Shown here piece after piece: positions 1 to 56,595 of a stretch of DNA of 56,595 bases; positions within the stretch are counted from its first letter, which is position 1; the number at the start of each line of letters is the position of its first letter. A model generated the notes under the pieces. That model did not search any database. It was not told the origin of the DNA and saw only the letters and a program-made list of their open reading frames with translations. The stretch comes from a virus (taxonomy: Duplodnaviria > Caudoviricetes): positions 1-56,595 of the IMG/VR virus record IMGVR_UViG_3300020045_020339; one strand, 5' to 3'. Both the position numbers and the translations under genes were made by a program.

Positions 1-121
1 AATGGACCAACACAACGGAAATCCTTTTGCTGCAATGTGTAGTATGATAGTGTCTTTTTTTATGAGTTTTTATGCATTTATACTGGCAGATGCACAGAGC
101 GCCGCAGCATTAATAGCATCT
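1..121. repeat. Terminal direct repeat, copy 1 (circular assembly overlap)
   Basis: 1-121 is identical to 56475-56595. Confidence 0.95.
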
Positions 122-205
122 ATTATAGCTGCTATTTCAGGCCTTTTTGCAATACGGTATTATTGGTATGCAGCTAAAGAAAAAAAGCAGAATTTAAAAA
201 AGTAA
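2..205 (+). CDS. Small membrane protein, holin candidate
   Basis: 67 aa, two hydrophobic segments, basic C-terminus (KEKKQNLKK), first gene of lysis region. Confidence 0.55.
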   Translation: MDQHNGNPFAAMCSMIVSFFMSFYAFILADAQSAAALIASIIAAISGLFAIRYYWYAAKEKKQNLKK

Positions 206-215
206 AACCATCATT

Positions 216-596
216 ATGAATAATTATTTTATTGTAGCCCTGGGAATGTTTTTAGGCCAAATGTCATCCACGGCAATTATTGTGTACATCGCACAAAAGA
301 AAAAAGATATTGCCTATGCCCCGGCTTTAAAAGCCTACTTAAAAAGTGAGCAGGGCGGCTATATAATTGCATTTATAATGATGCTGGTAGTAATGTTTTT
401 AATGCCCGATTATATTGAGCCTTTAAAAGCACCGGGTGATACTACACGTACCTGGTTAGAAAAAGTACAGCTGGCAAAAAATTTCAGGCTTTACGCTTAT
501 TGTTTTGGAGTATTCGCCCCGTTGATCGCATTGATTTTATTTAAAAAAGGGTTAAAGGCAATCAATAAAGAAGATGCAAAATTATCAGTGGGGTAA
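216..596 (+). CDS. Three-TM membrane protein, holin/antiholin candidate
   Basis: 126 aa, three hydrophobic stretches, lysis region. Confidence 0.5.
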   Translation: MNNYFIVALGMFLGQMSSTAIIVYIAQKKKDIAYAPALKAYLKSEQGGYIIAFIMMLVVMFLMPDYIEPLKAPGDTTRTWLEKVQLAKNFRLYAYCFGVFAPLIALILFKKGLKAINKEDAKLSVG

Positions 597-653
597 CAAT
601 TAATTTTTTAAACCTATTCCCCCGAAAAAGGAGGAATTACAAACTATACAATT

Positions 654-1085
654 ATGAAAAAATTATTTTCAATGTTAGCTATTTCAGCCATGGTATTATT
701 AAGCAGTTGCGACAAATCAGAAGTTAATCAGGAAGGAACGCATGTAGTTGTTCAACCATCTTGGGGTGAGGCATTCCATTATGCCAACATCGCCAAACCT
801 TCACAAGTTCCATGGACAATTCTTGGTATAACACTTATCGCTACATTTTTTGTACTGGCTTATGTAGCCAATAAAAAGATGAAAAAAAGCCCGGTTGCTT
901 TTGTGGTAATCGCTTTTATTGTTTTAATTCCTTCGGGCATTGCCTCTTTAATAAGCAAGCCCAATGCGGTAAGAATGGATAACACTCCAACAGTATCAAA
1001 AGAATACTTTGAAAAGGTTGGGCAGACTTATATACTAGATAGTATGTTTAATTCAAATCACCTGAGCAATGCTGCTGTAAAATAA
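654..1085 (+). CDS. Putative lipoprotein with two additional TM helices
   Basis: MKK start, hydrophobic core, LSSC lipobox, two further hydrophobic segments. Confidence 0.6.
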   Translation: MKKLFSMLAISAMVLLSSCDKSEVNQEGTHVVVQPSWGEAFHYANIAKPSQVPWTILGITLIATFFVLAYVANKKMKKSPVAFVVIAFIVLIPSGIASLISKPNAVRMDNTPTVSKEYFEKVGQTYILDSMFNSNHLSNAAVK

Positions 1086-1188
1086 AAAAGCCAGTACTAA
1101 ATACGGGCTTTAATTTGTTCTGCGAAAAAATAAACTGTTACATAAAATATTTTTTATGACAAAAGTCAGCAACCAAAGATAATAACTC

Positions 1189-1605
1189 ATGTTGGTAATT
1201 GCAATAATAGCACTCCAAATACTTTTTAACCTGGTTAACAGCCGGGTTGATGCGTACCGTATTTTTAAAACCAAAAGCATAGCACACGGCATAAATTTCG
1301 GGTGCTATGCTGCTTTAGTTGGTGCTGAGTGCTGGTATTTACAATCATCTGTTTTGATGACGGTGATCATGTGCATACAAGCATTTTTAAACCGGCAAAA
1401 CTGGTTTGATATTCCGCTAAACATGCGTAGGAGAAAGCACGATAAAACCATTACCTGGGATTACCAGAGCCGGGCCAAACCACCTAAAGCAATTACCGAT
1501 AGAATTGAGTACTGGATATTTGGTTACAACCCTGCAGCAATCGCAATTACTTATATGGTGCTTTGGGTGGCCAGTTTAATCACACTTTATATTTTAATAA
1601 AATAA
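1189..1605 (+). CDS. Membrane protein, hypothetical
   Basis: 138 aa with several hydrophobic segments. Confidence 0.6.
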   Translation: MLVIAIIALQILFNLVNSRVDAYRIFKTKSIAHGINFGCYAALVGAECWYLQSSVLMTVIMCIQAFLNRQNWFDIPLNMRRRKHDKTITWDYQSRAKPPKAITDRIEYWIFGYNPAAIAITYMVLWVASLITLYILIK

Positions 1606-1811
1606 TGTTTAGAATAAAGAAATATCCAAAAGGCTGGGTAGTTGAAATTCAAAAAAGGAAATGGTACGGGAAAAAATACTGGACGCATTTTGTAAATGTT
1701 TCAGGCATTGAAAGTCAGCCTTGGTATTTTAAAACATTTGATTATGCAATGATGGGATTAGTTGATGAGGTAAAGTACCAGGTAAACCGTAACGTAAGAA
1801 TTTATAATTAA
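1605..1811 (+). CDS. Hypothetical protein
   Basis: ATG overlaps the upstream TAA (TAATG); MFRIKKYPKGW... Confidence 0.65.
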   Translation: MFRIKKYPKGWVVEIQKRKWYGKKYWTHFVNVSGIESQPWYFKTFDYAMMGLVDEVKYQVNRNVRIYN

Positions 1812-1816
1812 AAAAA

Positions 1817-2209
1817 ATGAAAGCTTTACTATTCCTTCAAAAAAATAAATACCAGATCGGCTTTTTTATAATGGCCGGGTTGTGCATATACTTTTTATTA
1901 CAGGGCGTTAAAAAAGACCACAGCTTTGAATTATTTAAACAGGAAATAAAATACCAGGAAGCTGCCCGGCAACAAATAATAAAGGAGCGCCAGCCTTTAG
2001 AAGCAAAAATACAGGAGCAAATAAAAACGATCATTGAATTAAAAGTAAAAGATAGCCTGGTAGCCCTGCAAGCCAATGCTGTAGAAAACCGAATTAAAGA
2101 AATTTCAAAACCACAATATGTTAAAGAAAAAATTAAAGCAGTTGAAAACCTTAATGGTAACGATCTGCTTAATTACATCACTAACCTGCCAGAGCCAAAC
2201 GACTACTGA
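1817..2209 (+). CDS. i-spanin-like protein (N-terminal TM plus coiled coil)
   Basis: One N-terminal TM, Q/K/E-rich helical body, 3' end overlapped by next ORF, just upstream of endolysin. Confidence 0.5.
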   Translation: MKALLFLQKNKYQIGFFIMAGLCIYFLLQGVKKDHSFELFKQEIKYQEAARQQIIKERQPLEAKIQEQIKTIIELKVKDSLVALQANAVENRIKEISKPQYVKEKIKAVENLNGNDLLNYITNLPEPNDY

Positions 2210-2564
2210 GCCAGTAGTGCCGGTTCCGCAATCGGTGTTACAAAAAACAGTAAAGCTGCTGGAGGTAGGCGAATTTAATAAACAAAAAGCCGCATTGCTG
2301 CAGGAGCAGGTAAATCTTTTAAAAGAACAGATTGAACTTAAAAATAAAATTATTGCTACCTACGATCTAAAAGATACCAGTGTTGCCGAATTAATAGCAT
2401 CGCACAAAGCAGAGGTAGCCAATTTAGAGCAGCAGGTTAAAACAGCTACAGTAGAAGCCACAAAGCAAAACAAAATGATGAAAAGGCAAAAAAGGAAAAC
2501 GGTTTTTGTTGCGATCGCCGGGCCGGTGGTAACAGCAGCAGCATTTATTTATCTTAAAAAGTAA
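2118..2564 (+). CDS. Spanin-partner-like exported coiled-coil protein with C-terminal TM
   Basis: Signal-like N-terminus (ICLITSLTCQSQ), coiled coil, C-terminal hydrophobic anchor; start may be ATG 2154. Confidence 0.5.
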   Translation: MLKKKLKQLKTLMVTICLITSLTCQSQTTTEPVVPVPQSVLQKTVKLLEVGEFNKQKAALLQEQVNLLKEQIELKNKIIATYDLKDTSVAELIASHKAEVANLEQQVKTATVEATKQNKMMKRQKRKTVFVAIAGPVVTAAAFIYLKK

Positions 2565-2567
2565 GCC

Positions 2568-3233
2568 ATGATAAACGGTATCATTTTAAAGCAATTAGCA
2601 CCATCACTACCACAGGTAAAAGCTAATCAATATGCTGATGATTTGGACAATATTTGTCCAAAATACGGTATTGGTACCGCAGATATTTTCCATGAATTTA
2701 TTGCCACCCTTATACATGAATGCCACGAGTTTACCCGTTTTGAAGAAGGCTTAAATTACCAGGCTGTAGCCCTCACTAAACTATTTGGCCGGCACCGCAT
2801 AAGCGTTGATGATTGTTACCGCTATGGAAGAACAATGAAGCAGCCAGCCAATAAACAGATGATTGCAAATATCATTTACGGTGGCCAGTGGGGTAAAATA
2901 AATTTGGGCAATACTCAGCCAGGTGATGGCTGGCTTTTCCGTGGATCTGGACCAATGCAAATAACCGGCCGTGGCCTGGTAACAAAATTTACTATTTACT
3001 ATAATAAATTAATGGGTACTTCTTTTACACCCGAGCAAATGGCCAATCATTTACGAACCAATATTATTATTGGCATACATGCCGCCTGCTGGTTTTTTGC
3101 TATAGAAAAAAAGCTGATTGACGAGGCTATTAATGATGAGGTTTTAGCAATAAGAAAAAAAGTAAACGGCGGCACATTTGGTTTGGCCGAAATTGAAAGG
3201 CTTACCAATAAAGCCCGGCAATTGATACGATAG
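2568..3233 (+). CDS. Endolysin, glycoside hydrolase family 19
   Basis: FIATLIHEC...EEGLNY, GDGWLFRGSGPMQITGR and VNGG motifs typical of phage GH19 lysozymes. Confidence 0.9.
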   Translation: MINGIILKQLAPSLPQVKANQYADDLDNICPKYGIGTADIFHEFIATLIHECHEFTRFEEGLNYQAVALTKLFGRHRISVDDCYRYGRTMKQPANKQMIANIIYGGQWGKINLGNTQPGDGWLFRGSGPMQITGRGLVTKFTIYYNKLMGTSFTPEQMANHLRTNIIIGIHAACWFFAIEKKLIDEAINDEVLAIRKKVNGGTFGLAEIERLTNKARQLIR

Positions 3234-3307
3234 TATTTTCAAACATTCCGGGAGTTTGTTTAGTGGCTCCCGCAATTTTTCTCATATGCAGTTAGTTTTG
3301 GTAAACG

Positions 3308-3332
3308 GGCCCTGTTTTTACAGGGCCTTCTT
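3308..3332 (+). terminator. Hairpin GGCCCTGT-TTTT-ACAGGGCC after lysis cassette
   Basis: Perfect 8-bp stem, 4-nt loop, weak U-tract. Confidence 0.5.
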
Positions 3333-3358
3333 AATGGCCCAAAAAATAAATAAAAAAT

Positions 3359-3402
3359 ATTTGTGCAAAAATTTGCACAAATGAAAAAATGTATTATCTT
3401 TG
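3359..3402 (+). promoter_or_regulatory. Bacteroidota sigma-A promoter with palindromic operator over the -33 box
   Basis: TTTG 3372-3375, 19-nt spacer, TATCTTTG 3395-3402; perfect IR ATTTGTGCAAA-AA-TTTGCACAAAT 3359-3382. Confidence 0.8.
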
Positions 3403-3449
3403 TGTAACAAATCAGTTAACCGGGCTAATCACCCACAAAAATTAAAAAA

Positions 3450-3845
3450 ATGAAAAGTTACAAAACACTTAACGAAGCTATTGCAGCAGCAGAATTACAA
3501 TTAAATTCAAAAGTTGGTATTGAATCTGCGGAATTTCAAGAGGTAGAATTTTATAGCAAAAACGACCCTGCTAATACAGATACATTTACCTGCTATGTAG
3601 AAGATGGCAATAATCGTTTTTGCAAAAATGGCGGTGAAGTAATAACAAAGAAAATAATAACAACCTTCGTTATTGCTTGGCAACAGAACACCAACAAAGT
3701 ACGTTATCATGTTACTGGCGAAAAAAACGGCACAGCAGTTGCCGAAAGTGCAACTTTTTTTGATAGCGAAGAAGAGGCGCAGGCTCACATTGACGAGAAT
3801 GAATACCTAAATTGCTACGTGGAAGAGATTGAAATTTCTAATTAA
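3450..3845 (+). CDS. Acidic hypothetical protein (accessory cassette A)
   Basis: 131 aa ORF directly after promoter, A-rich leader. Confidence 0.75.
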   Translation: MKSYKTLNEAIAAAELQLNSKVGIESAEFQEVEFYSKNDPANTDTFTCYVEDGNNRFCKNGGEVITKKIITTFVIAWQQNTNKVRYHVTGEKNGTAVAESATFFDSEEEAQAHIDENEYLNCYVEEIEISN

Positions 3846-3851
3846 ATAAAA

Positions 3852-3878
3852 AAAGGCCCGGTAATCAGCCGGGCCTTT
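3852..3878. terminator. Intrinsic terminator, potentially bidirectional
   Basis: AAAGGCCCGG-N7-CCGGGCCTTT with flanking A/T tracts. Confidence 0.75.
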
Positions 3879-3920
3879 ACAAATCAATTTTCCTTTTACA
3901 GAAAATTAAAAAGTAAAAGT

Positions 3921-4247
3921 ATGAATAAAAAATACACTAAAACACCAGAAGATTTTGCAGCCTTTTTTATTGGCGAAAACAAAATTACCCATCCCGATTT
4001 TGAGTATATTTTTCATTTGGCAGAGCCACGTTGCATGATTAAGTACCGGCTAAATGATGGCTACTTTGCAGCCTATGACGAATTTTTTAATAACATAGCC
4101 GAAGTTCAGTGGCTGGATGGGCCAGCAGCAGCCCCTGCAGGAAACGATTTGCAAGCTTTTTTAACCACAGCATGGAATTACCTGGCTATTGAAGAGCGTA
4201 TTTTAGAAGACAATTTAAACGACATGGAAGATGACGAAGATTATTGA
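3921..4247 (+). CDS. Acidic hypothetical protein
   Basis: 108 aa, D/E-rich C-terminus. Confidence 0.75.
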   Translation: MNKKYTKTPEDFAAFFIGENKITHPDFEYIFHLAEPRCMIKYRLNDGYFAAYDEFFNNIAEVQWLDGPAAAPAGNDLQAFLTTAWNYLAIEERILEDNLNDMEDDEDY

Positions 4248-4422
4248 TAAAAATTTAACCTGGCTGCAAAAGCAAGGCCAGTACTTAAAAATAGACCGCA
4301 TTGCAAAAGAAATCGGCATACCGGGCCGCACATTAAAAGCTTTTGTTGATGGCGATCGGCCGCTAGCTGATAAGTGGCATGATAAAGTAAGTGAATGGGT
4401 TAAAGATCACAAAAAAGGTTGA
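4231..4422 (+). CDS. Small HTH DNA-binding protein
   Basis: KIDRIAKEIGIPGRTLKAFVDG resembles an XRE/Cro-type HTH. Confidence 0.65.
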   Translation: MTKIIDKNLTWLQKQGQYLKIDRIAKEIGIPGRTLKAFVDGDRPLADKWHDKVSEWVKDHKKG

Positions 4423-4511
4423 TACAAAAACATTTGGGACCAGCCAGCATGACGAAGTTGTGCTGTTAATAGCCGGAATAACTCTTTAAGGGGTTCTGCT
4501 AATAGTTTAAT

Positions 4512-4545
4512 CAAAAAGCCGCTAAAAATTGTAGTATTTAGCGGC
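4512..4545 (-). terminator. Minus-strand terminator, likely end of integrase transcript
   Basis: IR GCCGCTAAA 4518-4526 / TTTAGCGGC 4537-4545, followed by a U-tract on the minus strand. Confidence 0.5.
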
Positions 4546-4552
4546 CAATATG

Positions 4553-4560
4553 TATATTTG
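4553..4560 (+). promoter_or_regulatory. Bacteroidota -7 promoter box
   Basis: TATATTTG 23 nt upstream of ATG 4584. Confidence 0.55.
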
Positions 4561-4583
4561 TATCGACTAAAATATAATATACA

Positions 4584-5261
4584 ATGGCAAATCTACAAAC
4601 AAAATCCGATTCACTAATCGGTAAAACTTTCCAGTATTTAACAGTTACCAGCATTTCAAAGTATCCACGGCCATGGTCTAAATTAGACTATGATTGTTTA
4701 TGTATCTGCGGAAAAATTACCCAAGCTTCAAAAAGACAGTTAATTAGCAAAAAACAGGGGTTAAATAAAAGGTCATGTGGTTGTATGACAAAGATTCTTC
4801 AGGGTGAAAATAGGCAAAAGGAAAAGAGAACTGATGACCACAAACGCTTGCATCATATATGGTGCGGGATGAAAGCCCGATGTTATGATGAAAAGCATTT
4901 ATCTTATGAAAATTATGGTGGGAAAGGAATTTTTGTTTGTGATGAATGGCTCAATGATTTTATTAAATTTCGTGATTGGTCTTTAATTAATGGTTATAGT
5001 AAAAATCTTTCAATTGATAGAATTAATTGTAGTGGTAATTATGGCCCGGGTAATTGCAGGTGGGCAGATCTGGAAACACAAAACAATAATAAAAGCACAA
5101 GCCATAATATTATAATAAATGGAGTTACAAAAACACTTACACAGTGGGCGAAACAAAACGGACTTAATAAAAATATGGTCACGAAAAGAATAATGAGAGG
5201 TATGTCTGAAGTAGATGCTGTTACCTTACCCCGCCAAAAGACGATGCAATCTTTCAAGTGA
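4584..5261 (+). CDS. HNH-type homing-endonuclease-like protein
   Basis: CICG, SCGC, RLHHIWCGMKARCY, NYGGKGIFVCDEW and SIDRIN...GNYGPGNCRWA...QNNN motifs. Confidence 0.8.
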   Translation: MANLQTKSDSLIGKTFQYLTVTSISKYPRPWSKLDYDCLCICGKITQASKRQLISKKQGLNKRSCGCMTKILQGENRQKEKRTDDHKRLHHIWCGMKARCYDEKHLSYENYGGKGIFVCDEWLNDFIKFRDWSLINGYSKNLSIDRINCSGNYGPGNCRWADLETQNNNKSTSHNIIINGVTKTLTQWAKQNGLNKNMVTKRIMRGMSEVDAVTLPRQKTMQSFK

Positions 5262-6806
5262 CTTTTGTATTAGGGTACCATCGGGAGTACTAATGGTACT
5301 TTCATCATGTACCGCAAAGGGCTGCTCTATCAAGAGTAGCCCTTTTTCTTTTAGTATCAAGGCTTTACCAGCAAAGAGGGAATAAAGTTTAGGGGTTCTA
5401 TAAATACCATTATAGGTTAGGGGAATTTGAAATAAAATATTTAAAAGCGACTGTTGTTTATGCAACGGCATCTCCAAAAAAAGTTCCGGCAGGTTTAAAA
5501 GTTTAGGTAATAATTGATCCAGCATTTCAAATAGTACATTGGTTTCGGTACCAGCTTTTGCCAATTCTACTTCATAGCCAGAGATCCTTTCCTTTATTTC
5601 ACCGGTAACCCGGTTGTAAATACCAGCATCAACATCAGCAGTTAAAAACTTTTCCTGTACTTTTTCCAACTCCCGTTTTGCTTTCTGGTGTTCAATATTC
5701 AGCCGCATAATATTGCCACCTTTATTATTTTGGTGGTTCTTAATCACCTCTACCATGCTGTATTTTATTGTTTCAACATCAGCTGCTGAAAGGGAAAGGA
5801 TCTGTAATATCTCCAGCATGGTACCATGCAATTTGGTTGCGGAGTAATTATTTTCCGGATGACTATTGCATTTATAATACCAGTAGTATTTTCCATGCCG
5901 GCCTTTACTATTACCAGCAGTCATTTTTCGGCCACAGGTGCAATACAATACACCACGTAACCATACTTCACTTTCTGCCTGGTGGCTAACCGTTTTTTTA
6001 TTAAGCCTGTTCATGGCTTTGTAATAGTCCAGTTTACTTACAAGCGGTTCATGTATTGCATCCACTTCAAAGGCTGGATTGTTACCATTAGCAGGAACTG
6101 CAATTATGCCGGCATAAAGAGGGTTCGATAAAATGCGGGCTACAGCCGACTTGCTACGTAACTTTTTTAATGCCGGTAACAATGTTTTTATCTGTTCAAT
6201 ATTTACACCATCATTGTATAAAGTAAAAACCTGCTTAATAATATCAGCCTGTTCTTTCACCGGTACCATCACCGGCTCATGCTTACGCAGCTTCTTTTCT
6301 TCTTTACTCAGTTTAGTATTTTGGTAACCGTATGGTGCCAGGCCACAGTAACGGCCCCGGCACAAGCTGTTGTAAATACCATCCTTTACACGCTGCTTTA
6401 TTCTGTTATATTCATTGTTGCTGAACAGTAGCTGCATGATCCGGTTCAGCTGGTTGCCAATGTCCTCATTATTACGATCAACCGCATCAGTAACAGTAAG
6501 TACTTTTACATTTAACCGGTCTTCTATTTCCCGTAGTTTTAAAAGTGCATCCAGTAAGGTGGCCCGGCTAAAGCGATCAATGTGAAAGATGATCAGGTAC
6601 TTTATAGATTTGTTTGCCTTAAGGTATTTTTCCAGCGCAATCCATTCGGGCCGGTTAAAGGTAAAAGCGCTGCGGCCGTTATCGGTAAATACTTTTTTAA
6701 GGTGAAGGTTATTGCTGCTGCAGTATCGTTCTATGCCTGTTAATTGAGATTCCAGCGAATTACTCTGGTCCTTATCTGATAATCTTCTGTAACCGATCGC
6801 ATCCAT
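5226..6806 (-). CDS. Large serine recombinase (integrase)
   Basis: N-terminal resolvase motifs YRRLS and DRFSR, APYGY, recombinase domain ILSNPLYAG, zinc ribbon CTCG...YYKC, coiled coil. Confidence 0.93.
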   Translation of the reverse strand: MDAIGYRRLSDKDQSNSLESQLTGIERYCSSNNLHLKKVFTDNGRSAFTFNRPEWIALEKYLKANKSIKYLIIFHIDRFSRATLLDALLKLREIEDRLNVKVLTVTDAVDRNNEDIGNQLNRIMQLLFSNNEYNRIKQRVKDGIYNSLCRGRYCGLAPYGYQNTKLSKEEKKLRKHEPVMVPVKEQADIIKQVFTLYNDGVNIEQIKTLLPALKKLRSKSAVARILSNPLYAGIIAVPANGNNPAFEVDAIHEPLVSKLDYYKAMNRLNKKTVSHQAESEVWLRGVLYCTCGRKMTAGNSKGRHGKYYWYYKCNSHPENNYSATKLHGTMLEILQILSLSAADVETIKYSMVEVIKNHQNNKGGNIMRLNIEHQKAKRELEKVQEKFLTADVDAGIYNRVTGEIKERISGYEVELAKAGTETNVLFEMLDQLLPKLLNLPELFLEMPLHKQQSLLNILFQIPLTYNGIYRTPKLYSLFAGKALILKEKGLLLIEQPFAVHDESTISTPDGTLIQKSLERLHRLLAG

Positions 6807-7111
6807 TATTTTAATATTGCTAATGCCTGTTTTAATAATTCAGCAGCAGTAGGTTTTTTAGTTGCACGGTGCATGTAATTGGTATAGCCATAAAACCACT
6901 CCATAGAAACGTTGTACAGGTTGGAGGCTTTTAAAAATTGCTCGTGCTGAAAAGATTGTTTGCCATCAAGTATCTGCTTTTTATTGTTGGAGTGCTTAAA
7001 TCCTATTTTAAGTAAAAAATCTTTTTCACTACCCACCAACTTTTTATAGATGCACCAGTCCATCAGCTCCAGCATTCTCTTATCCCAAACAGGTATTTTT
7101 TTTGCAGCCAT
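6806..7111 (-). CDS. Putative HTH-like protein translationally coupled to integrase
   Basis: 101 aa; YNVSMEWFYG resembles the end of an XRE HTH domain; stop overlaps integrase ATG. Confidence 0.5.
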   Translation of the reverse strand: MAAKKIPVWDKRMLELMDWCIYKKLVGSEKDFLLKIGFKHSNNKKQILDGKQSFQHEQFLKASNLYNVSMEWFYGYTNYMHRATKKPTAAELLKQALAILK

Positions 7112-7129
7112 TAGTTAATACTTTTAATA

Positions 7130-7345
7130 CTATTTTTTACGGCAATCAACATCATTGCCTAATGTATCGGTAAAATTTATTTGCCTGTATTCATCTTCGG
7201 TCATACAGCCAACATCTTGATAAACATTTGAATTGTACCTTACCGGGCACTCCCAGCAGTAAACTTTATCTTTTTTGCAACTGTTAAAAATTACAATTGC
7301 TAAAGTGACAAAAAGGAGCAGTTTGGTAAATTTTTTTATTTTCAT
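7130..7345 (-). CDS. Small Cys-containing lipoprotein in lysogeny operon
   Basis: Basic N-terminus, hydrophobic core, FNSC-KK lipobox-like site, four further Cys. Confidence 0.6.
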   Translation of the reverse strand: MKIKKFTKLLLFVTLAIVIFNSCKKDKVYCWECPVRYNSNVYQDVGCMTEDEYRQINFTDTLGNDVDCRKK

Positions 7346-7515
7346 TTTAATAGGTTGATTAATAATATTTGAAAGTATATGTTTTTATTTTAAAGCCTTT
7401 ATTTTGATAAATAGCTTTCGAAAGAACCTTACTATCATTCTATGCAGTTCGATAATAATCCCTAGTCGGCCATGGTACTTCATAAATCGATTTTTGTTAA
7501 ATAGATATGGTTCAC

Positions 7516-7761
7516 TTATTTAATTTTCGATAAGTCTGAATCTTTTGTTTTATGCAAAATATTTACAACTCTTTCTTTACTTACACCACTGTTAATGGCT
7601 ATTTCTGCTAATAATAATATTTGTGCATTTAGTAAACGGTTTCGCTTACTTGAACCAACAGTATAAGCGATTGTAATGGCTAACAAAACAAAAAATATTA
7701 TTGTGCCAAAAGAAAGAAACAACAAAAAATCATCGGGTTTAATTGCAGATTGTAATAGCAT
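7516..7761 (-). CDS. Single-TM membrane protein
   Basis: 81 aa with a long N-terminal hydrophobic segment, directly downstream of repressor. Confidence 0.6.
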   Translation of the reverse strand: MLLQSAIKPDDFLLFLSFGTIIFFVLLAITIAYTVGSSKRNRLLNAQILLLAEIAINSGVSKERVVNILHKTKDSDLSKIK

Positions 7762-7765
7762 ATTA

Positions 7766-8524
7766 TTATATTTTAATTTTAAATTCTTTCTTTGCCGAAA
7801 TAGTTTTTTTGATCAATCTTCTAAAAACCCAAAGTTCTTTCAGGTCCTTTTTATCAAATAGTTTTTGTGGTGTGTGAGTTTCATTATCACTTATTAATAC
7901 CCATTGGCCATTATCTTTTACAAAAACTCTTTTTATGGTAACCATGGTATCAGTTACTAAAACATAAACGTAATAATTTCTGATATTGTCCCAATCTTCG
8001 GTAGGTACCTGGCTGCAAAGCACATGATCACCGGCTGTAAGAGTGGGCTCCATACTATCGCCATCCACTTCAAAGTACCTCCATATTGCACCTGCATAGC
8101 TCACACCAGGAGGAATAGCGTATTTATCAAGAGAGTTTAAAAGATCAATATTATCATAAGAATTTACATAGCCAGCCCTTGCCTTTACTGTTACCAGTGG
8201 TACTCTAAATTCTTGCTTTTCATTTTTTATCGACCTTCTTTTTACCATATAATCAACCTCTGGTTCCTCCAAAGTATTGTTTTCGATTGTCGAAATATCG
8301 AGCATTTTAGGAAGCTTTCCTATTTCTATATAGGCAGGATTTACACCGAAATATTTACTCAAGCGTCCTAAAAAAAGTGAGCTTATTTCCTTGCTACCAC
8401 CTAAAATATCTGAAACATAGTTGCCAGACCGATATCCAAGAGCTAAGCTTAAGGTATCGTTGGTAAGCTTATGTTCATTCTTTAAAAAATCTATAATCTC
8501 ATTAAGTCGTTCAGTCTTTTTCAT
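7766..8524 (-). CDS. cI: CI-like repressor (HTH plus S24 autopeptidase)
   Basis: N-terminal HTH, ARAG cleavage-like site, FEVDGDSMEPTL (catalytic Ser), VTIKRV (catalytic Lys); divergent from small Cro-like gene. Confidence 0.9.
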   Translation of the reverse strand: MKKTERLNEIIDFLKNEHKLTNDTLSLALGYRSGNYVSDILGGSKEISSLFLGRLSKYFGVNPAYIEIGKLPKMLDISTIENNTLEEPEVDYMVKRRSIKNEKQEFRVPLVTVKARAGYVNSYDNIDLLNSLDKYAIPPGVSYAGAIWRYFEVDGDSMEPTLTAGDHVLCSQVPTEDWDNIRNYYVYVLVTDTMVTIKRVFVKDNGQWVLISDNETHTPQKLFDKKDLKELWVFRRLIKKTISAKKEFKIKI

Positions 8525-8550
8525 CTAAAGAATTATATAAAAAATTAAAT

Positions 8551-8614
8551 TTTATCGAAATTTCGACAAAAAGTCGAAAAATAGTTGTTTAGTCGAAAAA
8601 GCGATATATATTTG
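8551..8614. promoter_or_regulatory. Immunity switch: TCGA-centred operators and rightward promoter
   Basis: TCGA at 8555, 8563, 8574 and 8593; palindrome TCGAAATTTCGA; IR TTCGAC-N5-GTCGAA; direct repeat AGTCGAAAAA twice; TATATTTG 8607-8614. Confidence 0.7.
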
Positions 8615-8670
8615 CTATGCAATTACGCTTTACTGCAAAGCAAAGCAATTTAAAATAAAAAACTTGAATA

Positions 8671-8925
8671 ATGGAACCTAAAAAAGTGGCCTTGAAATCA
8701 GAGATAGTGGATAAGATAAAATCTGACCCGATTTTATACGGTGCAGTTGCTTCTGCTTTGGGTGTTGCGCCTCTTTCTTTACCAAGGATATTAGCTAAGG
8801 AAAATAACGATAAGCTTACTCAATTTACCGTTCTGTCTGCTATTAAAAAGCATTTGGGGAACGTCAAAGATAGTGACTTATTGGAAGAAATGCAAGAGCC
8901 TGAACCAAAAACCGCCGCCGCCTGA
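8671..8925 (+). CDS. Cro-like protein
   Basis: 84 aa, divergent from cI, AVASALGVAPLSLPRIL helix-turn-helix-like. Confidence 0.65.
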   Translation: MEPKKVALKSEIVDKIKSDPILYGAVASALGVAPLSLPRILAKENNDKLTQFTVLSAIKKHLGNVKDSDLLEEMQEPEPKTAAA

Positions 8926-9032
8926 TGAAACCAGATGAACCATTAGCCTTGTTTTTTGTGGCCCTGCTTTGCGATATGATGGGCATTAAACAAGAGCCTA
9001 AGCCGGTAATTAAAGAAGAAAAGATTGCTTAA
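8925..9032 (+). CDS. 35-aa hydrophobic peptide (not in ORF track)
   Basis: TGATG coupling to the cro stop; MKPDEPLALFFVALLCDMMGIKQEPKPVIKEEKIA. Confidence 0.5.
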   Translation: MKPDEPLALFFVALLCDMMGIKQEPKPVIKEEKIA

Positions 9033-9050
9033 TAATAAATACGCTTGAAC

Positions 9051-9332
9051 ATGACAACAAATCAAAACCCACTAAACATTTTAAGGCTTGCCATTGCAAT
9101 TATTGTAACACTCATTATAGCCGTAGCAATAGGCATTTTATTCTCTGGCTGTGTAGCCGGTAACTATTCTAAGTATAATCATTTTAAGGAAGAGGGCAGG
9201 TATAAAGACAGAAGGCTGATGAAGCATATTGCCGACAGCCTTTACAAAACCGGTGATAGCTCTTGTTTTGTAATGCAAAAGGATGGTAAGTGGTGCCTGA
9301 ATTGCAAAGACAGTTTAAAATTTAGCAAGTAG
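9051..9332 (+). CDS. Membrane/lipoprotein-like hypothetical protein
   Basis: Long hydrophobic segment ending ILFSGC; ATG 9051 preferred over TTG 9045. Confidence 0.6.
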   Translation: MTTNQNPLNILRLAIAIIVTLIIAVAIGILFSGCVAGNYSKYNHFKEEGRYKDRRLMKHIADSLYKTGDSSCFVMQKDGKWCLNCKDSLKFSK

Positions 9333-9333
9333 C

Positions 9334-9609
9334 ATGAATAAAATATACGAAAGCGAAAAAATGGTTGTACACGATGATAGAGAACCATTAACAGAAGAAA
9401 AAGCATTTGAATTGCTGTGGAGTGGTGAACTGATCCGGGTAAATGATCTGCCTGATTTTTCAGCAGAAAACGAAATAGACATTTTCGGGCCAGAATTTTT
9501 AATCGGCATTACTGATATTATCTCTCGTGATGTTTTGGAAAAGCAGTCAAAGGAAGAATCTGAAAAACAGGTGTATGAATATTTGCGAGGGTATGAAATT
9601 TATCGGTAA
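9334..9609 (+). CDS. Acidic hypothetical protein
   Basis: 91 aa ORF in early operon. Confidence 0.7.
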   Translation: MNKIYESEKMVVHDDREPLTEEKAFELLWSGELIRVNDLPDFSAENEIDIFGPEFLIGITDIISRDVLEKQSKEESEKQVYEYLRGYEIYR

Positions 9610-9687
9610 CACTAAAACCAGCTACTAAACCCCATTAATAAAAAAAGCCGCAGGTTTCTGACACCATACGGCAATAAAACTTGAACA

Positions 9688-10092
9688 ATGACAAAATTAA
9701 CGAATGGCGCTGAATACTGCAACGATAAATTTCCGGCTGAGTTTGCAGAGTACTTAATTCAAAACGGTTTTTCAGCAGTAGTTACAAAAGATGTTATCTG
9801 CTTTCATAAGGACAGATCAATAAAGCTTTTTGTAAAAGCCGATCACATTGATCTGTTGAAAATTATTCCTGATCATGAAGGATTTAAACTAGCACATCAA
9901 CAAAGCCACAGTGGCATTGCTCAGTTAAACATTTTTGGATGGATAATGCTGATGCATGTAATGGGAGTAATAACCATTCGTCAATTCTTAAATAATGCAG
10001 AGAAAGCTGATAAGCAATTGGCAACAGAGGCAAGGTCAATAATTAATAGTGTTTTACAATTTCAAATACCAACAGTAAACTTTCAGGCATGA
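9688..10092 (+). CDS. Hypothetical protein
   Basis: 134 aa ORF, operon spacing. Confidence 0.7.
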   Translation: MTKLTNGAEYCNDKFPAEFAEYLIQNGFSAVVTKDVICFHKDRSIKLFVKADHIDLLKIIPDHEGFKLAHQQSHSGIAQLNIFGWIMLMHVMGVITIRQFLNNAEKADKQLATEARSIINSVLQFQIPTVNFQA

Positions 10093-10283
10093 GACCGGCA
10101 CAGGAAGCATATAACTGGATTAAAAAAGTTATCGACAGTTGCGAAAACACTTTCCATTTTGATGGCGCTGATGCTTTAATAGAATTATTTGTAAAGAGGC
10201 ATCCAGAGGAAACGAATTTGATAATGTTTTTACAAACACAGCGTAGCGAAAGGTTCAAAAAAGTTCATTCAATATTATCATAA
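10089..10283 (+). CDS. Hypothetical protein
   Basis: ATGA overlap with upstream gene. Confidence 0.7.
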   Translation: MRPAQEAYNWIKKVIDSCENTFHFDGADALIELFVKRHPEETNLIMFLQTQRSERFKKVHSILS

Positions 10284-10293
10284 AAATAAAATC

Positions 10294-10413
10294 ATGTTAG
10301 CATTAAAAATTATCGGCTGTATCATCCTTAGTTTAATAGTAATAGCAGCAGTTGGTTTAATTGTTATTGTTTTAAAAATACCTGTTGATGGTGGTTATGG
10401 GGATGAGGTATAA
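10294..10413 (+). CDS. 39-aa single-TM peptide (not in ORF track)
   Basis: MLALKIIGCIILSLIVIAAVGLIVIVLKIPVDGGYGDEV with A-rich leader. Confidence 0.6.
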   Translation: MLALKIIGCIILSLIVIAAVGLIVIVLKIPVDGGYGDEV

Positions 10414-10457
10414 AATTTATAATGTGGTTTCTCTTTGAGGGGAATCCTAGTTTCGAC

Positions 10458-10648
10458 AGGGCTGTGTATATACACTGGCCCTCCTTTAAAAAAAAGTTCT
10501 TTAAATATTTGCAGGTTCAGGGTTTTATTAGGGTAAAGAGACGGTAGCATTTTTATGCAGGCCGTCCATTTTAAAAATTTGGTTCAAGTATGTTCAATAT
10601 AGCAAGCAATCGTTAGTCGGGTTGTGTCTACAACCTGGCTTTTTAAAA
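10458..10648 (+). other. Non-coding array of three tetraloop hairpins with a boxA-like element
   Basis: Hairpins 10458-10482, 10540-10566 and 10615-10640, each followed by TTTAAAAA; GTTCTTTAA at 10496-10504. Confidence 0.6.
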
Positions 10649-10794
10649 AGTATTTACTAACTCAACAATTATAAAAATGAAAAAGACCAGGCACTTACCG
10701 GATGAACTGAAATAACAAGGTGAAAAACCGGAAAACAAAAAACAAAGGAGCCGGTGCAATCGGTCAGCCGGCTTCTTTTAAAAATTCTTTTACT

Positions 10795-10950
10795 ATGACA
10801 AATTATGAACAATGGCAGCAAGAAACTTACGGCAACATCATAACAGATAATTGTCAGGATGAAACAGAAAATGGTAGTGAAGCCAGGGAGATTAATGATA
10901 GTAAAGTTGAACAGGAAGCATTGATCAATTTAATAGAACAACAATTTTAA
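10795..10950 (+). CDS. Small acidic protein
   Basis: ATG 10795 (MTNYEQWQQETYG...), after hairpin 10747-10775. Confidence 0.55.
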   Translation: MTNYEQWQQETYGNIITDNCQDETENGSEAREINDSKVEQEALINLIEQQF

Positions 10951-10995
10951 ATAAAATAGCCCTGCACTAACAGGGCCATAAAAAAAACTTAAAAG

Positions 10996-11982
10996 ATGAG
11001 TACAGGTACAAATGTAAATCAAAAACTTTCAATCATCCAAAAGATTGAACAGGTAGCACCAACGCAACTGGTTACTATACCAGAAGTGGCAGATCGTTTC
11101 AGACAGATTTATAAAATCATGAATGGCGGCAAAGAAGATGTTGCAGAATCAAAGTATGAAGCTGAAAAATTTCACTTCATGAAATTACTGCAGGATACAC
11201 CAGCCTTACAGCAATGCAGCAAATTAAGCCTGTACGGTTGCTTTTTAGACATGGCTGTTAATGGACTTTCCTTCGATAAAAACATGAAGCATGCGTATGT
11301 AGTAAGCTTTAATACAAACGTAGGAAGTAAAGACAGCCCCAAATGGGAAAAACGTGCGACGCTAATGATCAGCGGTTATGGAGAGTTGCACATGAGAGTA
11401 AAGCAGGGCCAAATTAAACATGCTGACAATCCCATCCTTGTTTATGAAGGCGATCACTTTCAGCATGGCACCAAAGATGGCAAAGTATTTTTAGAGCATG
11501 TGGCCACTTTCCCACGTAAATCAGATAACATCATCGCTTGTTACCTACGCATACAACGCAATGACGATACGGTAGATTATAAAGTATTGGGCATTGATGA
11601 GGTAATGAAATTCCGTGATTTTTCTAAAGATAAAAACAGCCTTGCATGGACCAGTGGCTTGCCTGGTATGGTACAAGCAAAAACTATGAAGCATGCCTTC
11701 CGCTCTTATCCTAAAATGCGTATGGGAGAGTTTAGCCAATTACAAAGTCAGGTGATTGATCAAGAGGTTGAATTGATGTCTAAAATTGATTACGGTTTGA
11801 ATGGAAGTATGCCAGCAAATAATTTACCAGAAGCTGCCGGTGAATTTGAAGTTGCTATGATTATTGAGCAACCTAAAAAAGAAGCCGCCCCTGCACAGGT
11901 TATTAACGACGATGAATTTGCAGATCCCCTCAAAACAGTAACAGCGTCAGCCGGAAAGGTTTTCCATGATGACGATTTCTAA
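10996..11982 (+). CDS. recT: RecT-family single-strand annealing protein
   Basis: LQQCSKLSLYGCFLDMAVNGLS, HAYVV, ISGYGEL, VYEGD and MVQAKTMKHA motifs; acidic tail HDDDF. Confidence 0.85.
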   Translation: MSTGTNVNQKLSIIQKIEQVAPTQLVTIPEVADRFRQIYKIMNGGKEDVAESKYEAEKFHFMKLLQDTPALQQCSKLSLYGCFLDMAVNGLSFDKNMKHAYVVSFNTNVGSKDSPKWEKRATLMISGYGELHMRVKQGQIKHADNPILVYEGDHFQHGTKDGKVFLEHVATFPRKSDNIIACYLRIQRNDDTVDYKVLGIDEVMKFRDFSKDKNSLAWTSGLPGMVQAKTMKHAFRSYPKMRMGEFSQLQSQVIDQEVELMSKIDYGLNGSMPANNLPEAAGEFEVAMIIEQPKKEAAPAQVINDDEFADPLKTVTASAGKVFHDDDF

Positions 11983-12015
11983 AAAATAATTTTTTAACTC
12001 ATTCAATTTATAAAA

Positions 12016-13419
12016 ATGTTAGCAGAAGAAACAACAACAGAAAATAACCAGGTAGCAATAATTAAAAACTCTATTGAGATTTTTAAAGAAGCGCCACAAA
12101 TTCTACAGGCAAACCAGCTTAAAACGCAAAAGGCTTTGGCAGTAGGTAATCAGATTTTGGAACAATGGAATGCAGCCTTTGCTATAGCTGATGAAGCAGA
12201 AAAGATTGCAGCACTGGCAGTAGTTGATGAACGTAGTAATAACTACCTGGTGAACTGTAACAATGCCGTTAAGCAACAAAAGGAATTACGTGCCGCCATC
12301 ACCCAAATGATGGATAAATTCAAAGGCATGTTTACTGATGCTGAAAACCAGATCGATAAAACAAAGCCTGGCTCTGTTCCTGCAACTGTGCAATTACAGC
12401 GTGATAATTATGCAAAAATTTCTTTTGAAATAGCAGAGAAAAAAAGAAAGGAAGCTGAGCGTATTGCTGCAAAAGCAAAGGAAGCTATTGAAATAAGAGG
12501 CTCGTATGAAACCAGACTAAGCGGTCAGTACAATGATTATTTGTTAGAAAGAAAGCAGGCTTACAGCAATTCTTTTAATGCCATTACGCTGGACAATTTT
12601 ACTGAAAAAGAAGCGGCGCTGCAAAGCCTTAAACCAACCTTCAAATTTATTCCTAAACTGGATACTCTTCTTGTTGCTTACCACGACATCAACGAAATGA
12701 CAGCCATTGCTAATGAAGTTATCAATGCAAACACAGTTGGCTACGAAAACAACTTTTTAGCAGAGATCAATTTACAAATCGCTGATTTACTAAGCAAGCT
12801 GCCATCTAAAAAATCTGAGCTATTGGAAGCTAAAAGGTTGGCTGATGAAGATGCTGCAGAATTAGAAAAACAACGTAAAGAAAAAGAGCAGCGTGATGCC
12901 GCAATTGCAAAAGCTAATGCCGAACAAAAAGCAAAATTGGAAAAGGAAGCAGAAGCTGCAAGAGTTGCTAATGAAAAGAAAAATGCTGAGTTAAAAGCTC
13001 AACAGGAAAAAGCTGATGCGGAAAAAAAGCAACGGGAAGAAGAAGAGAATGCGAAACTTTTAAAAGAAGCAGAAGATGCTAAAGCTAATGCTGCACTGGA
13101 AGCAGATATTAAAGCACAGGGTGATGCAACAATGGTAATGTTTGAACAAGAAGCCTGCCTTGCAGAAAGCACTCCGGCCAACACTGCAAGGCAGGGTTAT
13201 GAAATTGAAGTATTACACCCAGTAGGTTACACGCAAATTTTTGCTTTATGGTTTGAGAATGAAGGGAAGAATTTAGGTATCGATAAAATTGGCAACACTA
13301 AGCTTGATCAGATGAAAGCATGGGCCGAAAAGGTTGCTCATAAATCAGGTACTAAAATCGAAAGCAAATTCATTAAATACGTTGAAAGCTTCACTGCTGT
13401 AAATAAAAAAGTAAAGTAA
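12016..13419 (+). CDS. Coiled-coil protein in recombination module
   Basis: 467 aa, long A/E/K-rich helical segments. Confidence 0.75.
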   Translation: MLAEETTTENNQVAIIKNSIEIFKEAPQILQANQLKTQKALAVGNQILEQWNAAFAIADEAEKIAALAVVDERSNNYLVNCNNAVKQQKELRAAITQMMDKFKGMFTDAENQIDKTKPGSVPATVQLQRDNYAKISFEIAEKKRKEAERIAAKAKEAIEIRGSYETRLSGQYNDYLLERKQAYSNSFNAITLDNFTEKEAALQSLKPTFKFIPKLDTLLVAYHDINEMTAIANEVINANTVGYENNFLAEINLQIADLLSKLPSKKSELLEAKRLADEDAAELEKQRKEKEQRDAAIAKANAEQKAKLEKEAEAARVANEKKNAELKAQQEKADAEKKQREEEENAKLLKEAEDAKANAALEADIKAQGDATMVMFEQEACLAESTPANTARQGYEIEVLHPVGYTQIFALWFENEGKNLGIDKIGNTKLDQMKAWAEKVAHKSGTKIESKFIKYVESFTAVNKKVK

Positions 13420-13422
13420 TCA

Positions 13423-14088
13423 ATGTCAATCATAAAAGATCCATATTACGATAGGCCGGAAGTTTCCAATTCAACATTGGGAGAACTGGAAAAATATTTT
13501 ATGCCAGCTCAATACATTATTGATTTGGAGGCGGCCTATCGTTTTGGTAACATCTTAGATGCGATGATTACAGAACCTGCTCAGGTAGATTATTTCAAAA
13601 AAAGTATTGGTGGCGTAAAGATCAATCCGGAAGAGTTTGATAAGGCAGATAAAATGAAGAAGGTATTTTTTGCAGATCCTTTTTGTAAAAGCCTGGCTGC
13701 TCAATGTGATATGCAGAAAGTAACCATTAAACATAACTGGCCAATAGAATATGGCAGCTTCATTTTTCATCTTGATATGCGTTGCAAATGGGATTTTTTC
13801 GCAAAGAGAATTGATTTATCTGGGGACTTAAAAACTACAGCCTCTACAACGCAGAAGCAATTTGAAGAAGCAATATTTCATTACAACTATGACAGGCAAG
13901 CTGCATTGTACATGGATTTAGAAGGTAAAAGCAATTTTATTTTCATAGGTATTTCAAAAGCGAATTTCAAAATATTCAAGTTTATTGTTAAAAGAGGCGA
14001 TGCCACTTATAACAGCGGAAAAGAAAAGTACCAGGAATTAGCATTTCGCTATTGGTATTTATTCGGTGACATTAAAATGAGCGCATAA
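13423..14088 (+). CDS. PD-(D/E)XK exonuclease (RecE/exonuclease VIII-like)
   Basis: VSNSTL, FGNILD, RCKWD, DLKTT and YDRQAALY motifs; near recT. Confidence 0.8.
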   Translation: MSIIKDPYYDRPEVSNSTLGELEKYFMPAQYIIDLEAAYRFGNILDAMITEPAQVDYFKKSIGGVKINPEEFDKADKMKKVFFADPFCKSLAAQCDMQKVTIKHNWPIEYGSFIFHLDMRCKWDFFAKRIDLSGDLKTTASTTQKQFEEAIFHYNYDRQAALYMDLEGKSNFIFIGISKANFKIFKFIVKRGDATYNSGKEKYQELAFRYWYLFGDIKMSA

Positions 14089-14550
14089 GTGGTAGAGTTA
14101 TTAATCCATACCCACAACCAAAAAGTGATCAATCCGCAAGAACTGGTTAACCTTTTTAAAAACCTGAAGGATGGTAAGCACCTGGTAACAATTAAGGATG
14201 TAAGAAAAAGAAGCGTGAATCAAAATGCTTATTACTGGGGTGTGGTTGTTCCAATGGTAAGAAAAGGATTATTTGAGATTGGTTTTGATGAGGTTCAGAC
14301 TTATGATGATGCTCATGAGCTTTTAAAAAAGCAGTTTGTTAGAAGACAATTTGCAAATAAACAAACAGGAGAGGTGGTAACAATTACAGGTAGTACAACC
14401 GGGTTAAGCATACCAGAGTTTAATGAATACATAGAAAGGGTTTGTAAATGGTCAGCCGAATATCTAGGAGTGGTTATTCCATCACCTAATCAGGAATTAG
14501 CAGAGTTTGAAAATTGGGAAAAAGAAATGGTTTGCAATGGTACCGATTAA
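14089..14550 (+). CDS. NinB/DUF1367-like protein
   Basis: RSVNQNAYYWG, HELLK and STTGLSIPEFNEYIERV motifs; GTG start. Confidence 0.65.
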   Translation: MVELLIHTHNQKVINPQELVNLFKNLKDGKHLVTIKDVRKRSVNQNAYYWGVVVPMVRKGLFEIGFDEVQTYDDAHELLKKQFVRRQFANKQTGEVVTITGSTTGLSIPEFNEYIERVCKWSAEYLGVVIPSPNQELAEFENWEKEMVCNGTD

Positions 14551-14779
14551 AAATAATATCAGCTGGTATCCGGGTTTAAGAAGAATGATGTTGGTACCAT
14601 GGATTTATAAAGTGCCGGATTTCAGCTTTATCAACAAAGATGCGTACGAAAATTTTAAGTGTAAAATAATAAAAGTAAAAGCTGCACCAGATGCTGCAGT
14701 TCAATATAAACCAATTATTAACCGGGTGCCGGTATCAAAAAAACAGGCGGCACCCATTAAACAACAAGCACTATTCTAA
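14537..14779 (+). CDS. Hypothetical protein
   Basis: ATG 14537, stop overlaps next ATG. Confidence 0.55.
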   Translation: MVPIKNNISWYPGLRRMMLVPWIYKVPDFSFINKDAYENFKCKIIKVKAAPDAAVQYKPIINRVPVSKKQAAPIKQQALF

Positions 14780-15453
14780 TGTCAAAGAAAACTGGTATTG
14801 AAAAAGTAGAAGGCAACACAATCGTTATTAACGATACAAAAGCCTTTAGTAGCCACATGAAAAATATTTCAGATAAACTTAGTGGCAAAACTGAAATGGA
14901 AGTTTTTTATGGTCCTCCTATTATTTCCATTGCTCCCGAAAAAAGACAGAGTGTAAAAATTTTAAAAGCAGCAATTGTCGATGATCTGTTTTTAGAATGG
15001 AAGTTAGAAGAAGAACTTCCGGGCCACAGCAGAAAATCTTCTACAGAATCATGCACTGTGCCTGTACATGATCACCTAAAGTTTGCTATCCAAAAATTAC
15101 ACAAGCACTTGGCGCTTATATGCGATCAGGTTAAGCAACCAAAAGCAGCCGATTTTGAAAACATAGAGTTTGAAGGATTTATTGTTTCTGGCTTTGAAAT
15201 TAAAGGCCGTGAAGAAAACCATGGTGTTACTATTAAAGGTAGTAGGGAAGGCAAATATGGTACCGTGAATTTAACCAGCCCGATTGCAAAATACGACTCC
15301 TCTTCTTATCCATTTATCAGCGAATTAGGACTTGATGTAAATGATGCTATTGCAGAGGTGGAAGCTTATTTATTTGATGGTAAGAGAGCACCGGAAAGGC
15401 AACTGGATATTGATTTTCCAGAAGCTCCGGAAGCGGGTGAGGAGGAAGAATAG
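14779..15453 (+). CDS. Hypothetical protein with acidic tail
   Basis: 224 aa ORF. Confidence 0.75.
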   Translation: MSKKTGIEKVEGNTIVINDTKAFSSHMKNISDKLSGKTEMEVFYGPPIISIAPEKRQSVKILKAAIVDDLFLEWKLEEELPGHSRKSSTESCTVPVHDHLKFAIQKLHKHLALICDQVKQPKAADFENIEFEGFIVSGFEIKGREENHGVTIKGSREGKYGTVNLTSPIAKYDSSSYPFISELGLDVNDAIAEVEAYLFDGKRAPERQLDIDFPEAPEAGEEEE

Positions 15454-15466
15454 TGGTTGAACTTTT

Positions 15467-15525
15467 TGCCACGTTGGTTAACTAAAATTATAATCGATGT
15501 GTTTGTTTCCGGCGTGGCATTTTTT
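15467..15525 (+). terminator. Large-loop hairpin with U-tract upstream of the MTase fusion gene
   Basis: TGCCACGTTGG 15467-15477 pairs with CCGGCGTGGCA 15509-15519 (two G-U), then TTTTTT. Confidence 0.5.
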
Positions 15526-15570
15526 ATTAATTGAATTTTCTATAAAATAACAATATCAACCCAAAAGAAA

Positions 15571-18222
15571 GTGAACGAAGAATATCAGGAATTTTTAAAA
15601 AGCAAAGTGCGCCTTGCCAACGTTGCAGGTTTTGAAATATCAATCGATGATATCAATCCGGCTTTAAAGCTACACAATAAGCTTATGGTTAAGTGGCTGG
15701 TGAATGGTGGTAGAAGAGCTTGCTTTGCTTCATTCGGCCTGCATAAAACTGTTACGCAATTGGAAACTGTTCGCTGCACTCTTTTGCATACTGGTGGTAT
15801 TGGTTTAATTATCTGTCCTCTTGGAGTAAGACAGGAATTTGTAAGAGATGCTAAAAAGATTTTAGGCTGGTGGACGCCGCCAAAATTTATAAGAAGCTTT
15901 GATGATGTATTGGAATCTGATGAGTGTAGCATTTACTTAACCAATTACGAAACTGTAAGAGACGGTAAACTGGACCCGAGATTATTTCAGGTAGCGTCTT
16001 TAGATGAAGCTTCCATTTTAAGAGGCCTTGGCGGTTCAAAAACATTCCGTGAGTTCATGAGGTTGTTTACCGGTGATGCTGGTCCTATGGGTAACCGTCG
16101 TGGAACTGAATGTGTGCCTTATCGTTTTGTGGCTACTGCTACTCCATCGCCAAATGAATACATTGAACTACTGGCATATGCTGACTTCTTAGGAGTGATG
16201 GATGTAAGCCAGGCAAAGACAAGATTCTTTAAAAGAGATTCCACGCAGGCTGATAAATTAAGATTGCACCCACATAAGGAGGAAGAGTTTTGGTTATGGG
16301 TGGCATCATGGGCCTTGTTTGTTTCAAAACCTTCCGACTTAACAGGAAATGTTGAAGATGATGCTGAATACAATATGCCCGAAATAGATATCCGCTGGCA
16401 TGAAATACCCTCCGATCATTCTGATGCCGGCATCGGGTGGAATAATCAATTCAAAATGTTTAAAGATGATGCGATCGGATTGCAAGGTGCATCAAAAGAA
16501 AAACGTGAAAGCATAGATGCACGGGTTTTAAAGATGATGGAAATAAGAGAAGAAGATCTTTTAGCTCACCGGTTGATATGGCACGACCAGGACAAAGAAC
16601 GTGACGCTATAAAAAAAGTTATTCCTACTGTAAAAATTCTTACTGGTTCACAGGATGAAGAGACGAAAGAAAAAACAATACTTGGTTTTTCTGATGGTGA
16701 ATTTCAGGAGCTGGCAGCAAAAGCAGTAATGGCCGGCAGCGGTTGCAACTTTCAATATCACTGCCATTGGGCAATATACTTAGGCATTGGTTTCAAGTTC
16801 AACGATTTTATTCAAAGTATTCACAGGATACTTCGCTTTCAGCAACAGCATCGGGTAAGAATTGATTTAATCTATACAGAAGCTGAAAGGCAAATTAGAA
16901 AACGGTTAGAAGAAAAATGGAGCAATCACAATAAACAAGTTCAGGTAATGACAGAGATAATAAAAAAATATGGTCTTTCAGTATCGGCCATGGCAGAAGT
17001 ACTCACTCGTAAAATTGGAGTTGAGAGGGTTGAAATTAAAGGCAACAATTACCACATCGTAAATAATGATAACGTGCTGGAGTGTGCTAACATGCAAGAA
17101 AATAGTGTTGGATTAATTCTTACATCTATTCCTTTTGGTAATCAGTATGAGTATTCTCCCAACTATGCTGACTTTGGGCATAGTGAAAACAAAAAAGAGT
17201 TTTGGACGCAAATGGATTTCTTAACGCCAAATCTTTTGCGATGCCTTCAACCCGGCCGCTTAATGTGTGTACACGTTAAGGATAGGATTACTCCAAGTGG
17301 TTTAACAGGTCGTGGGTACCAGACTGTTGATCATCTTCATATTGATGCTGTACTGCATTATGAAAAGCATGGCTTTGGCTACATGGGTATGAAAACTATT
17401 GTTACTGATGTGGTAAGAGAGAATAATCAAACATACCGGTTAGGCTGGACAGAGCAATGCAAGGATGGAAGTAAAATGGGAGTGGGTATGCCGGAATATT
17501 TATTGATTTTTAGAAAGGACCCAACCGATACCGCCAATTCCTATGCTGACTTTCCAGTGGAAAAAGCAAAACCATTACAGCGCAAAAAAGATGGTGCAAC
17601 TCAAAAGTATAATAAGAATGAATACGATTTGCCAATTGTACCAGGTAGTGGTTACAGTCGCAGCCGTTGGCAGATTGATGCCCATGGATACACTCGCAGC
17701 TCAGGCGATCGGTTAATGGACCCGAAAGAATTGGCTGAGATGGATCACTCTGCAATATTCCAAAATTTTAAAGAGCATAGCCTTGCTTCTATCTACGATT
17801 TTGAACAGCATGTTAAAATTGCTGAGGAGTTAGAAGTAATGGGCAAGCTTCCCAGCGGCTTTATGTTATTACAGCCGCAGAGTTGGAGCGATGATGTATG
17901 GACCGATATCACCCGTATGCTTACGCTTAACGGAACCCAATGGAGCATGGGAAAGGAAATGCACATTTGTCCAATGCAATTTGATATTGCCGACCGTGTA
18001 ATCTCTCAAATGAGTAATCCTGGTGATGTTGTTTATGATCCTTTCGGCGGGTTAATGACAGTTCCATTAAGAGCAGTTTTATTAGGCCGCTATGGTATTG
18101 GCCACGAGTTAAGCCCTCAATATTTTTTGGATGGCGCTGTTCACTTGAAAGCTGCAGAATATAAAATTAATGTGCCCACACTATTTGATTTTGCTAACGA
18201 ACTCGAAATTAAAACCGCTTAA
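15571..18222 (+). CDS. Fusion of SNF2/SF2 helicase-like domain and amino (N4-C/N6-A) DNA methyltransferase
   Basis: FGLHKT, LDEAS, TATPSPN and QSIHRILRF helicase motifs; C-terminal TSIPF, HICP and DPFGG methyltransferase motifs. Confidence 0.85.
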   Translation: MNEEYQEFLKSKVRLANVAGFEISIDDINPALKLHNKLMVKWLVNGGRRACFASFGLHKTVTQLETVRCTLLHTGGIGLIICPLGVRQEFVRDAKKILGWWTPPKFIRSFDDVLESDECSIYLTNYETVRDGKLDPRLFQVASLDEASILRGLGGSKTFREFMRLFTGDAGPMGNRRGTECVPYRFVATATPSPNEYIELLAYADFLGVMDVSQAKTRFFKRDSTQADKLRLHPHKEEEFWLWVASWALFVSKPSDLTGNVEDDAEYNMPEIDIRWHEIPSDHSDAGIGWNNQFKMFKDDAIGLQGASKEKRESIDARVLKMMEIREEDLLAHRLIWHDQDKERDAIKKVIPTVKILTGSQDEETKEKTILGFSDGEFQELAAKAVMAGSGCNFQYHCHWAIYLGIGFKFNDFIQSIHRILRFQQQHRVRIDLIYTEAERQIRKRLEEKWSNHNKQVQVMTEIIKKYGLSVSAMAEVLTRKIGVERVEIKGNNYHIVNNDNVLECANMQENSVGLILTSIPFGNQYEYSPNYADFGHSENKKEFWTQMDFLTPNLLRCLQPGRLMCVHVKDRITPSGLTGRGYQTVDHLHIDAVLHYEKHGFGYMGMKTIVTDVVRENNQTYRLGWTEQCKDGSKMGVGMPEYLLIFRKDPTDTANSYADFPVEKAKPLQRKKDGATQKYNKNEYDLPIVPGSGYSRSRWQIDAHGYTRSSGDRLMDPKELAEMDHSAIFQNFKEHSLASIYDFEQHVKIAEELEVMGKLPSGFMLLQPQSWSDDVWTDITRMLTLNGTQWSMGKEMHICPMQFDIADRVISQMSNPGDVVYDPFGGLMTVPLRAVLLGRYGIGHELSPQYFLDGAVHLKAAEYKINVPTLFDFANELEIKTA

Positions 18223-18224
18223 AC

Positions 18225-18776
18225 ATGAAACTTGATTATCAAATCATTGACGGAAAAATTTACGACAGGCAATTAAACGAAATCCCTGTTGATGAAAAAG
18301 GTATTGTAACGCTTATTGTTGAAGGAAAACAAAAAAGGTTTGTGTTATCGAAGCTGGCTGTGTGGATGGAAAATAATATTGAATTAAAGCCAGCTAAAAA
18401 AATAAGGAAAAGCAGAGAGGCAAAAGTAATATCTCAGCCAGAATATTTACCTGAACAGAAACAAAGGGCTGCAAGAAATTCACTTACACCTGAACAAAGG
18501 AAGCTAAAGAAAAACGCTTATATGCGTGAATACAATGCTAAAAATCGGCCGGAAAAAGAAAAGAAGCCTGAAAAAAAAGTAATACGCAGAAATTTAGGCC
18601 GAACCGGTTTACATAGGATGAAAGGATTACTTGCCATTACACCTGATGGAAAGGAGATAGCTTTTAAAAGCAGGGCTGAGGCTTCAAGAAAATTAAATAT
18701 TGATAGAGGTGGAATTTTTCAAGTTTTGAGAAATGAAATTGAATCAGTGAAAGGTTACAAATTTAAAACAGCATAA
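18225..18776 (+). CDS. Basic protein with C-terminal NUMOD1-like DNA-binding motif
   Basis: FKSRAEASRKLNIDRGGIFQVLRNEIESVKGYKFK. Confidence 0.65.
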   Translation: MKLDYQIIDGKIYDRQLNEIPVDEKGIVTLIVEGKQKRFVLSKLAVWMENNIELKPAKKIRKSREAKVISQPEYLPEQKQRAARNSLTPEQRKLKKNAYMREYNAKNRPEKEKKPEKKVIRRNLGRTGLHRMKGLLAITPDGKEIAFKSRAEASRKLNIDRGGIFQVLRNEIESVKGYKFKTA

Positions 18777-18777
18777 A

Positions 18778-20439
18778 ATGCTCGACATAGTAGAAACACA
18801 TAATGGCTTTGAAGTTTCTTTCCAGTATAAACCCTGGTTGGTACAAGCCATTAAGAAAATACCTGGTTACCGCTTTAACGGTGGAACTAAAAAGTGGTGG
18901 ATACCAGCCAGCAGCGAAACAGCTTTAAAGAATTGGGCTGCAACATTCGGCACCAAGATTAATGATCTTCCAAAAAGTGAAATCGGAGAGATTGAACCAC
19001 TGCCAGAATTGACTGTTGACATTCCTTTAAAGATGACACCCTTCCCATACCAGCGTAACGGTATTGCAAGAGGCCTGCAGTTGAAAAAGTTTATTAATGG
19101 TGATGATATGGGCCTTGGTAAAACGGCGCAAACTATTGCCACGCTAATGGGTGCTAAAGCTAAATGTATCTTGATCATCTGCCCGGCAACACTAAAGGAG
19201 AATTGGAAAAGAGAATGGAAGATGTGGACCGGTAAAGAAGCCATTATAATGAAGGACAGTATTAAAAACACCTGGCATCAATATTATAAAGTTGGCATGG
19301 CCAATGTTTTTATCTGCAACTACGAATCTCTTAAAAAGTATTTTATTGAAAGTATTAACCGGCCATTGGGTAAAGATGGTAAACCGGCACCGCTTCGCCT
19401 TAATCATATAAAATTTAAAGAAACCATTGATTATTTTGATGCTGTTGCAATTGATGAGCTCCACCGCACTAAAGATTATAAAACACAGCTCTCTAAATTC
19501 TGTATGGGTATTGCCCGTGGCAAAGAATATATCATTGGCCTTACTGGTACTCCCGTTGTTAATAAGCCAGTGGATCTTATTGCACAGCTGCAGATCATTG
19601 GCCGGCTGGAAGAGTTTGGCGGTTACAAAGGTTTTACTGATAAGTTTTGTCAAGGTTACAATCAATGCAGCAATCTTAAGGAATTGAATTACCTGTTGAA
19701 TAAACATTGCTTCTTCCGCAGGTTAAAAAAAGAAGTGCTTAATGATCTGCCTGATAAAATGAGAAGTATTGTAAGCTGTGAAATTACCAACCGTGCTGAA
19801 TACAATAAGGCAGAAGCTGACTTTATTAATTTCTTAAAAGAGAACCTTAATAAAACTGATGGCGAAATTGATACTGCTTTGCGTGGTGAGGCTATGGTTA
19901 AAATTGGTATTCTGAAAAAGTTATCTGCTAAGGGTAAAATTGAAGGCATGATTGAGCAGATACAGGAAGTGGTTGAAGCCGGCGAAAAGATAATTGTGTT
20001 TGCTACCCACAAAGAAATAGTTGCCACGCTTAAAGCTGCCATTCCCGGTTCTGTAACAGTTATTGGTGATGATGCAATGGACCAGCGCCAAAGGAACGTG
20101 GATGCCTTCCAGAATAATCCAAAAACACAGGTTATCATCTGTAACATTCAATCTGGTGGTGTGGGTATTACCCTTACTGCAAGTAGCAGGGTTGCTTTTA
20201 TTGAATTACCATGGCACCCAGCGCATGCTGACCAGGCAGAGGACAGGGCATGGCGTATCGGGCAGAAAAATAGTGTGCAGTGTACTTACCTGTTAGGGCA
20301 GGATACTATTGATGAATACATCTATGGCATTATTGAAAAGAAGCGGGCTATTGTGGCACAGGTGACAGGTGCTGAAAATGAGATTGAAACTGAAAAAGGA
20401 ATGGTGGATGATTTGATAAATATGTTTAAAACTAAATAA
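18778..20439 (+). CDS. SNF2-family helicase with HARP-like N-terminus
   Basis: DDMGLGKT, DELH, LTGTPVVN, GVGITLT and QAEDRAWRIGQ motifs; N-terminal FQYKPWLVQAIKKIPG...KKWWIP. Confidence 0.9.
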   Translation: MLDIVETHNGFEVSFQYKPWLVQAIKKIPGYRFNGGTKKWWIPASSETALKNWAATFGTKINDLPKSEIGEIEPLPELTVDIPLKMTPFPYQRNGIARGLQLKKFINGDDMGLGKTAQTIATLMGAKAKCILIICPATLKENWKREWKMWTGKEAIIMKDSIKNTWHQYYKVGMANVFICNYESLKKYFIESINRPLGKDGKPAPLRLNHIKFKETIDYFDAVAIDELHRTKDYKTQLSKFCMGIARGKEYIIGLTGTPVVNKPVDLIAQLQIIGRLEEFGGYKGFTDKFCQGYNQCSNLKELNYLLNKHCFFRRLKKEVLNDLPDKMRSIVSCEITNRAEYNKAEADFINFLKENLNKTDGEIDTALRGEAMVKIGILKKLSAKGKIEGMIEQIQEVVEAGEKIIVFATHKEIVATLKAAIPGSVTVIGDDAMDQRQRNVDAFQNNPKTQVIICNIQSGGVGITLTASSRVAFIELPWHPAHADQAEDRAWRIGQKNSVQCTYLLGQDTIDEYIYGIIEKKRAIVAQVTGAENEIETEKGMVDDLINMFKTK

Positions 20440-20443
20440 CAAT

Positions 20444-20848
20444 ATGAAAAAAGAAATTAAAGATTACCTGCACTTCTACTTGGGATGCCAATGTTTGTGT
20501 TTTGATGAGCGAAATCCGGGTGAGCAAGATATTGGGGTATTAATTGAGGTTGGCAAAAGTCACGCCGTGATAAATCCAGAAAAAGGCAAGAATGATATTG
20601 AAGGAATTTTAAGTGAATTTAAACCTATTCTTCGTAGGATGAAAGATATCACTGGTGATGAAGTTTTAGAATTACATCATTTATCTGTTGAAGATAATTC
20701 AAAGGATGGAATGTCATTAAAAAGCTATTATTCGTCTGAGCCACTTTTTTTGGAACCGGTCCAGTTTTATTTTCTATTATCAAAACACTTTGATCTTTTC
20801 GGCTTAATAGATGCCGGCCTTGCTATTGATAAAGCCACAGTAAAATAA
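20444..20848 (+). CDS. Hypothetical phage protein
   Basis: 134 aa; KPILR and LLSKHFDLFGLIDAGLAID segments. Confidence 0.7.
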   Translation: MKKEIKDYLHFYLGCQCLCFDERNPGEQDIGVLIEVGKSHAVINPEKGKNDIEGILSEFKPILRRMKDITGDEVLELHHLSVEDNSKDGMSLKSYYSSEPLFLEPVQFYFLLSKHFDLFGLIDAGLAIDKATVK

Positions 20849-20871
20849 ACCAGCAAAAGAGTAAATCCAGA

Positions 20872-21783
20872 ATGTCCAAAGAAAATAACATCGGTTCAAA
20901 ATACATCACGGAAATAAATCGGTTCTACGATTGGCTCGAAACGAATCAGCTTCCAAAATCGGCTATTGCCTTATGGCATGGGCTCATGCACATAAACAAC
21001 AAAGCAGGATGGGAACGGATATTCACAGTGGCCATATCAACTATTGAATCTAAAACAGGATTCAAACGGTCTGAACTATTTGAAGCAAGGAATTTATTGA
21101 CACAAAAAGGCAGGATCAAATGGAAACAAAGGGGCGGTAATCTGTGTGCAGAATACGAAATGCAATTTTTTTCCGTCCGTATAGCGGATGCAAGTACGGA
21201 CACAAGTGCGGACGCAAAAGCATACACAAAGCCGACACAAAAGCATACTATTAAGAAGACTACACTACACAACACTAATTCTTCTTCCGCTAAAGCGGCA
21301 AGTAAAAAAAAGGAAGTTGATAAACCGGAAAAAACTAAATACTGGCAAAAGTTAGTCGATACCTGGTTTGTTTTTAACGAAAAAAAATTTAAAGAAAAAC
21401 CTTCTTTCGCCGGCGCCGATCCACGGCACTTAAAAAAAATTATTGAGTTGCTGGAAAAACGTGCCGTCGAAAAAAAGATTGAATGGACAGAGGAAAAAGC
21501 AGTGGAATGGTTTGAGTATTTTTTACAAAAAGCCTTTGAAGATACGTGGCTAAGTAAAAATTTTCTATTGGTTCAACTGGAAAGATTTATTGACAAAATT
21601 TTATTAAATCAAAATGGACAACATAAACCCAAACCTGCCAGCAGTTCAAAAGGTTCAACAATTGACGATATACAGGCCCTTAAACGTGGTGGAGCAAACA
21701 AAACTGACAACGATTTTAACACCGGTGGAAATGCAGGTAGCGAAATTGGAGCGGAGTGGGCAGAAGCTACAGTTGTTGAGTGA
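20872..21783 (+). CDS. Replication initiator (N-terminal winged HTH)
   Basis: SAIALWHGLMHINN...ARNLLTQKGRI wHTH; internal iteron-like repeats. Confidence 0.7.
   Translation: MSKENNIGSKYITEINRFYDWLETNQLPKSAIALWHGLMHINNKAGWERIFTVAISTIESKTGFKRSELFEARNLLTQKGRIKWKQRGGNLCAEYEMQFFSVRIADASTDTSADAKAYTKPTQKHTIKKTTLHNTNSSSAKAASKKKEVDKPEKTKYWQKLVDTWFVFNEKKFKEKPSFAGADPRHLKKIIELLEKRAVEKKIEWTEEKAVEWFEYFLQKAFEDTWLSKNFLLVQLERFIDKILLNQNGQHKPKPASSSKGSTIDDIQALKRGGANKTDNDFNTGGNAGSEIGAEWAEATVVE
21184..21248 (+). repeat. Degenerate ~12-bp tandem repeats, candidate origin iterons
   Basis: GCGGATGCAAGT ACGGACACAAGT GCGGACGCAAAA GCATACACAAAG CCGACACAAAAG. Confidence 0.55.
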
Positions 21784-22510
21784 TGACGATGCCTTTAATG
21801 CTGTAGCGGACCTGGTAAGCGAAATAAAGCTGATAACAGGCGCCATCATGCATGAAGGTGACAAACTGGAACTGCAACTGGAAATGATTAAAAGGTTTAT
21901 TGTTAGCGGATTTGGCAATTTAACCAAGCCGGAAATAGTACAGGCTTTTTACATGAACCTGCAAGGGCAGTTTGAAGATGTGTATGTGCATTACAACAAA
22001 GAATTAAACGCTGAATTTATTGGCAATGTGTTACGGGCTTATTTGAGGTGGAAAGCAAGGCTGGTAAATGACAAAGGTCATAAAATTCAGCAGCTTTTAA
22101 AATCGGAAAAGCCAGTTAAAAGAGATATTGACTATGAATTTTGGAAGGAATTGATACAAAAAGAATATGAGGTATTGAAAGCAAAAGGAGTAAGTGATCA
22201 GCTGTGGCATGATAGGAAATATTACACGTTGAGGAAGTATGGGTTACTGTATTTTATCGGGCTTGATACCTGGTTTTACTTTATGAAGAAAGCTATCAAA
22301 AATACCAATGGTGAATTGAAGGTTCCGTTAAATAGCAATTTGGCGAAGTACAGTTTTGTGACGGTGGCCAGTGTGATCAATATTTTCCATACGCATGCAG
22401 ATTTTAAAGTTTGTTTGACTGAGGCTCGGCGGCTGGCTTACCTCTATGTTTTGAAAGCTTGTATTGATTGCGGTATTAATAATTTATGGGAGGATATAAA
22501 AACAGTTTAA
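21614..22510 (+). CDS. Replication-module protein, possible helicase loader
   Basis: 298 aa, overlaps initiator 3' end by 170 nt; function inferred from position only. Confidence 0.55.
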   Translation: MDNINPNLPAVQKVQQLTIYRPLNVVEQTKLTTILTPVEMQVAKLERSGQKLQLLSDDDAFNAVADLVSEIKLITGAIMHEGDKLELQLEMIKRFIVSGFGNLTKPEIVQAFYMNLQGQFEDVYVHYNKELNAEFIGNVLRAYLRWKARLVNDKGHKIQQLLKSEKPVKRDIDYEFWKELIQKEYEVLKAKGVSDQLWHDRKYYTLRKYGLLYFIGLDTWFYFMKKAIKNTNGELKVPLNSNLAKYSFVTVASVINIFHTHADFKVCLTEARRLAYLYVLKACIDCGINNLWEDIKTV

Positions 22511-22521
22511 AATAAAAAAAT

Positions 22522-22935
22522 ATGCAATACAGTCCAAAATTAAAAAGAGTAGCTGCTCAAATATTAGAAATACTGAAAGCTGAAAAGATTGCCGGTGTAG
22601 TTGTCCTTCATACAATTGAAGGTCCTGCTACAATAACAAAAGATCGGGTGCATGTATCTGGTTTTTCGGAATTTCTTTTCCATATCAACACACCATATTC
22701 AGCAGCAGCAATTGAAAACGATCGCCTGAAAGTAAAAGGTAAGGCCGTTCATTATCCATCAAAAGAGCATCGGGATATTATGATGGCTGGAGCAGTTAAT
22801 ATGCTTAGTCACTTAGGAGAAATAACAACCAAAATGGCAATGCAGGCTATTGATATTGAAAATATGGTTAAGGCGATGGTTGACAGTGACGACACAACTG
22901 GTAACATGACATCCCATAGCCAACAAAATAATTAA
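22522..22935 (+). CDS. Hypothetical protein
   Basis: 137 aa ORF. Confidence 0.7.
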   Translation: MQYSPKLKRVAAQILEILKAEKIAGVVVLHTIEGPATITKDRVHVSGFSEFLFHINTPYSAAAIENDRLKVKGKAVHYPSKEHRDIMMAGAVNMLSHLGEITTKMAMQAIDIENMVKAMVDSDDTTGNMTSHSQQNN

Positions 22936-22938
22936 CCA

Positions 22939-23151
22939 ATGCAACAAAACCTTTTTGAAGTTCCCGAAACGCCAAAGGCAAAGCCGGCACCGGGCATGCG
23001 TTGTAAAAACTGCATTCATTGTTACGAACACCAATATAACAGTACAAAATATTGCAGCAGGCAAAGGCAGAAAGGTACCAGTTACGGCGATAAAAAAATA
23101 AAGGCTAATGATGCGGCATGTCCAATGTTTGAAAAAATAGAAAAAAAGTAA
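22939..23151 (+). CDS. Small Cys-rich putative zinc-binding protein
   Basis: CKNCIHC...YC...ACPMF. Confidence 0.65.
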   Translation: MQQNLFEVPETPKAKPAPGMRCKNCIHCYEHQYNSTKYCSRQRQKGTSYGDKKIKANDAACPMFEKIEKK

Positions 23152-23555
23152 TGCCTAAAGCTTTCACCTTATCCGATTTAAAAAACTCTGCCTGTGCAAA
23201 GCTTAACCCTCATCTTTTTGGCGAAGTGGTAAAAGAGAAAAAGCAAAGTAAGTATAGTAATAAAAAGTGTGTAGTTGATGATATTGAATTTGACAGTACA
23301 AAAGAAGCTAACCGGTATAAAGAATTGAAGATCCTTTTAAAAGCCGGGCACATTGGATTTTTACAACTGCAGGTTGAATATGAATTGAATGAAGGCGGCT
23401 CACATTCATTAAAATATGTTGCTGATTTTGTTTACACAGATTCTTTAACAGGCCTGCAGGTGGTAGAAGATGTGAAAGGATTTAGAACGGCAGTTTATCG
23501 CAAAAAAAAGCGGTTAATGTTTAAAGTTCATGGTATTAAAATTAAAGAAACCTAA
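23151..23555 (+). CDS. DUF1064-like PD-(D/E)XK endonuclease
   Basis: SKYSNKK, FDSTKEANRY, YVADFVY, VEDVKG and YRKKKRLM motifs. Confidence 0.85.
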   Translation: MPKAFTLSDLKNSACAKLNPHLFGEVVKEKKQSKYSNKKCVVDDIEFDSTKEANRYKELKILLKAGHIGFLQLQVEYELNEGGSHSLKYVADFVYTDSLTGLQVVEDVKGFRTAVYRKKKRLMFKVHGIKIKET

Positions 23556-23821
23556 TGGCCAAACTGCAACTATATCTTAAAGGTGCACACTTTCAGGAAT
23601 CTGAAATTGAATTGCCAAATAATGAAAGGGCCATTTATGATCCGGAAGACAATTTTGAAACAAATTGCTTTATAAGAGAAGAGTATGTTCAGTACCAATC
23701 AAAAGTTTTAAAAGTGAATTTCATCAAGCAAATTTTAAAATGCCAGAATGAATATGAAATCTACTTGGTGGTTAGAAGTAAAATGGGGGAGGAAAATTTA
23801 TTAGAAGATTCAATTATTTAA
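23555..23821 (+). CDS. Hypothetical protein
   Basis: TAATG coupling; 88 aa. Confidence 0.65.
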   Translation: MAKLQLYLKGAHFQESEIELPNNERAIYDPEDNFETNCFIREEYVQYQSKVLKVNFIKQILKCQNEYEIYLVVRSKMGEENLLEDSII

Positions 23822-23831
23822 AAACATAGAA

Positions 23832-24278
23832 ATGTCAATCAATTTAAAAAACTACACAACAGAAGTTCCGGCAAGTCGGAGCATTGATAATATTGAAAAA
23901 TTACTTGCAGGAGCAGGTGCTTCAAATACAATGCGAGAATATGCACCAGATGCCACAGTCGCTGCAATTTCTTTTATAATTGAGATGGATGGCATGAAAC
24001 TGCCGTTCCGTTTACCAGCGAAGCCCGATAATGTTTTTAAATGGCTTAGGAAGAAAAAGCCCAATTCAGCAACTAAAACTTTAAAGGAACAGTCTTTTCG
24101 CATTGCGTGGAAACATCAGTTTGAATTATTGCACCTGCAGTTAACCAGCATCGAATTGGAACAGGCTGAAAAATTGGAGATATTATTTCCTTACCTGTAT
24201 GACGTTCAAAAAAATGAAACTTATTATCAACGGTTAAAACAAGGTGGCTTTAAAGCACTGCTTCCACCGGCACAATAA
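23832..24278 (+). CDS. Hypothetical phage protein
   Basis: 148 aa; NYTTEVPASRS and RIAWK segments. Confidence 0.75.
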   Translation: MSINLKNYTTEVPASRSIDNIEKLLAGAGASNTMREYAPDATVAAISFIIEMDGMKLPFRLPAKPDNVFKWLRKKKPNSATKTLKEQSFRIAWKHQFELLHLQLTSIELEQAEKLEILFPYLYDVQKNETYYQRLKQGGFKALLPPAQ

Positions 24279-24279
24279 T

Positions 24280-24462
24280 ATGGCAGATTACATCTACTTA
24301 GGAGACAGGTTCACCGATCCTAAATACAAAGGAGCTCAATGCTCAGCTGTTCGCTGGGCTAATGGTAAATGTATCCGGGGAAAAAACGGAAGTATGCTGG
24401 TAAGCTTTGAAGGTATAAGGGTTAATGTAATTGGAAGGTTATTAAGAAAAATAAAAAAGTAA
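24280..24462 (+). CDS. Hypothetical protein
   Basis: ATG 24280, MADYIYLGDR... Confidence 0.6.
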   Translation: MADYIYLGDRFTDPKYKGAQCSAVRWANGKCIRGKNGSMLVSFEGIRVNVIGRLLRKIKK

Positions 24463-24472
24463 TTTTATACAG

Positions 24473-25882
24473 ATGATAAAAATTGAACCCAAAAATGCAG
24501 AGCAGGAAAAAGCGATAGCTACCGGCATTGAGTTTATTGAAAAAGGTAGACCCGACCAGTGGTTAGTTATTGGCGGCAAAGCTGGTACCGGTAAAACAAC
24601 AATTGCACAAGCTATAGTGGCGCCATACTTTGAAAAGAGATGCATTTTAGTGTGTGCCCTTTCTCATAAAGCTAAATTGGTAATATCGGAAAAGCTGGCT
24701 AAGGCCTTTGGCGCTAAAGCTATTATTTCAAAATCTGTGGCCGGCGCCCTTGGAATGAAAATGGATGCAGAAACAGGAAAATTTGTTATTGACAGGTCTG
24801 AAGATTTTGATCCGGTAATTAAACGTGCAAAAATTATTATTGTGGATGAAGGTTCGATGATCAATGAAGAGGCCCATGCATTGATCATGTCGGAAAAAAT
24901 GAAAAATGCAAAGGTTATTTACCTTGGTGATATTCGACAATTACCACCAATCCGGGAAACTGGAAGCAAAGAAGCTGATAAGCCATCGCCCATTTTCTAC
25001 GGGCCAAACTTTGTTGTATTAACTGAAAGGATCAGGCAGGGTGAAGAATCACCCATACTTCCTTTTGCGGATTTCTTTGGTGATAACTCCCGCCGAAATT
25101 ATCCATTATTAAATCCTGTACCTGCTGATCATCGCAGCAGTATTGTTAATGAAAAAGGCGCCCTGGTATTTGCTGATAACATTTATGAAGTAATTGAAGC
25201 GGTAATGCCACTATACCAGTATGCGGTTGACAATAAAAACATGAATGTTATTAAAACCGTTACTTACCGGAACGATACCCGGAAGAAAGTAAATGACCTG
25301 GTACGTGATCATATTTTTGGCCGTAATTCAGAAAAGCAATTTATGGTAGGAGAGCTTCTGATGTTTCAAGATAATTATACTTTACAGGATCTGCTTGAAC
25401 CAATTTCAAATAGTTATGAAATACAGGTAACCGGTGTTACAGAGGATACGGAAGATTATAAAATATGGGTTTTGGAATTTATCCATGAAGAAAAACCAAC
25501 CTTCATTAAAGTTCTTGACTATACAGAAGTCAGCCGGCATGCTGCAGATGTTACCGAAAGATTCCGAATTGCTAAAAGTTTACCTTTTGGAAGTCCAGAA
25601 AGGGCAGAAGCTTTGGGTAAAGCCTGGAGTTTGAGAATGAGATATGCACCTGTAGAGTATGCTTATGCCATCACCTCCCACAAATCTCAGGGCTCAACTT
25701 ATAATACTGTTGTAGTTGATGAAAGGGATATTATGTCTGTTAAGATGACAAGCAACAAATCAAAATCGCAATCGATGTACACAGCCCTTACTCGGGCAGC
25801 AATTACCAGTATTGTTATCGATGGCCAGCCAATGGATGAAAGTTTAGAAAAGGCTGTGGCACTTTCTGTAAGTAAGTTGTAA
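24473..25882 (+). CDS. SF1B helicase, Dda/RecD-like
   Basis: GKAGTGKTT, VDEGSMI, GDIRQLPPI, RIRQ, YAITSHKSQGSTY and YTALTRA motifs. Confidence 0.9.
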   Translation: MIKIEPKNAEQEKAIATGIEFIEKGRPDQWLVIGGKAGTGKTTIAQAIVAPYFEKRCILVCALSHKAKLVISEKLAKAFGAKAIISKSVAGALGMKMDAETGKFVIDRSEDFDPVIKRAKIIIVDEGSMINEEAHALIMSEKMKNAKVIYLGDIRQLPPIRETGSKEADKPSPIFYGPNFVVLTERIRQGEESPILPFADFFGDNSRRNYPLLNPVPADHRSSIVNEKGALVFADNIYEVIEAVMPLYQYAVDNKNMNVIKTVTYRNDTRKKVNDLVRDHIFGRNSEKQFMVGELLMFQDNYTLQDLLEPISNSYEIQVTGVTEDTEDYKIWVLEFIHEEKPTFIKVLDYTEVSRHAADVTERFRIAKSLPFGSPERAEALGKAWSLRMRYAPVEYAYAITSHKSQGSTYNTVVVDERDIMSVKMTSNKSKSQSMYTALTRAAITSIVIDGQPMDESLEKAVALSVSKL

Positions 25883-25918
25883 TAAATCTCTCCAAAAAAC
25901 TTCAAAATAACTTTTATA

Positions 25919-25953
25919 AATGTTTGGATATTCCAAACATTATTGTATCTTTA
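25919..25953 (+). promoter_or_regulatory. Promoter with palindromic operator over the -33 box (cassette B)
   Basis: Perfect IR AATGTTTGGA-TAT-TCCAAACATT 25919-25941; TTTG 25923-25926, 19-nt spacer, TATCTTTA 25946-25953. Confidence 0.7.
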
Positions 25954-26020
25954 TGCTTCAATAGTTCTTTTATATACAAACAAAGCGGTAGGCTCCGCAA
26001 TAGAAATGCCACTTCTAATT

Positions 26021-26350
26021 ATGCAGCAAGCATTTTTAAGAATCAGGGAAATCTCGATTGATTTGCCAGATGTAACAATCGGAATCATTGATTTCGAAAT
26101 CGTGAAAAAAGGTTGGGTTGTCAAAATTAAAGGACAACAACACTTTGAAGGTAAAGATGGCATGATTACCGCCATTGACCTTGCAAGGGAAACAACCAAA
26201 ACGGTTTCGGGTTGGAAATCGGGAAAAGCTGAACTGTGGGATGTGTGCCAAATCTTCACCAACGAAGATGCAGCCACAAAAGCAGGAATCGAAAACGAAC
26301 AGATGGCAATTTACCAAATTGAAACTGGACGTTTAAAATGGCTTAGCTAA
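26021..26350 (+). CDS. Hypothetical protein (accessory cassette B)
   Basis: ATG 26021 (or 26006) downstream of promoter. Confidence 0.65.
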   Translation: MQQAFLRIREISIDLPDVTIGIIDFEIVKKGWVVKIKGQQHFEGKDGMITAIDLARETTKTVSGWKSGKAELWDVCQIFTNEDAATKAGIENEQMAIYQIETGRLKWLS

Positions 26351-26351
26351 C

Positions 26352-26383
26352 AAAGTAAGGGGGTGAAAATCCCCCTACTTTTT
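26352..26383 (+). terminator. Intrinsic terminator
   Basis: AAAGTAAGGGGG-loop-CCCCCTACTTT followed by T-tract. Confidence 0.7.
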
Positions 26384-26396
26384 AAATATATATTTT

Positions 26397-26870
26397 ATGG
26401 CAGAAATCAAAAACCGTCACCTCTTGCAGGATATTATTCAGCAAAGTGATCTCGAAAAAATGGAATACGCCGCCACTGAACACAGGCGTCACAATGGTAT
26501 TGTATTTAAAATTATAGAGTACAATGCCAAAACAAAAAAGGTAGTCATCCAGATCAGGCAGGAAAAAAATGCAGCTGGAGTATATCACAATAAAAAGCGG
26601 TTGCTGGAAATTGTGCCCGAAACATTTGGCCGGTTCTTCCCTGGTGTAAAAATCAGCGTTCAGCCAATTCCTTACCAGGAAAGCCCGGTTAACAAAATTG
26701 ATATTGCATGGGTAAAGGATAAAATGTTAACCACCGGTACCAAATTGAAAGATATTGAAGCTGATACCGGTTTGAATTATACTTACCTGAGCAGCCTGAT
26801 GAATGAAAGCGATCCATTGGGGCAAACAATGAAGGCCTTATTCTATTACTATTTTAAAACAAAGGAGTAA
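26397..26870 (+). CDS. Protein with C-terminal HTH
   Basis: TKLKDIEADTGLNYTYLSSLMN is XRE-HTH-like. Confidence 0.7.
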   Translation: MAEIKNRHLLQDIIQQSDLEKMEYAATEHRRHNGIVFKIIEYNAKTKKVVIQIRQEKNAAGVYHNKKRLLEIVPETFGRFFPGVKISVQPIPYQESPVNKIDIAWVKDKMLTTGTKLKDIEADTGLNYTYLSSLMNESDPLGQTMKALFYYYFKTKE

Positions 26871-26875
26871 ATAAA

Positions 26876-27118
26876 ATGTCCAAAAAGTTAACATCAATAA
26901 CATGGGCTGAATTAAAAAAGGAAATGAGCATAGCCGGTGATCCTGATGCTGTTGTTGAGGTTGCCGATGATATCGTGTCACTAATATTAGGCCGGATAAA
27001 CCCGCAGAATATTCCGTCGCTAATAAATATCCAGCTGGCTCTGCAAAAGATAATGGCCGAGTTCAGGTTGTATGAAAAGATACAGCGAGACCGGCAGCAT
27101 CCGAAAATAGGTAAGTAA
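26876..27118 (+). CDS. Hypothetical protein
   Basis: 80 aa ORF. Confidence 0.65.
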   Translation: MSKKLTSITWAELKKEMSIAGDPDAVVEVADDIVSLILGRINPQNIPSLINIQLALQKIMAEFRLYEKIQRDRQHPKIGK

Positions 27119-27123
27119 TTTTT

Positions 27124-27157
27124 TTTGGCTTCGCTGTGTATTAATTTAATAACTTTG
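27124..27157 (+). promoter_or_regulatory. Promoter for terminase genes
   Basis: TTTG 27124-27127 and TAACTTTG 27150-27157 (22-nt spacer). Confidence 0.55.
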
Positions 27158-27173
27158 GTATTATTGTAATATT

Positions 27174-27710
27174 ATGGCAAAAGCTGATAAGCAGGTAATT
27201 ATTGATTCTATCATAAAGGATATAGAAAAAGGAACCGACCGTGGTAAGGTAATTGCAAAGTATTGCAAAAAACTTCAAAAATCTGATCGTACAATAGATA
27301 GTTACTGGAAAATTGCAAATGAACAATACAAAGAAAGACAGAGCAAGGCTAAGGCGGCGGCGGATGCAGCTTATATCGCAGCTAGTGCTGAAGCCGCTAA
27401 ACAAGCTGTAATGAGCTCACAGGAGCGAAAGGAGATTTTAAGCAAAATAGCTAGAGGTGAAAGAACATCACTTGAACCAAATCCTAAAAAACCGTCTGTT
27501 CTTATAGAGGTGCCAGTAATTGTTGATACTTTAGAAATAATAAGAGCAATAGGCGAATTAAATAAAATGGAAGGTGACTATGCTCCTACTAAAGTCGCTC
27601 CTACCAATGTAAAAGGCGAAGACCTGCAGCCGCCACTTGATTACTCAAAACTTTCAGTTGCAGAATTAGAAGCTTTAAAAGCAATACATGACAAACACGC
27701 TGCCGTTTAG
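27174..27710 (+). CDS. terS: Terminase small subunit
   Basis: ERKEILSKIARGE and IRAIGELNKMEGDYAPTK segments; immediately upstream of and overlapping terL. Confidence 0.8.
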   Translation: MAKADKQVIIDSIIKDIEKGTDRGKVIAKYCKKLQKSDRTIDSYWKIANEQYKERQSKAKAAADAAYIAASAEAAKQAVMSSQERKEILSKIARGERTSLEPNPKKPSVLIEVPVIVDTLEIIRAIGELNKMEGDYAPTKVAPTNVKGEDLQPPLDYSKLSVAELEALKAIHDKHAAV

Positions 27711-29145
27711 TATTGACATTAATAAAATTAATGCAGCGCTTGCCGGTAAAGAGTTGAAGCGGTTTGTTCTATATACTAAGGGAGATTACATAGTTAAGCC
27801 ATTCCACGAATACATAATGCAGCGGTTGGATGCCTTTGCAAAAGGTGAGATAAAGAAGCTGATGATATTTGCACCGCCACAGCATGGCAAAACAGAAATT
27901 GCCTCACGTCGTTTTCCTGCTTATTTCCTTGGCCACAATCCCGAAACAAAAGCAGCAGTAGCCAGTTATTCGGCAACGATAGCACACGAAATTGGCAGGG
28001 ATATAAAAAACATTATCAATAGCCAGGAATATAGAGAAATTTTCCCGAAAGTGACAGCTGGTAAGAATGTGAATGGTAATACCAGTATGTCGGATGCAAG
28101 CCATTACTACCATATTTCCAGTACTGAAAAAAAGAATAATGGTTATGTGTATACTGTTGGCCGTGGCGGCTCTATTACTTCGAAAACTGTTGACCTTGGA
28201 ATTATTGATGATATTTTGAAAGGTAGGGAAGAGGCTACAAGTGCAGGAGTAAAGGGTAAGATGTGGCAATGGTATAAAGATGATTGGCGTACCAGGATGC
28301 ATAACGATAGTCAGGAATTGATAATGACAACACGATGGGCTGAAGATGATTTAGCAGGCAGGTTATTAAAAGAGGAAGCGGACCAGTGGGAGGTAATTAT
28401 TTTTCCAGCAATTAAAACAGAAGATTATTCAGCCTATGATCACCGACAACCCGGCGAAGTTCTTTTCCCCGAAAAACATTCACTGGAACGCATCCTGCAA
28501 ATAAAGAAGACTAATGAAACCAGTTATGATAGTTTATATCAGCAGAATCCTAAACCTAATACTAAACTGTTATGCCATCCTGATTTTAAAAAGGTAAAAG
28601 AGTTCCCGCTGGACTTGATCAACAAATGGATTATTGGTATTGACTACGGTATGAATGACGAAACAGTAGTGGTTGCTATTGGCTGCCATGAGAATAAACG
28701 TTATTGGAAAACATTGCTCTATCAACCAGGCAGGGAGATTATTAAAAATTATAAGGAGCAGGCTAAGGAAGAGGTAAGCGAAGCAGATACGGAAAAAGTC
28801 AACAACATTATCGTCAATGCCATTTACCAAGTAATTGTTAAGAATGGGCATGAGAAGTCACAGTGCTACAGTGAGCATGATAAGGTGAAGATTGTGAAGC
28901 TATTGGGTAAAGGGTTGCTGGTTTATTTGGCTCGTAAAACTATCAGCGAAGGTATTGAACGGGTGAATGAGCTGGATAATTATTATTTAGATACTGACCT
29001 GCAGATGTATAATGAGGTAAGTGTTTACCAGTTTAAGAATATCGGGGAAATAATATTGGATGAGCCTGTTGACGGTAATGACCATATTATGAATGCTGGC
29101 AGGTATGCGATTTATACTGACGATATTTTGAATGGGCAGGCGTAA
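27688..29145 (+). CDS. terL: Terminase large subunit
   Basis: Walker A APPQHGKT, Walker B IIDD, TRW coupling motif, YQQNP, nuclease GIDYG and DHIMNAGRYA. Confidence 0.93.
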   Translation: MTNTLPFSIDINKINAALAGKELKRFVLYTKGDYIVKPFHEYIMQRLDAFAKGEIKKLMIFAPPQHGKTEIASRRFPAYFLGHNPETKAAVASYSATIAHEIGRDIKNIINSQEYREIFPKVTAGKNVNGNTSMSDASHYYHISSTEKKNNGYVYTVGRGGSITSKTVDLGIIDDILKGREEATSAGVKGKMWQWYKDDWRTRMHNDSQELIMTTRWAEDDLAGRLLKEEADQWEVIIFPAIKTEDYSAYDHRQPGEVLFPEKHSLERILQIKKTNETSYDSLYQQNPKPNTKLLCHPDFKKVKEFPLDLINKWIIGIDYGMNDETVVVAIGCHENKRYWKTLLYQPGREIIKNYKEQAKEEVSEADTEKVNNIIVNAIYQVIVKNGHEKSQCYSEHDKVKIVKLLGKGLLVYLARKTISEGIERVNELDNYYLDTDLQMYNEVSVYQFKNIGEIILDEPVDGNDHIMNAGRYAIYTDDILNGQA

Positions 29146-29171
29146 AAATTTGTAATCAAAAACAAAAAGAT

Positions 29172-29768
29172 ATGAAAAAGATTAGTACTTTATTTAAAAA
29201 GAATCCTGAAAATTTAGGTTTAGTAATTAACGAAATCAACCCCGAAAACCAATGGGTATTTGATCAAGGAGTGAAATCAACAAGAAAGTATGATGGTATG
29301 GCATGCGCTATTATTAACGGAGAATTGTATAAAAGAAGAGATGTTAAAAAGGGTAAACAAATACCTATTGGCGCAATTGAGTGCCAAGAAGCTGATAAAA
29401 TCACAGGTCATCATCCGCACTGGATAAAATGTTTCCCTGAAAACAAAGAAGATGAATTATTTTTTGAAGGTCTTGCCGCATTGAAATTACAAACAAAGTA
29501 TCCGATTGAATTAGGATATGGAACTTATGAGTTATGCGGTGAAAAAATATCAACACAGAGATTTGACCCAAACTTTAATCCTGAAAAAATTTCAGGGCAT
29601 TTAATGATACCACATGGTAAAGATATATTGAGTTTGCCTTCTTTAGAATTTGAAGCACTTAAACAATATTTAACCAATCCTGAAAATGATATTGAAGGTA
29701 TTGTTTTCTACCATCCAGATGGCAGGATGTGCAAGATTCGGAAATCGGATTTTGGTATTAAAAGGTAA
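29172..29768 (+). CDS. ATP-dependent RNA-ligase-like nucleotidyltransferase (DUF5565/RLIG1-like)
   Basis: Motif I TRKYDG, motif III YELCG, motif IV IEGIVF, motif V MCKIR; HPHW segment; no OB domain. Confidence 0.75.
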   Translation: MKKISTLFKKNPENLGLVINEINPENQWVFDQGVKSTRKYDGMACAIINGELYKRRDVKKGKQIPIGAIECQEADKITGHHPHWIKCFPENKEDELFFEGLAALKLQTKYPIELGYGTYELCGEKISTQRFDPNFNPEKISGHLMIPHGKDILSLPSLEFEALKQYLTNPENDIEGIVFYHPDGRMCKIRKSDFGIKR

Positions 29769-29899
29769 AATACTAAATTAAAAAACCGGGCCACTTATTG
29801 CAGCCCGGCTCCCCATTAAACATAAAAAATAAGACAAGTACAAAAACGCATTTAGATACACAAGGTAAAAATAATATTTAAAGTATTATATTAATTTTA

Positions 29900-29907
29900 T
29901 AGCTTTG
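29900..29907 (+). promoter_or_regulatory. Bacteroidota -7 promoter box at start of fold-back RNA
   Basis: TAGCTTTG ends 2 nt before the first paired base (29910). Confidence 0.6.
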
Positions 29908-30007
29908 AATTACCGGCTCCCCGAAACCACGGATTTGTCAGGGAACCGCCAAGTGTGCGAGCGGCAAATCCGTATCTTGCCAACCAGTGTAAATTATAAA
30001 ACAAAAA

Positions 30008-30301
30008 ATGCCTATAATGAATTTGCGTTATGTTAAAGTAGCTTTGCTCATGAGCGTTAAGCGTTTAGTGGGCTTATTTAAAAAGAAAAAAAGTTGCGGA
30101 GCATTGCCGGATACGGCAAAAAAACACCCGCTTTCGGATTCGGGTGCAAACGCTAAAAGCGTTTTGAATAGTAGTAATTTTATTTTAAGCCAATTTCCTT
30201 GTTGTCAATTTGAGCGTAGTGTTCGTATAAATGTTTCCAATAAGCGTCCATATGTTCGTCAAGGTAGCTGGCATGCATACATCGAATCTCGTCTAAAGTA
30301 A
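30008..30301 (+). CDS. Possible ORF whose start is sequestered by the fold-back
   Basis: ATG 30008 with A-rich leader; cationic amphipathic N-terminus; C-terminal part is antisense to another ORF and may be spurious. Confidence 0.3.
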   Translation: MPIMNLRYVKVALLMSVKRLVGLFKKKKSCGALPDTAKKHPLSDSGANAKSVLNSSNFILSQFPCCQFERSVRINVSNKRPYVRQGSWHAYIESRLK

Positions 30302-30440
30302 TACCCCTTTTATCCGCTTCCTGCTGTAATATTATATCTTCAAAAAAGTCTTTACTTACTTTTAATTCAACCAACAATTTCAGTATAATAGATAGTTGGT
30401 CGCTTTGGGTTACATTAAAACTAAAATCCTTTGGTAACAT
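30180..30440 (-). CDS. Acidic helical hypothetical protein inside the fold-back loop
   Basis: 86 aa, protein-like composition, the only plausible minus-strand gene in the late region. Confidence 0.6.
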   Translation of the reverse strand: MLPKDFSFNVTQSDQLSIILKLLVELKVSKDFFEDIILQQEADKRGITLDEIRCMHASYLDEHMDAYWKHLYEHYAQIDNKEIGLK

Positions 30441-30673
30441 AATCTTCGCTTAATTCTCCGCTCTGAGGTGGCGAGAGCTTTTTCTTTTTAAATAAACCGC
30501 TAACAAAGCGGCTACTTAATATAACGACTAATTATAGGCTTTTTTGTTGCCTTTGGTTGGCAAGATTTTCGGGGAGCCGGTAACGGTCCCATATGCCCGG
30601 CTATAAAATTATTTCTCAAAAAAAATTAAAATAATACTTTGGTTATTAAAATAATTTATCTTTATGGCAACAA

Positions 30674-30898
30674 ATGCCACCAATAACCGCCGAAATAGTA
30701 AAGAAACTTGATAATAAGGTGAGGTGTCTGTGCTGCAAAAGGATATTATTTGAAGGTGTAATTGAGCGTGGTTGCATTAATATTCAATGCCCATCATGCG
30801 GAACTGACAATGTATATTTTGTAGCAGGCGTTCAAAAGGATCGTTTTGTAAATAGTGGCAGAAGCATGGTGGATATGATAAAAAATACTGTGAAGTAG
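30674..30898 (+). CDS. com: Mu Com-like zinc-ribbon regulator
   Basis: VRCLCCKRILF...INIQCPSCGTDN matches the Com-family CxxC...L...I.I.CPxC..N pattern. Confidence 0.75.
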   Translation: MPPITAEIVKKLDNKVRCLCCKRILFEGVIERGCINIQCPSCGTDNVYFVAGVQKDRFVNSGRSMVDMIKNTVK

Positions 30899-30960
30899 AG
30901 CAGCGGTAGCTCGTCGGTCTCATAAACCGAAGGTCGTTGGTTCGAATCCATCCTTCGCAA
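30889..30960 (+). tRNA. tRNA-Met(CAT), initiator-derived, CCA not encoded
   Basis: Acceptor TGTGAAG/CTTCGCA, D-stem GAGC/GCTC, anticodon stem TCGGT/ACCGA with CAT at 30921-30923, TTCGAAT loop. Confidence 0.9.
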
Positions 30961-30973
30961 CAAATAATTTTAA

Positions 30974-31017
30974 TGAACCTAAAAGGTCGTGAGTGTAATG
31001 CTCCCGGCCTTTTTTTT
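30974..31017 (+). promoter_or_regulatory. Conserved leader hairpin, copy 1 (before portal)
   Basis: TGAACC-TA-AAAGGTC-N17-GGCCTTTT; same pattern at 47614. Confidence 0.7.
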
Positions 31018-31026
31018 ATTCAAAAA

Positions 31027-32535
31027 ATGAATTTAAAACAGGCAGGTAAAGAAATAATAAAAGGTAATATCGGCAATGCCTTTAGCCAGTTGTTGACACC
31101 ATCAACATACCGTGGCAATAGTCCGTTACCTTCTCCTGCTGTTCCGCTTGATGTAATGGCCTTTGGCGGTGATGGTGTTGGCGCCTTTTATAGTTGGAAT
31201 GGAATAGGCAGTTCTTTGACAGCATATGAAGAATGTCCGCCGTTAATGTCGGTGTGTAACCGCCGAGCCTTAGCATTTATCAATGCAACTATATCGGTAG
31301 TTAATAGCGCCGGTAAACCTTCTACCTCATCACAGAGTAAGCAGGTATTAAAGCGGCTGGCAAATCCTAATCCATTACAAACGACAGCAGCATTTTTAGC
31401 ACAGGTACATATTTACATTGATTTGGTAGGCTATGCAGTTATTGCACCTATAAGGCCTGTTGGTTTTGAAATGTATGAATCGGAAAGCCTTTGGGTAATA
31501 CCTCCAACATTATGCAGCCTTGGTTGTGATAGTACAGGATTGAATTTTACTACCGGCGGAATTGATTATGTGATGATAGGAGGCCGCAGGGTGAATACTT
31601 CAGATGTAATGATCATTACTGATATTAATCCATCCATCAGGGAAATGGTAATACCAGGTGCAAAAATCAAAAGCTTGGAATTGCCCATTAATAATATCAT
31701 AGGCGCTTACCAAAGTGAAAGCACATTGATAAAGCACAGGGGGCCAACGGGGTTAATAACAAACGAGATCAGTACGCAAATGGGTGCACCATTGCCTTTA
31801 TCCGATACCGAAAAGGCCAGAATACAGGCAGGCTTTAACCGGGCTTATGGCTTATTGAACGGACAAAGTCATGTTGTAATTACAAGTGCTGCATTAAAAT
31901 ATCAGAAAACTGGCTTCAATGCGGAAGAGCTTGGCCTGCATAAGACAATTGAAAACGGCACCAAAGCAATTTGTGATACGATCGGTTTCCCAACTGAGTT
32001 GATGGGTATCATCAACCCTACTTACAGCAACAAGGAAAGCGCTGATAAGGAGGTCTACACTAAATACATCATTCCTTCTGCAATCAGCATTGCTCAACAG
32101 CTTGGCAGCTACCTGTTGCCCATATCCGATAAGCTATGTTTTGATTATCGGCATGTACCTGAATTACAGCAGGACAAACAGAAAGAAGCGCAAGCCAGGA
32201 AGACTTTAATCGATAGCCTAAAAATAGAATTTGATTTGGATTTGATCACTCAAAACCAAATGTTGGAGCTGATGGGATTGCCGCCACTCGGTCCTGAAGG
32301 TGATTTAAGAAAATCACAAATACCTCCGGGCAATATTCCTTTAGCTGTTACACTTGGCGTTGGTGGCGTACAGGCTTTAACAGCAGTATTAGCTGCACAA
32401 GGTATTTCAGAAGAAGCAAGGCAGGCAACGCTTGAAGTAGTGTTTGGTTTGAAACCAGAAGATGCTAGAAGGATGAGTTCACAAGCTGCTACAGAAACAT
32501 CACAAAATTCATTACAAACCACCGCTCAACAATAA
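31027..32535 (+). CDS. Portal protein (HK97-like)
   Basis: ATG 31027; LANPNPLQT, GYAVI, AICDTIGFPTELMG and TYSNKESA segments; follows terminase. Confidence 0.88.
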   Translation: MNLKQAGKEIIKGNIGNAFSQLLTPSTYRGNSPLPSPAVPLDVMAFGGDGVGAFYSWNGIGSSLTAYEECPPLMSVCNRRALAFINATISVVNSAGKPSTSSQSKQVLKRLANPNPLQTTAAFLAQVHIYIDLVGYAVIAPIRPVGFEMYESESLWVIPPTLCSLGCDSTGLNFTTGGIDYVMIGGRRVNTSDVMIITDINPSIREMVIPGAKIKSLELPINNIIGAYQSESTLIKHRGPTGLITNEISTQMGAPLPLSDTEKARIQAGFNRAYGLLNGQSHVVITSAALKYQKTGFNAEELGLHKTIENGTKAICDTIGFPTELMGIINPTYSNKESADKEVYTKYIIPSAISIAQQLGSYLLPISDKLCFDYRHVPELQQDKQKEAQARKTLIDSLKIEFDLDLITQNQMLELMGLPPLGPEGDLRKSQIPPGNIPLAVTLGVGGVQALTAVLAAQGISEEARQATLEVVFGLKPEDARRMSSQAATETSQNSLQTTAQQ

Positions 32536-32900
32536 TGCAGACACTAATTATCATATCAGTAGTAATAATATTTTTTATCACAGCATGGATGTGTAAAAAG
32601 CAGTTGGTAAAAGTTCTTTTAAAACTGAAAGGCAAGCTGCATATTCAAAGCCTGCGTACTGCTATCAATGATGCTGATGCGGATAAAGAAAAAACCGATC
32701 GTAAGAATTTGGTAGTGTTCAATACATCTACCGGTGAATTTGAACCTGTGCAAAAAAGAATGCTGAAGGGTATTGCAAAAATGAAAAGCCAGAACAAAGT
32801 ACCGGCAGGTTTTAGGCAACCAAAGGCGGTAAAGAAATCAGCATTGACTTTACAAAAAGTGAAGCATGTTGAAAACAAATCATTATACGTAACTAAATAA
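32535..32900 (+). CDS. Basic protein with N-terminal TM
   Basis: TAATG coupling; LIIISVVIIFFITAW. Confidence 0.65.
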   Translation: MQTLIIISVVIIFFITAWMCKKQLVKVLLKLKGKLHIQSLRTAINDADADKEKTDRKNLVVFNTSTGEFEPVQKRMLKGIAKMKSQNKVPAGFRQPKAVKKSALTLQKVKHVENKSLYVTK

Positions 32901-32905
32901 TTTTT

Positions 32906-33064
32906 ATGTCAAATACCGGAAACTATTGCGGCTCACCTGAATTAAAACAGGCCTTAGCCGATAAAGATAAAAAGCCTGCACCTCTAGTTGATAAAGCTGC
33001 ATTGGCCGCATCAATTAAGGATAAGGAAAACAAAATTGCCAATAATCAAACCGTAAGAAAATGA
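32906..33064 (+). CDS. 52-aa hypothetical protein (not in ORF track)
   Basis: MSNTGNYCGSPELKQALADK...; ATGA overlap with the protease gene. Confidence 0.55.
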   Translation: MSNTGNYCGSPELKQALADKDKKPAPLVDKAALAASIKDKENKIANNQTVRK

Positions 33065-33930
33065 GCAAACCAACAATGAAAATCGGCGGCGTAACAGTAC
33101 CGCAAGGTTTAACTCAAAAAGAGTTATTAAAATTTCTTGTTGAAAATAAAAGTATCCTGATTGCTGAAAAGCGATCGGCTATCAAATATGCTGATGCCAT
33201 TGAGGTAGGAAGCAGTATAAAATACTTTGTTGATAAGGAAGGCAAACTTAATAAAGGTGTGTTGGAAGAAACTGCAAAGGCAGAGATCGGCGGTCCTGAA
33301 ACGGTCCTTTGTGTTATCAATACCACTAACTGGATGGATAGCCACAGTGATGTGCACATGCCAGGTATATGGAGTAAATCCATTAAAGAAAATAAAAGCT
33401 TCTTACATCTGCAGGAGCATCAAATGAAGTTTACCAACATCATCAGCGATGAGGCTAAAGGTTATACCGAATCAATGAGCTGGAAAGATCTTGGACTTGA
33501 TTTACCAGGTGTAACTGAAGCATTAATATTCGCTACTCCACTTAGTGGCCGTAACGAATATATGGAAGATCAGTATCGCAAAGGGTTTGTAAAAAACCAT
33601 AGTGTTGGAATGAGGTACGTGGTAATAAAATTATGTGTTAACGAACCAGAAGATGAATGGTACAAAGAAGAGTATGCTAACTGGGTTACCTATTCGCCAA
33701 AGGTAGCTAACCTGGTTGATGCCGAGGCGCAAGGTTATTTTTGGGCAGTGCTGGAGGCACAAATAATTGAAGGTAGTGCTGTACCAAAAGGCAGCAACAT
33801 CATAACACCAACGATTGGTTTTAAATCCGTTCAGCCGGCAGTAGCCACTGAAAAGAATGAGCCGGAGCAATCCACTCAGGTAAAGGAAGTAAACTGGGAT
33901 AAGGTGGGGGATTTTTTATTACAATCATAA
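33061..33930 (+). CDS. Prohead maturation protease
   Basis: DSHSDVH, HLQEH, NHSVGMRY and IEGSAV motifs; between portal and capsid. Confidence 0.78.
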   Translation: MSKPTMKIGGVTVPQGLTQKELLKFLVENKSILIAEKRSAIKYADAIEVGSSIKYFVDKEGKLNKGVLEETAKAEIGGPETVLCVINTTNWMDSHSDVHMPGIWSKSIKENKSFLHLQEHQMKFTNIISDEAKGYTESMSWKDLGLDLPGVTEALIFATPLSGRNEYMEDQYRKGFVKNHSVGMRYVVIKLCVNEPEDEWYKEEYANWVTYSPKVANLVDAEAQGYFWAVLEAQIIEGSAVPKGSNIITPTIGFKSVQPAVATEKNEPEQSTQVKEVNWDKVGDFLLQS

Positions 33931-33954
33931 TCAAAAAACAAAATCTTTTCAGAC

Positions 33955-35412
33955 ATGAAAAAGTTAAAAACAAATAAGTATTTGCTGGTTGGCCTTAGCA
34001 TACTTGTAACCGTTGCCCTATTTATTTTCGGGCAGCATGGCCATAATGAAGCTACTGGTATGGCTCTTGCAAATGCCGGTGCTGTAGTTACGTTGAGTGA
34101 AGCTGAAAAAGCAGGCTTTAATGAGCAGGAACAAAAAGTAATTCTTGCCGTTAAAAAGTATGCTGAACAAATGAAGGAAGGCATTACTGCCGGTTTAATC
34201 AGCAAAGATGAAATTGCCGGAATAATTGCTGGTACCAAGCTTGATAAAGAAGCTGGTGATGAAGCCAAAACTTTGAAAGAGCGCTTGGAAGAGTTAAAAG
34301 AAATTGCCCGTAAACAAGGCACTACTTTAACCGAATTAGGTTTAAAAATGAACGGCGTTGAAACTGGTAATAAATCTATTGCTCAGGTAATGGAAGAAAG
34401 CAAAGAGGATTTAAGGAAAATTTATACTGCTGGTTCTGGTGTTAAGCAGTTCATGATCTTGACAAATGAGAAAGGTCAATATGTTGCTCGTCCTTATGAT
34501 CCAACTAAAGCAGCTACACCTCATGCTACTATTGATAATATGAATGGTAACGGTGGTACAGCTTCTATTGCTCAAAGCATAAGTGCTGCTACTATTCTGC
34601 GTATGGGAGGCGATGCCCCAATACAAAGCCAGTATAGAAATACACCATGGATATTTGATTTGTGCAATTTGGTAAATGTTGGTATCGATGTTCCTTTTGC
34701 TATTTGGTATGATGAGCAAATAAAACAAGGATCTTCCGCTAATGTAGCTGAAGGTGTTACCAAACCAAAAACACAATATGCTTATGAACTGAAGAGTAGC
34801 AACTATAAAAAAGAAGCCACTCTTTTAGGATTCAGCGAAGAATTCTCTATGGATTTTGCCCGTCTGCAATCAGATATATTAGGCAAGGGTCGTACAGATT
34901 TGATTAATAGGATCAATGCTGCTGTATTGGTTAATGTAAAAGCTGCTGCAACTGCATACAGTACGCAAGCTCAATTTGGTTTAAGGCCTGCTGCTAACGT
35001 TAACGATTGGTTGGTACTAGCTGCAATGGCTGCCCAGGTTGACAATGCAACTTTTGGCGCTAATGCAAATGCTGCAATCATGAGCACCTTTAAAAAATAT
35101 AATCTTGGTACACAGCAAACCACTCAAAACGAATGGTTAGATGTTCCGAGCGTATTGCAGAATCTTGGTTTAGTTGGCAATCCTGATTTAGGTGCCGATG
35201 ATATCCTTGTAGGGGACTTCAAGCAATATAACATTTTGTTACGTGGTGGCTTGATAGTTAAGGTAGGCCATAACGGAACCGACTTTGCAGAAAATATGTA
35301 CAGCACAGTTATGGAGCAATTCTACTATGACTACATCAGTTCTTTAAGAACTCCTGCAATTGTTAAAGGTGCTGACTTTGCTACTGTTAAAACAGCGCTT
35401 ACTCAACCATAA
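33955..35412 (+). CDS. Major capsid protein (HK97 fold, with coiled-coil delta-like domain)
   Basis: VAEGVTKP, FSEEFSMD and ILVGDFKQY segments; follows the protease gene. Confidence 0.85.
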   Translation: MKKLKTNKYLLVGLSILVTVALFIFGQHGHNEATGMALANAGAVVTLSEAEKAGFNEQEQKVILAVKKYAEQMKEGITAGLISKDEIAGIIAGTKLDKEAGDEAKTLKERLEELKEIARKQGTTLTELGLKMNGVETGNKSIAQVMEESKEDLRKIYTAGSGVKQFMILTNEKGQYVARPYDPTKAATPHATIDNMNGNGGTASIAQSISAATILRMGGDAPIQSQYRNTPWIFDLCNLVNVGIDVPFAIWYDEQIKQGSSANVAEGVTKPKTQYAYELKSSNYKKEATLLGFSEEFSMDFARLQSDILGKGRTDLINRINAAVLVNVKAAATAYSTQAQFGLRPAANVNDWLVLAAMAAQVDNATFGANANAAIMSTFKKYNLGTQQTTQNEWLDVPSVLQNLGLVGNPDLGADDILVGDFKQYNILLRGGLIVKVGHNGTDFAENMYSTVMEQFYYDYISSLRTPAIVKGADFATVKTALTQP

Positions 35413-35436
35413 TTTTTAACCAAAATAATTTTCAAA

Positions 35437-35778
35437 ATGGAACACACAATCGATGCGACAGTTACAGTAACTCAACTGCCTTCAAGAACAGGACCTCAGT
35501 ATAAAAACCCGGGTGATGTATCATTCACAGTTAATTATGCAGAGGGGTATAGCGGCGCAAAATCATGGCCTAATGGTAAAGAGCTAACCGTTTCCAAAGA
35601 GGTAGCCGAAGATTTCACAGGTCGTGGAATTGGACACGTTACTCCGGAAGAAAAAGCGGAAGGAACACAACCAGAAGAGCTAACCGTTTCCAAAGAGGTA
35701 GCCGAAGATGATAAAGCATCTGAAGCTAATGATGGAAAGGAAGAGGTGAAAACCGAAAAGTTAAAAGGTAAAAAGTAA
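35437..35778 (+). CDS. Head-associated hypothetical protein with internal duplication
   Basis: 113 aa, ELTVSKEVAED occurs twice. Confidence 0.7.
   Translation: MEHTIDATVTVTQLPSRTGPQYKNPGDVSFTVNYAEGYSGAKSWPNGKELTVSKEVAEDFTGRGIGHVTPEEKAEGTQPEELTVSKEVAEDDKASEANDGKEEVKTEKLKGKK
35579..35709 (+). repeat. Exact 35-bp direct repeat
   Basis: AAGAGCTAACCGTTTCCAAAGAGGTAGCCGAAGAT at 35579-35613 and 35675-35709. Confidence 0.9.
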
Positions 35779-35836
35779 ATGCCGAATTAGTTGTGTGTTC
35801 TTAGTTTTTCAATTGATCATCATTAAAACATTTATA

Positions 35837-36268
35837 ATGAAAAAACTTTTTTTAATCGCTGGAATCGCTGCTTTATTTATAGCAGCCGTTCCTTCAATAT
35901 CTGTGAATGCACAGATGGCCGTGCCAAAGGCGATGACAACAACTGCCTTCGGTAACGTTATCGATACTGTTGATAATACCGAGCAGCATGTTACTACACC
36001 TGCTGACGGTCTTATCAAGAACTGGAAAGCTGGTGCTACTGCAATGGTAGTAGTAAAGAAAATTTCCGGAACAGTCGGCGGTACATTGGTATTGCAAGGT
36101 AGCATGGACGGTACCGAATGGGTAACCATAGGTTCTGCCGCTACCGTAACAGATGCTTCAAACAACTATTCATTTAATACTACTGTGAGGTATTATTATT
36201 TCCGAATCAGTTGGACAGGCACCGGTACCATGTCGGCCAGCTTTAGACCATACCTGTTTACTTACTAA
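35837..36268 (+). CDS. Beta-rich protein with Sec signal peptide in head module
   Basis: MKKLFLIAGIAALFIAAVPSISVNA-Q; LQGSMDGTEW...YYYFRISW. Confidence 0.75.
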   Translation: MKKLFLIAGIAALFIAAVPSISVNAQMAVPKAMTTTAFGNVIDTVDNTEQHVTTPADGLIKNWKAGATAMVVVKKISGTVGGTLVLQGSMDGTEWVTIGSAATVTDASNNYSFNTTVRYYYFRISWTGTGTMSASFRPYLFTY

Positions 36269-36277
36269 GTTTAAATC

Positions 36278-36949
36278 ATGGCACTATACGAACCATTCAT
36301 TGACAGAACATATTTTATCGGGCCAATAACTATTGGTCAGGTAGATCAGCAGGCAGTAGAAGATGAGCTAAACCTTTTTATTCGCAAACACGAGTACGAA
36401 TTTTTAGTTCAGCTTCTCGGTCTGCCCTTGTACAAATCATTTTATGAAGGAATGCAGGGTAATGCAGTTGATGAAAGGTGGAAGGCTATGGCATACGGCA
36501 GTTTCTTTTTGCTGGATGTAAACACAGTAAAAACCGGCTACAAAAGAAATTCAATGGGTGGTTCTTATTGCATACCCGTTGGAGAATATTACGATCAAAT
36601 GCCGGTTAGTTACAAAGGCCTTGTAAAGCGTCCTGATGGTGATGAAAACACCGACTTTTTAAGTGCTGGTTATGGTGCTGAAAGCCCAATTGCAAAGTAC
36701 GTGTACTACTACTGGATGATGAGCCATGCTTCCGTTAGCGGCGGCACAGGTGAAAGTATTCAGCAGGTACAGAATGGCCAGGCTATTACTAACAACCGTA
36801 AGATGATCAACGCATGGAATGAAATGTGTAATGAGGTAGAAACCTTTTACTTTTTTCTTGACATGCATATTGCTGATTATCCTGAGTTTAATTTGATACC
36901 TGATGCAAGATTTTCACCATTGCCAATAAACGAATTTAATCTGTTGTAA
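36278..36949 (+). CDS. Putative head-tail adaptor
   Basis: Position; EFLVQLLGLPLY and SPIAKYVYYYW...AWNEM segments. Confidence 0.6.
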   Translation: MALYEPFIDRTYFIGPITIGQVDQQAVEDELNLFIRKHEYEFLVQLLGLPLYKSFYEGMQGNAVDERWKAMAYGSFFLLDVNTVKTGYKRNSMGGSYCIPVGEYYDQMPVSYKGLVKRPDGDENTDFLSAGYGAESPIAKYVYYYWMMSHASVSGGTGESIQQVQNGQAITNNRKMINAWNEMCNEVETFYFFLDMHIADYPEFNLIPDARFSPLPINEFNLL

Positions 36950-37501
36950 ATGGTACCTGTAGTTAACATAGTAACGGAGGTGGTACAAAAGGTTAGCGTT
37001 GCAATTACGCCATACCTACAAACCATCAACAATAAATATGAAGGTGTTCGTTTCGATTATGGGCACCCGGCAGATATCATTGCAAAGATTGTTCAGTTTG
37101 GTCCAACAGAGGAAAACCGGTTTAAAAAATATCCATTGATCGGATTGTTTTTAGACTTTCCTCAAACCCGTGGCGTAAATAATGAAACGGAAACCCGGGT
37201 AAAATTGAGCATGTTTATTTGCATTGGAACGCAGGCAAACTACACACCACAGCAGCGTACGCAACAATCGTTTGTGCCAATATTAATACCGATCTATGAT
37301 GAACTGATGAAACAGTTTTTAAAACATAATGCAGTCATCAAACCGGAAAATTTAAAAATACCTCACGAATATGTAGAGCGCTACCAGTGGGGTAAAGGTG
37401 GATTGGAATATTATGACAATGGAAAGAAAAACGTTTTTAACGATTTCATTGATGCGATAGAACTGATCAACCTGGAACTGGATTTAAAAAACATTTGTTA
37501 A
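36950..37501 (+). CDS. Putative tail completion/terminator protein
   Basis: 183 aa directly upstream of tail tube; KYPLIGL segment. Confidence 0.5.
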   Translation: MVPVVNIVTEVVQKVSVAITPYLQTINNKYEGVRFDYGHPADIIAKIVQFGPTEENRFKKYPLIGLFLDFPQTRGVNNETETRVKLSMFICIGTQANYTPQQRTQQSFVPILIPIYDELMKQFLKHNAVIKPENLKIPHEYVERYQWGKGGLEYYDNGKKNVFNDFIDAIELINLELDLKNIC

Positions 37502-37520
37502 TCAAAATAAATTATTTCAC

Positions 37521-38450
37521 ATGAACGTAAATACTATTTCCTGTCTTGCACAGAATGCAAATACAGGATATGCAGACTGCCCTGTTCATATAAAATTTGA
37601 AGGGGCAATCGAAGTACCAGCCAGTAAGAGATTTACCAAGGCTGAAGTACAGGCATTAGGCACAACCCTGAATGCCATGATCATAAATGCTTCCAAAAGC
37701 AGCCGTGCATTTCCTTTTCCGCCATTCATTAAAGATGAAAGTACAGGAGGTGATCCCAACAATGTTGAGTTTGATAATGGAGAAGAAATTACTACCTGGG
37801 AGAACTATTACAAATTGAATTTCAGTTTTTATCGTGGTGGTTTGCCGTTAAGTAATGCATTACGTAGCCGTAATGGCCGTGACACAGCATTTCTTTTTTA
37901 TGGTAACGGTATTGTTTTCGGTACTACAATCAATGGCGAATATGCCGGCGTACCGGTGTATAATTTTTGGAGCACAGCAAAACCAGGTGCTTTCAAAAGA
38001 GAGAATGCATACAGCTGGAAAGGCTCAACTCCCGTTCCTTTCTTAACTGATAAGGTATGGTATGTAGAAGATGACTTTGGCGCTGCTGACCTTAAAGGTT
38101 TGCATATCGTTGATTTATCAACTACTACTACTCCGGAAGTAAGTGCAACCGGCCTTGCAATTCTTGATGTAAAAGAAAGAGGTTACGGTACCGATTACGG
38201 TGCATTGTACCCTACAGAATTGGCAGCAGTAACATGGACCTGTAAAAACAGGGCAACAGGTTTAGCAATTGTTGTAACTGGTGTAACCGTTGTAGGTGGT
38301 AAACTGAATGTTAACCTGGATGATACCGATCTTAACTATCCTGCAACTGGTGAATGGTTAACAATCGTTCCTCCAAATGTTACATCATTGATTGCAGGTG
38401 GTATTCTTAATGCAGAAATTGAGCCATTGGATATTAAAGTAACCGTTTAA
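37521..38450 (+). CDS. Putative major tail tube protein
   Basis: 309 aa, beta-rich, followed by a terminator; position in tail module. Confidence 0.6.
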   Translation: MNVNTISCLAQNANTGYADCPVHIKFEGAIEVPASKRFTKAEVQALGTTLNAMIINASKSSRAFPFPPFIKDESTGGDPNNVEFDNGEEITTWENYYKLNFSFYRGGLPLSNALRSRNGRDTAFLFYGNGIVFGTTINGEYAGVPVYNFWSTAKPGAFKRENAYSWKGSTPVPFLTDKVWYVEDDFGAADLKGLHIVDLSTTTTPEVSATGLAILDVKERGYGTDYGALYPTELAAVTWTCKNRATGLAIVVTGVTVVGGKLNVNLDDTDLNYPATGEWLTIVPPNVTSLIAGGILNAEIEPLDIKVTV

Positions 38451-38471
38451 AATTCTATTCCCTTTAAAAAT

Positions 38472-38504
38472 AAAAAGGCTGCTGCATAGGTAGCGGCCTT
38501 TTTT
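38472..38504 (+). terminator. Intrinsic terminator
   Basis: AAAAAGGCTGCT...AGCGGCCTTTTTT. Confidence 0.7.
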
Positions 38505-38517
38505 AAATCTTCCTTTT

Positions 38518-38826
38518 ATGATGCTCAATGATATCCAATTTAATATTGCATGGTGGTTAAAAACCTGCTCAACAGCAGACGCCTTTGCCGACCATCCAAA
38601 AAATAAACACCTCATCGACGGAAGAAAATGCAAACGGGAAGATCTGGTTTTATACTTCAATAAAATTTCCGGCCATGACAATCAAGGAGTACAACAAGAA
38701 GTTTCAGAAGCTGGACTTCAGCAAAGCAGTACAGCAGAGCATAGCGGCGAAGGCGTCACAGATAGCCGACCTGCAAGCGATACAAATGTCCAAAGGCCAA
38801 AAAAGAGACGGCAATCTAATGCCTGA
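38518..38826 (+). CDS. Hypothetical protein
   Basis: 102 aa; low-complexity C-terminus overlaps next gene. Confidence 0.5.
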   Translation: MMLNDIQFNIAWWLKTCSTADAFADHPKNKHLIDGRKCKREDLVLYFNKISGHDNQGVQQEVSEAGLQQSSTAEHSGEGVTDSRPASDTNVQRPKKRRQSNA

Positions 38827-39118
38827 TTATTCGGAGCGATCAATTAATGAATTTGGAAAAAAGCCCGGGCCATGGAGATTGAAAGAAACAGGTGCTTTTT
38901 ATTTGGGCATTACCGTTAAGGATATCAATGAAAAAGGATGGACGCTAACCAGTACCGATAGTAAAACTGCTATGCTGGAAAAGAAAGCCGGTAAAAGGAT
39001 CTTTGGTTTAAATGATGAAACACGGGCAGGCGGTTCAGAAAGTGAACCATTGGCAACCGGAATAATATTACCGGAATTAAAAAAGCAGATGGAAGCCCAA
39101 ACAGGATTAAAATTTTAA
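38675..39118 (+). CDS. Putative neck/tail-completion protein
   Basis: ATG 38675; RLKETGAFY and IFGLN segments typical of virion morphogenesis proteins. Confidence 0.6.
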   Translation: MTIKEYNKKFQKLDFSKAVQQSIAAKASQIADLQAIQMSKGQKRDGNLMPDYSERSINEFGKKPGPWRLKETGAFYLGITVKDINEKGWTLTSTDSKTAMLEKKAGKRIFGLNDETRAGGSESEPLATGIILPELKKQMEAQTGLKF

Positions 39119-39128
39119 ATGCTCCCCG

Positions 39129-39344
39129 ATGGAAAATGAAGGCTGTATAGGTTGTACTCAGCAGGCAATTGCCAACCGCAACCAAAAAACCATTACCCAA
39201 TTAGAAGCACAAAAATATACTAATGAAAAAAAGGTTAACACAGTTGTATATTTTGATGGTACAGTGTATCAATTTTGTGAAGAGCAAGCTGCCAGACAAA
39301 TGGCGCAAACAAATATCATCGGCTTATATACTCCACAACATTGA
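39129..39344 (+). CDS. Hypothetical protein
   Basis: 71 aa with N-terminal CxxC. Confidence 0.55.
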   Translation: MENEGCIGCTQQAIANRNQKTITQLEAQKYTNEKKVNTVVYFDGTVYQFCEEQAARQMAQTNIIGLYTPQH

Positions 39345-39909
39345 GACCTTACCATTATCAGCATTTATCGACTGCATTACAGGCCGATCATTGCAAGGTT
39401 TAATTATTTCCGGAAAACCATCACAAGATATTTTAAAGCTGAAATTTGACAGCATCACCATTGACTATTACGATATTATTGGTGGCGAAAGCAATACCAT
39501 TTATGCCGGGTTACTAAAAAGGAAAACACGTTTGCAATCAAAGCAAACTCAATTATATGCCATCATTAAAATATACCTTCTAAATAAAAGCCCTGAGTTG
39601 AAAAAGCTGATGAGTAAGAACGGTTTTTATTTTGAAAAAGATTTACCTGATAATATTCTCATCAAAAAATATGAAGCCTTTGCAAAAGGTATGGCTATCG
39701 ATCTGGAGCATGTAGAAAAAGATATTGCTAACTTTTTAAAGAGCAATGGAGGCGATGGCAAGCCGGTTACCAGAGAAACTTATATCAGCAATATTATTTC
39801 AATGGCAAAAGAAAATTTTATCGTTGATATCAATAAATCAACAGCTGAATATTATGCCTTAACGTTCAAAGCATTTAACCAATTTATGGAAATTAAAGCC
39901 GCAGCATAA
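39223..39909 (+). CDS. Putative tail assembly chaperone
   Basis: Directly upstream of tape measure, TAATG coupling; start uncertain. Confidence 0.55.
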   Translation: MKKRLTQLYILMVQCINFVKSKLPDKWRKQISSAYILHNIETLPLSAFIDCITGRSLQGLIISGKPSQDILKLKFDSITIDYYDIIGGESNTIYAGLLKRKTRLQSKQTQLYAIIKIYLLNKSPELKKLMSKNGFYFEKDLPDNILIKKYEAFAKGMAIDLEHVEKDIANFLKSNGGDGKPVTRETYISNIISMAKENFIVDINKSTAEYYALTFKAFNQFMEIKAAA

Positions 39910-42900
39910 TGCCAAATACAGATATTATATCAGACGTAGTAGCAAGTGAAGCATTTAAGAATGTAATAAAAATGCAGGAGGCGATGGATCTGCTGGAAAA
40001 GAAGTTTGTTTCCACTGCACAGGCTGCTGATATTGCTAATGCTGCCATATCCGGTTCAAAAGGAATTAAAGAACTACAGGCCGCTACTGCTAATTTAAAC
40101 ACCGAAAACGAACAGCTTTTAAAACTTGAAAAAGAAATTGCCAACACAGCAGCCAAACGTGCTATTGCTGAAAGTAATTTAGGTAAGGTGTTAGCAGAGG
40201 AAAAGCTGATGCTGGAGCAACTGAATAAAGAGAATAAGAACCGGGCAAAATTGCAGTTAACAGAAGCCGGTAGCCTAGCCCGTATAGATGCTGTTATACT
40301 TAAACTACAAGCCAGCCAGCGGGCTTTAAATCTTACCACTGATGAAGGGCAGAAAAAAAATGAGCTGTATAAAAAATCAATTGACAGGTTATCGGAAGCA
40401 AGAAAAAGAGATAGCGATTCGGTTACACAACAAAGATTAAACGTTGGTAATTACCAAGGTGCTGCAAAAACTATTGTTGAAGCCCTGGAAAAAGAAAAAA
40501 AGAAACTGGAAGAACTGCAAAAAATTAAAGTGCAGTATGCCAGTACATCATATAAGCCAGCTAATACAGGTGGCGCAAGTTCTAATACTATTAGTGGCGG
40601 CTTTGGTTTTGGTCAGGGCAACCGGTCCATGGATCAGATCAATAAAGAAATTGCTGAATCTACCACAAAATTTAAAGCACTACAGGCCATAGTTGATAAA
40701 CCACAATTTTTAAAAGTAACCGCTGGAGCTGGTGATGCTACAAAGCAATTAGCCTTTTTAAGGAAAGAATTAATTAATCTGGAAGTAAATGGATTGGGTG
40801 ATTCGCAGGCGGCAAATGATTTACGTAAAAGCTTAGCTGAATTAACCGACCAAATTGCTGATGCAAAGCAGGAAGTAAAAGCATTGTCTTCTGATACCCG
40901 TGGTATGGATTTATTTGCAGGATCTGTTTCTTTTGCTGCTGATGTTTTCCAAACAGCCGCTGGTGCAGCAGTATTATTTGGCGCTAGTGAAGAAGATGCT
41001 GCTGAAGCTACAAGAACTCTAGTAGCAATTCAATCTATCTCTAACGGTGTAAAAGGAATAGGTAATGAATTAACTACCCGTGGTACGGCCGCAAACTTAG
41101 TTTATACAGTAGGGCAAAGAGCTTTTGCAACAGCGACAGATGCAAGTGCAGCGGCTCAATTGAGACTTGCAGCAGCTTCAAAGTTACTATTTGGATTAGG
41201 TATTGCGGCAGGCATAGCCTTTCTTATAATTAAAATTATTCAATATAGAAACGCTGCAAGAGAAGCTGCAAGGGAAAGTCTGCTTATGGCAGAGGTAAAT
41301 AAAAAAGTAGCGGAATCGGCAGGACAAGAACTTGCTAGCCTTAGCGCTCTTTATAAAGTTGCCACCAATACTACTTTATCAATTAAGGAACGGAAAAAGG
41401 CAGTCAATGAATTGCAGGATCAATATCCAGATTATTTTAAAAATATAAAAGATGAGGTTATTCTGCAAGGGAAAGCAGCGGATGCTTATGATAAAACAAA
41501 ACTTGCAATTTTAGAAACTGCTAAAACAAGGGCTATTGAATCAAAGCTAGCTGAATTAGCTTCTAAAGAATTGCAAATAACTTTTGATAATGAAGATAAG
41601 GCATTAGCAAAGAGGGATGCAATGACGCAAGATAGAATTAACAAGCAAAAATTAGCAGCAAAAAAAGCAAGTGGGGATGGTAGCGGAATTTCACCTGAAG
41701 CTTTCTTAGCTGGACAGGGTGCAGTAGATGCTATTAATGAAAGTTTAACTGAATCAAATAAAGAACTTGCTGACATCGCAAAAGACAGAGCATTTTTATT
41801 AGGTCAAATTACTTCATCAGGAATCGCAAAACCTAAAGAAGAGAAGGTAGATAATAAAGCATTAAATGCTGCCAAAAAGATGGCAGATGAATTGGCAAAA
41901 TTTAACAGTAAACTTTCTGCTGATGAATTAAAAGCAAAGCAAGCCGTAGACCAACTCAAATTAAAACAAGCTTCCGATACCTTTAAAAGAATTGCTGATG
42001 ATGAGAAAGCTTCATTGCAGGAAAGGCTAATAGCTAATGGCTTTTATTATGGAGCACTTCAAAAAACAATAACCAATAATGCAGAGTTTGAAAAACAGCA
42101 ACTGATAAACGGTACCATAAAAGAAAAAGAAGAAATATTAAAGAGAAAACTTAGCCAACAGGAAAAAGCGGATCTTCTTTTACAAATCAATAATCAGCTT
42201 GTTGCGATAGAAAAGAAAACGCAGGATGAAATTGGGCAGGTTTACCGTGATGGCATTGCTAATCAGAAGAAGTTGATAGAAGAGAATGTTGCCATGCAGA
42301 TTGAAGCATTAACAAAAGCATCAGCTGGCAGGATTTCTCAAATCAATACTGCCGAGTCTTTGGAATTAATAGCGCTAGAGGATAAGTATAAAAATGGTAA
42401 TGTAACATTTGAAGATTATGAAAAGGAGAGACTAAAAATTCAAGAGGCTTATTCTTTAAAAAGATTAGAGGATGAATTAAATACTGCTGAAAAGTTACTT
42501 AAAATAGCAAAGGCTGCTGGCAATGATACCAAAAAAGCAGAAGAGGATATTGCAGCAATTAAATTAAAAATTAAGGAAAATACAAGTGCTGCATCAAAGA
42601 CGAAAAATAAAAAGGAGTTACAGGATGAAATTGAATTACTGAAGAAAAAGAAAGATTTGTGGATGGAGTTAGGAATGACTTTAAAAGATACAGTATTCTC
42701 CTTTATTGATTCCGGTTTTGAGCGCCAAAAAAATACCCTTGAAAAAGAAAAGACATTAATTGATGAAAGAAGAGATGCAGAATTAGCCCGTATAAATAAA
42801 CTGAATATTAGTGAAGCGGATAAAGCCGATAAAATAAAAATACTTGATGCTAATGTTCAGGCGCAAAAAGAAGCTATTGCCCGTAGGCAAAAACAAATTG

Positions 42901-43469
42901 ATATTCAAAAGGCAAAGGCTGATAAGGTAAAAGCAATATTTGATATTGGAATAAATACGGCTGTTGCTATAATGAAAGTTGCGCCTAATGCTGTTTTAAT
43001 GGCACTTACCGCTGCAATTGGTGCCTTACAATTAGCCGCTGTTATTGCCCGGCCTATTCCTGAATACTGGACTGGTACCGATGATAGTAAAGGTGGCCCA
43101 GTATGGTTAGGTGAGCGTGGTAAAGAGTTATTGATCACCCCGGATAATAAGGCTTTTGAAACACCTGGTACCGCAACACTGGCAAATATTCCTGCACATA
43201 GTAAAGTAATCAACAATACCGAGTATATGCGAATGATAAGGGATAATGAAATAAACACGGTAACAAAAAATAATCGTCCGGTTGATGAGCGGGCATTCCT
43301 GCAATGGCAAACAAAGCAAGCTGAAAAAAATACTGAAGAAATTGTTAACGCAATTAAAAATGCTCCACAGGTTATAAATAAAATTTCACCATACGGTATT
43401 GAATCTTTCAAAAAGAGTGGACAAAGTTGGAATGAATACATTGATAAAAAAGTTCGTTTTAAAAATTAA
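39909..43469 (+). CDS. Tape measure protein
   Basis: 1186 aa helical A/K/E-rich, RLNVGNY motif, hydrophobic segments, C-terminal WLGERGKELL. Confidence 0.9.
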   Translation: MPNTDIISDVVASEAFKNVIKMQEAMDLLEKKFVSTAQAADIANAAISGSKGIKELQAATANLNTENEQLLKLEKEIANTAAKRAIAESNLGKVLAEEKLMLEQLNKENKNRAKLQLTEAGSLARIDAVILKLQASQRALNLTTDEGQKKNELYKKSIDRLSEARKRDSDSVTQQRLNVGNYQGAAKTIVEALEKEKKKLEELQKIKVQYASTSYKPANTGGASSNTISGGFGFGQGNRSMDQINKEIAESTTKFKALQAIVDKPQFLKVTAGAGDATKQLAFLRKELINLEVNGLGDSQAANDLRKSLAELTDQIADAKQEVKALSSDTRGMDLFAGSVSFAADVFQTAAGAAVLFGASEEDAAEATRTLVAIQSISNGVKGIGNELTTRGTAANLVYTVGQRAFATATDASAAAQLRLAAASKLLFGLGIAAGIAFLIIKIIQYRNAAREAARESLLMAEVNKKVAESAGQELASLSALYKVATNTTLSIKERKKAVNELQDQYPDYFKNIKDEVILQGKAADAYDKTKLAILETAKTRAIESKLAELASKELQITFDNEDKALAKRDAMTQDRINKQKLAAKKASGDGSGISPEAFLAGQGAVDAINESLTESNKELADIAKDRAFLLGQITSSGIAKPKEEKVDNKALNAAKKMADELAKFNSKLSADELKAKQAVDQLKLKQASDTFKRIADDEKASLQERLIANGFYYGALQKTITNNAEFEKQQLINGTIKEKEEILKRKLSQQEKADLLLQINNQLVAIEKKTQDEIGQVYRDGIANQKKLIEENVAMQIEALTKASAGRISQINTAESLELIALEDKYKNGNVTFEDYEKERLKIQEAYSLKRLEDELNTAEKLLKIAKAAGNDTKKAEEDIAAIKLKIKENTSAASKTKNKKELQDEIELLKKKKDLWMELGMTLKDTVFSFIDSGFERQKNTLEKEKTLIDERRDAELARINKLNISEADKADKIKILDANVQAQKEAIARRQKQIDIQKAKADKVKAIFDIGINTAVAIMKVAPNAVLMALTAAIGALQLAAVIARPIPEYWTGTDDSKGGPVWLGERGKELLITPDNKAFETPGTATLANIPAHSKVINNTEYMRMIRDNEINTVTKNNRPVDERAFLQWQTKQAEKNTEEIVNAIKNAPQVINKISPYGIESFKKSGQSWNEYIDKKVRFKN

Positions 43470-43471
43470 GT

Positions 43472-45832
43472 ATGCAAGGCCCAAAATTCAAATACTACTT
43501 TAAAAATCAGGCAGGATTATACTACTTTATTGATGAGCTCGATACAGTACAGGTAACTGTTTCTAAAACGGAAATAGTTCATGCCCCAAAAGGATGGATG
43601 GAGATGATTGCCGGCCTTATGCATAACACCAAACGAAAAGGCAATTTTAAAAAAATAAGTACACCACTGCAGTTTGTAATTGATGGTAAAAAAATACTGG
43701 ATTATATCGCCGCATACGAGGGTACCCAAGGCTATCTTGATTTTGTAATTGAGCAACAAGTGCCGGATGATTTTAGTTATACACTTTTCTTTAATGGTAC
43801 CATCGATTTTGAAGAGTATGTTTTTGGCGATGTATTTAGTACTGCCAATATACGGGAGCAAACATTGCTTGATATTATTGAAGCAAAAGGATCTGTAGTT
43901 TATGAAATTATTCTGGATGATACCAATGCGGTAGATGTGCAGGAAGATGGTATAAACCTCCATTATAAAACGCTGGATACTGTTGTAGATGGATTTGGTA
44001 CCAGCAGCAGTTGGAATACGGGCAGGCATATTGTAGAATTAATTGAAGCCAGCAGCGAAAACCCATATACAAAACCAACAACAAGAACAAAATATACTAA
44101 TCATCCCGGTGATGTGCCTGGTACTAATGGAGAGTTTTATGTTGCTGAGGTAGCAGGAAATTTAAAAATAGAATTTGATTATAAAGTTTTTGTAAAATGG
44201 ACGGATTCGGGCAGTGTACCTGGTCCGGGCAGTGCATTGCGTTATGATATTTTAAAAAGAAAAGTTGATGGTTCATTTTTTAATAATATAATTTATCAGG
44301 TTCTAGGGCAAACTAATATTTTTTCAGTATCCTACTTAACAGGTAAACTACATCATATAGTTGGATCAATAAATTTAACGCTTGATCCTGGCGATAAGCT
44401 TTATTTATGTTGCAATGTTTCGGGCATGAATGCTTTAGCACAACCCTGCATGACAACCTATCAGGATAGTCCCGCAGAATTTATTATCGACAGCCTACAA
44501 AGATCACCGGCAACCATGCACAAAGCAATAAGGCCATATAAACTTTGGCAGGAACTAATTGCTAAAGCAACCAACGGTGCATATGGTGCTATAAGCCCTT
44601 TTCTTTTTGCCAATAATAATCTTATTCTTATTCCGGGTTCATCTTTACGTGGCGATGCGGTTATCAGCATTAAAACAACTTTGGATGAATTTTTAAAATA
44701 CTGTTGGGTAAATCATGTTGCTGTAATTACTGATATTATTGGGCAAAATGGAGAGATAAAACATTTTGCCGATACTTTTATTGATGCAGAAGTAATGCAA
44801 CTGGGGGAGGTAGCTAATTTTGAATGGTCATTTAGCAAAGAGCATCATGTAAGTACTATAAAAGTGGGGTACGAAAACATTGATTTTGGAGTAGATAATC
44901 AGATCAATGGTAAAGATGAGTTTAATCAAACCAATCATTTTACTACCGGGCAGGATAAGCTGAAAGCGGAATATGATATTGTAAGTCCATACATTGCCAG
45001 CATGTATGCCCACGAATTATTGAGGGTAAATTTTGGCAACAGAAAAACTACCGATAACAAAAGTGATAATAAAGTTTTTATACTGGATGCAGAGCAGGGT
45101 ACAGATGTGCAATGGTACAATGGGCCTTTTACTGTAGATGCTGTTAATAGAAGAATAATAATTCCTAAAGCACTTTCAAATGTTCCGCCAACAATTACAA
45201 TCAGCAATGCTGCAGCAAACAACGGTGTATTTACAGTGCAATCTGTTTCTGTAGTAGGCAATACAACCACTATACAATTGCCTTTAATACTGGTTTTAAC
45301 AGCAGGCAATTTTTCCGGCCTCATTTCTTATTTTGATGCCGCCGTTTATCAGCCCAGAAGGCCGGCATTTGTAACCGTAACAGGATTGCTTGATCCTGCA
45401 AGTGCTTTTAATATTGAAATAAGTCCTAAGCATTTACTGTTGCTTCATGCCGCAATAATAAGTGCTGGTGTTTACAACAGTACTGCCAATGCTGCATTGG
45501 ATACCCTTAAATTTCAAAGCGGCGATAAGAATGTATTACTTTCTGTTTCTTATGATAATGTAGCATTTGTAACAGAAAATGCTGATGAATTATTGAGCCT
45601 GTTGCCTCAGCCGCATTATATTCCAGTAGTCTTCACTTTCGAAACTGACTACCGCTCCGATATCTATACTTTTATGCAGGGCACTAATAAATACAGGTAT
45701 ATAAGTTTTACATGGAAAGGAATAAACCTCAGTGGTTATGTTTTGGATATTACCAACAATCCTGATAATGATGCAAAACAAAAATGGAAACTATTAAGTA
45801 CCGCCACACCTAACATTTTAAATTTAATATAA
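43472..45832 (+). CDS. Tail tip/hub protein
   Basis: 786 aa directly after TMP. Confidence 0.65.
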   Translation: MQGPKFKYYFKNQAGLYYFIDELDTVQVTVSKTEIVHAPKGWMEMIAGLMHNTKRKGNFKKISTPLQFVIDGKKILDYIAAYEGTQGYLDFVIEQQVPDDFSYTLFFNGTIDFEEYVFGDVFSTANIREQTLLDIIEAKGSVVYEIILDDTNAVDVQEDGINLHYKTLDTVVDGFGTSSSWNTGRHIVELIEASSENPYTKPTTRTKYTNHPGDVPGTNGEFYVAEVAGNLKIEFDYKVFVKWTDSGSVPGPGSALRYDILKRKVDGSFFNNIIYQVLGQTNIFSVSYLTGKLHHIVGSINLTLDPGDKLYLCCNVSGMNALAQPCMTTYQDSPAEFIIDSLQRSPATMHKAIRPYKLWQELIAKATNGAYGAISPFLFANNNLILIPGSSLRGDAVISIKTTLDEFLKYCWVNHVAVITDIIGQNGEIKHFADTFIDAEVMQLGEVANFEWSFSKEHHVSTIKVGYENIDFGVDNQINGKDEFNQTNHFTTGQDKLKAEYDIVSPYIASMYAHELLRVNFGNRKTTDNKSDNKVFILDAEQGTDVQWYNGPFTVDAVNRRIIIPKALSNVPPTITISNAAANNGVFTVQSVSVVGNTTTIQLPLILVLTAGNFSGLISYFDAAVYQPRRPAFVTVTGLLDPASAFNIEISPKHLLLLHAAIISAGVYNSTANAALDTLKFQSGDKNVLLSVSYDNVAFVTENADELLSLLPQPHYIPVVFTFETDYRSDIYTFMQGTNKYRYISFTWKGINLSGYVLDITNNPDNDAKQKWKLLSTATPNILNLI

Positions 45833-47538
45833 TGGATCCTTACATTCTAATACCAGATCTCAATCCTGTCAAATACGTTAAAAAAGATGTAGCTGATACA
45901 GACAATATTTATCTTTTTGATAAGTACAATTACGAGCATACAGTGCAACGTTTTGAAGGCTATAGAGATTATACTCAAAAATGGGTTAATAAGGATTTGG
46001 TAAGGCAGCAAATATGGAGCAGTGGTGTAGATATTTGTAATATAGATTTGGTGGATTGCAATGGCGTAGTCATTCAAAATTACCCTGGCAATATTGCGCT
46101 GCCCAATTTTATAATTAATGGCACCAGTTACAATATTATTCAGTTTGATACCGATACCACATTATTGGCCACCGGCAGATGTTTCTTTATAATAAATTAT
46201 ACCGTAACCGGCGATGCTAATACTTATAAATTAATAAGTGAGCCGCAAGAAATAGTTGCTGAATTAAAGCCAAGCATACTTTTAAAATACAGCAACACGG
46301 TTAATGAATTCAATACCATTTTTAAAACGTCATTTGGCAGTTTTTTTGAGCAGCATTTTTATTTAAGGGTAGAAGGCAGGGTGGTTGCTGATAAGCCAAA
46401 TGTGGTGAGGCAAACTTATGAGGATCAGATTTTAGATCTTACTCAGCTTAATGCAAAACCATTCGACACTTTTAAATTTAAATTTGGCAGCGGCGCCGGT
46501 ATTCCAAAATGGATGGGCAGTAAGTTAAACATGGCTATTGCTTGTAATACTGTTTCAGCAGATAATATACAATTTACTTTTTTAGAAGAGTTGGAAGAAA
46601 AGAATAGCGGGTATTATACCAGATACCTTTATGAAATTGTTGCCAGATATAAGGAGATAAAGTACGTAAAGCAACATTTTGTACCATCTGAACCGGGTGG
46701 AATAGGTCCATTTACTTTACCAGATGGCATTGAAACAGTAGCCTACAGTTTTATCTATAGTTTATCAGGCATGCAACCATTTAGTTTAGGCGCAATAACT
46801 AAACCGGCATGGATGACGGTAATAATATCCGGTAATAAATTGATATTTGGCGGCACACCTGCAAATAGTGATGTGGGTACTAATATTTCGGTATCAGTTG
46901 TAGTTACTAATGCTACAGGCTCTATAACATTAGCTGATTTAATTGATGTGCTTGCAATTGCAGCATGTGTACCAGTTTCCTTTACTTTATTACCCAAATT
47001 ACCTTCTGCTGTAGCTGGTCAGCCTTATTTGGCATCAATACCATTAGCAGGTACAGCACCATATATTTTAAGTAGTGTTGTTAAACCAGCCTGGGCAACA
47101 GTATCAGCATCATTAACAGGCATCGATATATCAGGTACTCCAACAGTGCCTGCTGCTGATGTGGAATTTAGCTTTGATATTAGCAATTGTGGTGGCGGTC
47201 CTGCTAATACTATCAATTTTTCACAATTTATTAATGTTACATCAGGCATAATCATTACAGGTACAACCAGTTTTGATCTTGCAACAGCTTCAGGATCTGG
47301 TAATATAATTGCAATACCTGGTACACTGGTAACAGTAAATATTGAAGCTCAAGGTATAGCAGGCGAAACATTTACATTAGATACCGCTATAGTAGGTGCC
47401 GGCGTAACTGGTTCAACCAATGTTACTAATGGATTAACAACTTATACTTTTGTAATGCCTGCAATGGGTAATGTGGCATGGAGTGCAACATACACTGCAA
47501 CTGATCCTGCAGGAAGTGGATCAATATCTGTATCGTAA
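45832..47538 (+). CDS. Tail protein with C-terminal Ig-like repeats
   Basis: Two similar units (LPDGIETVAYS...KPAWMTV...GTP and LPSAVAGQPYL...KPAWATV...GTP). Confidence 0.65.
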   Translation: MDPYILIPDLNPVKYVKKDVADTDNIYLFDKYNYEHTVQRFEGYRDYTQKWVNKDLVRQQIWSSGVDICNIDLVDCNGVVIQNYPGNIALPNFIINGTSYNIIQFDTDTTLLATGRCFFIINYTVTGDANTYKLISEPQEIVAELKPSILLKYSNTVNEFNTIFKTSFGSFFEQHFYLRVEGRVVADKPNVVRQTYEDQILDLTQLNAKPFDTFKFKFGSGAGIPKWMGSKLNMAIACNTVSADNIQFTFLEELEEKNSGYYTRYLYEIVARYKEIKYVKQHFVPSEPGGIGPFTLPDGIETVAYSFIYSLSGMQPFSLGAITKPAWMTVIISGNKLIFGGTPANSDVGTNISVSVVVTNATGSITLADLIDVLAIAACVPVSFTLLPKLPSAVAGQPYLASIPLAGTAPYILSSVVKPAWATVSASLTGIDISGTPTVPAADVEFSFDISNCGGGPANTINFSQFINVTSGIIITGTTSFDLATASGSGNIIAIPGTLVTVNIEAQGIAGETFTLDTAIVGAGVTGSTNVTNGLTTYTFVMPAMGNVAWSATYTATDPAGSGSISVS

Positions 47539-47572
47539 AAAAATAACTCAATTAAATTAATACAAAAAGTAT

Positions 47573-47580
47573 TATTTTTG
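47573..47580 (+). promoter_or_regulatory. Bacteroidota -7 promoter box
   Basis: TATTTTTG in AT-rich intergenic region upstream of the leader hairpin. Confidence 0.5.
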
Positions 47581-47613
47581 AATAGGTAAAGTAAAAAACT
47601 AAAAATATTTTTT

Positions 47614-47662
47614 TGAACCGCAAAGGTCATGGCTTAATTGCCCATGGCCTTTTATTTTTTTT
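47614..47662 (+). promoter_or_regulatory. Conserved leader hairpin, copy 2 (before tail-fibre operon)
   Basis: TGAACC-GC-AAAGGTC-N17-GGCCTTTT; same pattern at 30974. Confidence 0.7.
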
Positions 47663-47665
47663 AAG

Positions 47666-48019
47666 ATGTCAACCATTAACGCAAACATTGCAGCAGAAGT
47701 AAATTTCACCATGCGTAAAGGAGATACTTATGATCTTCCTTTTGAGTTTGAAAATGCTGATGAAAGTCCGTTATCATTAGTAGGCGCATCTATCCTTTGG
47801 CAGTTTAGAAAAACAAATAAAGAGGGAGATCTTTTGCAAACAGTTACCCAGGCTATTGGCGGTGCTATTGTAGCGCCTAATAAATTTCAGCCAAATTTTA
47901 TTGTGGCAATGCCGGCTGGCACACACTATACAGATTTTCAAATAACATTTCCTTCCGGTAAAATTTCAACTTTTTTTGAAGGGAAAGTTACTGTAGTACA
48001 AGATGTAAGTAACTCATGA
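47666..48019 (+). CDS. BppU N-terminal-like baseplate/fibre adaptor
   Basis: RKGDTY...PLSLVGA...[11 protein letters not shown]...[12 protein letters not shown] pattern. Confidence 0.6.
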
Positions 48020-48705
48020 GTGATGTAACAGTAAATATTACAAGTAATCCAGCTGCTAATGTTGTGGTAAGTAACCAGCAACGGGCAGTTGTAGTAATGC
48101 ATACTGAAGAAAAATTATTGATAAATGTTCCGACACCGGAAAAGATAAATGTGCTTACTAATTCTACAGGTAGTGCAAGGGTTTTATTCGCAGCTAACCA
48201 GGCAATAAATGGTGCAAGTGCTTATGAAATATGGCTTTCTTTTCCCGGTAATGCAGGCAAAACAGAACAGGAATTTATTGATGATTTAAAAGGTGATACC
48301 GGTGCAACAGGGCCTGCTGGACCGCAGGGATCACAAGGATTAACGGGCAATACAGGCTCTGCTGGTTCACAAGGCATACAGGGAGAAATTGGTCCGCAAG
48401 GTCCGGCAGGTGTTCAAGGTATAAAAGGAGACACTGGGGATACCGGTCCACAAGGGCCACAGGGTATTCAGGGGTTAACGGGAGATACAGGACCGCAAGG
48501 TTTAATTGGTTTGACGGGAGCAACCGGTGCTACAGGTGCGCAAGGAATTCAGGGCGTGAAAGGAGATACCGGTGATGTAGGACCGCAAGGCCCAACCGGT
48601 TTACAAGGAATTCAGGGAGTACAAGGCATACAAGGGCCTCAAGGTATACAAGGCGAGCCAGGCCAAGACAATAACAGTATTATGAATGCAATAATATTCG
48701 GATAA
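48016..48705 (+). CDS. Collagen-like tail fibre protein
   Basis: GASAYEIWL motif followed by about 40 uninterrupted Gly-X-Y triplets. Confidence 0.85.
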
Positions 48706-49220
48706 TGAAAAAATCAGTGATAGGAGAAGTTGTATTTGTACCTGCATCAAAAACTATTGATGCAGGTATTACTGATTTTGATATTCGTAATCTGTACGCC
48801 ATCATCAATCAAACAGCAGGACAGATAATTTATGCAACTGGTACAGCAGGAAAAGGGTTTACAGGTATTAGCGGAAATATAATTACGCTGGAATATGATA
48901 CAGCTGCAATGAATGCAAATGATGTGCTGCAAATTATTTATGATGATAGTGAAGATTCTGAAATAAAACAGGCGCTGTATGAAGTAGCGGAAAGGCTTAG
49001 TTTTTTAGCAGGTGTAAAAGGTGTACTGGCAGATTTAAGAGTAACTCCAACTGGTACGGTAACTATTGCAGGCAATATTACTACAGTAACCACGGTTACA
49101 ACAGTCGGTACCGTAAGTAACCAAACAAGTATTGGTGGCTTTAGTGCTAATCAGCAAATACCCTCTTCGCAAAATACGGCAGCAGTATTGTCAAACATCA
49201 ATAACATCATTCAATCATAA
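48705..49220 (+). CDS. Tail fibre-associated protein
   Basis: TAATG coupling; Thr/Val-rich stretch. Confidence 0.6.
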   Translation: MKKSVIGEVVFVPASKTIDAGITDFDIRNLYAIINQTAGQIIYATGTAGKGFTGISGNIITLEYDTAAMNANDVLQIIYDDSEDSEIKQALYEVAERLSFLAGVKGVLADLRVTPTGTVTIAGNITTVTTVTTVGTVSNQTSIGGFSANQQIPSSQNTAAVLSNINNIIQS

Positions 49221-49223
49221 ACA

Positions 49224-50648
49224 ATGGCAATTATAAATAAAAATCTTCCTTTAGTACATCGCAAAGAGTTTCAAATGATGACTCCTGCACCGGTAGCTAC
49301 TGCTGCAGGAGCTTTTATTGTAACTGATAATAAAGAAAGAGATAACCTTGCTTTATATGTTGTAAATGCTACCACTCATTATCTGTACCATCATGATGAA
49401 GATGCGTGGGTGCAAATTCCGTCTTTAGCACTTGCCGGTACATTTGGCGCAGGCTCATGTGGCACCCGTAGAAGGTGGAGCAATACTTTAACTGCTAATG
49501 GAGGCAGCACTACAACTGCAACAACAACTGCAAATATCAGCGGCCTTTGCATTGGTAAAACAGTAAGGTTTTTAACAGGCGCAAATGCAGGCAGAGAAGC
49601 TACAATTACAGGGGCAATAATAACTCCTGCAGGTACATCAACAATACAATTTGATGCTTTAGCATCAGCAGTAGTTAATACAGATACATTTGTAATTGAT
49701 ACAGGTCTTTTTGTACTTATCAATGCAGGTACAATTGGTGCAGGAAGTTTTAGAAGTTACGATCCATTAACAGGCGTGGCCACTTCATTAACTACTACAG
49801 GTTTACCAGCAACGTTTGGTACTGAAGGAAGACTCGTTTCAACATCTTCTGTAGATGCTTTTGCAACAGGCACTGCTACCGCAGGTGCAGCATCTACTTT
49901 AACCAATGCTAGTAAAACATGGGCCACAAATAAATGGGTCAATTTTCAAGTTAGAATTATTGCAGGCACAGGCATAGGTCAGGTAAGAACAATTGCCAGC
50001 AATACCGGAACTGTTCTTACAGTTTCTTCCAACTGGACAGTAAATCCAGATGCTACCAGCGTTTACAATATTGAAGGCAATGACGATTATCTATATCTGT
50101 TAGGTAACAATGCTGTTACTATGTACAGGTATTCATTTTCCGGTAACTCTTGGACAACCATGGCGCCTACAGCTGCAAGAGCTGCTGCAATGGTTGCAGG
50201 CGGTGGCGCTAACTGGATTCAGCTAACAGGCGATACTAATTTTGATGATGAAAGTACAGGCAATGCAGGGAAGTATATTTTTTCTTTCCGTGGTGGTGCA
50301 GGTGCAATACTAGACCGTTTTGATATTACAGGCGGCACAGCCGGTGCTGGTGCATGGGCTGCTATCACTTACATAAATCAATCAGAAACATTTACTACAG
50401 GCAGTAGTTATGCAGCTTTTGGCCGCTATATAATTTGCCGAAAAGATGCTACCCATCGATATTTTAAATATTCAGTAAGAGGTAACTATATGGAGCCACT
50501 TGCAACTAATCTTTATCCAGATGGGGCAGCTTTATTAGGTGATAAAACCTGGGTTAAAAATTATATGGAAGGCAGCGCAGTAAAATTAACCTGGTTGTAT
50601 TCTTTAAGAAATACAGGAACTGAATTACACAGAATGCTTTTAATTTAA
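49224..50648 (+). CDS. Putative receptor-binding protein (propeller-like repeats plus duplicated inserted domain)
   Basis: A/T/G-rich; repeats GKTVRFLTGANAGREATIT and NFQVRIIAGTGIGQVRTIA; YRYSFSGNSW kelch-like segments. Confidence 0.55.
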   Translation: MAIINKNLPLVHRKEFQMMTPAPVATAAGAFIVTDNKERDNLALYVVNATTHYLYHHDEDAWVQIPSLALAGTFGAGSCGTRRRWSNTLTANGGSTTTATTTANISGLCIGKTVRFLTGANAGREATITGAIITPAGTSTIQFDALASAVVNTDTFVIDTGLFVLINAGTIGAGSFRSYDPLTGVATSLTTTGLPATFGTEGRLVSTSSVDAFATGTATAGAASTLTNASKTWATNKWVNFQVRIIAGTGIGQVRTIASNTGTVLTVSSNWTVNPDATSVYNIEGNDDYLYLLGNNAVTMYRYSFSGNSWTTMAPTAARAAAMVAGGGANWIQLTGDTNFDDESTGNAGKYIFSFRGGAGAILDRFDITGGTAGAGAWAAITYINQSETFTTGSSYAAFGRYIICRKDATHRYFKYSVRGNYMEPLATNLYPDGAALLGDKTWVKNYMEGSAVKLTWLYSLRNTGTELHRMLLI

Positions 50649-50658
50649 AAATAACTCA

Positions 50659-53600
50659 ATGAAAAAATTACTTTTTGCACTATCATTATTTATCAGTTTT
50701 TCAGTATCTGCACAACGCATGTTAGTACTGCCGGATACACCAAGATTTGCAAATCAAAACAAAGGTGTATGGGTACTTCGGGTAGCTGATAACCAGCCAT
50801 ATTTTAGCAACGGTAACAGGTGGGTACTTAATACTGGAGGTATTTCTGCACAAACAATAAAAGATAGTTTAGATGCATTCTTCTTAAGAATAGTTACTTC
50901 TTACAATAATAAAAAAGGTGCTGTTAAAGGCATAGATTCTATTTATTTTGATGGCGGTGGTACGATAATGTATTACCGTTATAATGGAACAATTTTTTCG
51001 CAGGCAATATCAGGAAGTGGCATAACAGATAGCGCATATATTTTAGCCCAAATTTCCGACAGCCTAAACGCTAATCGTAAAAGATTACTGGGTTTTCTGG
51101 TTAACAATTCCACTATTACCAGTATCAGCAATTATACCAATACTGGTTTAACTTCTCCAGTAGCTAGTGGAGGGAAGGTCAATTTAGTAGCATCTGCGAA
51201 TAACTTTACAGCTCACCTGGCATACAACTATTATTCTCTTTTAGAAAGGTGGTACCAAAAAATTCCTTTTAAAATTATAGCTACGGCCACTAATGGTGGT
51301 ATTGGTATAGGCATGCAATCTGCCAATAATATTTCGCTTGATAAATCAAATGTGTATGGTTATATAAAAAAGACAGCCAGTAGTACTAAAATGTACATCG
51401 TAAGCGGTTACACCGGCTACGGTATTTTTCCAATTGACAGTTTAACCATTCCTGATGCGTCCTTTCAAAACAGTGATAGCGGCGCCATAGAATTTGAGAG
51501 AGTTGTTGATACAATGTATTTGAAGTTTAAAAACTTTACTCAAAATACCAACTATGCTTTAAAGGCGCCGTTAACCGATGTTACAGCGCCAAACACTGGC
51601 CAGTACGCCATTTTTAATATTGGTGGCACCTATGATGTGTATGGCCACACCATTTCCAGCAATGAAGTAGTAGGCGCTCAGTTAGGGTTAATAGGCGATA
51701 GTAAACTATCAGCATTTGGTACCGGCATCAGCAATGGCAGGTACAGGTATGGCGAGCTGTTAGGTAGTAATTTCCCTTATGTAGTAATCAGCGGCGGCCC
51801 TGCTGATAAAACTACCGAAGTATTATTGCGTATCCCTGAATTAATTGCTTTGGGTTTTAAACAAACCATACTCAGTCCTGGCTGCAACGATATTCGTGGC
51901 GGTATGTTAGAGGCAGAATATGAATACAATTACGATAGCATCACCCGGGCATTATCAACCGCAGGCACACAGGTTTTTCATGAGTATTATTACGAGGGTG
52001 CCGAAAGCTTTCAACCCACACAGGTAGCATGGCTTAAAGCCACTTACCCCAATAATTATATCAATACTTATGATGAGTTGAAAAATACTGCAGGTAGCAT
52101 TGTAAACTCTCACCCCAGTGATCTAGGACATCAGATAATAGCAAAAACCACCATCCAATCTTATAAATTGAATAATGCAGTAAATGCACCGGTAGTTACT
52201 TATCAGTTTCCACAAAAAATACATGCCGATACTAAGGTAGATCTTGGAACAAACAATTTGCTTTGGTACAAAATTGCAACTAAAACAACCGAAGACACTA
52301 CTAAAACATCACAGTTTTGGGTAGGCGATTCCATTAACAGAAACATTTTTAAATGGACTTTTGGAGGCTTATTTAATACCAGCTTTAACGGGCAGGCAAA
52401 TGCTGCTTTGGTAATAAGTAAAACCAAAAGAAACAATAATGAAAATGTAGATCTTCTTTCGATGGTAACTGCTGATGCACCAACAAAAAATGGCTGGCAT
52501 TTTCAAAATCTAACAGGCGTGGCTGGTTATGTAATTCCAAGAATGATTACCTACGGATTAGCAGATCCCGGCTATGTTCATTTAGCTTTTTGCAAGTACA
52601 GCGGAATGAACTGGCAGGTGGCTAATTACGACAGTGCCGATCTTGCAGGTAAAATTGCCACTTATCAACCTATAAACTCTGCTTATTCTGCTTACACCTT
52701 TTATAATGCTCAAACTGCATTGTTAGATATATTAGGCAGCGGCCGTGGTACCATAACTGGTAACGATTGGCGTTATGCAGCGGATTATTCTGCAAACTAC
52801 ACCGATAGAAGTTTGGTTGATAAAGGCTATGTTGATAGGCCAGCCATTACTTATGCAAGTGGTGTGTCTGATTATACACCATCGGCTTCTGATAAAACTA
52901 TTATAACCAATGGGCGGCCAATAACCCTGCCCACATCAGTAGGCATAGAGGGAAAAAAATACATTATAAAAAATGCCGGGGTTACAAATATTACTATCGA
53001 TGCGTTTGGTACGCAAAAAATAGATGATGATAGTCTTTTAATTACGTTGCAACCTAAAAAAGCAGTTACCCTGCAAAGTGATTTTATCGGCTGGAGAGTA
53101 ATATCAGATGCTATAAATGTAACTACAACCGGCGGCGGTGGATCCGGCTACACTGCCGCACAAATAGACAGCATTGCCCGTTTAGCAATTGCTGATAGCA
53201 CTCATCCTTTACAAATTACCCAAAGCATTGGCGCCAACAGAATATTTTTTAAAGCCAACGACAGCTTAATGAAATTCCATTCTATTGAAGCCGACAGCAA
53301 TATTACCATTGTAGCCAGGATAGATGCTAATGGCGATACAGTTTGGAAAATAAAAGCCAAACCATCAATTGACAGTTTGAGAATGATCAGTGATAGTGTA
53401 ATGAGGGTGTATAACAATGCTGGTTACACTTACGATTTAAGTATACCAGGCAAAGCCAATACCGCCGGCAGTAGTGGTACACAAACTATTGTTGATACTG
53501 CAAAATCTCTACATGCTACAGGCGGTTTATTTGCAACCAACGATGGCGACATTGTTTTAGAAGGTAACGGAGCTGAAATAAATATTGGAGCCTTTCCCAA

Positions 53601-53880
53601 TATCCCAGTCAGATTACGAAGTAACAATGCCGTTAAGTTAGAAGTAAAAGCAACCACCGGTAACATTGTAGTAGGCAGCAGCATGACAGATGTTACCAAT
53701 GGTGCTCTGGTAATTAACAGCACTACCAAAGCATTGGTATTACCCCGAATGACGAAAACGCAGCGTGATGCCATTGGTAGTCCTATAGCAGGTATGATGG
53801 TTTATCAAACTGATAATACACCTGGCTTGCGTGTTTACAACGGTACTAACTGGATGCGTTATACAGAGACAGCAGATTAA
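50659..53880 (+). CDS. Signal-peptide-bearing fibre-like protein with SGNH hydrolase domain
   Basis: MKKLLFALSLFISFSVSA-Q; IGDS, GCND and HPSDLGH blocks; DRSLVDKGYVD; ITLP...IIKN...IDD; C-terminal LPRMTKTQRDAI...YNGTNW. Confidence 0.75.
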   Translation: MKKLLFALSLFISFSVSAQRMLVLPDTPRFANQNKGVWVLRVADNQPYFSNGNRWVLNTGGISAQTIKDSLDAFFLRIVTSYNNKKGAVKGIDSIYFDGGGTIMYYRYNGTIFSQAISGSGITDSAYILAQISDSLNANRKRLLGFLVNNSTITSISNYTNTGLTSPVASGGKVNLVASANNFTAHLAYNYYSLLERWYQKIPFKIIATATNGGIGIGMQSANNISLDKSNVYGYIKKTASSTKMYIVSGYTGYGIFPIDSLTIPDASFQNSDSGAIEFERVVDTMYLKFKNFTQNTNYALKAPLTDVTAPNTGQYAIFNIGGTYDVYGHTISSNEVVGAQLGLIGDSKLSAFGTGISNGRYRYGELLGSNFPYVVISGGPADKTTEVLLRIPELIALGFKQTILSPGCNDIRGGMLEAEYEYNYDSITRALSTAGTQVFHEYYYEGAESFQPTQVAWLKATYPNNYINTYDELKNTAGSIVNSHPSDLGHQIIAKTTIQSYKLNNAVNAPVVTYQFPQKIHADTKVDLGTNNLLWYKIATKTTEDTTKTSQFWVGDSINRNIFKWTFGGLFNTSFNGQANAALVISKTKRNNNENVDLLSMVTADAPTKNGWHFQNLTGVAGYVIPRMITYGLADPGYVHLAFCKYSGMNWQVANYDSADLAGKIATYQPINSAYSAYTFYNAQTALLDILGSGRGTITGNDWRYAADYSANYTDRSLVDKGYVDRPAITYASGVSDYTPSASDKTIITNGRPITLPTSVGIEGKKYIIKNAGVTNITIDAFGTQKIDDDSLLITLQPKKAVTLQSDFIGWRVISDAINVTTTGGGGSGYTAAQIDSIARLAIADSTHPLQITQSIGANRIFFKANDSLMKFHSIEADSNITIVARIDANGDTVWKIKAKPSIDSLRMISDSVMRVYNNAGYTYDLSIPGKANTAGSSGTQTIVDTAKSLHATGGLFATNDGDIVLEGNGAEINIGAFPNIPVRLRSNNAVKLEVKATTGNIVVGSSMTDVTNGALVINSTTKALVLPRMTKTQRDAIGSPIAGMMVYQTDNTPGLRVYNGTNWMRYTETAD

Positions 53881-53901
53881 TTAATTATAAAATTTTAACT
53901 C

Positions 53902-54345
53902 ATGAAAAAAACATTTTTATCACTAACCGTTTTACTTTTTTCTTTAGCAGCAGCAGCCCAGGTAGATGCCGCTATTGATGAAAAGATTGAAAGAAAAATT
54001 GCATCCGCATTTACTGCTTACGATACTATTTTGGTAAGAAAAATTAATAAAGCTGGCAGCTTTTATATCGACACATTAAATGTTTCCGATGATATCGTTA
54101 ACTACATCATCAGCATCAAAGTGGTGGATGCAGCAGGCAAGGCCAGTGCAAGAAAACTGATTGAAGTAAAAAAAATAAATGGCGTAATTACTGCACGGGA
54201 TGCTAATCAGCTGACCCTATCCGGCATTGCCGGCATTACATGGGCACTGGTAAAAAAAGACAATGTTATTTACGTTGCCATCACCAGTACCAAAACAACT
54301 TCGGTCAGTTATAAATATTACAAGATCAAAGAAAATAATTTTTAA
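53902..54345 (+). CDS. Exported hypothetical protein
   Basis: MKKTFLSLTVLLFSLAAAA-Q signal peptide. Confidence 0.7.
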   Translation: MKKTFLSLTVLLFSLAAAAQVDAAIDEKIERKIASAFTAYDTILVRKINKAGSFYIDTLNVSDDIVNYIISIKVVDAAGKASARKLIEVKKINGVITARDANQLTLSGIAGITWALVKKDNVIYVAITSTKTTSVSYKYYKIKENNF

Positions 54346-54361
54346 AACTCAAATCATTACA

Positions 54362-54550
54362 ATGAAAAAATTACTATTCGCAGCATTCTTATTAGTAAGT
54401 ACTCAGGCATTTAGCCAAATGAAAAAAAAGCCATCGCCACATAGCAAGGCCGATAGCATTGCTTACCAAAAAAGATTGCTGTTTAAAAAGCGATCGGATT
54501 CTGCATACCGTGCAGATGCTGCAAAAATTCCTTACAAAACAAAGCATTAA
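54362..54550 (+). CDS. Small exported basic protein
   Basis: ATG 54362; MKKLLFAAFLLVSTQAFS-Q. Confidence 0.65.
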   Translation: MKKLLFAAFLLVSTQAFSQMKKKPSPHSKADSIAYQKRLLFKKRSDSAYRADAAKIPYKTKH

Positions 54551-54551
54551 A

Positions 54552-56456
54552 ATGAAAAAAATAATCACACTACTTTTTTTATTAGCCAGCATTACCATTA
54601 ATGCGGCCACTTATTACATCAGTACATCAGGCAACGATGCTACCGGCGATGGCAGCGTTGGTAACCCATGGCGTACACTGCGTAAAGCCACCGAAACAGT
54701 TACAACACCCGGCGACATTATACATGTAAACGCAGGCACTTATTTAGAAACGCAGCAAAGCGATTTAAGAGTAGGTGTAAGTATTGAAGGCGATGGCGCA
54801 ACATCAGTAATTCAATGCACCATTACCACCTATGCCGCAGCAATTGTTTATGCTACCAGTGCCGAGGGTACTAATGGTAACCAGCATATCAGCAATGTAA
54901 AGTTTGATGGCAGAAGCACTGCCACCAGCTGGGCAGTGCAAATACAAGGCCGCAGTAATTTTAGTATCTACAATTGTACTATTGTTGATTTTCAAGATAG
55001 AGGTATAATTTGGGGTGGCAGAAATGATAATGGCAACGGCCCTCCAACTATTTATGCCACGGGTAATAGCTTTCACGATAATATTGTAACCAATTCTGCC
55101 ACCTGTAATGGTGTATATGGTACCGGTTGCCTGGGTATTGGCGGGCAGGATGGTATGCTGGTGTACAACAACACCATTACCAGTATTGGCCGTGCAGCCA
55201 ATACCAATGGCTGGCCAATTAAATATTGGAACGAAGGCCATTTAAAAGGCGTTAAAATTTACAATAATAATTTAACCAGCCAGCTGCTTACATTAGGCAG
55301 TAATGGAGAGCTGGGCTTTTGGGATTTTAGTATTGAATTGTTTTACGAGCAGGGATTAGAAATTTATGGCAACACCTGCAACGGAAGCATTGATGTAAAT
55401 TTCAACAGCAAAGGCATCTATCCTTACACCTATTATATTCATCACAATACCATTGGCCCGTCTTCTTTTCCCAGCAGCAGGCAAAGCGGTATAATTGCTG
55501 AATTTGATACAGAGACCGGCCGTATTGAATACAACACCATTCGCAATTGCGTAGATGGCATTGTATTTTCTTTAAGGCCAAACTCACAGGTTACCAATAC
55601 ACGAATTGCCAATAATTTAATTTACGGCATTGGCAGTACCGGCGGCGGTTACGGATTAGGTATTGGCAATTTTACCGATGGAAGTGTAACATGGAATTTG
55701 GTAAACGTTGATGTGCTTAATAATACAGTAGTAGCTCACCCTACAGATGCGTATGCTCCTTTTGAGGGCGTAGGCTTTAAAGATTTTGATGGTGCCAGCA
55801 CTGTAAAAATAAAAAACAATATTATAGTTGGCTTTCAGGATGGCACATTAAATATGATACCGGCATCATTAGTTAGTGGTTCAGAATTTCAGTATAATGA
55901 TTTGTACGATAATAATTACAACACACTATTCACCACATTTGGTGGCACTGTAAATCCACCGGGCGGTAATACAATTAGTAATAATTTAAACAATGTAAAT
56001 CCATTGTTTGTAGGCGGCAATGCTTACTTATTAGATTCTGTAACACCATCCTCTTTACGTAATGCCGGCAGCGATGGTACCAATATGGGCCACACCGGTG
56101 GCAGTGGTAATATATCGCCAACTGCAGCAGCCGGCACCGATCAAACTATTACACTACCTACCGCATCAGTTAGTTTAACCGGCAGCGGTACCGATGCCGA
56201 TGGTACTATTGCCTCTTATGCCTGGGCGCAGGTAAGCGGCCCATCACTGGCTACATTAGGCACGCCATCCAGCCAAAATACCAGCGCATCAGTATTGGTG
56301 CAAGGCACTTATATTTTTCGCTTAACAGTAACCGATAATAATGGCGCCACCGGCACCGATGAGGTACAGGTAGTTGTTAATGCGGCACCAGGCGGCGGTG
56401 GTGGAAGCAATCCGGATATTTTAATTATCCGTGGGTTGAATAAAATTATTTTTTAA
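54552..56456 (+). CDS. Exported right-handed beta-helix protein with C-terminal PKD-like domain (depolymerase-like)
   Basis: ATG 54552; signal peptide, ATYYISTSGNDATGDGSVGNPWRT, PGDIIHVNAGTY, Asn-ladder repeats, PKD-like AGTDQTITLP...FRLTVTDNNG. Confidence 0.8.
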   Translation: MKKIITLLFLLASITINAATYYISTSGNDATGDGSVGNPWRTLRKATETVTTPGDIIHVNAGTYLETQQSDLRVGVSIEGDGATSVIQCTITTYAAAIVYATSAEGTNGNQHISNVKFDGRSTATSWAVQIQGRSNFSIYNCTIVDFQDRGIIWGGRNDNGNGPPTIYATGNSFHDNIVTNSATCNGVYGTGCLGIGGQDGMLVYNNTITSIGRAANTNGWPIKYWNEGHLKGVKIYNNNLTSQLLTLGSNGELGFWDFSIELFYEQGLEIYGNTCNGSIDVNFNSKGIYPYTYYIHHNTIGPSSFPSSRQSGIIAEFDTETGRIEYNTIRNCVDGIVFSLRPNSQVTNTRIANNLIYGIGSTGGGYGLGIGNFTDGSVTWNLVNVDVLNNTVVAHPTDAYAPFEGVGFKDFDGASTVKIKNNIIVGFQDGTLNMIPASLVSGSEFQYNDLYDNNYNTLFTTFGGTVNPPGGNTISNNLNNVNPLFVGGNAYLLDSVTPSSLRNAGSDGTNMGHTGGSGNISPTAAAGTDQTITLPTASVSLTGSGTDADGTIASYAWAQVSGPSLATLGTPSSQNTSASVLVQGTYIFRLTVTDNNGATGTDEVQVVVNAAPGGGGGSNPDILIIRGLNKIIF

Positions 56457-56474
56457 AGCATAAAACTGAAAGGT

Positions 56475-56595
56475 AATGGACCAACACAACGGAAATCCTT
56501 TTGCTGCAATGTGTAGTATGATAGTGTCTTTTTTTATGAGTTTTTATGCATTTATACTGGCAGATGCACAGAGCGCCGCAGCATTAATAGCATCT
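56475..56595. repeat. Terminal direct repeat, copy 2
   Basis: Identical to 1-121. Confidence 0.95.

Follow-up and report, generated by a model that had tools for sequence, protein, structure and literature searches.

The sequence between terL and the portal gene in this phage genome is probably an accessory-gene hotspot, whose parts are adjacent through insertion history and do not form one RNA-processing machine; independent accessory elements would have gathered there around one conserved resident gene. In the window, that is, the whole stretch of 56,595 nucleotides that was analysed, the Pfam calls for both genes bear out the gap of 1.9 kb pointed out in an earlier note made from the letters alone, and all five elements that the note had listed for it, namely an RNA ligase, a fold-back RNA, a Com-type zinc ribbon, a tRNA and a leader hairpin, have been found in the sequence (Table 1). 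The proposal that these elements make up an integrated, undescribed system was not sustained, and the ligase, the repeat cassette, the Com-like gene and the tRNA occur separately.

Table 1. Features between and including terL and the portal gene, in positions of the window.
Feature	Position	Strand	Remarks
terL (large terminase subunit)	27688-29145	+	Pfam Terminase_6N, 36.5 bits
Ligase cassette, 636 bp, bounded by a 6-bp direct repeat	29143-29778	+	joint 29142/29779 in X5 record 17
RLIG1-type RNA ligase ORF, 198 aa	29172-29768	+	Pfam RLIG1, phrog_14301, structure match
Terminator-like hairpin	29779-29815	-	16-pair stem and U run on the minus strand
Inverted-repeat cassette, 749 bp	29854-30602		joint 29853/30603 in variant contigs
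Left arm of the interrupted inverted repeat	29872-30097		holds 17-bp block 29910-29926 and local hairpin 29927-29973
Intrinsic terminator-like hairpin with U7, downstream of ORF86	30119-30152	-	
ORF86, small acidic helical protein, 86 aa	30180-30440	-	homologues by sequence search
Right arm of the interrupted inverted repeat	30476-30648		holds 17-bp block 30567-30583
Com-like zinc-ribbon protein	30674-30898	+	four invariant Cys; conserved neighbour of portal
tRNA-Met (CAT), canonical cloverleaf	30889-30961	+	ARAGORN; Rfam tRNA 65.8 bits, cutoff 29
Hairpin (30981-31013) with U8, directly before portal start	30981-31018	+	-17.5 kcal/mol, z -3.98
Portal protein	31027-32535	+	Pfam Phage_portal, 71.9 bits

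The ligase corresponds to one indel and the repeat cassette to another. In a near-identical phage (X5 record 17) the end of terL is followed by 29779-29853, then by 11 other letters and then by 30603-30759; both the ligase and the repeat cassette are missing from this form, as two separate gaps with 75 nt kept between them. The ligase-less form is represented by one 273-nt contig of depth 2 from one run. The joint that lacks the repeat cassette has been found in X1 record 6 as well as in X5 record 17, which come from two studies, and X6 record 25, from a third run, breaks at 30603. Eight sequencing runs, none of them RNA, are listed with related sequence, which makes up a small share of each, and the cassette is present in none of the four that were examined. 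The insertion of the ligase cassette would be exact, with the terL stop codon on one side and the hairpin that follows on the other. Nevertheless, deletion from a cassette-bearing ancestor fits the variants about as well as insertion, since the repeat runs 46 nt past the right border of the cassette (the outer 46 nt of the right arm, 30603-30648, lie outside it, in sequence kept by the variants) and since the minus-strand terminator at 29779-29815 survives in the form without both cassettes (X5 record 17). Moreover, a close relative that carries one cassette and lacks the other was not found, and the lineage may have gained or lost both jointly.

The resident gene would be that of the Com-like zinc-ribbon protein, which appears to travel with the portal gene across the lineage. 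The portal relatives comprise 35-36 loci, 32 of them assessable for this gene, and a zinc-ribbon ORF lies upstream of the portal in 25 of these 32; the homologue in L027 is 55% identical. The sole IMG/VR relative found with terL as the query (L026, terL 61% identical) has only terL, the zinc ribbon and the portal in its interval. Neither the ligase nor ORF86 nor any similarity to the repeat cassette was found at the portal-relative loci (0/36 for each), and the portal relatives that carry the Com-like gene have no ligase, no cassette and, in all but one case, no tRNA. A portal-based scan of the JGI metagenomes did not find relatives of the phage. As for the family of the protein, the earlier call of a Com-type zinc ribbon was upheld, with the reservation that the window protein itself reaches 18.9 bits against Pfam Zn_ribbon_Com (PF10122), under the cutoff of 22.9. 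It matches phrog_6417, a "translational regulator", at 3.9e-5, and its cysteines C18, C21, C39 and C42, which form two CxxC-type knuckles, are invariant in 23 sequences. Because 7 of the 23 syntenic members match the Pfam Com profile at E <= 0.01 (best 1.8e-8), kinship to Com is likely at the family level. Like Mu Com (PF10122), the translational activator of mom, the protein is a small four-Cys zinc ribbon of about 50-85 aa; unlike that of Mu Com, its gene lies upstream of the portal and not of a DNA-modification gene. By likeness to Mu Com, it would regulate the translation of late genes.

The ligase is clearly assigned, by sequence and by model, to the stand-alone RLIG1/C12orf29-type 5'-3' RNA ligases, with a predicted ATP-dependent activity on 5'-P/3'-OH ends. 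The earlier call of an RNA ligase with motifs KYDG/ELCG/EGIV/K proved right, and Pfam, PHROG, motif alignment and fold agree on it. In fact, phrog_14301 ("RNA ligase") matches the full length of the protein at 1.8e-62, Pfam RLIG1 (PF17720) scores 28.2 bits over a cutoff of 25 on residues 114-197 only, and the sequence matches the Yasminevirus RLIG1 (PDB 9c6l) at 4.6e-7, with K39 aligned to the catalytic lysine of that enzyme, a position that is Met in 9c6m (K73M mutant). Structure prediction of the ORF, one of the checks that the note had proposed, gave an AF2 model of pLDDT 88.8 that shows the minimal ATP-grasp-like fold of RNA ligases, with 9c6l_A as the best Foldseek match (TM 0.78, normalised to the query; E 2.7e-11); the ten best matches are chains of 9c6l and 9c6m, and other RNA ligases reach at most TM 0.49. 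Among 18 homologues, KYDG, YELCG, EGIV and MCKIRK are invariant or nearly so, and K39, D41, G42, E120, E175, G176 and K188 are invariant; the catalytic glutamates of human RLIG1 are E195 and E250, according to PMC11494293. The phage protein thus shares with the RLIG1/C12orf29 family the fold, the motif I lysine in register and the conserved nucleotidyltransferase motifs, as a minimal enzyme with a single catalytic domain. It differs from the crystallised Yasminevirus protein in length (198 aa versus 277) and is 22% identical to it, and it differs from the family in an invariant Cys/His cluster (C71, H80, H83 and C87). Phage members of the RLIG1 family are already described.

Homologues of the ligase have been found at 24 other viral loci. 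The terL, portal, Com-like gene and ORF86 of the window have no relatives at any of these loci, and none of the loci shows similarity to the repeat cassette; a tRNA lies within the examined flanks of one, and a long-range perfect inverted repeat of at least 15 bp within 1.5 kb was found at none of the 22 loci examined for it. The co-occurrence of ligase, fold-back RNA and tRNA, which the earlier note had singled out as a check, therefore does not extend to the other ligase loci. In four other distinct contexts (L004/L005, L017, L009 and L012) the ligase lies no more than two predicted genes from terL or the portal, a recurrence that hints at something beyond random placement; in L009 the ligase, a tRNA-Asp and the portal stand in a row.

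From a functional perspective, the ligase would reseal RNA, tRNA included, after nicking by host nucleases whose products have 5'-P/3'-OH ends, and it probably acts in this way as a counter-defence. Since such nucleases leave a 5'-P together with a 3'-OH, no kinase or phosphatase would be needed. In line with the note, which had recognised no polynucleotide kinase/phosphatase, no domain of this kind was detected in the 30 non-structural window proteins scanned or in the 19 scanned neighbours of the ligase at other loci. According to PMC12445682, Toprim tRNases produce 5'-P/3'-OH ends and a ligase alone suffices to reseal a singly nicked tRNA; PMC11494293 reports that bacterial and viral RLIG1 homologues, one of them from a phage, join tRNA halves in vitro and that the family requires exactly these ends. 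Repair of nuclease-cut RNA, as put forward before, thus holds as the leading reading for the ligase alone, and not for a module of ligase and tRNA. The closest parallel in logic is T4 Rnl1 with Pnk against PrrC, also a phage-encoded ATP-dependent RNA ligase likely to reseal nuclease-cut tRNA. However, T4 Rnl1 belongs to another ligase family (TM 0.42 against the model of the phage ligase), no kinase/phosphatase was found among the proteins scanned, and repair by the phage enzyme would cover 5'-P/3'-OH nicks only.

The element previously described as a fold-back RNA with paired ends rests on a 17-bp inverted repeat that is perfect, its two blocks lying 640 bp apart, and that is not a random occurrence: at up to 3 mismatches the window contains no matches besides these two, where 0.05 would be expected, and none of 100 shuffles reached two matches. 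No other long-range perfect inverted repeat in the window is as long, all tiles without it reaching at most 13. What did not hold is the reading of these blocks as RNA ends, since the 17-bp block does not close the structure: collinear helices run from it both outward (12+12+5 bp) and inward, and therefore no RNA end is implied at 29910 or 30583. The blocks are part of an interrupted repeat of about 118-125 long-range pairs in total, which surrounds a gene on the opposite strand and whose 3' side is paired without a break over 31 nt (30553-30583). Fold stability is similar on the two strands (z -9.3 for plus and -8.6 for minus), and G-U pairs in the long-range helices number 6 versus 5 by strand, without bias; the feature is an inverted repeat at the DNA level, and nothing in it shows whether the plus strand, the minus strand or neither functions as RNA. 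It consists of perfect blocks with indels between them and almost no substitutions, and this near-absence of substitutions could reflect selection for pairing rather than history. A search of 29700-31100 with the Rfam 15 covariance models gave nothing at E < 0.05 except the tRNA, which was also the sole match at the gathering cutoffs, and no family was matched in 29860-30660. No other IMG/VR contig contains the 17-mer, and in 185,579 species genomes it has 52 single matches, never paired and none longer than 30 nt.

The gene inside the repeat, ORF86, is counted as a real gene family on sequence grounds because three distant homologues of similar length (82-89 aa, E 9e-8 to 4e-5) were retrieved from 1.84 billion representatives. 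The protein has a pI of 5.0, a GRAVY of -0.35 and 16 acidic residues, and its model (pLDDT 70) contains three helices. It has no Pfam, PHROG, PADLOC or NCBIfam match, the fold search returned nothing at E <= 0.001, the ESM Atlas gave just weak helical look-alikes, and a word-seeded search of 5.8 billion proteins recovered ORF86 itself only. Loci of the family were not found in IMG/VR, JGI metagenomes, species genomes or GenBank phages, and neither a set of 3 genomes nor 401 genomes from a single phylum, this phylum being chosen on the assumption of a Bacteroidota host, contained ORF86. A type I toxin-antitoxin toxin was considered for ORF86 and set aside, as the protein, with the values given above, does not have the make-up of a small hydrophobic membrane toxin. 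The cassette is single-copy in the phage genome and has no blastn match in GenBank phages.

The cassette may be described as an antisense moron, that is, an opposite-strand ORF86 with its own terminators, framed by the interrupted inverted repeat. With phage morons it shares a small gene with its own terminators, set among conserved late genes and variably present in close relatives; it differs from them in being antisense to the operon and in its frame of about 120 interrupted pairs, and we know of no described counterpart of an antisense moron framed by such a long repeat. The repeat may perhaps serve to insulate or process transcripts at the point where late read-through transcription runs into the antisense unit; alternatively, it might be a by-product of inverted duplication during acquisition of the cassette. 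TTTG-N-TAnnTTTG, the Bacteroidota-type promoter motif, has 4 matches versus 6.2 expected, and TAnnTTTG alone has 45 versus 89; neither count lends statistical support to promoters in the cassette. The phage is temperate, and its host probably belongs to the Bacteroidota. A MITE/IS-like element was rejected as a class for the cassette, in which terminal repeats, a target-site duplication and several copies were all not found.

The tRNA had been called modified; a tRNA-Met is indeed present and matches the full Rfam tRNA model, but it is canonical and shows nothing of that kind. Initiator tRNAs are recognised by three G-C pairs in the anticodon stem, which this tRNA lacks in the Rfam alignment. 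The final codons of the Com-like ORF share their sequence with the 5' end of the tRNA, which would have been added at the 3' end of that gene, with the terminator-like hairpin next. This hairpin, which had been taken for a leader hairpin, is present before the portal, but with its stem and U8 it looks like a terminator or attenuator. The hairpin behind the ligase cassette folds at -23.0 kcal/mol on the minus strand versus -12.2 on the plus strand.

Readings that join these parts into one process have to be weighed against the hotspot. The earlier note had suggested that 29910-30583 is one RNA whose ends, held by the 17-bp helix, are sealed into a circle by the neighbouring ligase. This is very improbable, as the helices beyond the 17-bp block define no end, and a refined version, in which cleavage of the stem by host RNase III gives 5'-P/3'-OH ends in the late transcript for the ligase to join, is equally hard to credit. 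The very stable long-range stem on the plus strand, with its unbroken 31 nt of pairing, would suit such a cut, and two TAGCTTTG boxes on the plus strand of the left arm (29900 and 30039), as putative promoter motifs, could start a plus-strand RNA; the ends that the ligase family needs are, according to PMC11494293, just 5'-P/3'-OH ones. However, the minus strand folds as well with unbiased G-U counts, a conserved protein gene of the opposite strand occupies the centre, no Rfam family matches, the ligase occurs at 24 other loci without such a repeat, and ligase and cassette are separate indels. That cutting of the stem by a double-strand-specific RNase and RLIG1 sealing yield a circular RNA carrying ORF86 antisense, or a re-joined ("spliced") terL-to-portal mRNA, is accordingly a very remote prospect; if true, it would be a protein-only cut-and-ligate step of RNA processing in a phage, without end healing. 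A dedicated anti-ribotoxin module, in which the ligase repairs tRNA cut by an anticodon nuclease and the tRNA-Met replaces it, is unlikely. It draws on phage tRNAs and RNA ligases both countering tRNA-targeting immunity (PMC7824862 and PMC11494293) and on the ligase, tRNA-Asp and portal of L009, but the examined flanks of 23 of the 24 ligase loci hold no tRNA, and in the window the ligase is separated from the tRNA by 1.1 kb and two other units. Furthermore, the tRNA-Met is ordinary, with no detectable nuclease-resistance changes, and in X1 the greater part of the tRNA region is covered by contigs of a near-identical phage, record 6 reaching 30926 and record 8 resuming at 30949; that no X1 contig of matching depth lies over the ligase is a gap in cover and no proof of absence.

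Two further readings concern the cassette as mobile or switching DNA. Recombination at the repeats could flip ORF86 on or off relative to late transcription, as in an inverton, given that the perfect 17-bp repeat flanks a gene antisense to the operon and that the phage encodes a serine recombinase (5226-6806). This is quite improbable: the enzyme, the only recombinase found in the phage, is a 526-aa protein 23 kb away and likely an integrase, because it is of the large serine type and lies beside an S24 repressor. Typical inverton repeats are, moreover, shorter and less interrupted, and the repeat here far exceeds them on both counts. The long inverted arms and the presence or absence among near-identical phages would be accounted for if the cassette were a miniature transposable element in which long terminal inverted repeats enclose a passenger gene, but there is very little to expect from this reading, in that the repeat ends lie elsewhere than the borders of the cassette at 29854 and 30602, the empty site shows its 11 unrelated letters and no target-site duplication, the genome holds a single copy, and the 17-mer is not in other IMG/VR contigs and never paired among its 52 matches in the species genomes.

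On the reading as a hotspot, RNA-related parts that lie side by side in a phage do not amount to a system, and a tempting false lead is removed. The cassette around ORF86 is currently unique and would gain importance only with evidence, from relatives or from transcripts, that its repeat is functional. The locus provides one more case of a temperate phage with a stand-alone RLIG1-type ligase, no kinase/phosphatase having been found among the proteins scanned, in agreement with the view that ligases of this type act against nucleases whose 5'-P/3'-OH nicks can be ligated, and it brings out the Com-like zinc-ribbon gene as a conserved partner of the portal in the whole phage lineage.

Both terL and portal are confirmed by Pfam, and lie 1.9 kb apart, as in the earlier note. 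The RNA-related elements which that note had placed in the interval are also present, though not all as it described them, but their union into a ligase/RNA/Com/tRNA system is unsupported, as the parts are separable across variants and relatives. The interval is most likely an accessory hotspot, containing an RNA ligase of a known family and one unexplained orphan cassette.

Features of the terL-portal interval and lysogeny-related genes of the phage
Feature	Position	Strand	Basis or remark
Large serine recombinase	5226-6806		profile/domain scan of window proteins
S24 repressor-like protein	7766-8524		domain scan of window proteins
terL	27688-29145	+	Pfam
Ligase ORF, 198 aa	29172-29768	+	Pfam, PHROG, model
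Hairpin 3' of ligase	29779-29815	- specific	folding
ORF86, 86 aa	30180-30440	-	within 380-nt centre of repeat
Zinc-ribbon (Com-like) ORF, 74 aa	30674-30898	+	
tRNA-Met CAT	30889-30961	+	
Hairpin + U8 before portal	30981-31018	+	
portal	31027-32535	+	Pfam

The record is complete (56,595 bp), with terminal direct repeats (the first 121 bases equal the last 121), and nearly all genes lie on the + strand. Since a serine recombinase and an S24 repressor-like protein are encoded together with RecT, an SNF2 helicase, a DNA methylase and an HNH-type endonuclease, the phage is temperate as judged from its gene content. A free-standing HNH/I-HmuI-like endonuclease gene (18225-18776), flanked by the methylase and SNF2 helicase genes, represents a further mobile insert. 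Shine-Dalgarno-like leaders were not found before the window genes, and a TTTG-N-TAnnTTTG box, which we take to be a Bacteroidota-type promoter motif, lies upstream of the gene preceding terL (27124-27157); on these grounds, our guess is a Bacteroidota host. Genome-wide, TAnnTTTG is under-represented (45 found vs 89 expected).

The assignment of the first ORF after terL to the RNA ligases is borne out by profile matches, a PDB match and a structural model. Pfam RLIG1 (PF17720) matches it with 28.2 bits (cutoff 25), PHROG 14301 "RNA ligase" covers its full length (1.8e-62), and its sole PDB match by phmmer is the Yasminevirus "RNA ligase 1" (9c6l, 4.6e-7), over whose lysine motif TRKYDG aligns; entry 9c6m, the K73M mutant, has Met in place of this Lys. 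The structure prediction called for in the earlier note, an AlphaFold2 model built with 18 phage homologues (pLDDT 88.8), adopts the RLIG1 fold: chains of 9c6l and 9c6m fill the first ten places among its fold matches (TM up to 0.78, E 2.7e-11), and Naegleria Rnl and T4 Rnl1 rank well below them, with TM no higher than 0.49. In the alignment of these homologues K39, D41, G42, E120, E175, G176 and K188 are invariant. An invariant C71/H80/H83/C87 cluster in the phage ligases may be a metal site, and the window ligase has a 14-residue insertion (~108-135) modelled with lower confidence (pLDDT 73-77). According to passages of PMC11494293, RLIG1 homologues are found in bacteria and viruses, several of them join tRNA halves with 5'-P/3'-OH ends, and viral RLIG1 is expected by its authors to counter host immunity. 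Taken together, profiles, modelled fold, invariant residues and these passages identify the ligase as a new member of an already described family. No kinase or phosphatase was found among the 30 window proteins scanned or among 19 ligase neighbours in other loci; the enzyme would act alone, on 5'-P/3'-OH nicks. According to passages of PMC12445682, such ends are left by Toprim tRNases, and a ligase alone suffices to reseal singly nicked tRNA; a kinase-less counter-defence role is thus plausible.

In other viruses the ligase travels in different company. The IMG/VR locus scans, which covered records not near-identical to the window, returned 24 loci carrying it at 36-64% identity, none with relatives of the window terL, portal, Com-like gene or ORF86, or with cassette similarity beyond AT-rich noise. 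Its neighbours are diverse, including terL of another family (L004/L005, L017), portals (L009, L012), helicases (L018, L021) and a second RNA ligase (L024). Four distinct contexts of 22 (L004/L005, L017, L009 and L012) place the ligase at most two predicted genes away from a large terminase or portal of unrelated families, which may exceed what chance placement would give. In L024, a 433-kb viral contig, an RNA ligase of family PF09414 that also has a PHA02142 OB domain (3141-4364) is encoded two genes upstream of the RLIG1-type gene (5001-5621), so that two ligase families stand side by side. Immediately upstream of the L012 ligase, positions 400-888 encode a DNA polymerase beta thumb domain; Pol-beta nucleotidyltransferases associated with ligases are mentioned in PMC7824862, and this product may be one of them.

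The separability of the parts is seen in close variants, from Logan contigs of four runs compared over window positions 27600-32600. One contig of run X5 (record 17; 273 nt, depth 2) consists of 29113-29142, 29779-29853, 11 other letters and 30603-30759, with 1, 2 and 0 letters differing from the window in the three pieces. Thus the ligase cassette (29143-29778, 636 bp) is absent from a near-identical phage, on the evidence of this single low-depth contig; as the gap falls at the 6-bp direct repeat bounding the cassette, the terL stop is retained and the hairpin 3' of the ligase follows directly. The repeat cassette (29854-30602, 749 bp) is missing as a separate gap, whose joint, with identical 11 letters, recurs in run X1 from a different study, while a contig of run X6 breaks at 30603. 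Because the right border lies within the repeat, so that the right arm's outermost 46 nt are "native" sequence, and because the minus-strand terminator survives, deletion from a cassette-bearing form fits about as well as insertion. The persistence of this hairpin without either cassette also suggests that leftward transcription from the intergenic region may be ancestral.

The 17-bp repeat itself is real and perfect: two matches were found vs 0.05 expected, none of 100 shuffles reached two, and long-range perfect inverted repeats elsewhere in the window (30 overlapping 3.6-kb tiles) are at most 13 bp, which excludes a chance origin. The helix does not end at 29910 and 30583, as the earlier note had it, but runs on past both positions, the 17-bp block belonging to a collinear series of some ten perfect blocks (5, 12, 12, 17, 14, 8, 9, 11, 5 and 16-21 bp) that pair 29872-30097 with 30476-30648, with indels and local hairpins in between. 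Since the strands fold about equally (-237 kcal/mol, z -9.3, on one vs -222 kcal/mol, z -8.6, on the other) and have near-equal numbers of G-U pairs in long-range helices (6 on the + strand, 5 on the - strand), the inverted repeat is, as read from sequence, a DNA-level feature favouring neither strand as RNA.

ORF86, at its centre, retrieved only itself in a word-seeded protein search; a full HMMER search of 1.84 billion representatives gave three homologues (82-89 aa; 39, 37 and 30% identity; E 9e-8 to 4e-5), which marks it as a real, rare protein family. The protein is acidic and hydrophilic, is modelled as three helices (pLDDT 70), and has no family match (Pfam, PHROG, PADLOC, NCBIfam) or fold match. 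A minus-strand hairpin with U7 lies 3' of it as a terminator-like element, and the hairpin 3' of the ligase is likewise strong and terminator-like on the minus strand alone (-23.0 vs -12.2 kcal/mol; the U run is confined to that strand). The ORF86 cassette would represent a moron in antisense orientation that brings its own terminators. Two identical TAGCTTTG boxes occur on the + strand of the left arm (29900-29907 and 30039-30046) and could be inward-facing promoters antisense to ORF86. It is weakly suggested that the repeat serves to insulate or process RNA at the point where late read-through runs into the antisense unit; alternatively, it may be the scar of an inverted duplication.

These data bear on several other readings. 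Sealing of the repeat RNA by the ligase into a circular RNA fails the tests run here: no long-range perfect inverted repeat of at least 15 bp occurs within 1.5 kb in any of 22 ligase loci (L005 and L019, apparent duplicates of L004 and L018, were left out). A single module of ligase and tRNA was also weighed; one of the 24 ligase loci has a tRNA, a tRNA-Asp between ligase and portal in L009. The co-occurrence of ligase, fold-back repeat and tRNA that the earlier note proposed to check is not seen in these loci, and its integrated system is not supported. For the repeat cassette, an inverton was considered, and a TIR transposon fails the tests run here.

The accessory-hotspot reading is completed by the relatives. 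The terL-based scan of IMG/VR found one, L026 (61% identity), in which terL, a 53-aa zinc ribbon and portal follow each other with nothing more. Its 811-aa terL (4804-7239) contains an in-frame insertion of ~330 aa with LAGLIDADG homing-endonuclease domains, an intein, splitting the region aligned to window terL residues 68/64. Ligase, ORF86 and any similarity to the cassette are all missing from the 36 portal-relative loci. The tRNA-Met is the only tRNA in the window genome; its 5' acceptor arm (30889-30898) encodes the last codons and stop of the Com-like ORF, which stops four residues before its homologue in L027 does, giving the impression of a tRNA inserted into the end of the gene. One of the 36 loci, the distant relative L059, has a tRNA-Met CAT (2274-2346) just upstream of zinc ribbon and portal; it is not close to that of the window and, since the acceptor stem differs, appears to be an independent acquisition. 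In 25 of the 32 assessable loci (L026-L060; three were too short, and some of the seven scored negative have looser Cys spacing), a small zinc-ribbon ORF precedes portal at a distance of no more than 900 nt. Because of this presence, the invariance of its four Cys in 23 sequences and the match of seven of these 23 to Pfam Com, the Com-like gene is, by sequence comparison, the resident of the terL-portal interval, and a conserved, uncharacterised partner of the portal/terminase module across this phage lineage.

Follow-up and report, generated by a model that had tools for sequence, protein, structure and literature searches.

How a small backward-facing gene, enclosed by two stretches of DNA that are able to pair with each other, comes to sit within a long block of opposing genes is the question raised by a locus in the terminase-portal gap of a 56.6-kb phage genome. 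Small reverse-oriented accessory genes abound in phage genomes, and their tolerance inside opposing long operons is little understood. The window analysed here is the whole stretch of 56,595 nt. By its sequence the phage is temperate, with Bacteroidota-type promoters, and it carries a large serine recombinase and an S24 repressor-like gene, both on the minus strand. From 8.6 kb on, a list of ORFs with 50 aa or more has 53 entries, 52 of which lie on the plus strand; the lone exception in that list is a 51-aa ORF (10395-10550). The list left out an 86-aa minus-strand ORF in the terminase-portal gap and kept an overlapping 97-aa plus-strand ORF instead. The 86-aa gene has the orientation of the lysogeny genes, opposite to about 48 kb of plus-strand genes.

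An earlier note on this DNA had described a promoter-driven fold-back RNA with six nested helices, a side hairpin, a TAGCTTTG box and an antisense 86-aa ORF, and all of these elements were found again at the positions where it had placed them. The arms and helices, which carry no strand of their own, and the side hairpin are listed below, in most cases with the search that recovered them.

29910 to 30101: left arm, 192 nt (alignment and pair probabilities)
30456 to 30583: right arm, 128 nt, which on the minus strand is the leader ahead of the 86-aa gene
29910-29926 with 30567-30583: helix, 17 bp, perfect (inverted-repeat search)
29974-29986 with 30554-30566: helix, 13 bp, perfect (arm alignment)
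30000-30018 with 30531-30548: helix with one bulged base (inverted-repeat search and arm alignment)
30026-30042 with 30511-30526: helix with one G·U pair and one bulge (arm alignment)
30074-30090 with 30479-30495: helix, extendable to 20 nt at 95% (inverted-repeat search)
30096-30101 with 30456-30461: helix, GCGGAG with CTCCGC (arm alignment)
29927 to 29973, both strands: hairpin of 47 nt specific to the left arm, with a 9-bp perfect stem of ACGGATTTG (29929-29937) and CAAATCCGT (29965-29973)

Alignment of the left arm with the reverse complement of the right arm gave 104 identical positions, 4 mismatches and 13 gap events, so that 96% of the aligned positions (104/108) were identical. The 47-nt hairpin has no counterpart in the right arm and folds alike on the two strands (-16.0 on plus and -15.6 on minus, with 48/500 shuffles as good on each strand). 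The inverted similarity reaches beyond the limits first described, with 29872-29903 matching 30600-30648 at a score reached by 2/2000 shuffles, and a whole-genome scan found no nested inverted-repeat sets elsewhere in the 56.6-kb genome.

Comparison with close relatives showed that the repeat lies within a larger unit that is either present or absent.

29854 to 30602, strand not applicable: indel cassette, 749 bp, with the joint 29853->30603 in contigs of near-identical relatives
30603 to 30648, no strand: backbone DNA inverted-complementary to the left end of the cassette at 29872-29903 (27 nt at 85%, 12 nt at 100%)

Four sequencing runs were aligned, and the cassette-less joint was found in two of them, X1 and X6, which come from two studies (one contig each, with sides of 33 and 75). 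Sequencing runs contained at most 0.19 of the sampled words, none of those listed was an RNA run, and the cassette interior was uncovered in the four runs save for short pieces of low likeness. The flanks of the cassette-less contigs differ from this phage at 0-4 positions, and the empty site of both carries the same 11 other letters in place of the cassette. Other joints, at 29188->30356, 29598->30327 and 29264->29385, had sides of 21-47 letters at an 80% threshold and were taken to come from other organisms. These results demonstrate that 29854-30602 is a discrete presence/absence DNA cassette that is missing from near-identical relatives. The backbone at 30603-30648 is kept in those relatives, and the inverted similarity thus crosses the right junction. 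The earlier note had also considered that the segment might simply be MITE-like or invertible DNA; the presence/absence behaviour agrees with this, but the ends of the indel (29854 and 30602) do not match those of the repeat, lying 56 and 19 nt outside its core (29910 and 30583). No target-site duplication was seen, the empty site holding 11 unrelated letters and the sequence having no doubled flank. A 7-9-nt likeness of the 11-letter filler to the right arm was put down to chance by a rough count, and a flanking direct repeat (29868-29897 with 30628-30657, score 25) was not above chance, its score being reached by 174/2000 shuffles.

The cargo of the cassette is a single ORF.

30180 to 30440, minus strand: 86-aa ORF with three predicted helices and no known family

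The ORF scored 0.317 per codon, compared with 0.33 ± 0.087 for 44 phage genes, and a search of 1.84 billion representatives returned three distant full-length homologues of its protein (82-89 aa; E 9e-8 to 4e-5). The rival 97-aa plus-strand ORF had a codon score of 0.087, and its only database match was itself. The ORF first noted as antisense is in all probability a real gene, since its codon usage is typical of the phage, its product has three homologues and it has a terminator of its own on the minus strand. The protein matched no family in Pfam, PHROGs, NCBIfam or PADLOC. Its AlphaFold model (pLDDT 70) gave no Foldseek match at E ≤0.001, the best being E 3.4 in PDB and 1.3 in BFVD; the Atlas gave no usable match by features, and by structure (TM 0.44-0.65, query) only unnamed or unrelated clusters. 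A word-index search with the protein returned itself only, a profile search returned the same four proteins, locus searches found no loci encoding the protein or its homologues (P0001-P0004), and tblastn against phages gave no match. The homologues P0002, P0003 and P0004 come from contigs of 1,128, 4,088 and 2,642 bp.

Promoter and terminator motifs are arranged around this gene as follows.

29900 to 29907, plus strand: TAGCTTTG, matching the Bacteroidota-type -7 box perfectly; TTTA stands 19 nt upstream, where a -33 element would lie
30657 to 30664, plus strand: TATCTTTA, a near-consensus putative -7 box ahead of a Com-like ORF, read by eye
30102 to 30165, minus strand: three tandem hairpins just past the stop of the 86-aa ORF
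30139 to 30126, minus strand: terminator-like site followed by GTTTTTTTGC, made of the middle hairpin (30126-30147) and then T7 (30119-30125)
29779 to 29815, minus strand: hairpin and T-run in backbone DNA left of the cassette, kept in the cassette-less X6 contig

The definition of the -7 box, TAnnTTTG, is that of PMC7366714. Consistent with the earlier description, the canonical TAGCTTTG box stands at the left foot of the fold-back and ends 2 nt before the first paired base, 29910; as a putative promoter it would start a plus-strand RNA at about 29912-29914. On the plus strand TAnnTTTG is enriched in intergenic DNA, which holds 8 of the 20 cases while making up 9.9% of the genome. A second plus-strand TAGCTTTG lies in the left arm at 30039-30046, and both boxes are confined to the left arm, the mirror positions of the right arm being interrupted. 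Upstream of the 86-aa gene (30441-30700), no minus-strand TAnnTTTG was found, and inspection by eye showed only versions with one mismatch. The gene does have its own intrinsic-terminator-like site, consisting of a hairpin and T7 33 nt past its stop at 30180. On the plus strand there is no terminator-like site in 29000-31200, which makes a plus-strand RNA across both arms plausible.

The explanation that we prefer, with a rough probability of 0.45, is that this is an accessory gene cassette, or moron, with a reverse gene, and that the arms of the cassette would pair in plus-strand transcripts into a hairpin serving for insulation, processing or antisense control. Because the locus is a discrete indel and holds a real gene, the fold-back RNA is better taken as part of the cassette than as an RNA gene in its own right. 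Starting from the observed repeat, indel, gene-like ORF and promoter and terminator motifs, we infer the RNAs, their cleavage and their regulatory effect as follows. A 749-bp moron-type indel in the terminase-portal gap would carry as cargo one small backward-facing gene of 86 aa with its own terminator, bracketed by an interrupted inverted repeat of 192 versus 128 nt. Since the surrounding block and the promoter box at the left edge of the cassette would be read on the plus strand, the arms should pair in any plus-strand RNA that crosses the cassette, forming an interrupted stem of about 105 bp with the antisense copy of the gene looped out. This stem may be what allows a reverse-oriented gene to persist within a late operon. 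It could serve in processing or insulation, as a hairpin of the type cut by RNase III, examples of which are the stalks of rRNA precursors and the hairpins of T7 early mRNA. By holding the antisense RNA in cis it might also set the degree to which transcription of the plus strand silences the gene. If the arms are indeed a working insulator or antisense device, they would be a simple, portable solution and a useful engineering part. As it stands, the case is a single instance, an anatomy of interest more than a discovery.

The cassette resembles several known systems in part. A moron is a separately transcribed unit that one phage carries and a close relative lacks between the same two genes, a concept also used in PMC7067206. 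Like phage morons, the cassette lies between two conserved genes, is absent from near-identical relatives, and contributes a small gene without known function, with its own terminator, to a temperate phage. Unlike them, it has its gene bracketed by a 192/128-nt interrupted inverted repeat, and its canonical promoter faces the 3' end of the gene, for which no promoter of its own was recognised. RNase III stalks are formed where the ends of precursor rRNA pair around the mature rRNA, and related hairpins occur in T7 early mRNA. Here too distant 5' and 3' segments could pair into a long imperfect stem with several hundred nt looped out, but the loop is the antisense of a gene and not a mature RNA. 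Convergent antisense control operates in temperate phages, as with lambda oop against cII and P22 sar against ant. Here likewise a small gene has a promoter directed at its 3' end, which would yield a cis-antisense RNA; the oop and sar RNAs differ in being short, with their own ends not paired.

How far the arms bear the mark of a working RNA was assessed by folding. The fold-back is real: a 686-nt stretch was far more stable than its shuffles on both strands, reaching -215.4 kcal/mol on plus (z -7.27) and -203.5 on minus (z -7.10), with 0/20 shuffles as good in either case. Pair probabilities of the long-range helices were mostly 0.7-1.0, on plus and minus alike, and in the plus-strand fold 77% of the arm nucleotides were paired. 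The arms by themselves reached -145.9 on plus and -135.9 on minus; compared with -46.2 and -30.7 for the arms folded singly, their pairing gains about 69 kcal/mol. The plus-strand advantage of 10-11 kcal/mol lies wholly in the arms, the loop being equal (-66.6/-66.3), and plus was favoured in all five non-zero segments among the seven (sign-flip 4/128, about 1 in 32). Much of it comes from one element.

30043 to 30073, plus strand only: hairpin specific to the left arm, 12 pairs including four G·U, overlapping the second TAGCTTTG at 30039-30046

This hairpin folded to -10.8 on plus (2/500 shuffles) versus -3.6 on minus (98/500), and its segment contributes -7.0 of the -11.4 kcal/mol strand asymmetry. 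Two of the five arm-specific segments were better than shuffles, 30043-30073 on plus and 30496-30510 on both strands. The strand asymmetry thus favours plus only mildly; the bias comes mainly from one 31-nt segment and is borderline once the 10 arm-segment fold tests are counted.

The earlier note had proposed that selection acts on the RNA, partly from mismatches that read as G·U wobbles only on the plus strand. Such pairs do exist on plus at 30032/30520, 30094/30477 and 30106/30451, but two others read as G·U on minus (29909/30584 and 30021/30528), a balance of 3 versus 2. One of its two examples, G30032-U30520, stands, while the other, U30069-G30499, requires a bulged base and hinges on how the arms are aligned. 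The plus bias of about 10 kcal/mol and the plus-only hairpin speak for RNA-level selection, and the near-equal z of the two strands and the 3 versus 2 wobbles speak against it. Selection on a plus-strand RNA structure is therefore weakly supported, and the earlier interpretation as a whole partly supported. As the minus strand folds nearly as well (z -7.10), the signal is mostly that of a DNA-level inverted repeat.

The same data bear on a neutral origin, in which the arms would be the functionless by-product of an inverted duplication of the gene leader and the adjacent backbone, for example by replication template switching. Near-equal folding of both strands fits such a relic, as does the 96% identity at aligned arm positions, which is what a recent duplication would leave; the inverted similarity enters backbone common to cassette-less relatives, which fits a left end copied in situ from the right, and the case is a single instance. 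The pattern of differences is unlike the neutral decay of a duplicate, however, since 13 gap events accompany only 4 substitutions. Long inverted repeats in DNA are known to be unstable, and this could also yield an excess of indels. Further points against the relic are that two of the five arm-specific segments beat their shuffles, that the plus-strand advantage is small yet consistent, and that both TAGCTTTG boxes survive in the left arm only, with the mirror positions broken. On balance we regard a relic as unlikely; if the arms are the scar of an inverted duplication, they would record how such cassettes arise.

A stand-alone RNA, which is the earlier note's interpretation in its strong form and in which the promoter would drive a plus-strand non-coding RNA of about 670 nt, new in phages, with the looped ORF secondary, seems improbable to us. 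Its attractions are the promoter box, which stops 2 nt short of the first paired base, the plus-strand energy advantage, the plus-only hairpin with its four G·U pairs and the 77% pairing of the arms. In addition, a tRNA gene (Rfam tRNA model, 65.8 bits) lies 300 nt downstream of the fold-back, and some large phage RNAs adjoin tRNA genes. Against this, a scan of 29000-31500 with the 4227 models of Rfam 15 at E up to 1 returned the tRNA and, besides that, only two miRNA matches at chance level and below threshold, which agrees with the original view that the structure belongs to no named family. Like GOLLD and ROOL, the element spans several hundred nt in a phage near a tRNA gene; unlike them, it has no Rfam match and its long perfect helices form a simple rod; such helices resemble a young DNA repeat and not conserved non-coding RNAs. 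The lack of a plus-strand terminator-like site past the right arm leaves such an RNA with no defined 3' end, and the ORF in the loop is itself a real gene, with homologues elsewhere and a terminator to itself. Homologues of the arms were found in none of the phage, plasmid, viral, genome or metagenome collections, which leaves no covariation to draw on and makes the arms a single instance. Copies of the cassette or arms were likewise absent by blastn from phages and plasmids and by exact-pattern scans, which are blind to single changes, from viral, genome and metagenome contigs; within the genome the only match was the cassette itself. The literature yielded no account of a repeat-bracketed reverse gene like this one, which is no proof of absence.

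A related and similarly doubtful idea joins this RNA to the gene. A constitutive promoter would produce an RNA of about 670 nt, rod-like in shape, with its ends paired so as to enclose, as in a cage, the antisense of a lysogeny-oriented gene, and access by RNase III or a helicase would switch between prophage expression and lytic shut-off of the 86-aa protein. Its signature would be the perfect helices, the self-folding arm-specific inserts and the plus-only G·U hairpin, and, if true, selection would have acted on the RNA itself and the phage would possess an RNA device of a new class.

We consider it very unlikely that the locus is an invertible switch, in which the terminal 17-bp repeats would flip 29927-30566 so that the promoter at 29900 reads either antisense (OFF, the present state) or the 86-aa gene and its terminator (ON). 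A perfect 17-bp inverted repeat does stand directly behind an inward-facing canonical promoter, the gene has no canonical promoter in the present orientation, its terminator would point correctly once flipped, and promoter inversion is reported to be common in Bacteroidales. Terminal repeats are sufficient for invertons, however, leaving five further nested helices unexplained. The only recombinase of the phage is an integrase-type large serine recombinase (526 aa, 5226-6806, with integrase-type domains) 23 kb from the cassette, and no tyrosine recombinase was found in the phage (no PF00589 match), although a host enzyme might act in its place.

A small transposon of the MITE, IS or MPME kind, with the arms as terminal inverted repeats and the 86-aa protein as a transposition factor, has hardly any probability left: it would account for the presence/absence polymorphism among near-identical phages and for inverted repeats combined with a small ORF, as described for MPME1 (PMC3029335), but it is already largely refuted by the boundary mismatch of 56 and 19 nt, and the similarity crossing the right junction, the 11 replaced letters in place of a target-site duplication, the single genomic copy with none in phage, plasmid, viral, genome or metagenome collections, and a protein without match in Pfam, PHROGs, NCBIfam or PADLOC all stand against it. 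Mycobacteriophage MPME1 is, in that text, a 439-bp element with IR-L and IR-R and a 6-bp addition without known origin at its left end. The cassette is like MPME1/2, as far as they are described there, in being of sub-kilobase size, with inverted repeats, one small ORF and odd junction letters, and in having been found by comparing near-identical phages. The MPMEs of that account are found at numerous sites, every copy identical and with the repeats at its very ends, unlike this single cassette whose ends lie off the repeats, and here the repeats make up nearly all of the non-coding part. The PeSLs of T4-type phages are described in PMC2839356 as repeats that combine a promoter with a stem-loop, lie on either side of ORFans and bring about the shuffling of modules. 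With these the cassette shares, on the features given there, an ORFan in a plastic region, flanking promoter-like AT-rich sequence and stem-loops, and indels between close relatives. PeSLs, in the same account, are direct repeats present many times per genome, unlike the inverted repeat here, which is unique in its genome, and the flanking direct similarity of the cassette is not above chance (174/2000 shuffles).

A further relative speaks for the preferred reading of a moron-type cassette. A terminase query for relatives returned one locus in viral contigs and none in genome contigs, and a portal query returned no loci. In the relative so found (L002), the terminase is 61% identical and the order is terminase, small Cys-rich ORF and portal, with nothing cassette-like between them. 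Downstream of the cassette, the order in the present phage is Com-like ORF, tRNA and portal. The octamer TATCTTTA ahead of the Com-like ORF also precedes the small Cys-rich ORF of the relative, as read by eye.

All the parts of the fold-back that an earlier note had described were recovered at their positions, namely six nested long-range helices between a left arm (29910-30101) and a right arm (30456-30583), a side hairpin, the Bacteroidota-type -7 box TAGCTTTG at the left foot (29900-29907) and a minus-strand ORF of 86 aa in the loop. The element and its neighbours are arranged as follows:

27688-29145, large terminase (PF03237)
29172-29768, RNA ligase (phrog_14301, E 1.8e-62)
29900-30583 (approximate ends), fold-back, between the RNA ligase and the Com-like ORF
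30180-30440, minus strand, 86-aa ORF
30674-30898, Com-like zinc-ribbon ORF (weak match)
30889-30961, tRNA-Met (CAT) (Rfam, 65.8 bits)
from about 31030, portal (PF04860)

Folding of both strands against shuffled sequences, as proposed in that note, gave structures far better than the shuffles on each (z = -7.27 for plus, -7.10 for minus). The 686-nt stretch reached -215.4 kcal/mol on the plus strand and -203.5 on the minus strand (0 of 20 shuffles as good on either), and the long-range helices were retained in the centroid structures and pair probabilities of both. Pairing of the two arms gained about 69 kcal/mol over the arms folded alone, and inverted similarity extends outward (29872-29903 versus 30600-30648; score reached by 2 of 2000 shuffles). 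A whole-genome scan found nothing comparable elsewhere in the phage. The fold-back had no match in Rfam, which rejects a known RNA family and agrees with the note's failure to recognise one.

We aligned Logan contigs from four runs of four studies to 27500-32600. One contig from each of two runs (X1 and X6) passed straight from 29853 to 30603, both with an identical stretch of 11 unrelated letters at the joint, and their flanks differed from the window at only 0-4 positions; 29854-30602 (749 bp) is therefore a discrete cassette missing from near-identical relatives, and we are confident that the fold-back is an indel gene cassette. The cassette itself was not found in any sequencing run examined. 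The X6 contig also lacked 29143-29778, which holds the RNA-ligase gene (joint 29142-29779, 6-letter overlap), with TAAAAA at both ends and the terminase stop codon within the first copy; X1 contigs covered this gene in part. The RNA-ligase gene is thus a second, independent indel, and the terminase-portal gap is an insertion hot spot. In L002, a less close relative whose terminase is 61% identical, terminase, a small Cys-rich ORF and portal follow within 350 bp. The L002 large terminase (4804-7239) has 811 aa, versus 485 aa in the window, and its extra part is probably an intein since it matches LAGLIDADG and homing-endonuclease domains (PF14528, E 4.6e-9; PF05204, E 9.1e-7). The relatives are mosaic. 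The terminase gene of the X1 relative (27700-29060) was mostly about 92-95% identical to the window (21 of 339 and 28 of 388 letters differing), with up to 21 of 152 differing in one piece, and its Com-like region about 99% identical (4 of 324).

The ORF within the loop very probably represents a gene. At 0.317 per codon, its codon score is at the average for 44 phage genes (0.33 ± 0.087); an overlapping 97-aa plus-strand ORF, which the listed ORF set keeps in its place, scored 0.087. HMMER, run exhaustively against 1.84 billion representatives, returned three full-length homologues (82-89 aa, 30-39% identical, E 9e-8 to 4e-5), all singletons on short contigs from different sources. A minus-strand hairpin with a T7 run lies downstream of the stop codon. 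The protein fell into no Pfam, PHROGs, NCBIfam or PADLOC family; its AlphaFold model has three helices (pLDDT 70) and gave no fold matches at E ≤0.001 (best E 3.4 and 1.3).

The phage is temperate, judging from a minus-strand block at 5.2-8.5 kb (module 5226-8524) that encodes a 252-aa S24 peptidase repressor-like protein and a large serine recombinase of 526 aa with Resolvase, Recombinase and Zn_ribbon_recom domains; no tyrosine recombinase was found. The complete 56,595-bp record has direct terminal repeats, and from about 8.6 kb to its end 52 of the 53 listed ORFs (≥50 aa) are on the plus strand, the exception being a 51-aa ORF at 10395-10550.

Most of the fold signal is symmetric between strands, as in any DNA inverted repeat. 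The arms alone gave -145.9 kcal/mol on plus versus -135.9 on minus, with the loop equal on both; when the stem was cut at the perfect helices into seven segments, all five non-zero ones favoured plus (sum -11.4 kcal/mol; sign-flip 4/128); and on plus only, the arm-specific stretch 30043-30073 folds into a hairpin of 12 pairs, four of them G·U (2 of 500 shuffles versus 98 of 500 on minus). These three results lean to the plus strand but are borderline given the number of tests, and mismatches tallied only 3 G·U on plus versus 2 on minus; selection on an RNA rather than a DNA duplication, as the earlier note had argued, is weakly supported. Searches of phage and plasmid collections, and exact-pattern scans of viral, genome and metagenome contigs, returned no homologue of the arms. 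The arms differ by 4 substitutions and 13 gap events, a ratio not expected if a duplicate simply decays. It could reflect selection that keeps the helices intact and tolerates inserts at their junctions, or the proneness of long inverted repeats to indels. That the fold-back is a neutral relic, left by an inverted duplication in situ, seems improbable. A stand-alone non-coding RNA, to which the plus-strand leanings are also relevant, is somewhat more doubtful again.

Insertions break the right-arm mirror positions of both left-arm TAGCTTTG boxes (29900 and 30039), and no canonical -7 box was found on the minus strand upstream of the 86-aa gene. An invertible switch would account neatly for the inward promoter and the gene's missing one, but it leaves the inner helices unexplained and has no evident invertase, and we consider it unlikely. 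A terminal-inverted-repeat transposon is the least credible reading, given indel ends that overshoot the repeat core by 56 and 19 nt, inverted similarity running across the right junction into backbone DNA, no target duplication, and a single copy in the genome with none in the phage, plasmid, viral, genome and metagenome collections searched. The promoter-like direct repeat flanking the cassette did not exceed chance (its score was reached by 174 of 2000 shuffles), and the PeSL-like mechanism described in PMC2839356 offers an analogy only.

The most likely reading, still tentative at a probability of about 0.45, is a paired-arm mechanism around a reverse-oriented accessory gene, which would be expressed from the minus strand like the lysogeny genes. 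A putative plus-strand RNA would either be driven by the 29900 box or read in from further upstream, the latter being allowed because no plus-strand terminator-like site was found in 29000-31200. Its arms would close into a long interrupted stem with the antisense of the gene looped out. On the model of rRNA precursor stalks and the hairpins in T7 early mRNA, the stem may serve RNase III-type processing or insulation, and may also control antisense silencing.

TAnnTTTG, defined as the Bacteroidota-type -7 box in a section of PMC7366714, occurs 20 times on the plus strand, 8 of them within the intergenic 9.9% of the genome. The tRNA-Met shares the final 10 nt of the Com-like ORF. Together with the RNA ligase, which lies 1.1 kb upstream, it hints at tRNA supply or repair as a small theme of the terminase-portal gap. 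The octamer TATCTTTA precedes the small Cys-rich ORF in both phages, at 30657-30664 in the window and at about 7309-7316 in L002; the two ORFs show weak similarity (32% over 22 aa, E 0.001 in a single comparison), and in the window just 9 nt separate the box from the ATG, which would predict a nearly leaderless mRNA. A terminator-like site on the minus strand (29779-29815), made up of a hairpin of 16 pairs and a T-run after it, lies in backbone DNA that element-less relatives share; no minus-strand gene adjoins it in those relatives.

Follow-up and report, generated by a model that had tools for sequence, protein, structure and literature searches.

The window, a 56,595-nt stretch of temperate phage DNA analysed as a whole, carries two near-identical terminator-like RNA hairpins, one before the portal gene and one before a set of tail-fibre genes (Table 1). 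Copy 1 is preceded by a gene for a small Com-like zinc-ribbon protein and by a tRNA-Met gene, which overlaps the last 10 nt of the Com-like ORF. The tRNA gene was overlooked in the original prediction; it is absent from the corresponding place in two related contigs, L039 and L002, and a tRNA was all that an Rfam scan found. The conserved N-terminus of the portal protein starts at the methionine of 31027 in 18/18 rows of alignment A1, by which the public portal gene call starting at 30973, which translates the hairpin, is an artefact. A coding role for the hairpin was likewise rejected: 18 homologs show no conservation of the extension, and the ATG after copy 2 is in a different reading frame from the hairpin. 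Two closer portal homologs (P0008 and P0011) are encoded on 56-kb and 59-kb contigs. Downstream of the first gene after copy 2 are a gene for a collagen-repeat protein and then large ORFs, presumably the tail fibres. Small shares of the phage's words occur in three DNA runs, and no RNA run is listed as carrying the phage.

Table 1. Positions of the hairpin copies, neighbouring genes and promoter box in the window
Feature	Position	Strand	Basis and remarks
Possible third, diverged copy, TGTACC-GC-AAAGGGC, with 13-bp terminator	5308..5345	+	2 mismatches, may be a chance match; after an HNH endonuclease gene
Com-like zinc-ribbon gene, 74 aa; Cys18, Cys21, Cys39, Cys42	30674..30898	+	Pfam PF10122, PHROG 6417, hhalign
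tRNA-Met (CAT), between Com-like gene and copy 1	30889..30961	+	ARAGORN; Rfam RF00005, 65.8 bits
Copy 1, conserved flank and 5'-arm base, TGAACC-TA-AAAGGTC	30974..30988	+	Sequence; mini-hairpin GA(A)CC/GGUC possible
Copy 1, terminator-like hairpin (30981-31013) and 8-U tract (31010-31017)	30981..31017	+	Fold
Portal gene, first after copy 1	31027..32535	+	PF04860, E=7e-20
Bacteroidota-type -7 promoter box (TAnnTTTG), TATTTTTG	47573..47580	+	Pattern match
Copy 2, conserved flank and 5'-arm base, TGAACC-GC-AAAGGTC	47614..47628	+	Sequence
Copy 2, terminator-like hairpin (47622-47652) and U-rich tract (to 47662)	47622..47662	+	Fold
First gene after copy 2, 117 aa, phrog_1084 (function not known)	47666..48019	+	PHROG

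Most of what the original prediction had described at the two sites was found to hold. TGAACC lies at 30974-30979 and 47614-47619, AAAGGTC at 30982-30988 and 47622-47628, and both copies have a 17-nt insert. From the end of GGCC (31006-31009 and 47646-47649) to the start codon it is 17 nt in copy 1 (ATG at 31027) and 16 nt in copy 2 (ATG at 47666). The U.G wobble in GGUC/GGCC, the adjacent pair that is G-C in one copy and A-U in the other, and the U-tract seen in the folds after each hairpin were also as described. The TAAT loop is not a shared feature, since relatives have GAAA or TAAAT loops. The two copies have 21 invariant bases in common. Each is a GC-rich stem-loop followed by a U-tract (8 U in copy 1, UUUUAUUUUUUUU in copy 2), which is the shape of an intrinsic terminator, with fold energies of -17.0 and -17.4 kcal/mol and z-scores of -3.96 and -3.23 against 200 shuffles. 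The copy 1 element ends 9 nt before the portal ATG. A simple terminator scan of the window missed both sites because of an internal mismatch; other terminators in the window are likewise of the form AAAGG...CCTTTT. The 15-nt 5' part has two exact matches in the window and, with up to 2 mismatches, five matches against 1.13 expected, a number reached by 0/100 shuffles. The near-copy at 5308 stands where two genes converge and is followed by none on the + strand.

Copy 2 had been placed just after a promoter box, and the TATTTTTG box does stand 33 nt upstream of it. PHROG scans of the 50 ORFs of the window identified no other late activator, sigma factor or antiterminator and no Q-like protein, in keeping with the earlier statement that no other late activator is recognisable.

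To follow the motif across genomes, pattern scans were run over three whole collections (genome_contigs, viral_contigs and metagenome) instead of a covariance model, because the MAFFT columns hold no single register, with an invariant outer motif around inner stems of unequal length. The full 21-base pattern gave 7 scattered matches in the 596 billion bases of prokaryote genomes in genome_contigs, so that two copies in 56.6 kb are not a chance occurrence. A host repeat element was ruled out, the 7 matches being spread across unrelated phyla. Both matches in viral_contigs (L039 and L002) have the order Com-like gene, hairpin, portal. The metagenome gave 6 matches. One of these, L046, is the copy 2 junction, lying between homologs of the 568-aa and 1073-aa ORFs of the window, and there the order is 568-aa ORF homolog, a TACATTTG box, then the hairpin, whose motif begins 11 nt beyond the box. 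Another, L047 (1362 nt), had no tblastx match to the window. GGCC ends 23 nt from the ATG in L046 and 25 nt in L047. Flank, lower stem and U.G wobble do not vary within the motif family (6/6 members), and the inner stems, different in every member, retain their pairing by compensation; the flank is unchanged where the proteins are just 50-70% identical. On the opposite strand the conserved wobble would become an A/C mismatch, which points to RNA of the sense strand. The 21-base motif is, by these scans, lineage-specific. A complete but more distant relative, G002, has a single such hairpin, no second site being found in it, and a two-target regulon is therefore not general.

Single-sequence peptide patterns for the portal turned up no relatives. 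The survey covered 36 related portal loci, and in 31 of them a hairpin and U-run came after a small zinc-ribbon gene; the remainder had the gene only (1 locus, L027), the hairpin only (1) or neither (3). Many of the 36 are close relatives, and these counts do not represent independent events. The hairpin mostly stops 7-17 nt short of the first late-gene ATG; the distance from stem end to ATG is 16-17 nt in the window and 7-34 nt in relatives, with the start codon never within the stem. From the stop codon of the zinc-ribbon gene to the following ATG no TAnnTTTG box was found (0/30 loci), and in 8/30 loci the zinc-ribbon gene has one in the 90 nt preceding it, against about 0.03 expected per 90 nt. 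In two Com-negative relatives, L003 and Polaribacter phage Freya_1, the portal gene is instead preceded by a TATATTTG box of its own; Polaribacter phages, whose portal is about 30% identical to that of the window, lack the cassette. The anticipated co-occurrence of motif and Com-type gene is favoured by L039 and L002 and by the cassette in 31 of 36 loci, and L027 speaks against it. The kept order of zinc-ribbon gene, hairpin and late genes suggests an undescribed switch in which a protein would control read-through into the late genes.

The window protein itself matches Pfam PF10122 (Zn_ribbon_Com) with E=0.0011 and 18.9 bits, below the gathering cutoff of 22.9, and PHROG 6417 ('translational regulator') with E=3.9e-5. 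Three syntenic homologs exceed the PF10122 cutoff (L019, 32.9 bits; L032, 34.2; L034, 24.0), and 6/16 of the syntenic zinc-ribbon family match at E<=0.01. Alignment of the window clade with that family by hhalign gave a probability of 97.5% and E=4.8e-12. The four cysteines of the zinc ribbon (CxxC ... CxxC) are invariant in the 3-row alignment A3, and likewise in the 16-row alignment A4. A PDB sequence search with the window protein returned no Com entry, the best match being eS27 (E=0.0088), and tblastn against phage records found no cultured relative.

PMC6483171 gives the Mu Com RNA motif, obtained by SELEX, as CC(N)2-3GAG / GAGNNCC, and the Com target as a short C-G-closed hairpin with CC(N)2-3GAG in its loop, located 5' of an inhibitory hairpin; translational activation from such a site is the only role on record for the family. 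In several sister clades the flank matches this motif. By our own reading, exact CC(N)2-3GAG lies directly next to the stem in L004, the L005 group, L012, L017, L022, L024 and L034, and the 5' arm begins with a perfect GAGNNCC in 8/20 leader representatives. Perfect GAGNNCC was found at 5 of 167 hairpin and T-run sites in the same genomes, and 4 of these 5 are leaders. The window flank, CC-NN-AAA, differs from the published consensus and scores 3/5 for GAGNNCC; its mini-hairpin is C-G-closed, with a 5-nt loop.

The flank can also pair with the 5' arm of the terminator in 23/24 leader types, giving an overlapping alternative hairpin like that of RAT elements. Native flank-arm pairing has a mean of -4.10 kcal/mol against -3.07 +/- 0.37 for swapped partners (5/2000 permutations as low, p ~0.0025) and -2.20 for shuffled flanks (0/2000 as low). 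In L012, flank, 5' arm and 3' arm carry a matched change. At -3.1 to -3.7 kcal/mol the mini-hairpin is far less stable than the terminator (-17), and the model therefore requires a protein clamp.

The model is antitermination of the late operons that depends on a Com-family protein, a proposal drawn from sequence comparison to which we give an even chance of being correct. Its starting points are the observed sequences, folds, conservation, synteny, flank-arm complementarity and family assignment of the relatives, from which we infer binding, termination and read-through at the sites. Each intrinsic-terminator-like hairpin, in the 5' leader of the head operon (portal onward) or of the tail-fibre operon, would carry a sequence-specific recognition element made of the TGAACC flank and the AAAGGUC base of the 5' arm. 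Transcription, coming from a promoter upstream of the Com-like gene for copy 1 or from the 47573 box for copy 2, would by default halt at the hairpin and U-tract. The zinc-ribbon protein, whose gene closely precedes copy 1, would bind the nascent RNA and clamp the small alternative hairpin, in which GA(A)CC pairs with GGUC around a purine-rich loop. With the 5'-arm base withheld, the terminator could not abut the U-tract, and RNA polymerase would enter the late genes. Because the com gene precedes its own terminator, the arrangement may act as a feed-forward timer. The original prediction, that the Com-like protein opens the hairpin as a late switch, gains from the synteny, the invariant flank, the published Com motif in sister clades, the flank-arm pairing and the failure of the PHROG scans to find another activator in the 50 ORFs, and loses from the sub-cutoff score of the protein, the CC-NN-AAA flank, the uncovered start codon and the single site in G002. 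The synteny by itself would also be expected if the hairpin were a mere terminator of the com gene.

The hairpins may be plain intrinsic terminators or attenuators, copy 1 ending the com/tRNA transcript and copy 2 the tail operon, with the late genes reached by constitutive partial read-through. The flank would then serve a host factor, RNA processing or 3'-end stability, and the zinc ribbon would have an unrelated role. The canonical terminator shape, the position of copy 1 directly 3' of a tRNA gene, the 5308 near-copy at its convergent junction and the common AAAGG...CCTTTT form all fit this reading, which we nevertheless consider rather unlikely. There is no promoter room between hairpin and ATG, and a strong stop before the most-needed structural genes, 33 nt past a promoter box, would be odd unless regulated. 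Nor does it account for a flank that stays invariant despite protein divergence, or for a motif peculiar to leader hairpins, which hold 4 of the 5 perfect GAGNNCC sites among the 167.

Com-type translational activation as in Mu would place the control after transcription: the hairpin would make the A/U-rich stretch ahead of the start codon less accessible to the 30S subunit, and binding at the flank would open the lower stem and raise translation of the first late gene. It agrees with the only role on record for the family (PMC6483171), with the name of PHROG 6417, with the short distance from hairpin end to ATG at most loci and with a U-rich leader that is partly paired within the stem. It seems improbable as the controlled step, although it could operate alongside antitermination. 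The start codon is never in the stem, unlike in the Mu structure; a GC-rich stem with a U-run right behind it is what marks an intrinsic terminator; the ATGs of L046 and L047 are too distant for occlusion; and control of the first gene alone would gate no whole operon. Least probable, and by our estimate very much so, is an element acting in DNA, in which an imperfect inverted repeat, made up of flank and lower stem, would be bound as dsDNA by a regulator, through Q-like loading at the promoter or as a zinc-finger activator of the Ogr/Delta type. The flank-arm complementarity is identical in DNA, promoter boxes lie upstream of copy 2 and L046, and P2-like phages have small zinc-finger activators of late genes. 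The distance from box to motif varies, however (33 nt, 11 nt, a whole gene for copy 1), whereas that from motif to hairpin is fixed; the conserved wobble pairs only in sense-strand RNA, the matching protein family binds RNA, and the 50 ORFs hold no Q-like protein.

To our knowledge, how late genes are switched on in Bacteroidota phages is largely unexplained. Searches of the openly accessible literature yielded no account of terminators or late operons controlled by a Com-family protein. If antitermination is correct, the locus is a compact, portable and testable cassette of promoter, small RNA-binding protein gene, protein-sensitive terminator and late operon, which would widen the role of the Com family beyond mom translation and mark the late-operon start for annotators. 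The cassette also explains the recurrent false N-terminal extensions of portal gene calls. It may further be that Com-family zinc ribbons are widespread phage antiterminators that bind RNA sequence-specifically and have escaped recognition as a class, each encoded directly ahead of a 'Com-box' terminator of its own and timing the structural-gene switch in a large Bacteroidota-type phage clade, with the window phage extended to a two-target regulon of head and tail-fibre operons. We hold this wider claim tentatively, at somewhat short of an even chance.

The arrangement resembles several known systems. The lambda Q PR'-tR' system likewise has a regulator gene just before a terminator that precedes late genes, and a terminator close to a promoter, as at copy 2 and L046. 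As promoter box and terminator are here within 11-33 nt, a short terminated RNA would be expected at both sites without the regulator. No Q homolog was found in the 50 window ORFs, however; the conserved element is tied to the hairpin and not to the promoter, whose distance from the motif varies, and the predicted recognition is of RNA rather than of a DNA Q-binding element. In BglG/SacY/LicT antitermination, a protein stabilises a RAT hairpin that overlaps a terminator. The leaders described here similarly contain a small predicted alternative hairpin that takes up part of an intrinsic terminator's 5' arm, and would need a protein clamp against a far more stable structure. The protein, in contrast, is an unrelated zinc ribbon in which Pfam and PHROG scans detected no CAT or PRD domains, and it is phage-encoded, with no sugar or phosphorylation input as far as seen.

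With Mu Com/mom, the common features are a small four-cysteine zinc-ribbon gene immediately 5' of its target, syntenic proteins above the Pfam cutoff and a predicted short C-G-closed hairpin 5' of and coupled to an inhibitory one (PMC6483171 for Mu), with CC(N)2-3GAG and GAGNNCC in sister-clade flanks as in the SELEX motif. The inhibitory hairpin here is instead terminator-like, with a U-tract that does not sequester the start codon, the window motif is CC-NN-AAAGG and the window protein scores below threshold. Where Mu has mom as the target, the window has a structural late operon, and its genome carries two putative targets.

Both leader sequences named in the original prediction were found at their positions in the window, copy 1 before the portal gene and copy 2 before the tail-fibre genes, and the stated spacing from the end of the GGCC to the ATG is confirmed at 17 nt (ATG 31027) and 16 nt (ATG 47666). 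Together with their U-tracts, the hairpins fold at -17.0 (copy 1) and -17.4 kcal/mol (copy 2), with z scores of -3.96 and -3.23, and the 15-nt 5' part of the motif occurs exactly twice in the window. Copy 1 lies downstream of a 74-aa zinc-ribbon (Com-like) ORF as proposed, but the proposed layout had overlooked an intervening tRNA-Met gene, the start of which overlaps the final 10 nt (30889-30898) of that ORF. A near-copy of the flank, TGTACC-GC-AAAGGGC, is found at 5308-5345 on a strong terminator after an HNH endonuclease gene. In the listed annotation the near-copy falls inside the integrase ORF, at its 3' end; it may be a third site that has diverged, or a chance match.

Features of the window virus considered in the analysis
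Feature	Position	Strand
Serine integrase	5226-6806	-
CI-like repressor	7766-8524	-
Terminase large subunit	27688-29145	
RNA-ligase-like gene	29172-29768	
Com-like ORF	30674-30898	+
tRNA-Met	30889-30961	
Leader flank and hairpin, copy 1	30974-31017	
Portal	31027-32535	
Capsid	33955-35412	
Leader flank and hairpin, copy 2	47614-47662	

The record is a complete 56,595-bp virus with direct terminal repeats, and the virus is a temperate phage. PHROG scans of 50 of its ORFs, many of which belong to no known family, revealed no other late regulator. The true portal start is the Met at 31027, according to the 18-row portal alignment A1. Public portal calls for the window (30973-31026) and for the proteins P0001, P0003, P0005, P0010 and P0012 begin in the hairpin or flank, at ATG or another start codon, yielding unconserved N-terminal extensions that are translated terminator, such as the 18 residues of the window's own entry. 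Upstream of the tRNA-Met/Com-like ORF overlap, at a distance of 1.1 kb, is the RNA-ligase-like gene, which matches phrog_14301 (E=1.8e-62). A long imperfect inverted repeat with arms of about 220 nt spans 29870-30650, containing a perfect 17-nt pair (29910-29926 / 30567-30583); its arms enclose a minus-strand 86-aa ORF (30180-30440) overlapping a dubious 97-aa plus-strand ORF, and the core of a hairpin at 29779-29815, GCCCGGCTCCCC, is similar to it. The terminase-com intervals of viral contig loci L039 and L002 carry neither the repeat block nor the RNA-ligase-like gene, so that together these resemble an inserted module.

Alignment A1 led to 37 viral loci, of which 34 have sequence upstream; adding the window and L039 gave a survey of 36 loci, some assignments being added manually. 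In 31 of these 36 loci a strong hairpin with a U-run comes after a small zinc-ribbon gene. One locus (L027) has the gene without the hairpin, one (L030) the hairpin without a detected zinc-ribbon ORF, and three (L003, L020, L023) neither. Many of the loci are closely related (for example L005-L014; L007=L008; L017=L018), leaving about 24 distinct leader types. Among the 31 loci with both gene and hairpin, the gap from the hairpin end to the next ATG is 7-17 nt in all but L029, where it is 34 nt. In seven loci (L016, L022, L024, L025, L031, L033, L036) the next gene encodes a small membrane protein overlapping the portal start, which indicates that the hairpin tracks the start of the operon and not the portal gene itself. 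In L027, the 59-nt gap before portal holds a direct repeat, GCCCTCGCGGCAA x2 (2101-2161), in place of the hairpin. In L009 an HNH-type ORF separates the zinc-ribbon gene from the hairpin; this HNH/NUMOD-like homing endonuclease (3274-4010) is apparently split into two ORFs, and a perfect GAGCTCC half-site is retained 10 nt before the hairpin.

The window protein scores 18.9 bits against Pfam Com, under the 22.9-bit cutoff, and matches PHROG 6417, 'translational regulator' (E=3.9e-5). The syntenic proteins of L019, L032 and L034 exceed the Pfam cutoff, 6 of 16 syntenic proteins match Com at E<=0.01, and the window-clade profile matches the syntenic-family profile with 97.5% probability (E=4.8e-12). 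No TAnnTTTG promoter box was found between the zinc-ribbon stop codon and the next ATG in 30 loci. In eight of the 30, the 90 nt preceding the zinc-ribbon gene contain such a box, where about 0.03 would be expected in a stretch of that length. This placement fits a single transcription unit. Com-negative relatives differ: in L003 and in the cultured Polaribacter phage Freya_1 the portal gene is preceded by an ordinary promoter box, and Freya_1 has in addition a distinct terminator some 100 nt farther upstream. A gap of only 5-17 nt separates the -7 boxes of L039 (1599-1620), L024, L032 and L037 from the start codon of the zinc-ribbon gene, so their com mRNA leaders would be very short or absent.

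The full pattern, with 21 specified bases, was scanned against three public collections. The seven matches in genome_contigs (596 billion bases), in unrelated taxa including Salinicoccus, Ochrobactrum, Clostridia and Nitrospirota, are background. Both matches in viral_contigs (L039 and the contig of L002) have the order Com-like gene, hairpin, portal. Six matches came from JGI metagenomes: L048 duplicates L050, and two others, L045 and L049, are unrelated GC-rich sequences. The remaining two carry more weight. L046 is related to the window by tblastx and carries a 568-aa ORF homolog, a TACATTTG box, the hairpin 11 nt on and a 1073-aa ORF homolog, which is the copy 2 junction; the L047 match comes from a 1.4-kb contig, where it lies 3' of a glycine-rich ORF. 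The more distant complete relative G002 has a single such site. All six family members share the flank TGAACC, the base AAAGGTC, the closing GGCCTTTT and the U.G wobble without variation; the TAAT of the loop is not conserved. Inner stems and loops differ in all six with pairing retained, and the proteins flanking the motif are only ~50-70% identical, so the outer element is under sequence-specific selection.

The flank can base-pair with the beginning of the terminator 5' arm in 23 of 24 leader types. The resulting mini-hairpin is GA(A)CC[5 nt]GGUC in the window, GCCC[CAAGA]GGGC in the L005 group and GCACC[CCAGA]GGUGC in L012, a leader whose flank and both terminator arms have changed in concert. 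Native flanks average -4.10 kcal/mol, against -3.07 +/- 0.37 for flanks swapped among leader types (5/2000 permutations reach native) and -2.20 +/- 0.35 for shuffled flanks (0/2000). This pairing accounts for the retention of the U of GGUC, whose partner is A of GAACC in the mini-hairpin but G in the terminator. The mini-hairpin's stability falls far short of the terminator's, so it would need a protein to clamp it.

From these sequence comparisons, the leading reading, held with middling confidence, is that a Com-family protein-dependent antitermination cassette would gate the head operon and, in this lineage, through copy 2 behind its own promoter box, the tail-fibre operon. Searches of the accessible literature returned no account of such a cassette. 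That the hairpins are plain terminators, with a conserved flank left unexplained, is doubtful. Translational activation of the Com type agrees with the family's known role, but the U-tract, the start codons outside the stem and the 23-25 nt spacing in L046 and L047 fit it poorly, and it is regarded as improbable. On the opposite strand the wobble would become an A/C mismatch, which points to sense-strand RNA; a site acting at the DNA level is considered very unlikely.

In RAT-type antiterminators, a weak alternative hairpin needs a protein clamp to beat the terminator, and the clamp required by the proposed mini-hairpin follows the same logic. For phage Mu, the published study describes a Com-bound RNA hairpin proximal to the mom translation inhibition structure and a bipartite GAG(N)2CC motif obtained by SELEX (PMC6483171). 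Of 20 leader representatives, eight have a perfect GAGNNCC at the start of the 5' arm and a further four fit at 4/5 specified positions. Among 167 hairpin and T-run sites of the same genomes it occurs perfectly five times, four being leaders; the sole non-leader, at window 96 (+), starts AGAGCGCC... and lies inside ORF 2-205. The hairpin 5' base reads GCGCCCC-AA-GAGGGCC in L004, the L005 group and L017, the leaders of L022 and L034 have CC-AG-GAG, and that of L031 has two perfect GAGCGCC half-sites. The window clade retains the 7-2-7 layout and the CC-NN-purine arrangement, its TGAACC-NN-AAAGGTC scoring only 3/5 on GAGNNCC, and L019, with a bona fide Com-domain protein, has GAACC ... AAGGTC with the same wobble. 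The sister-clade leaders closely resemble the published Com RNA motif (PMC6483171).
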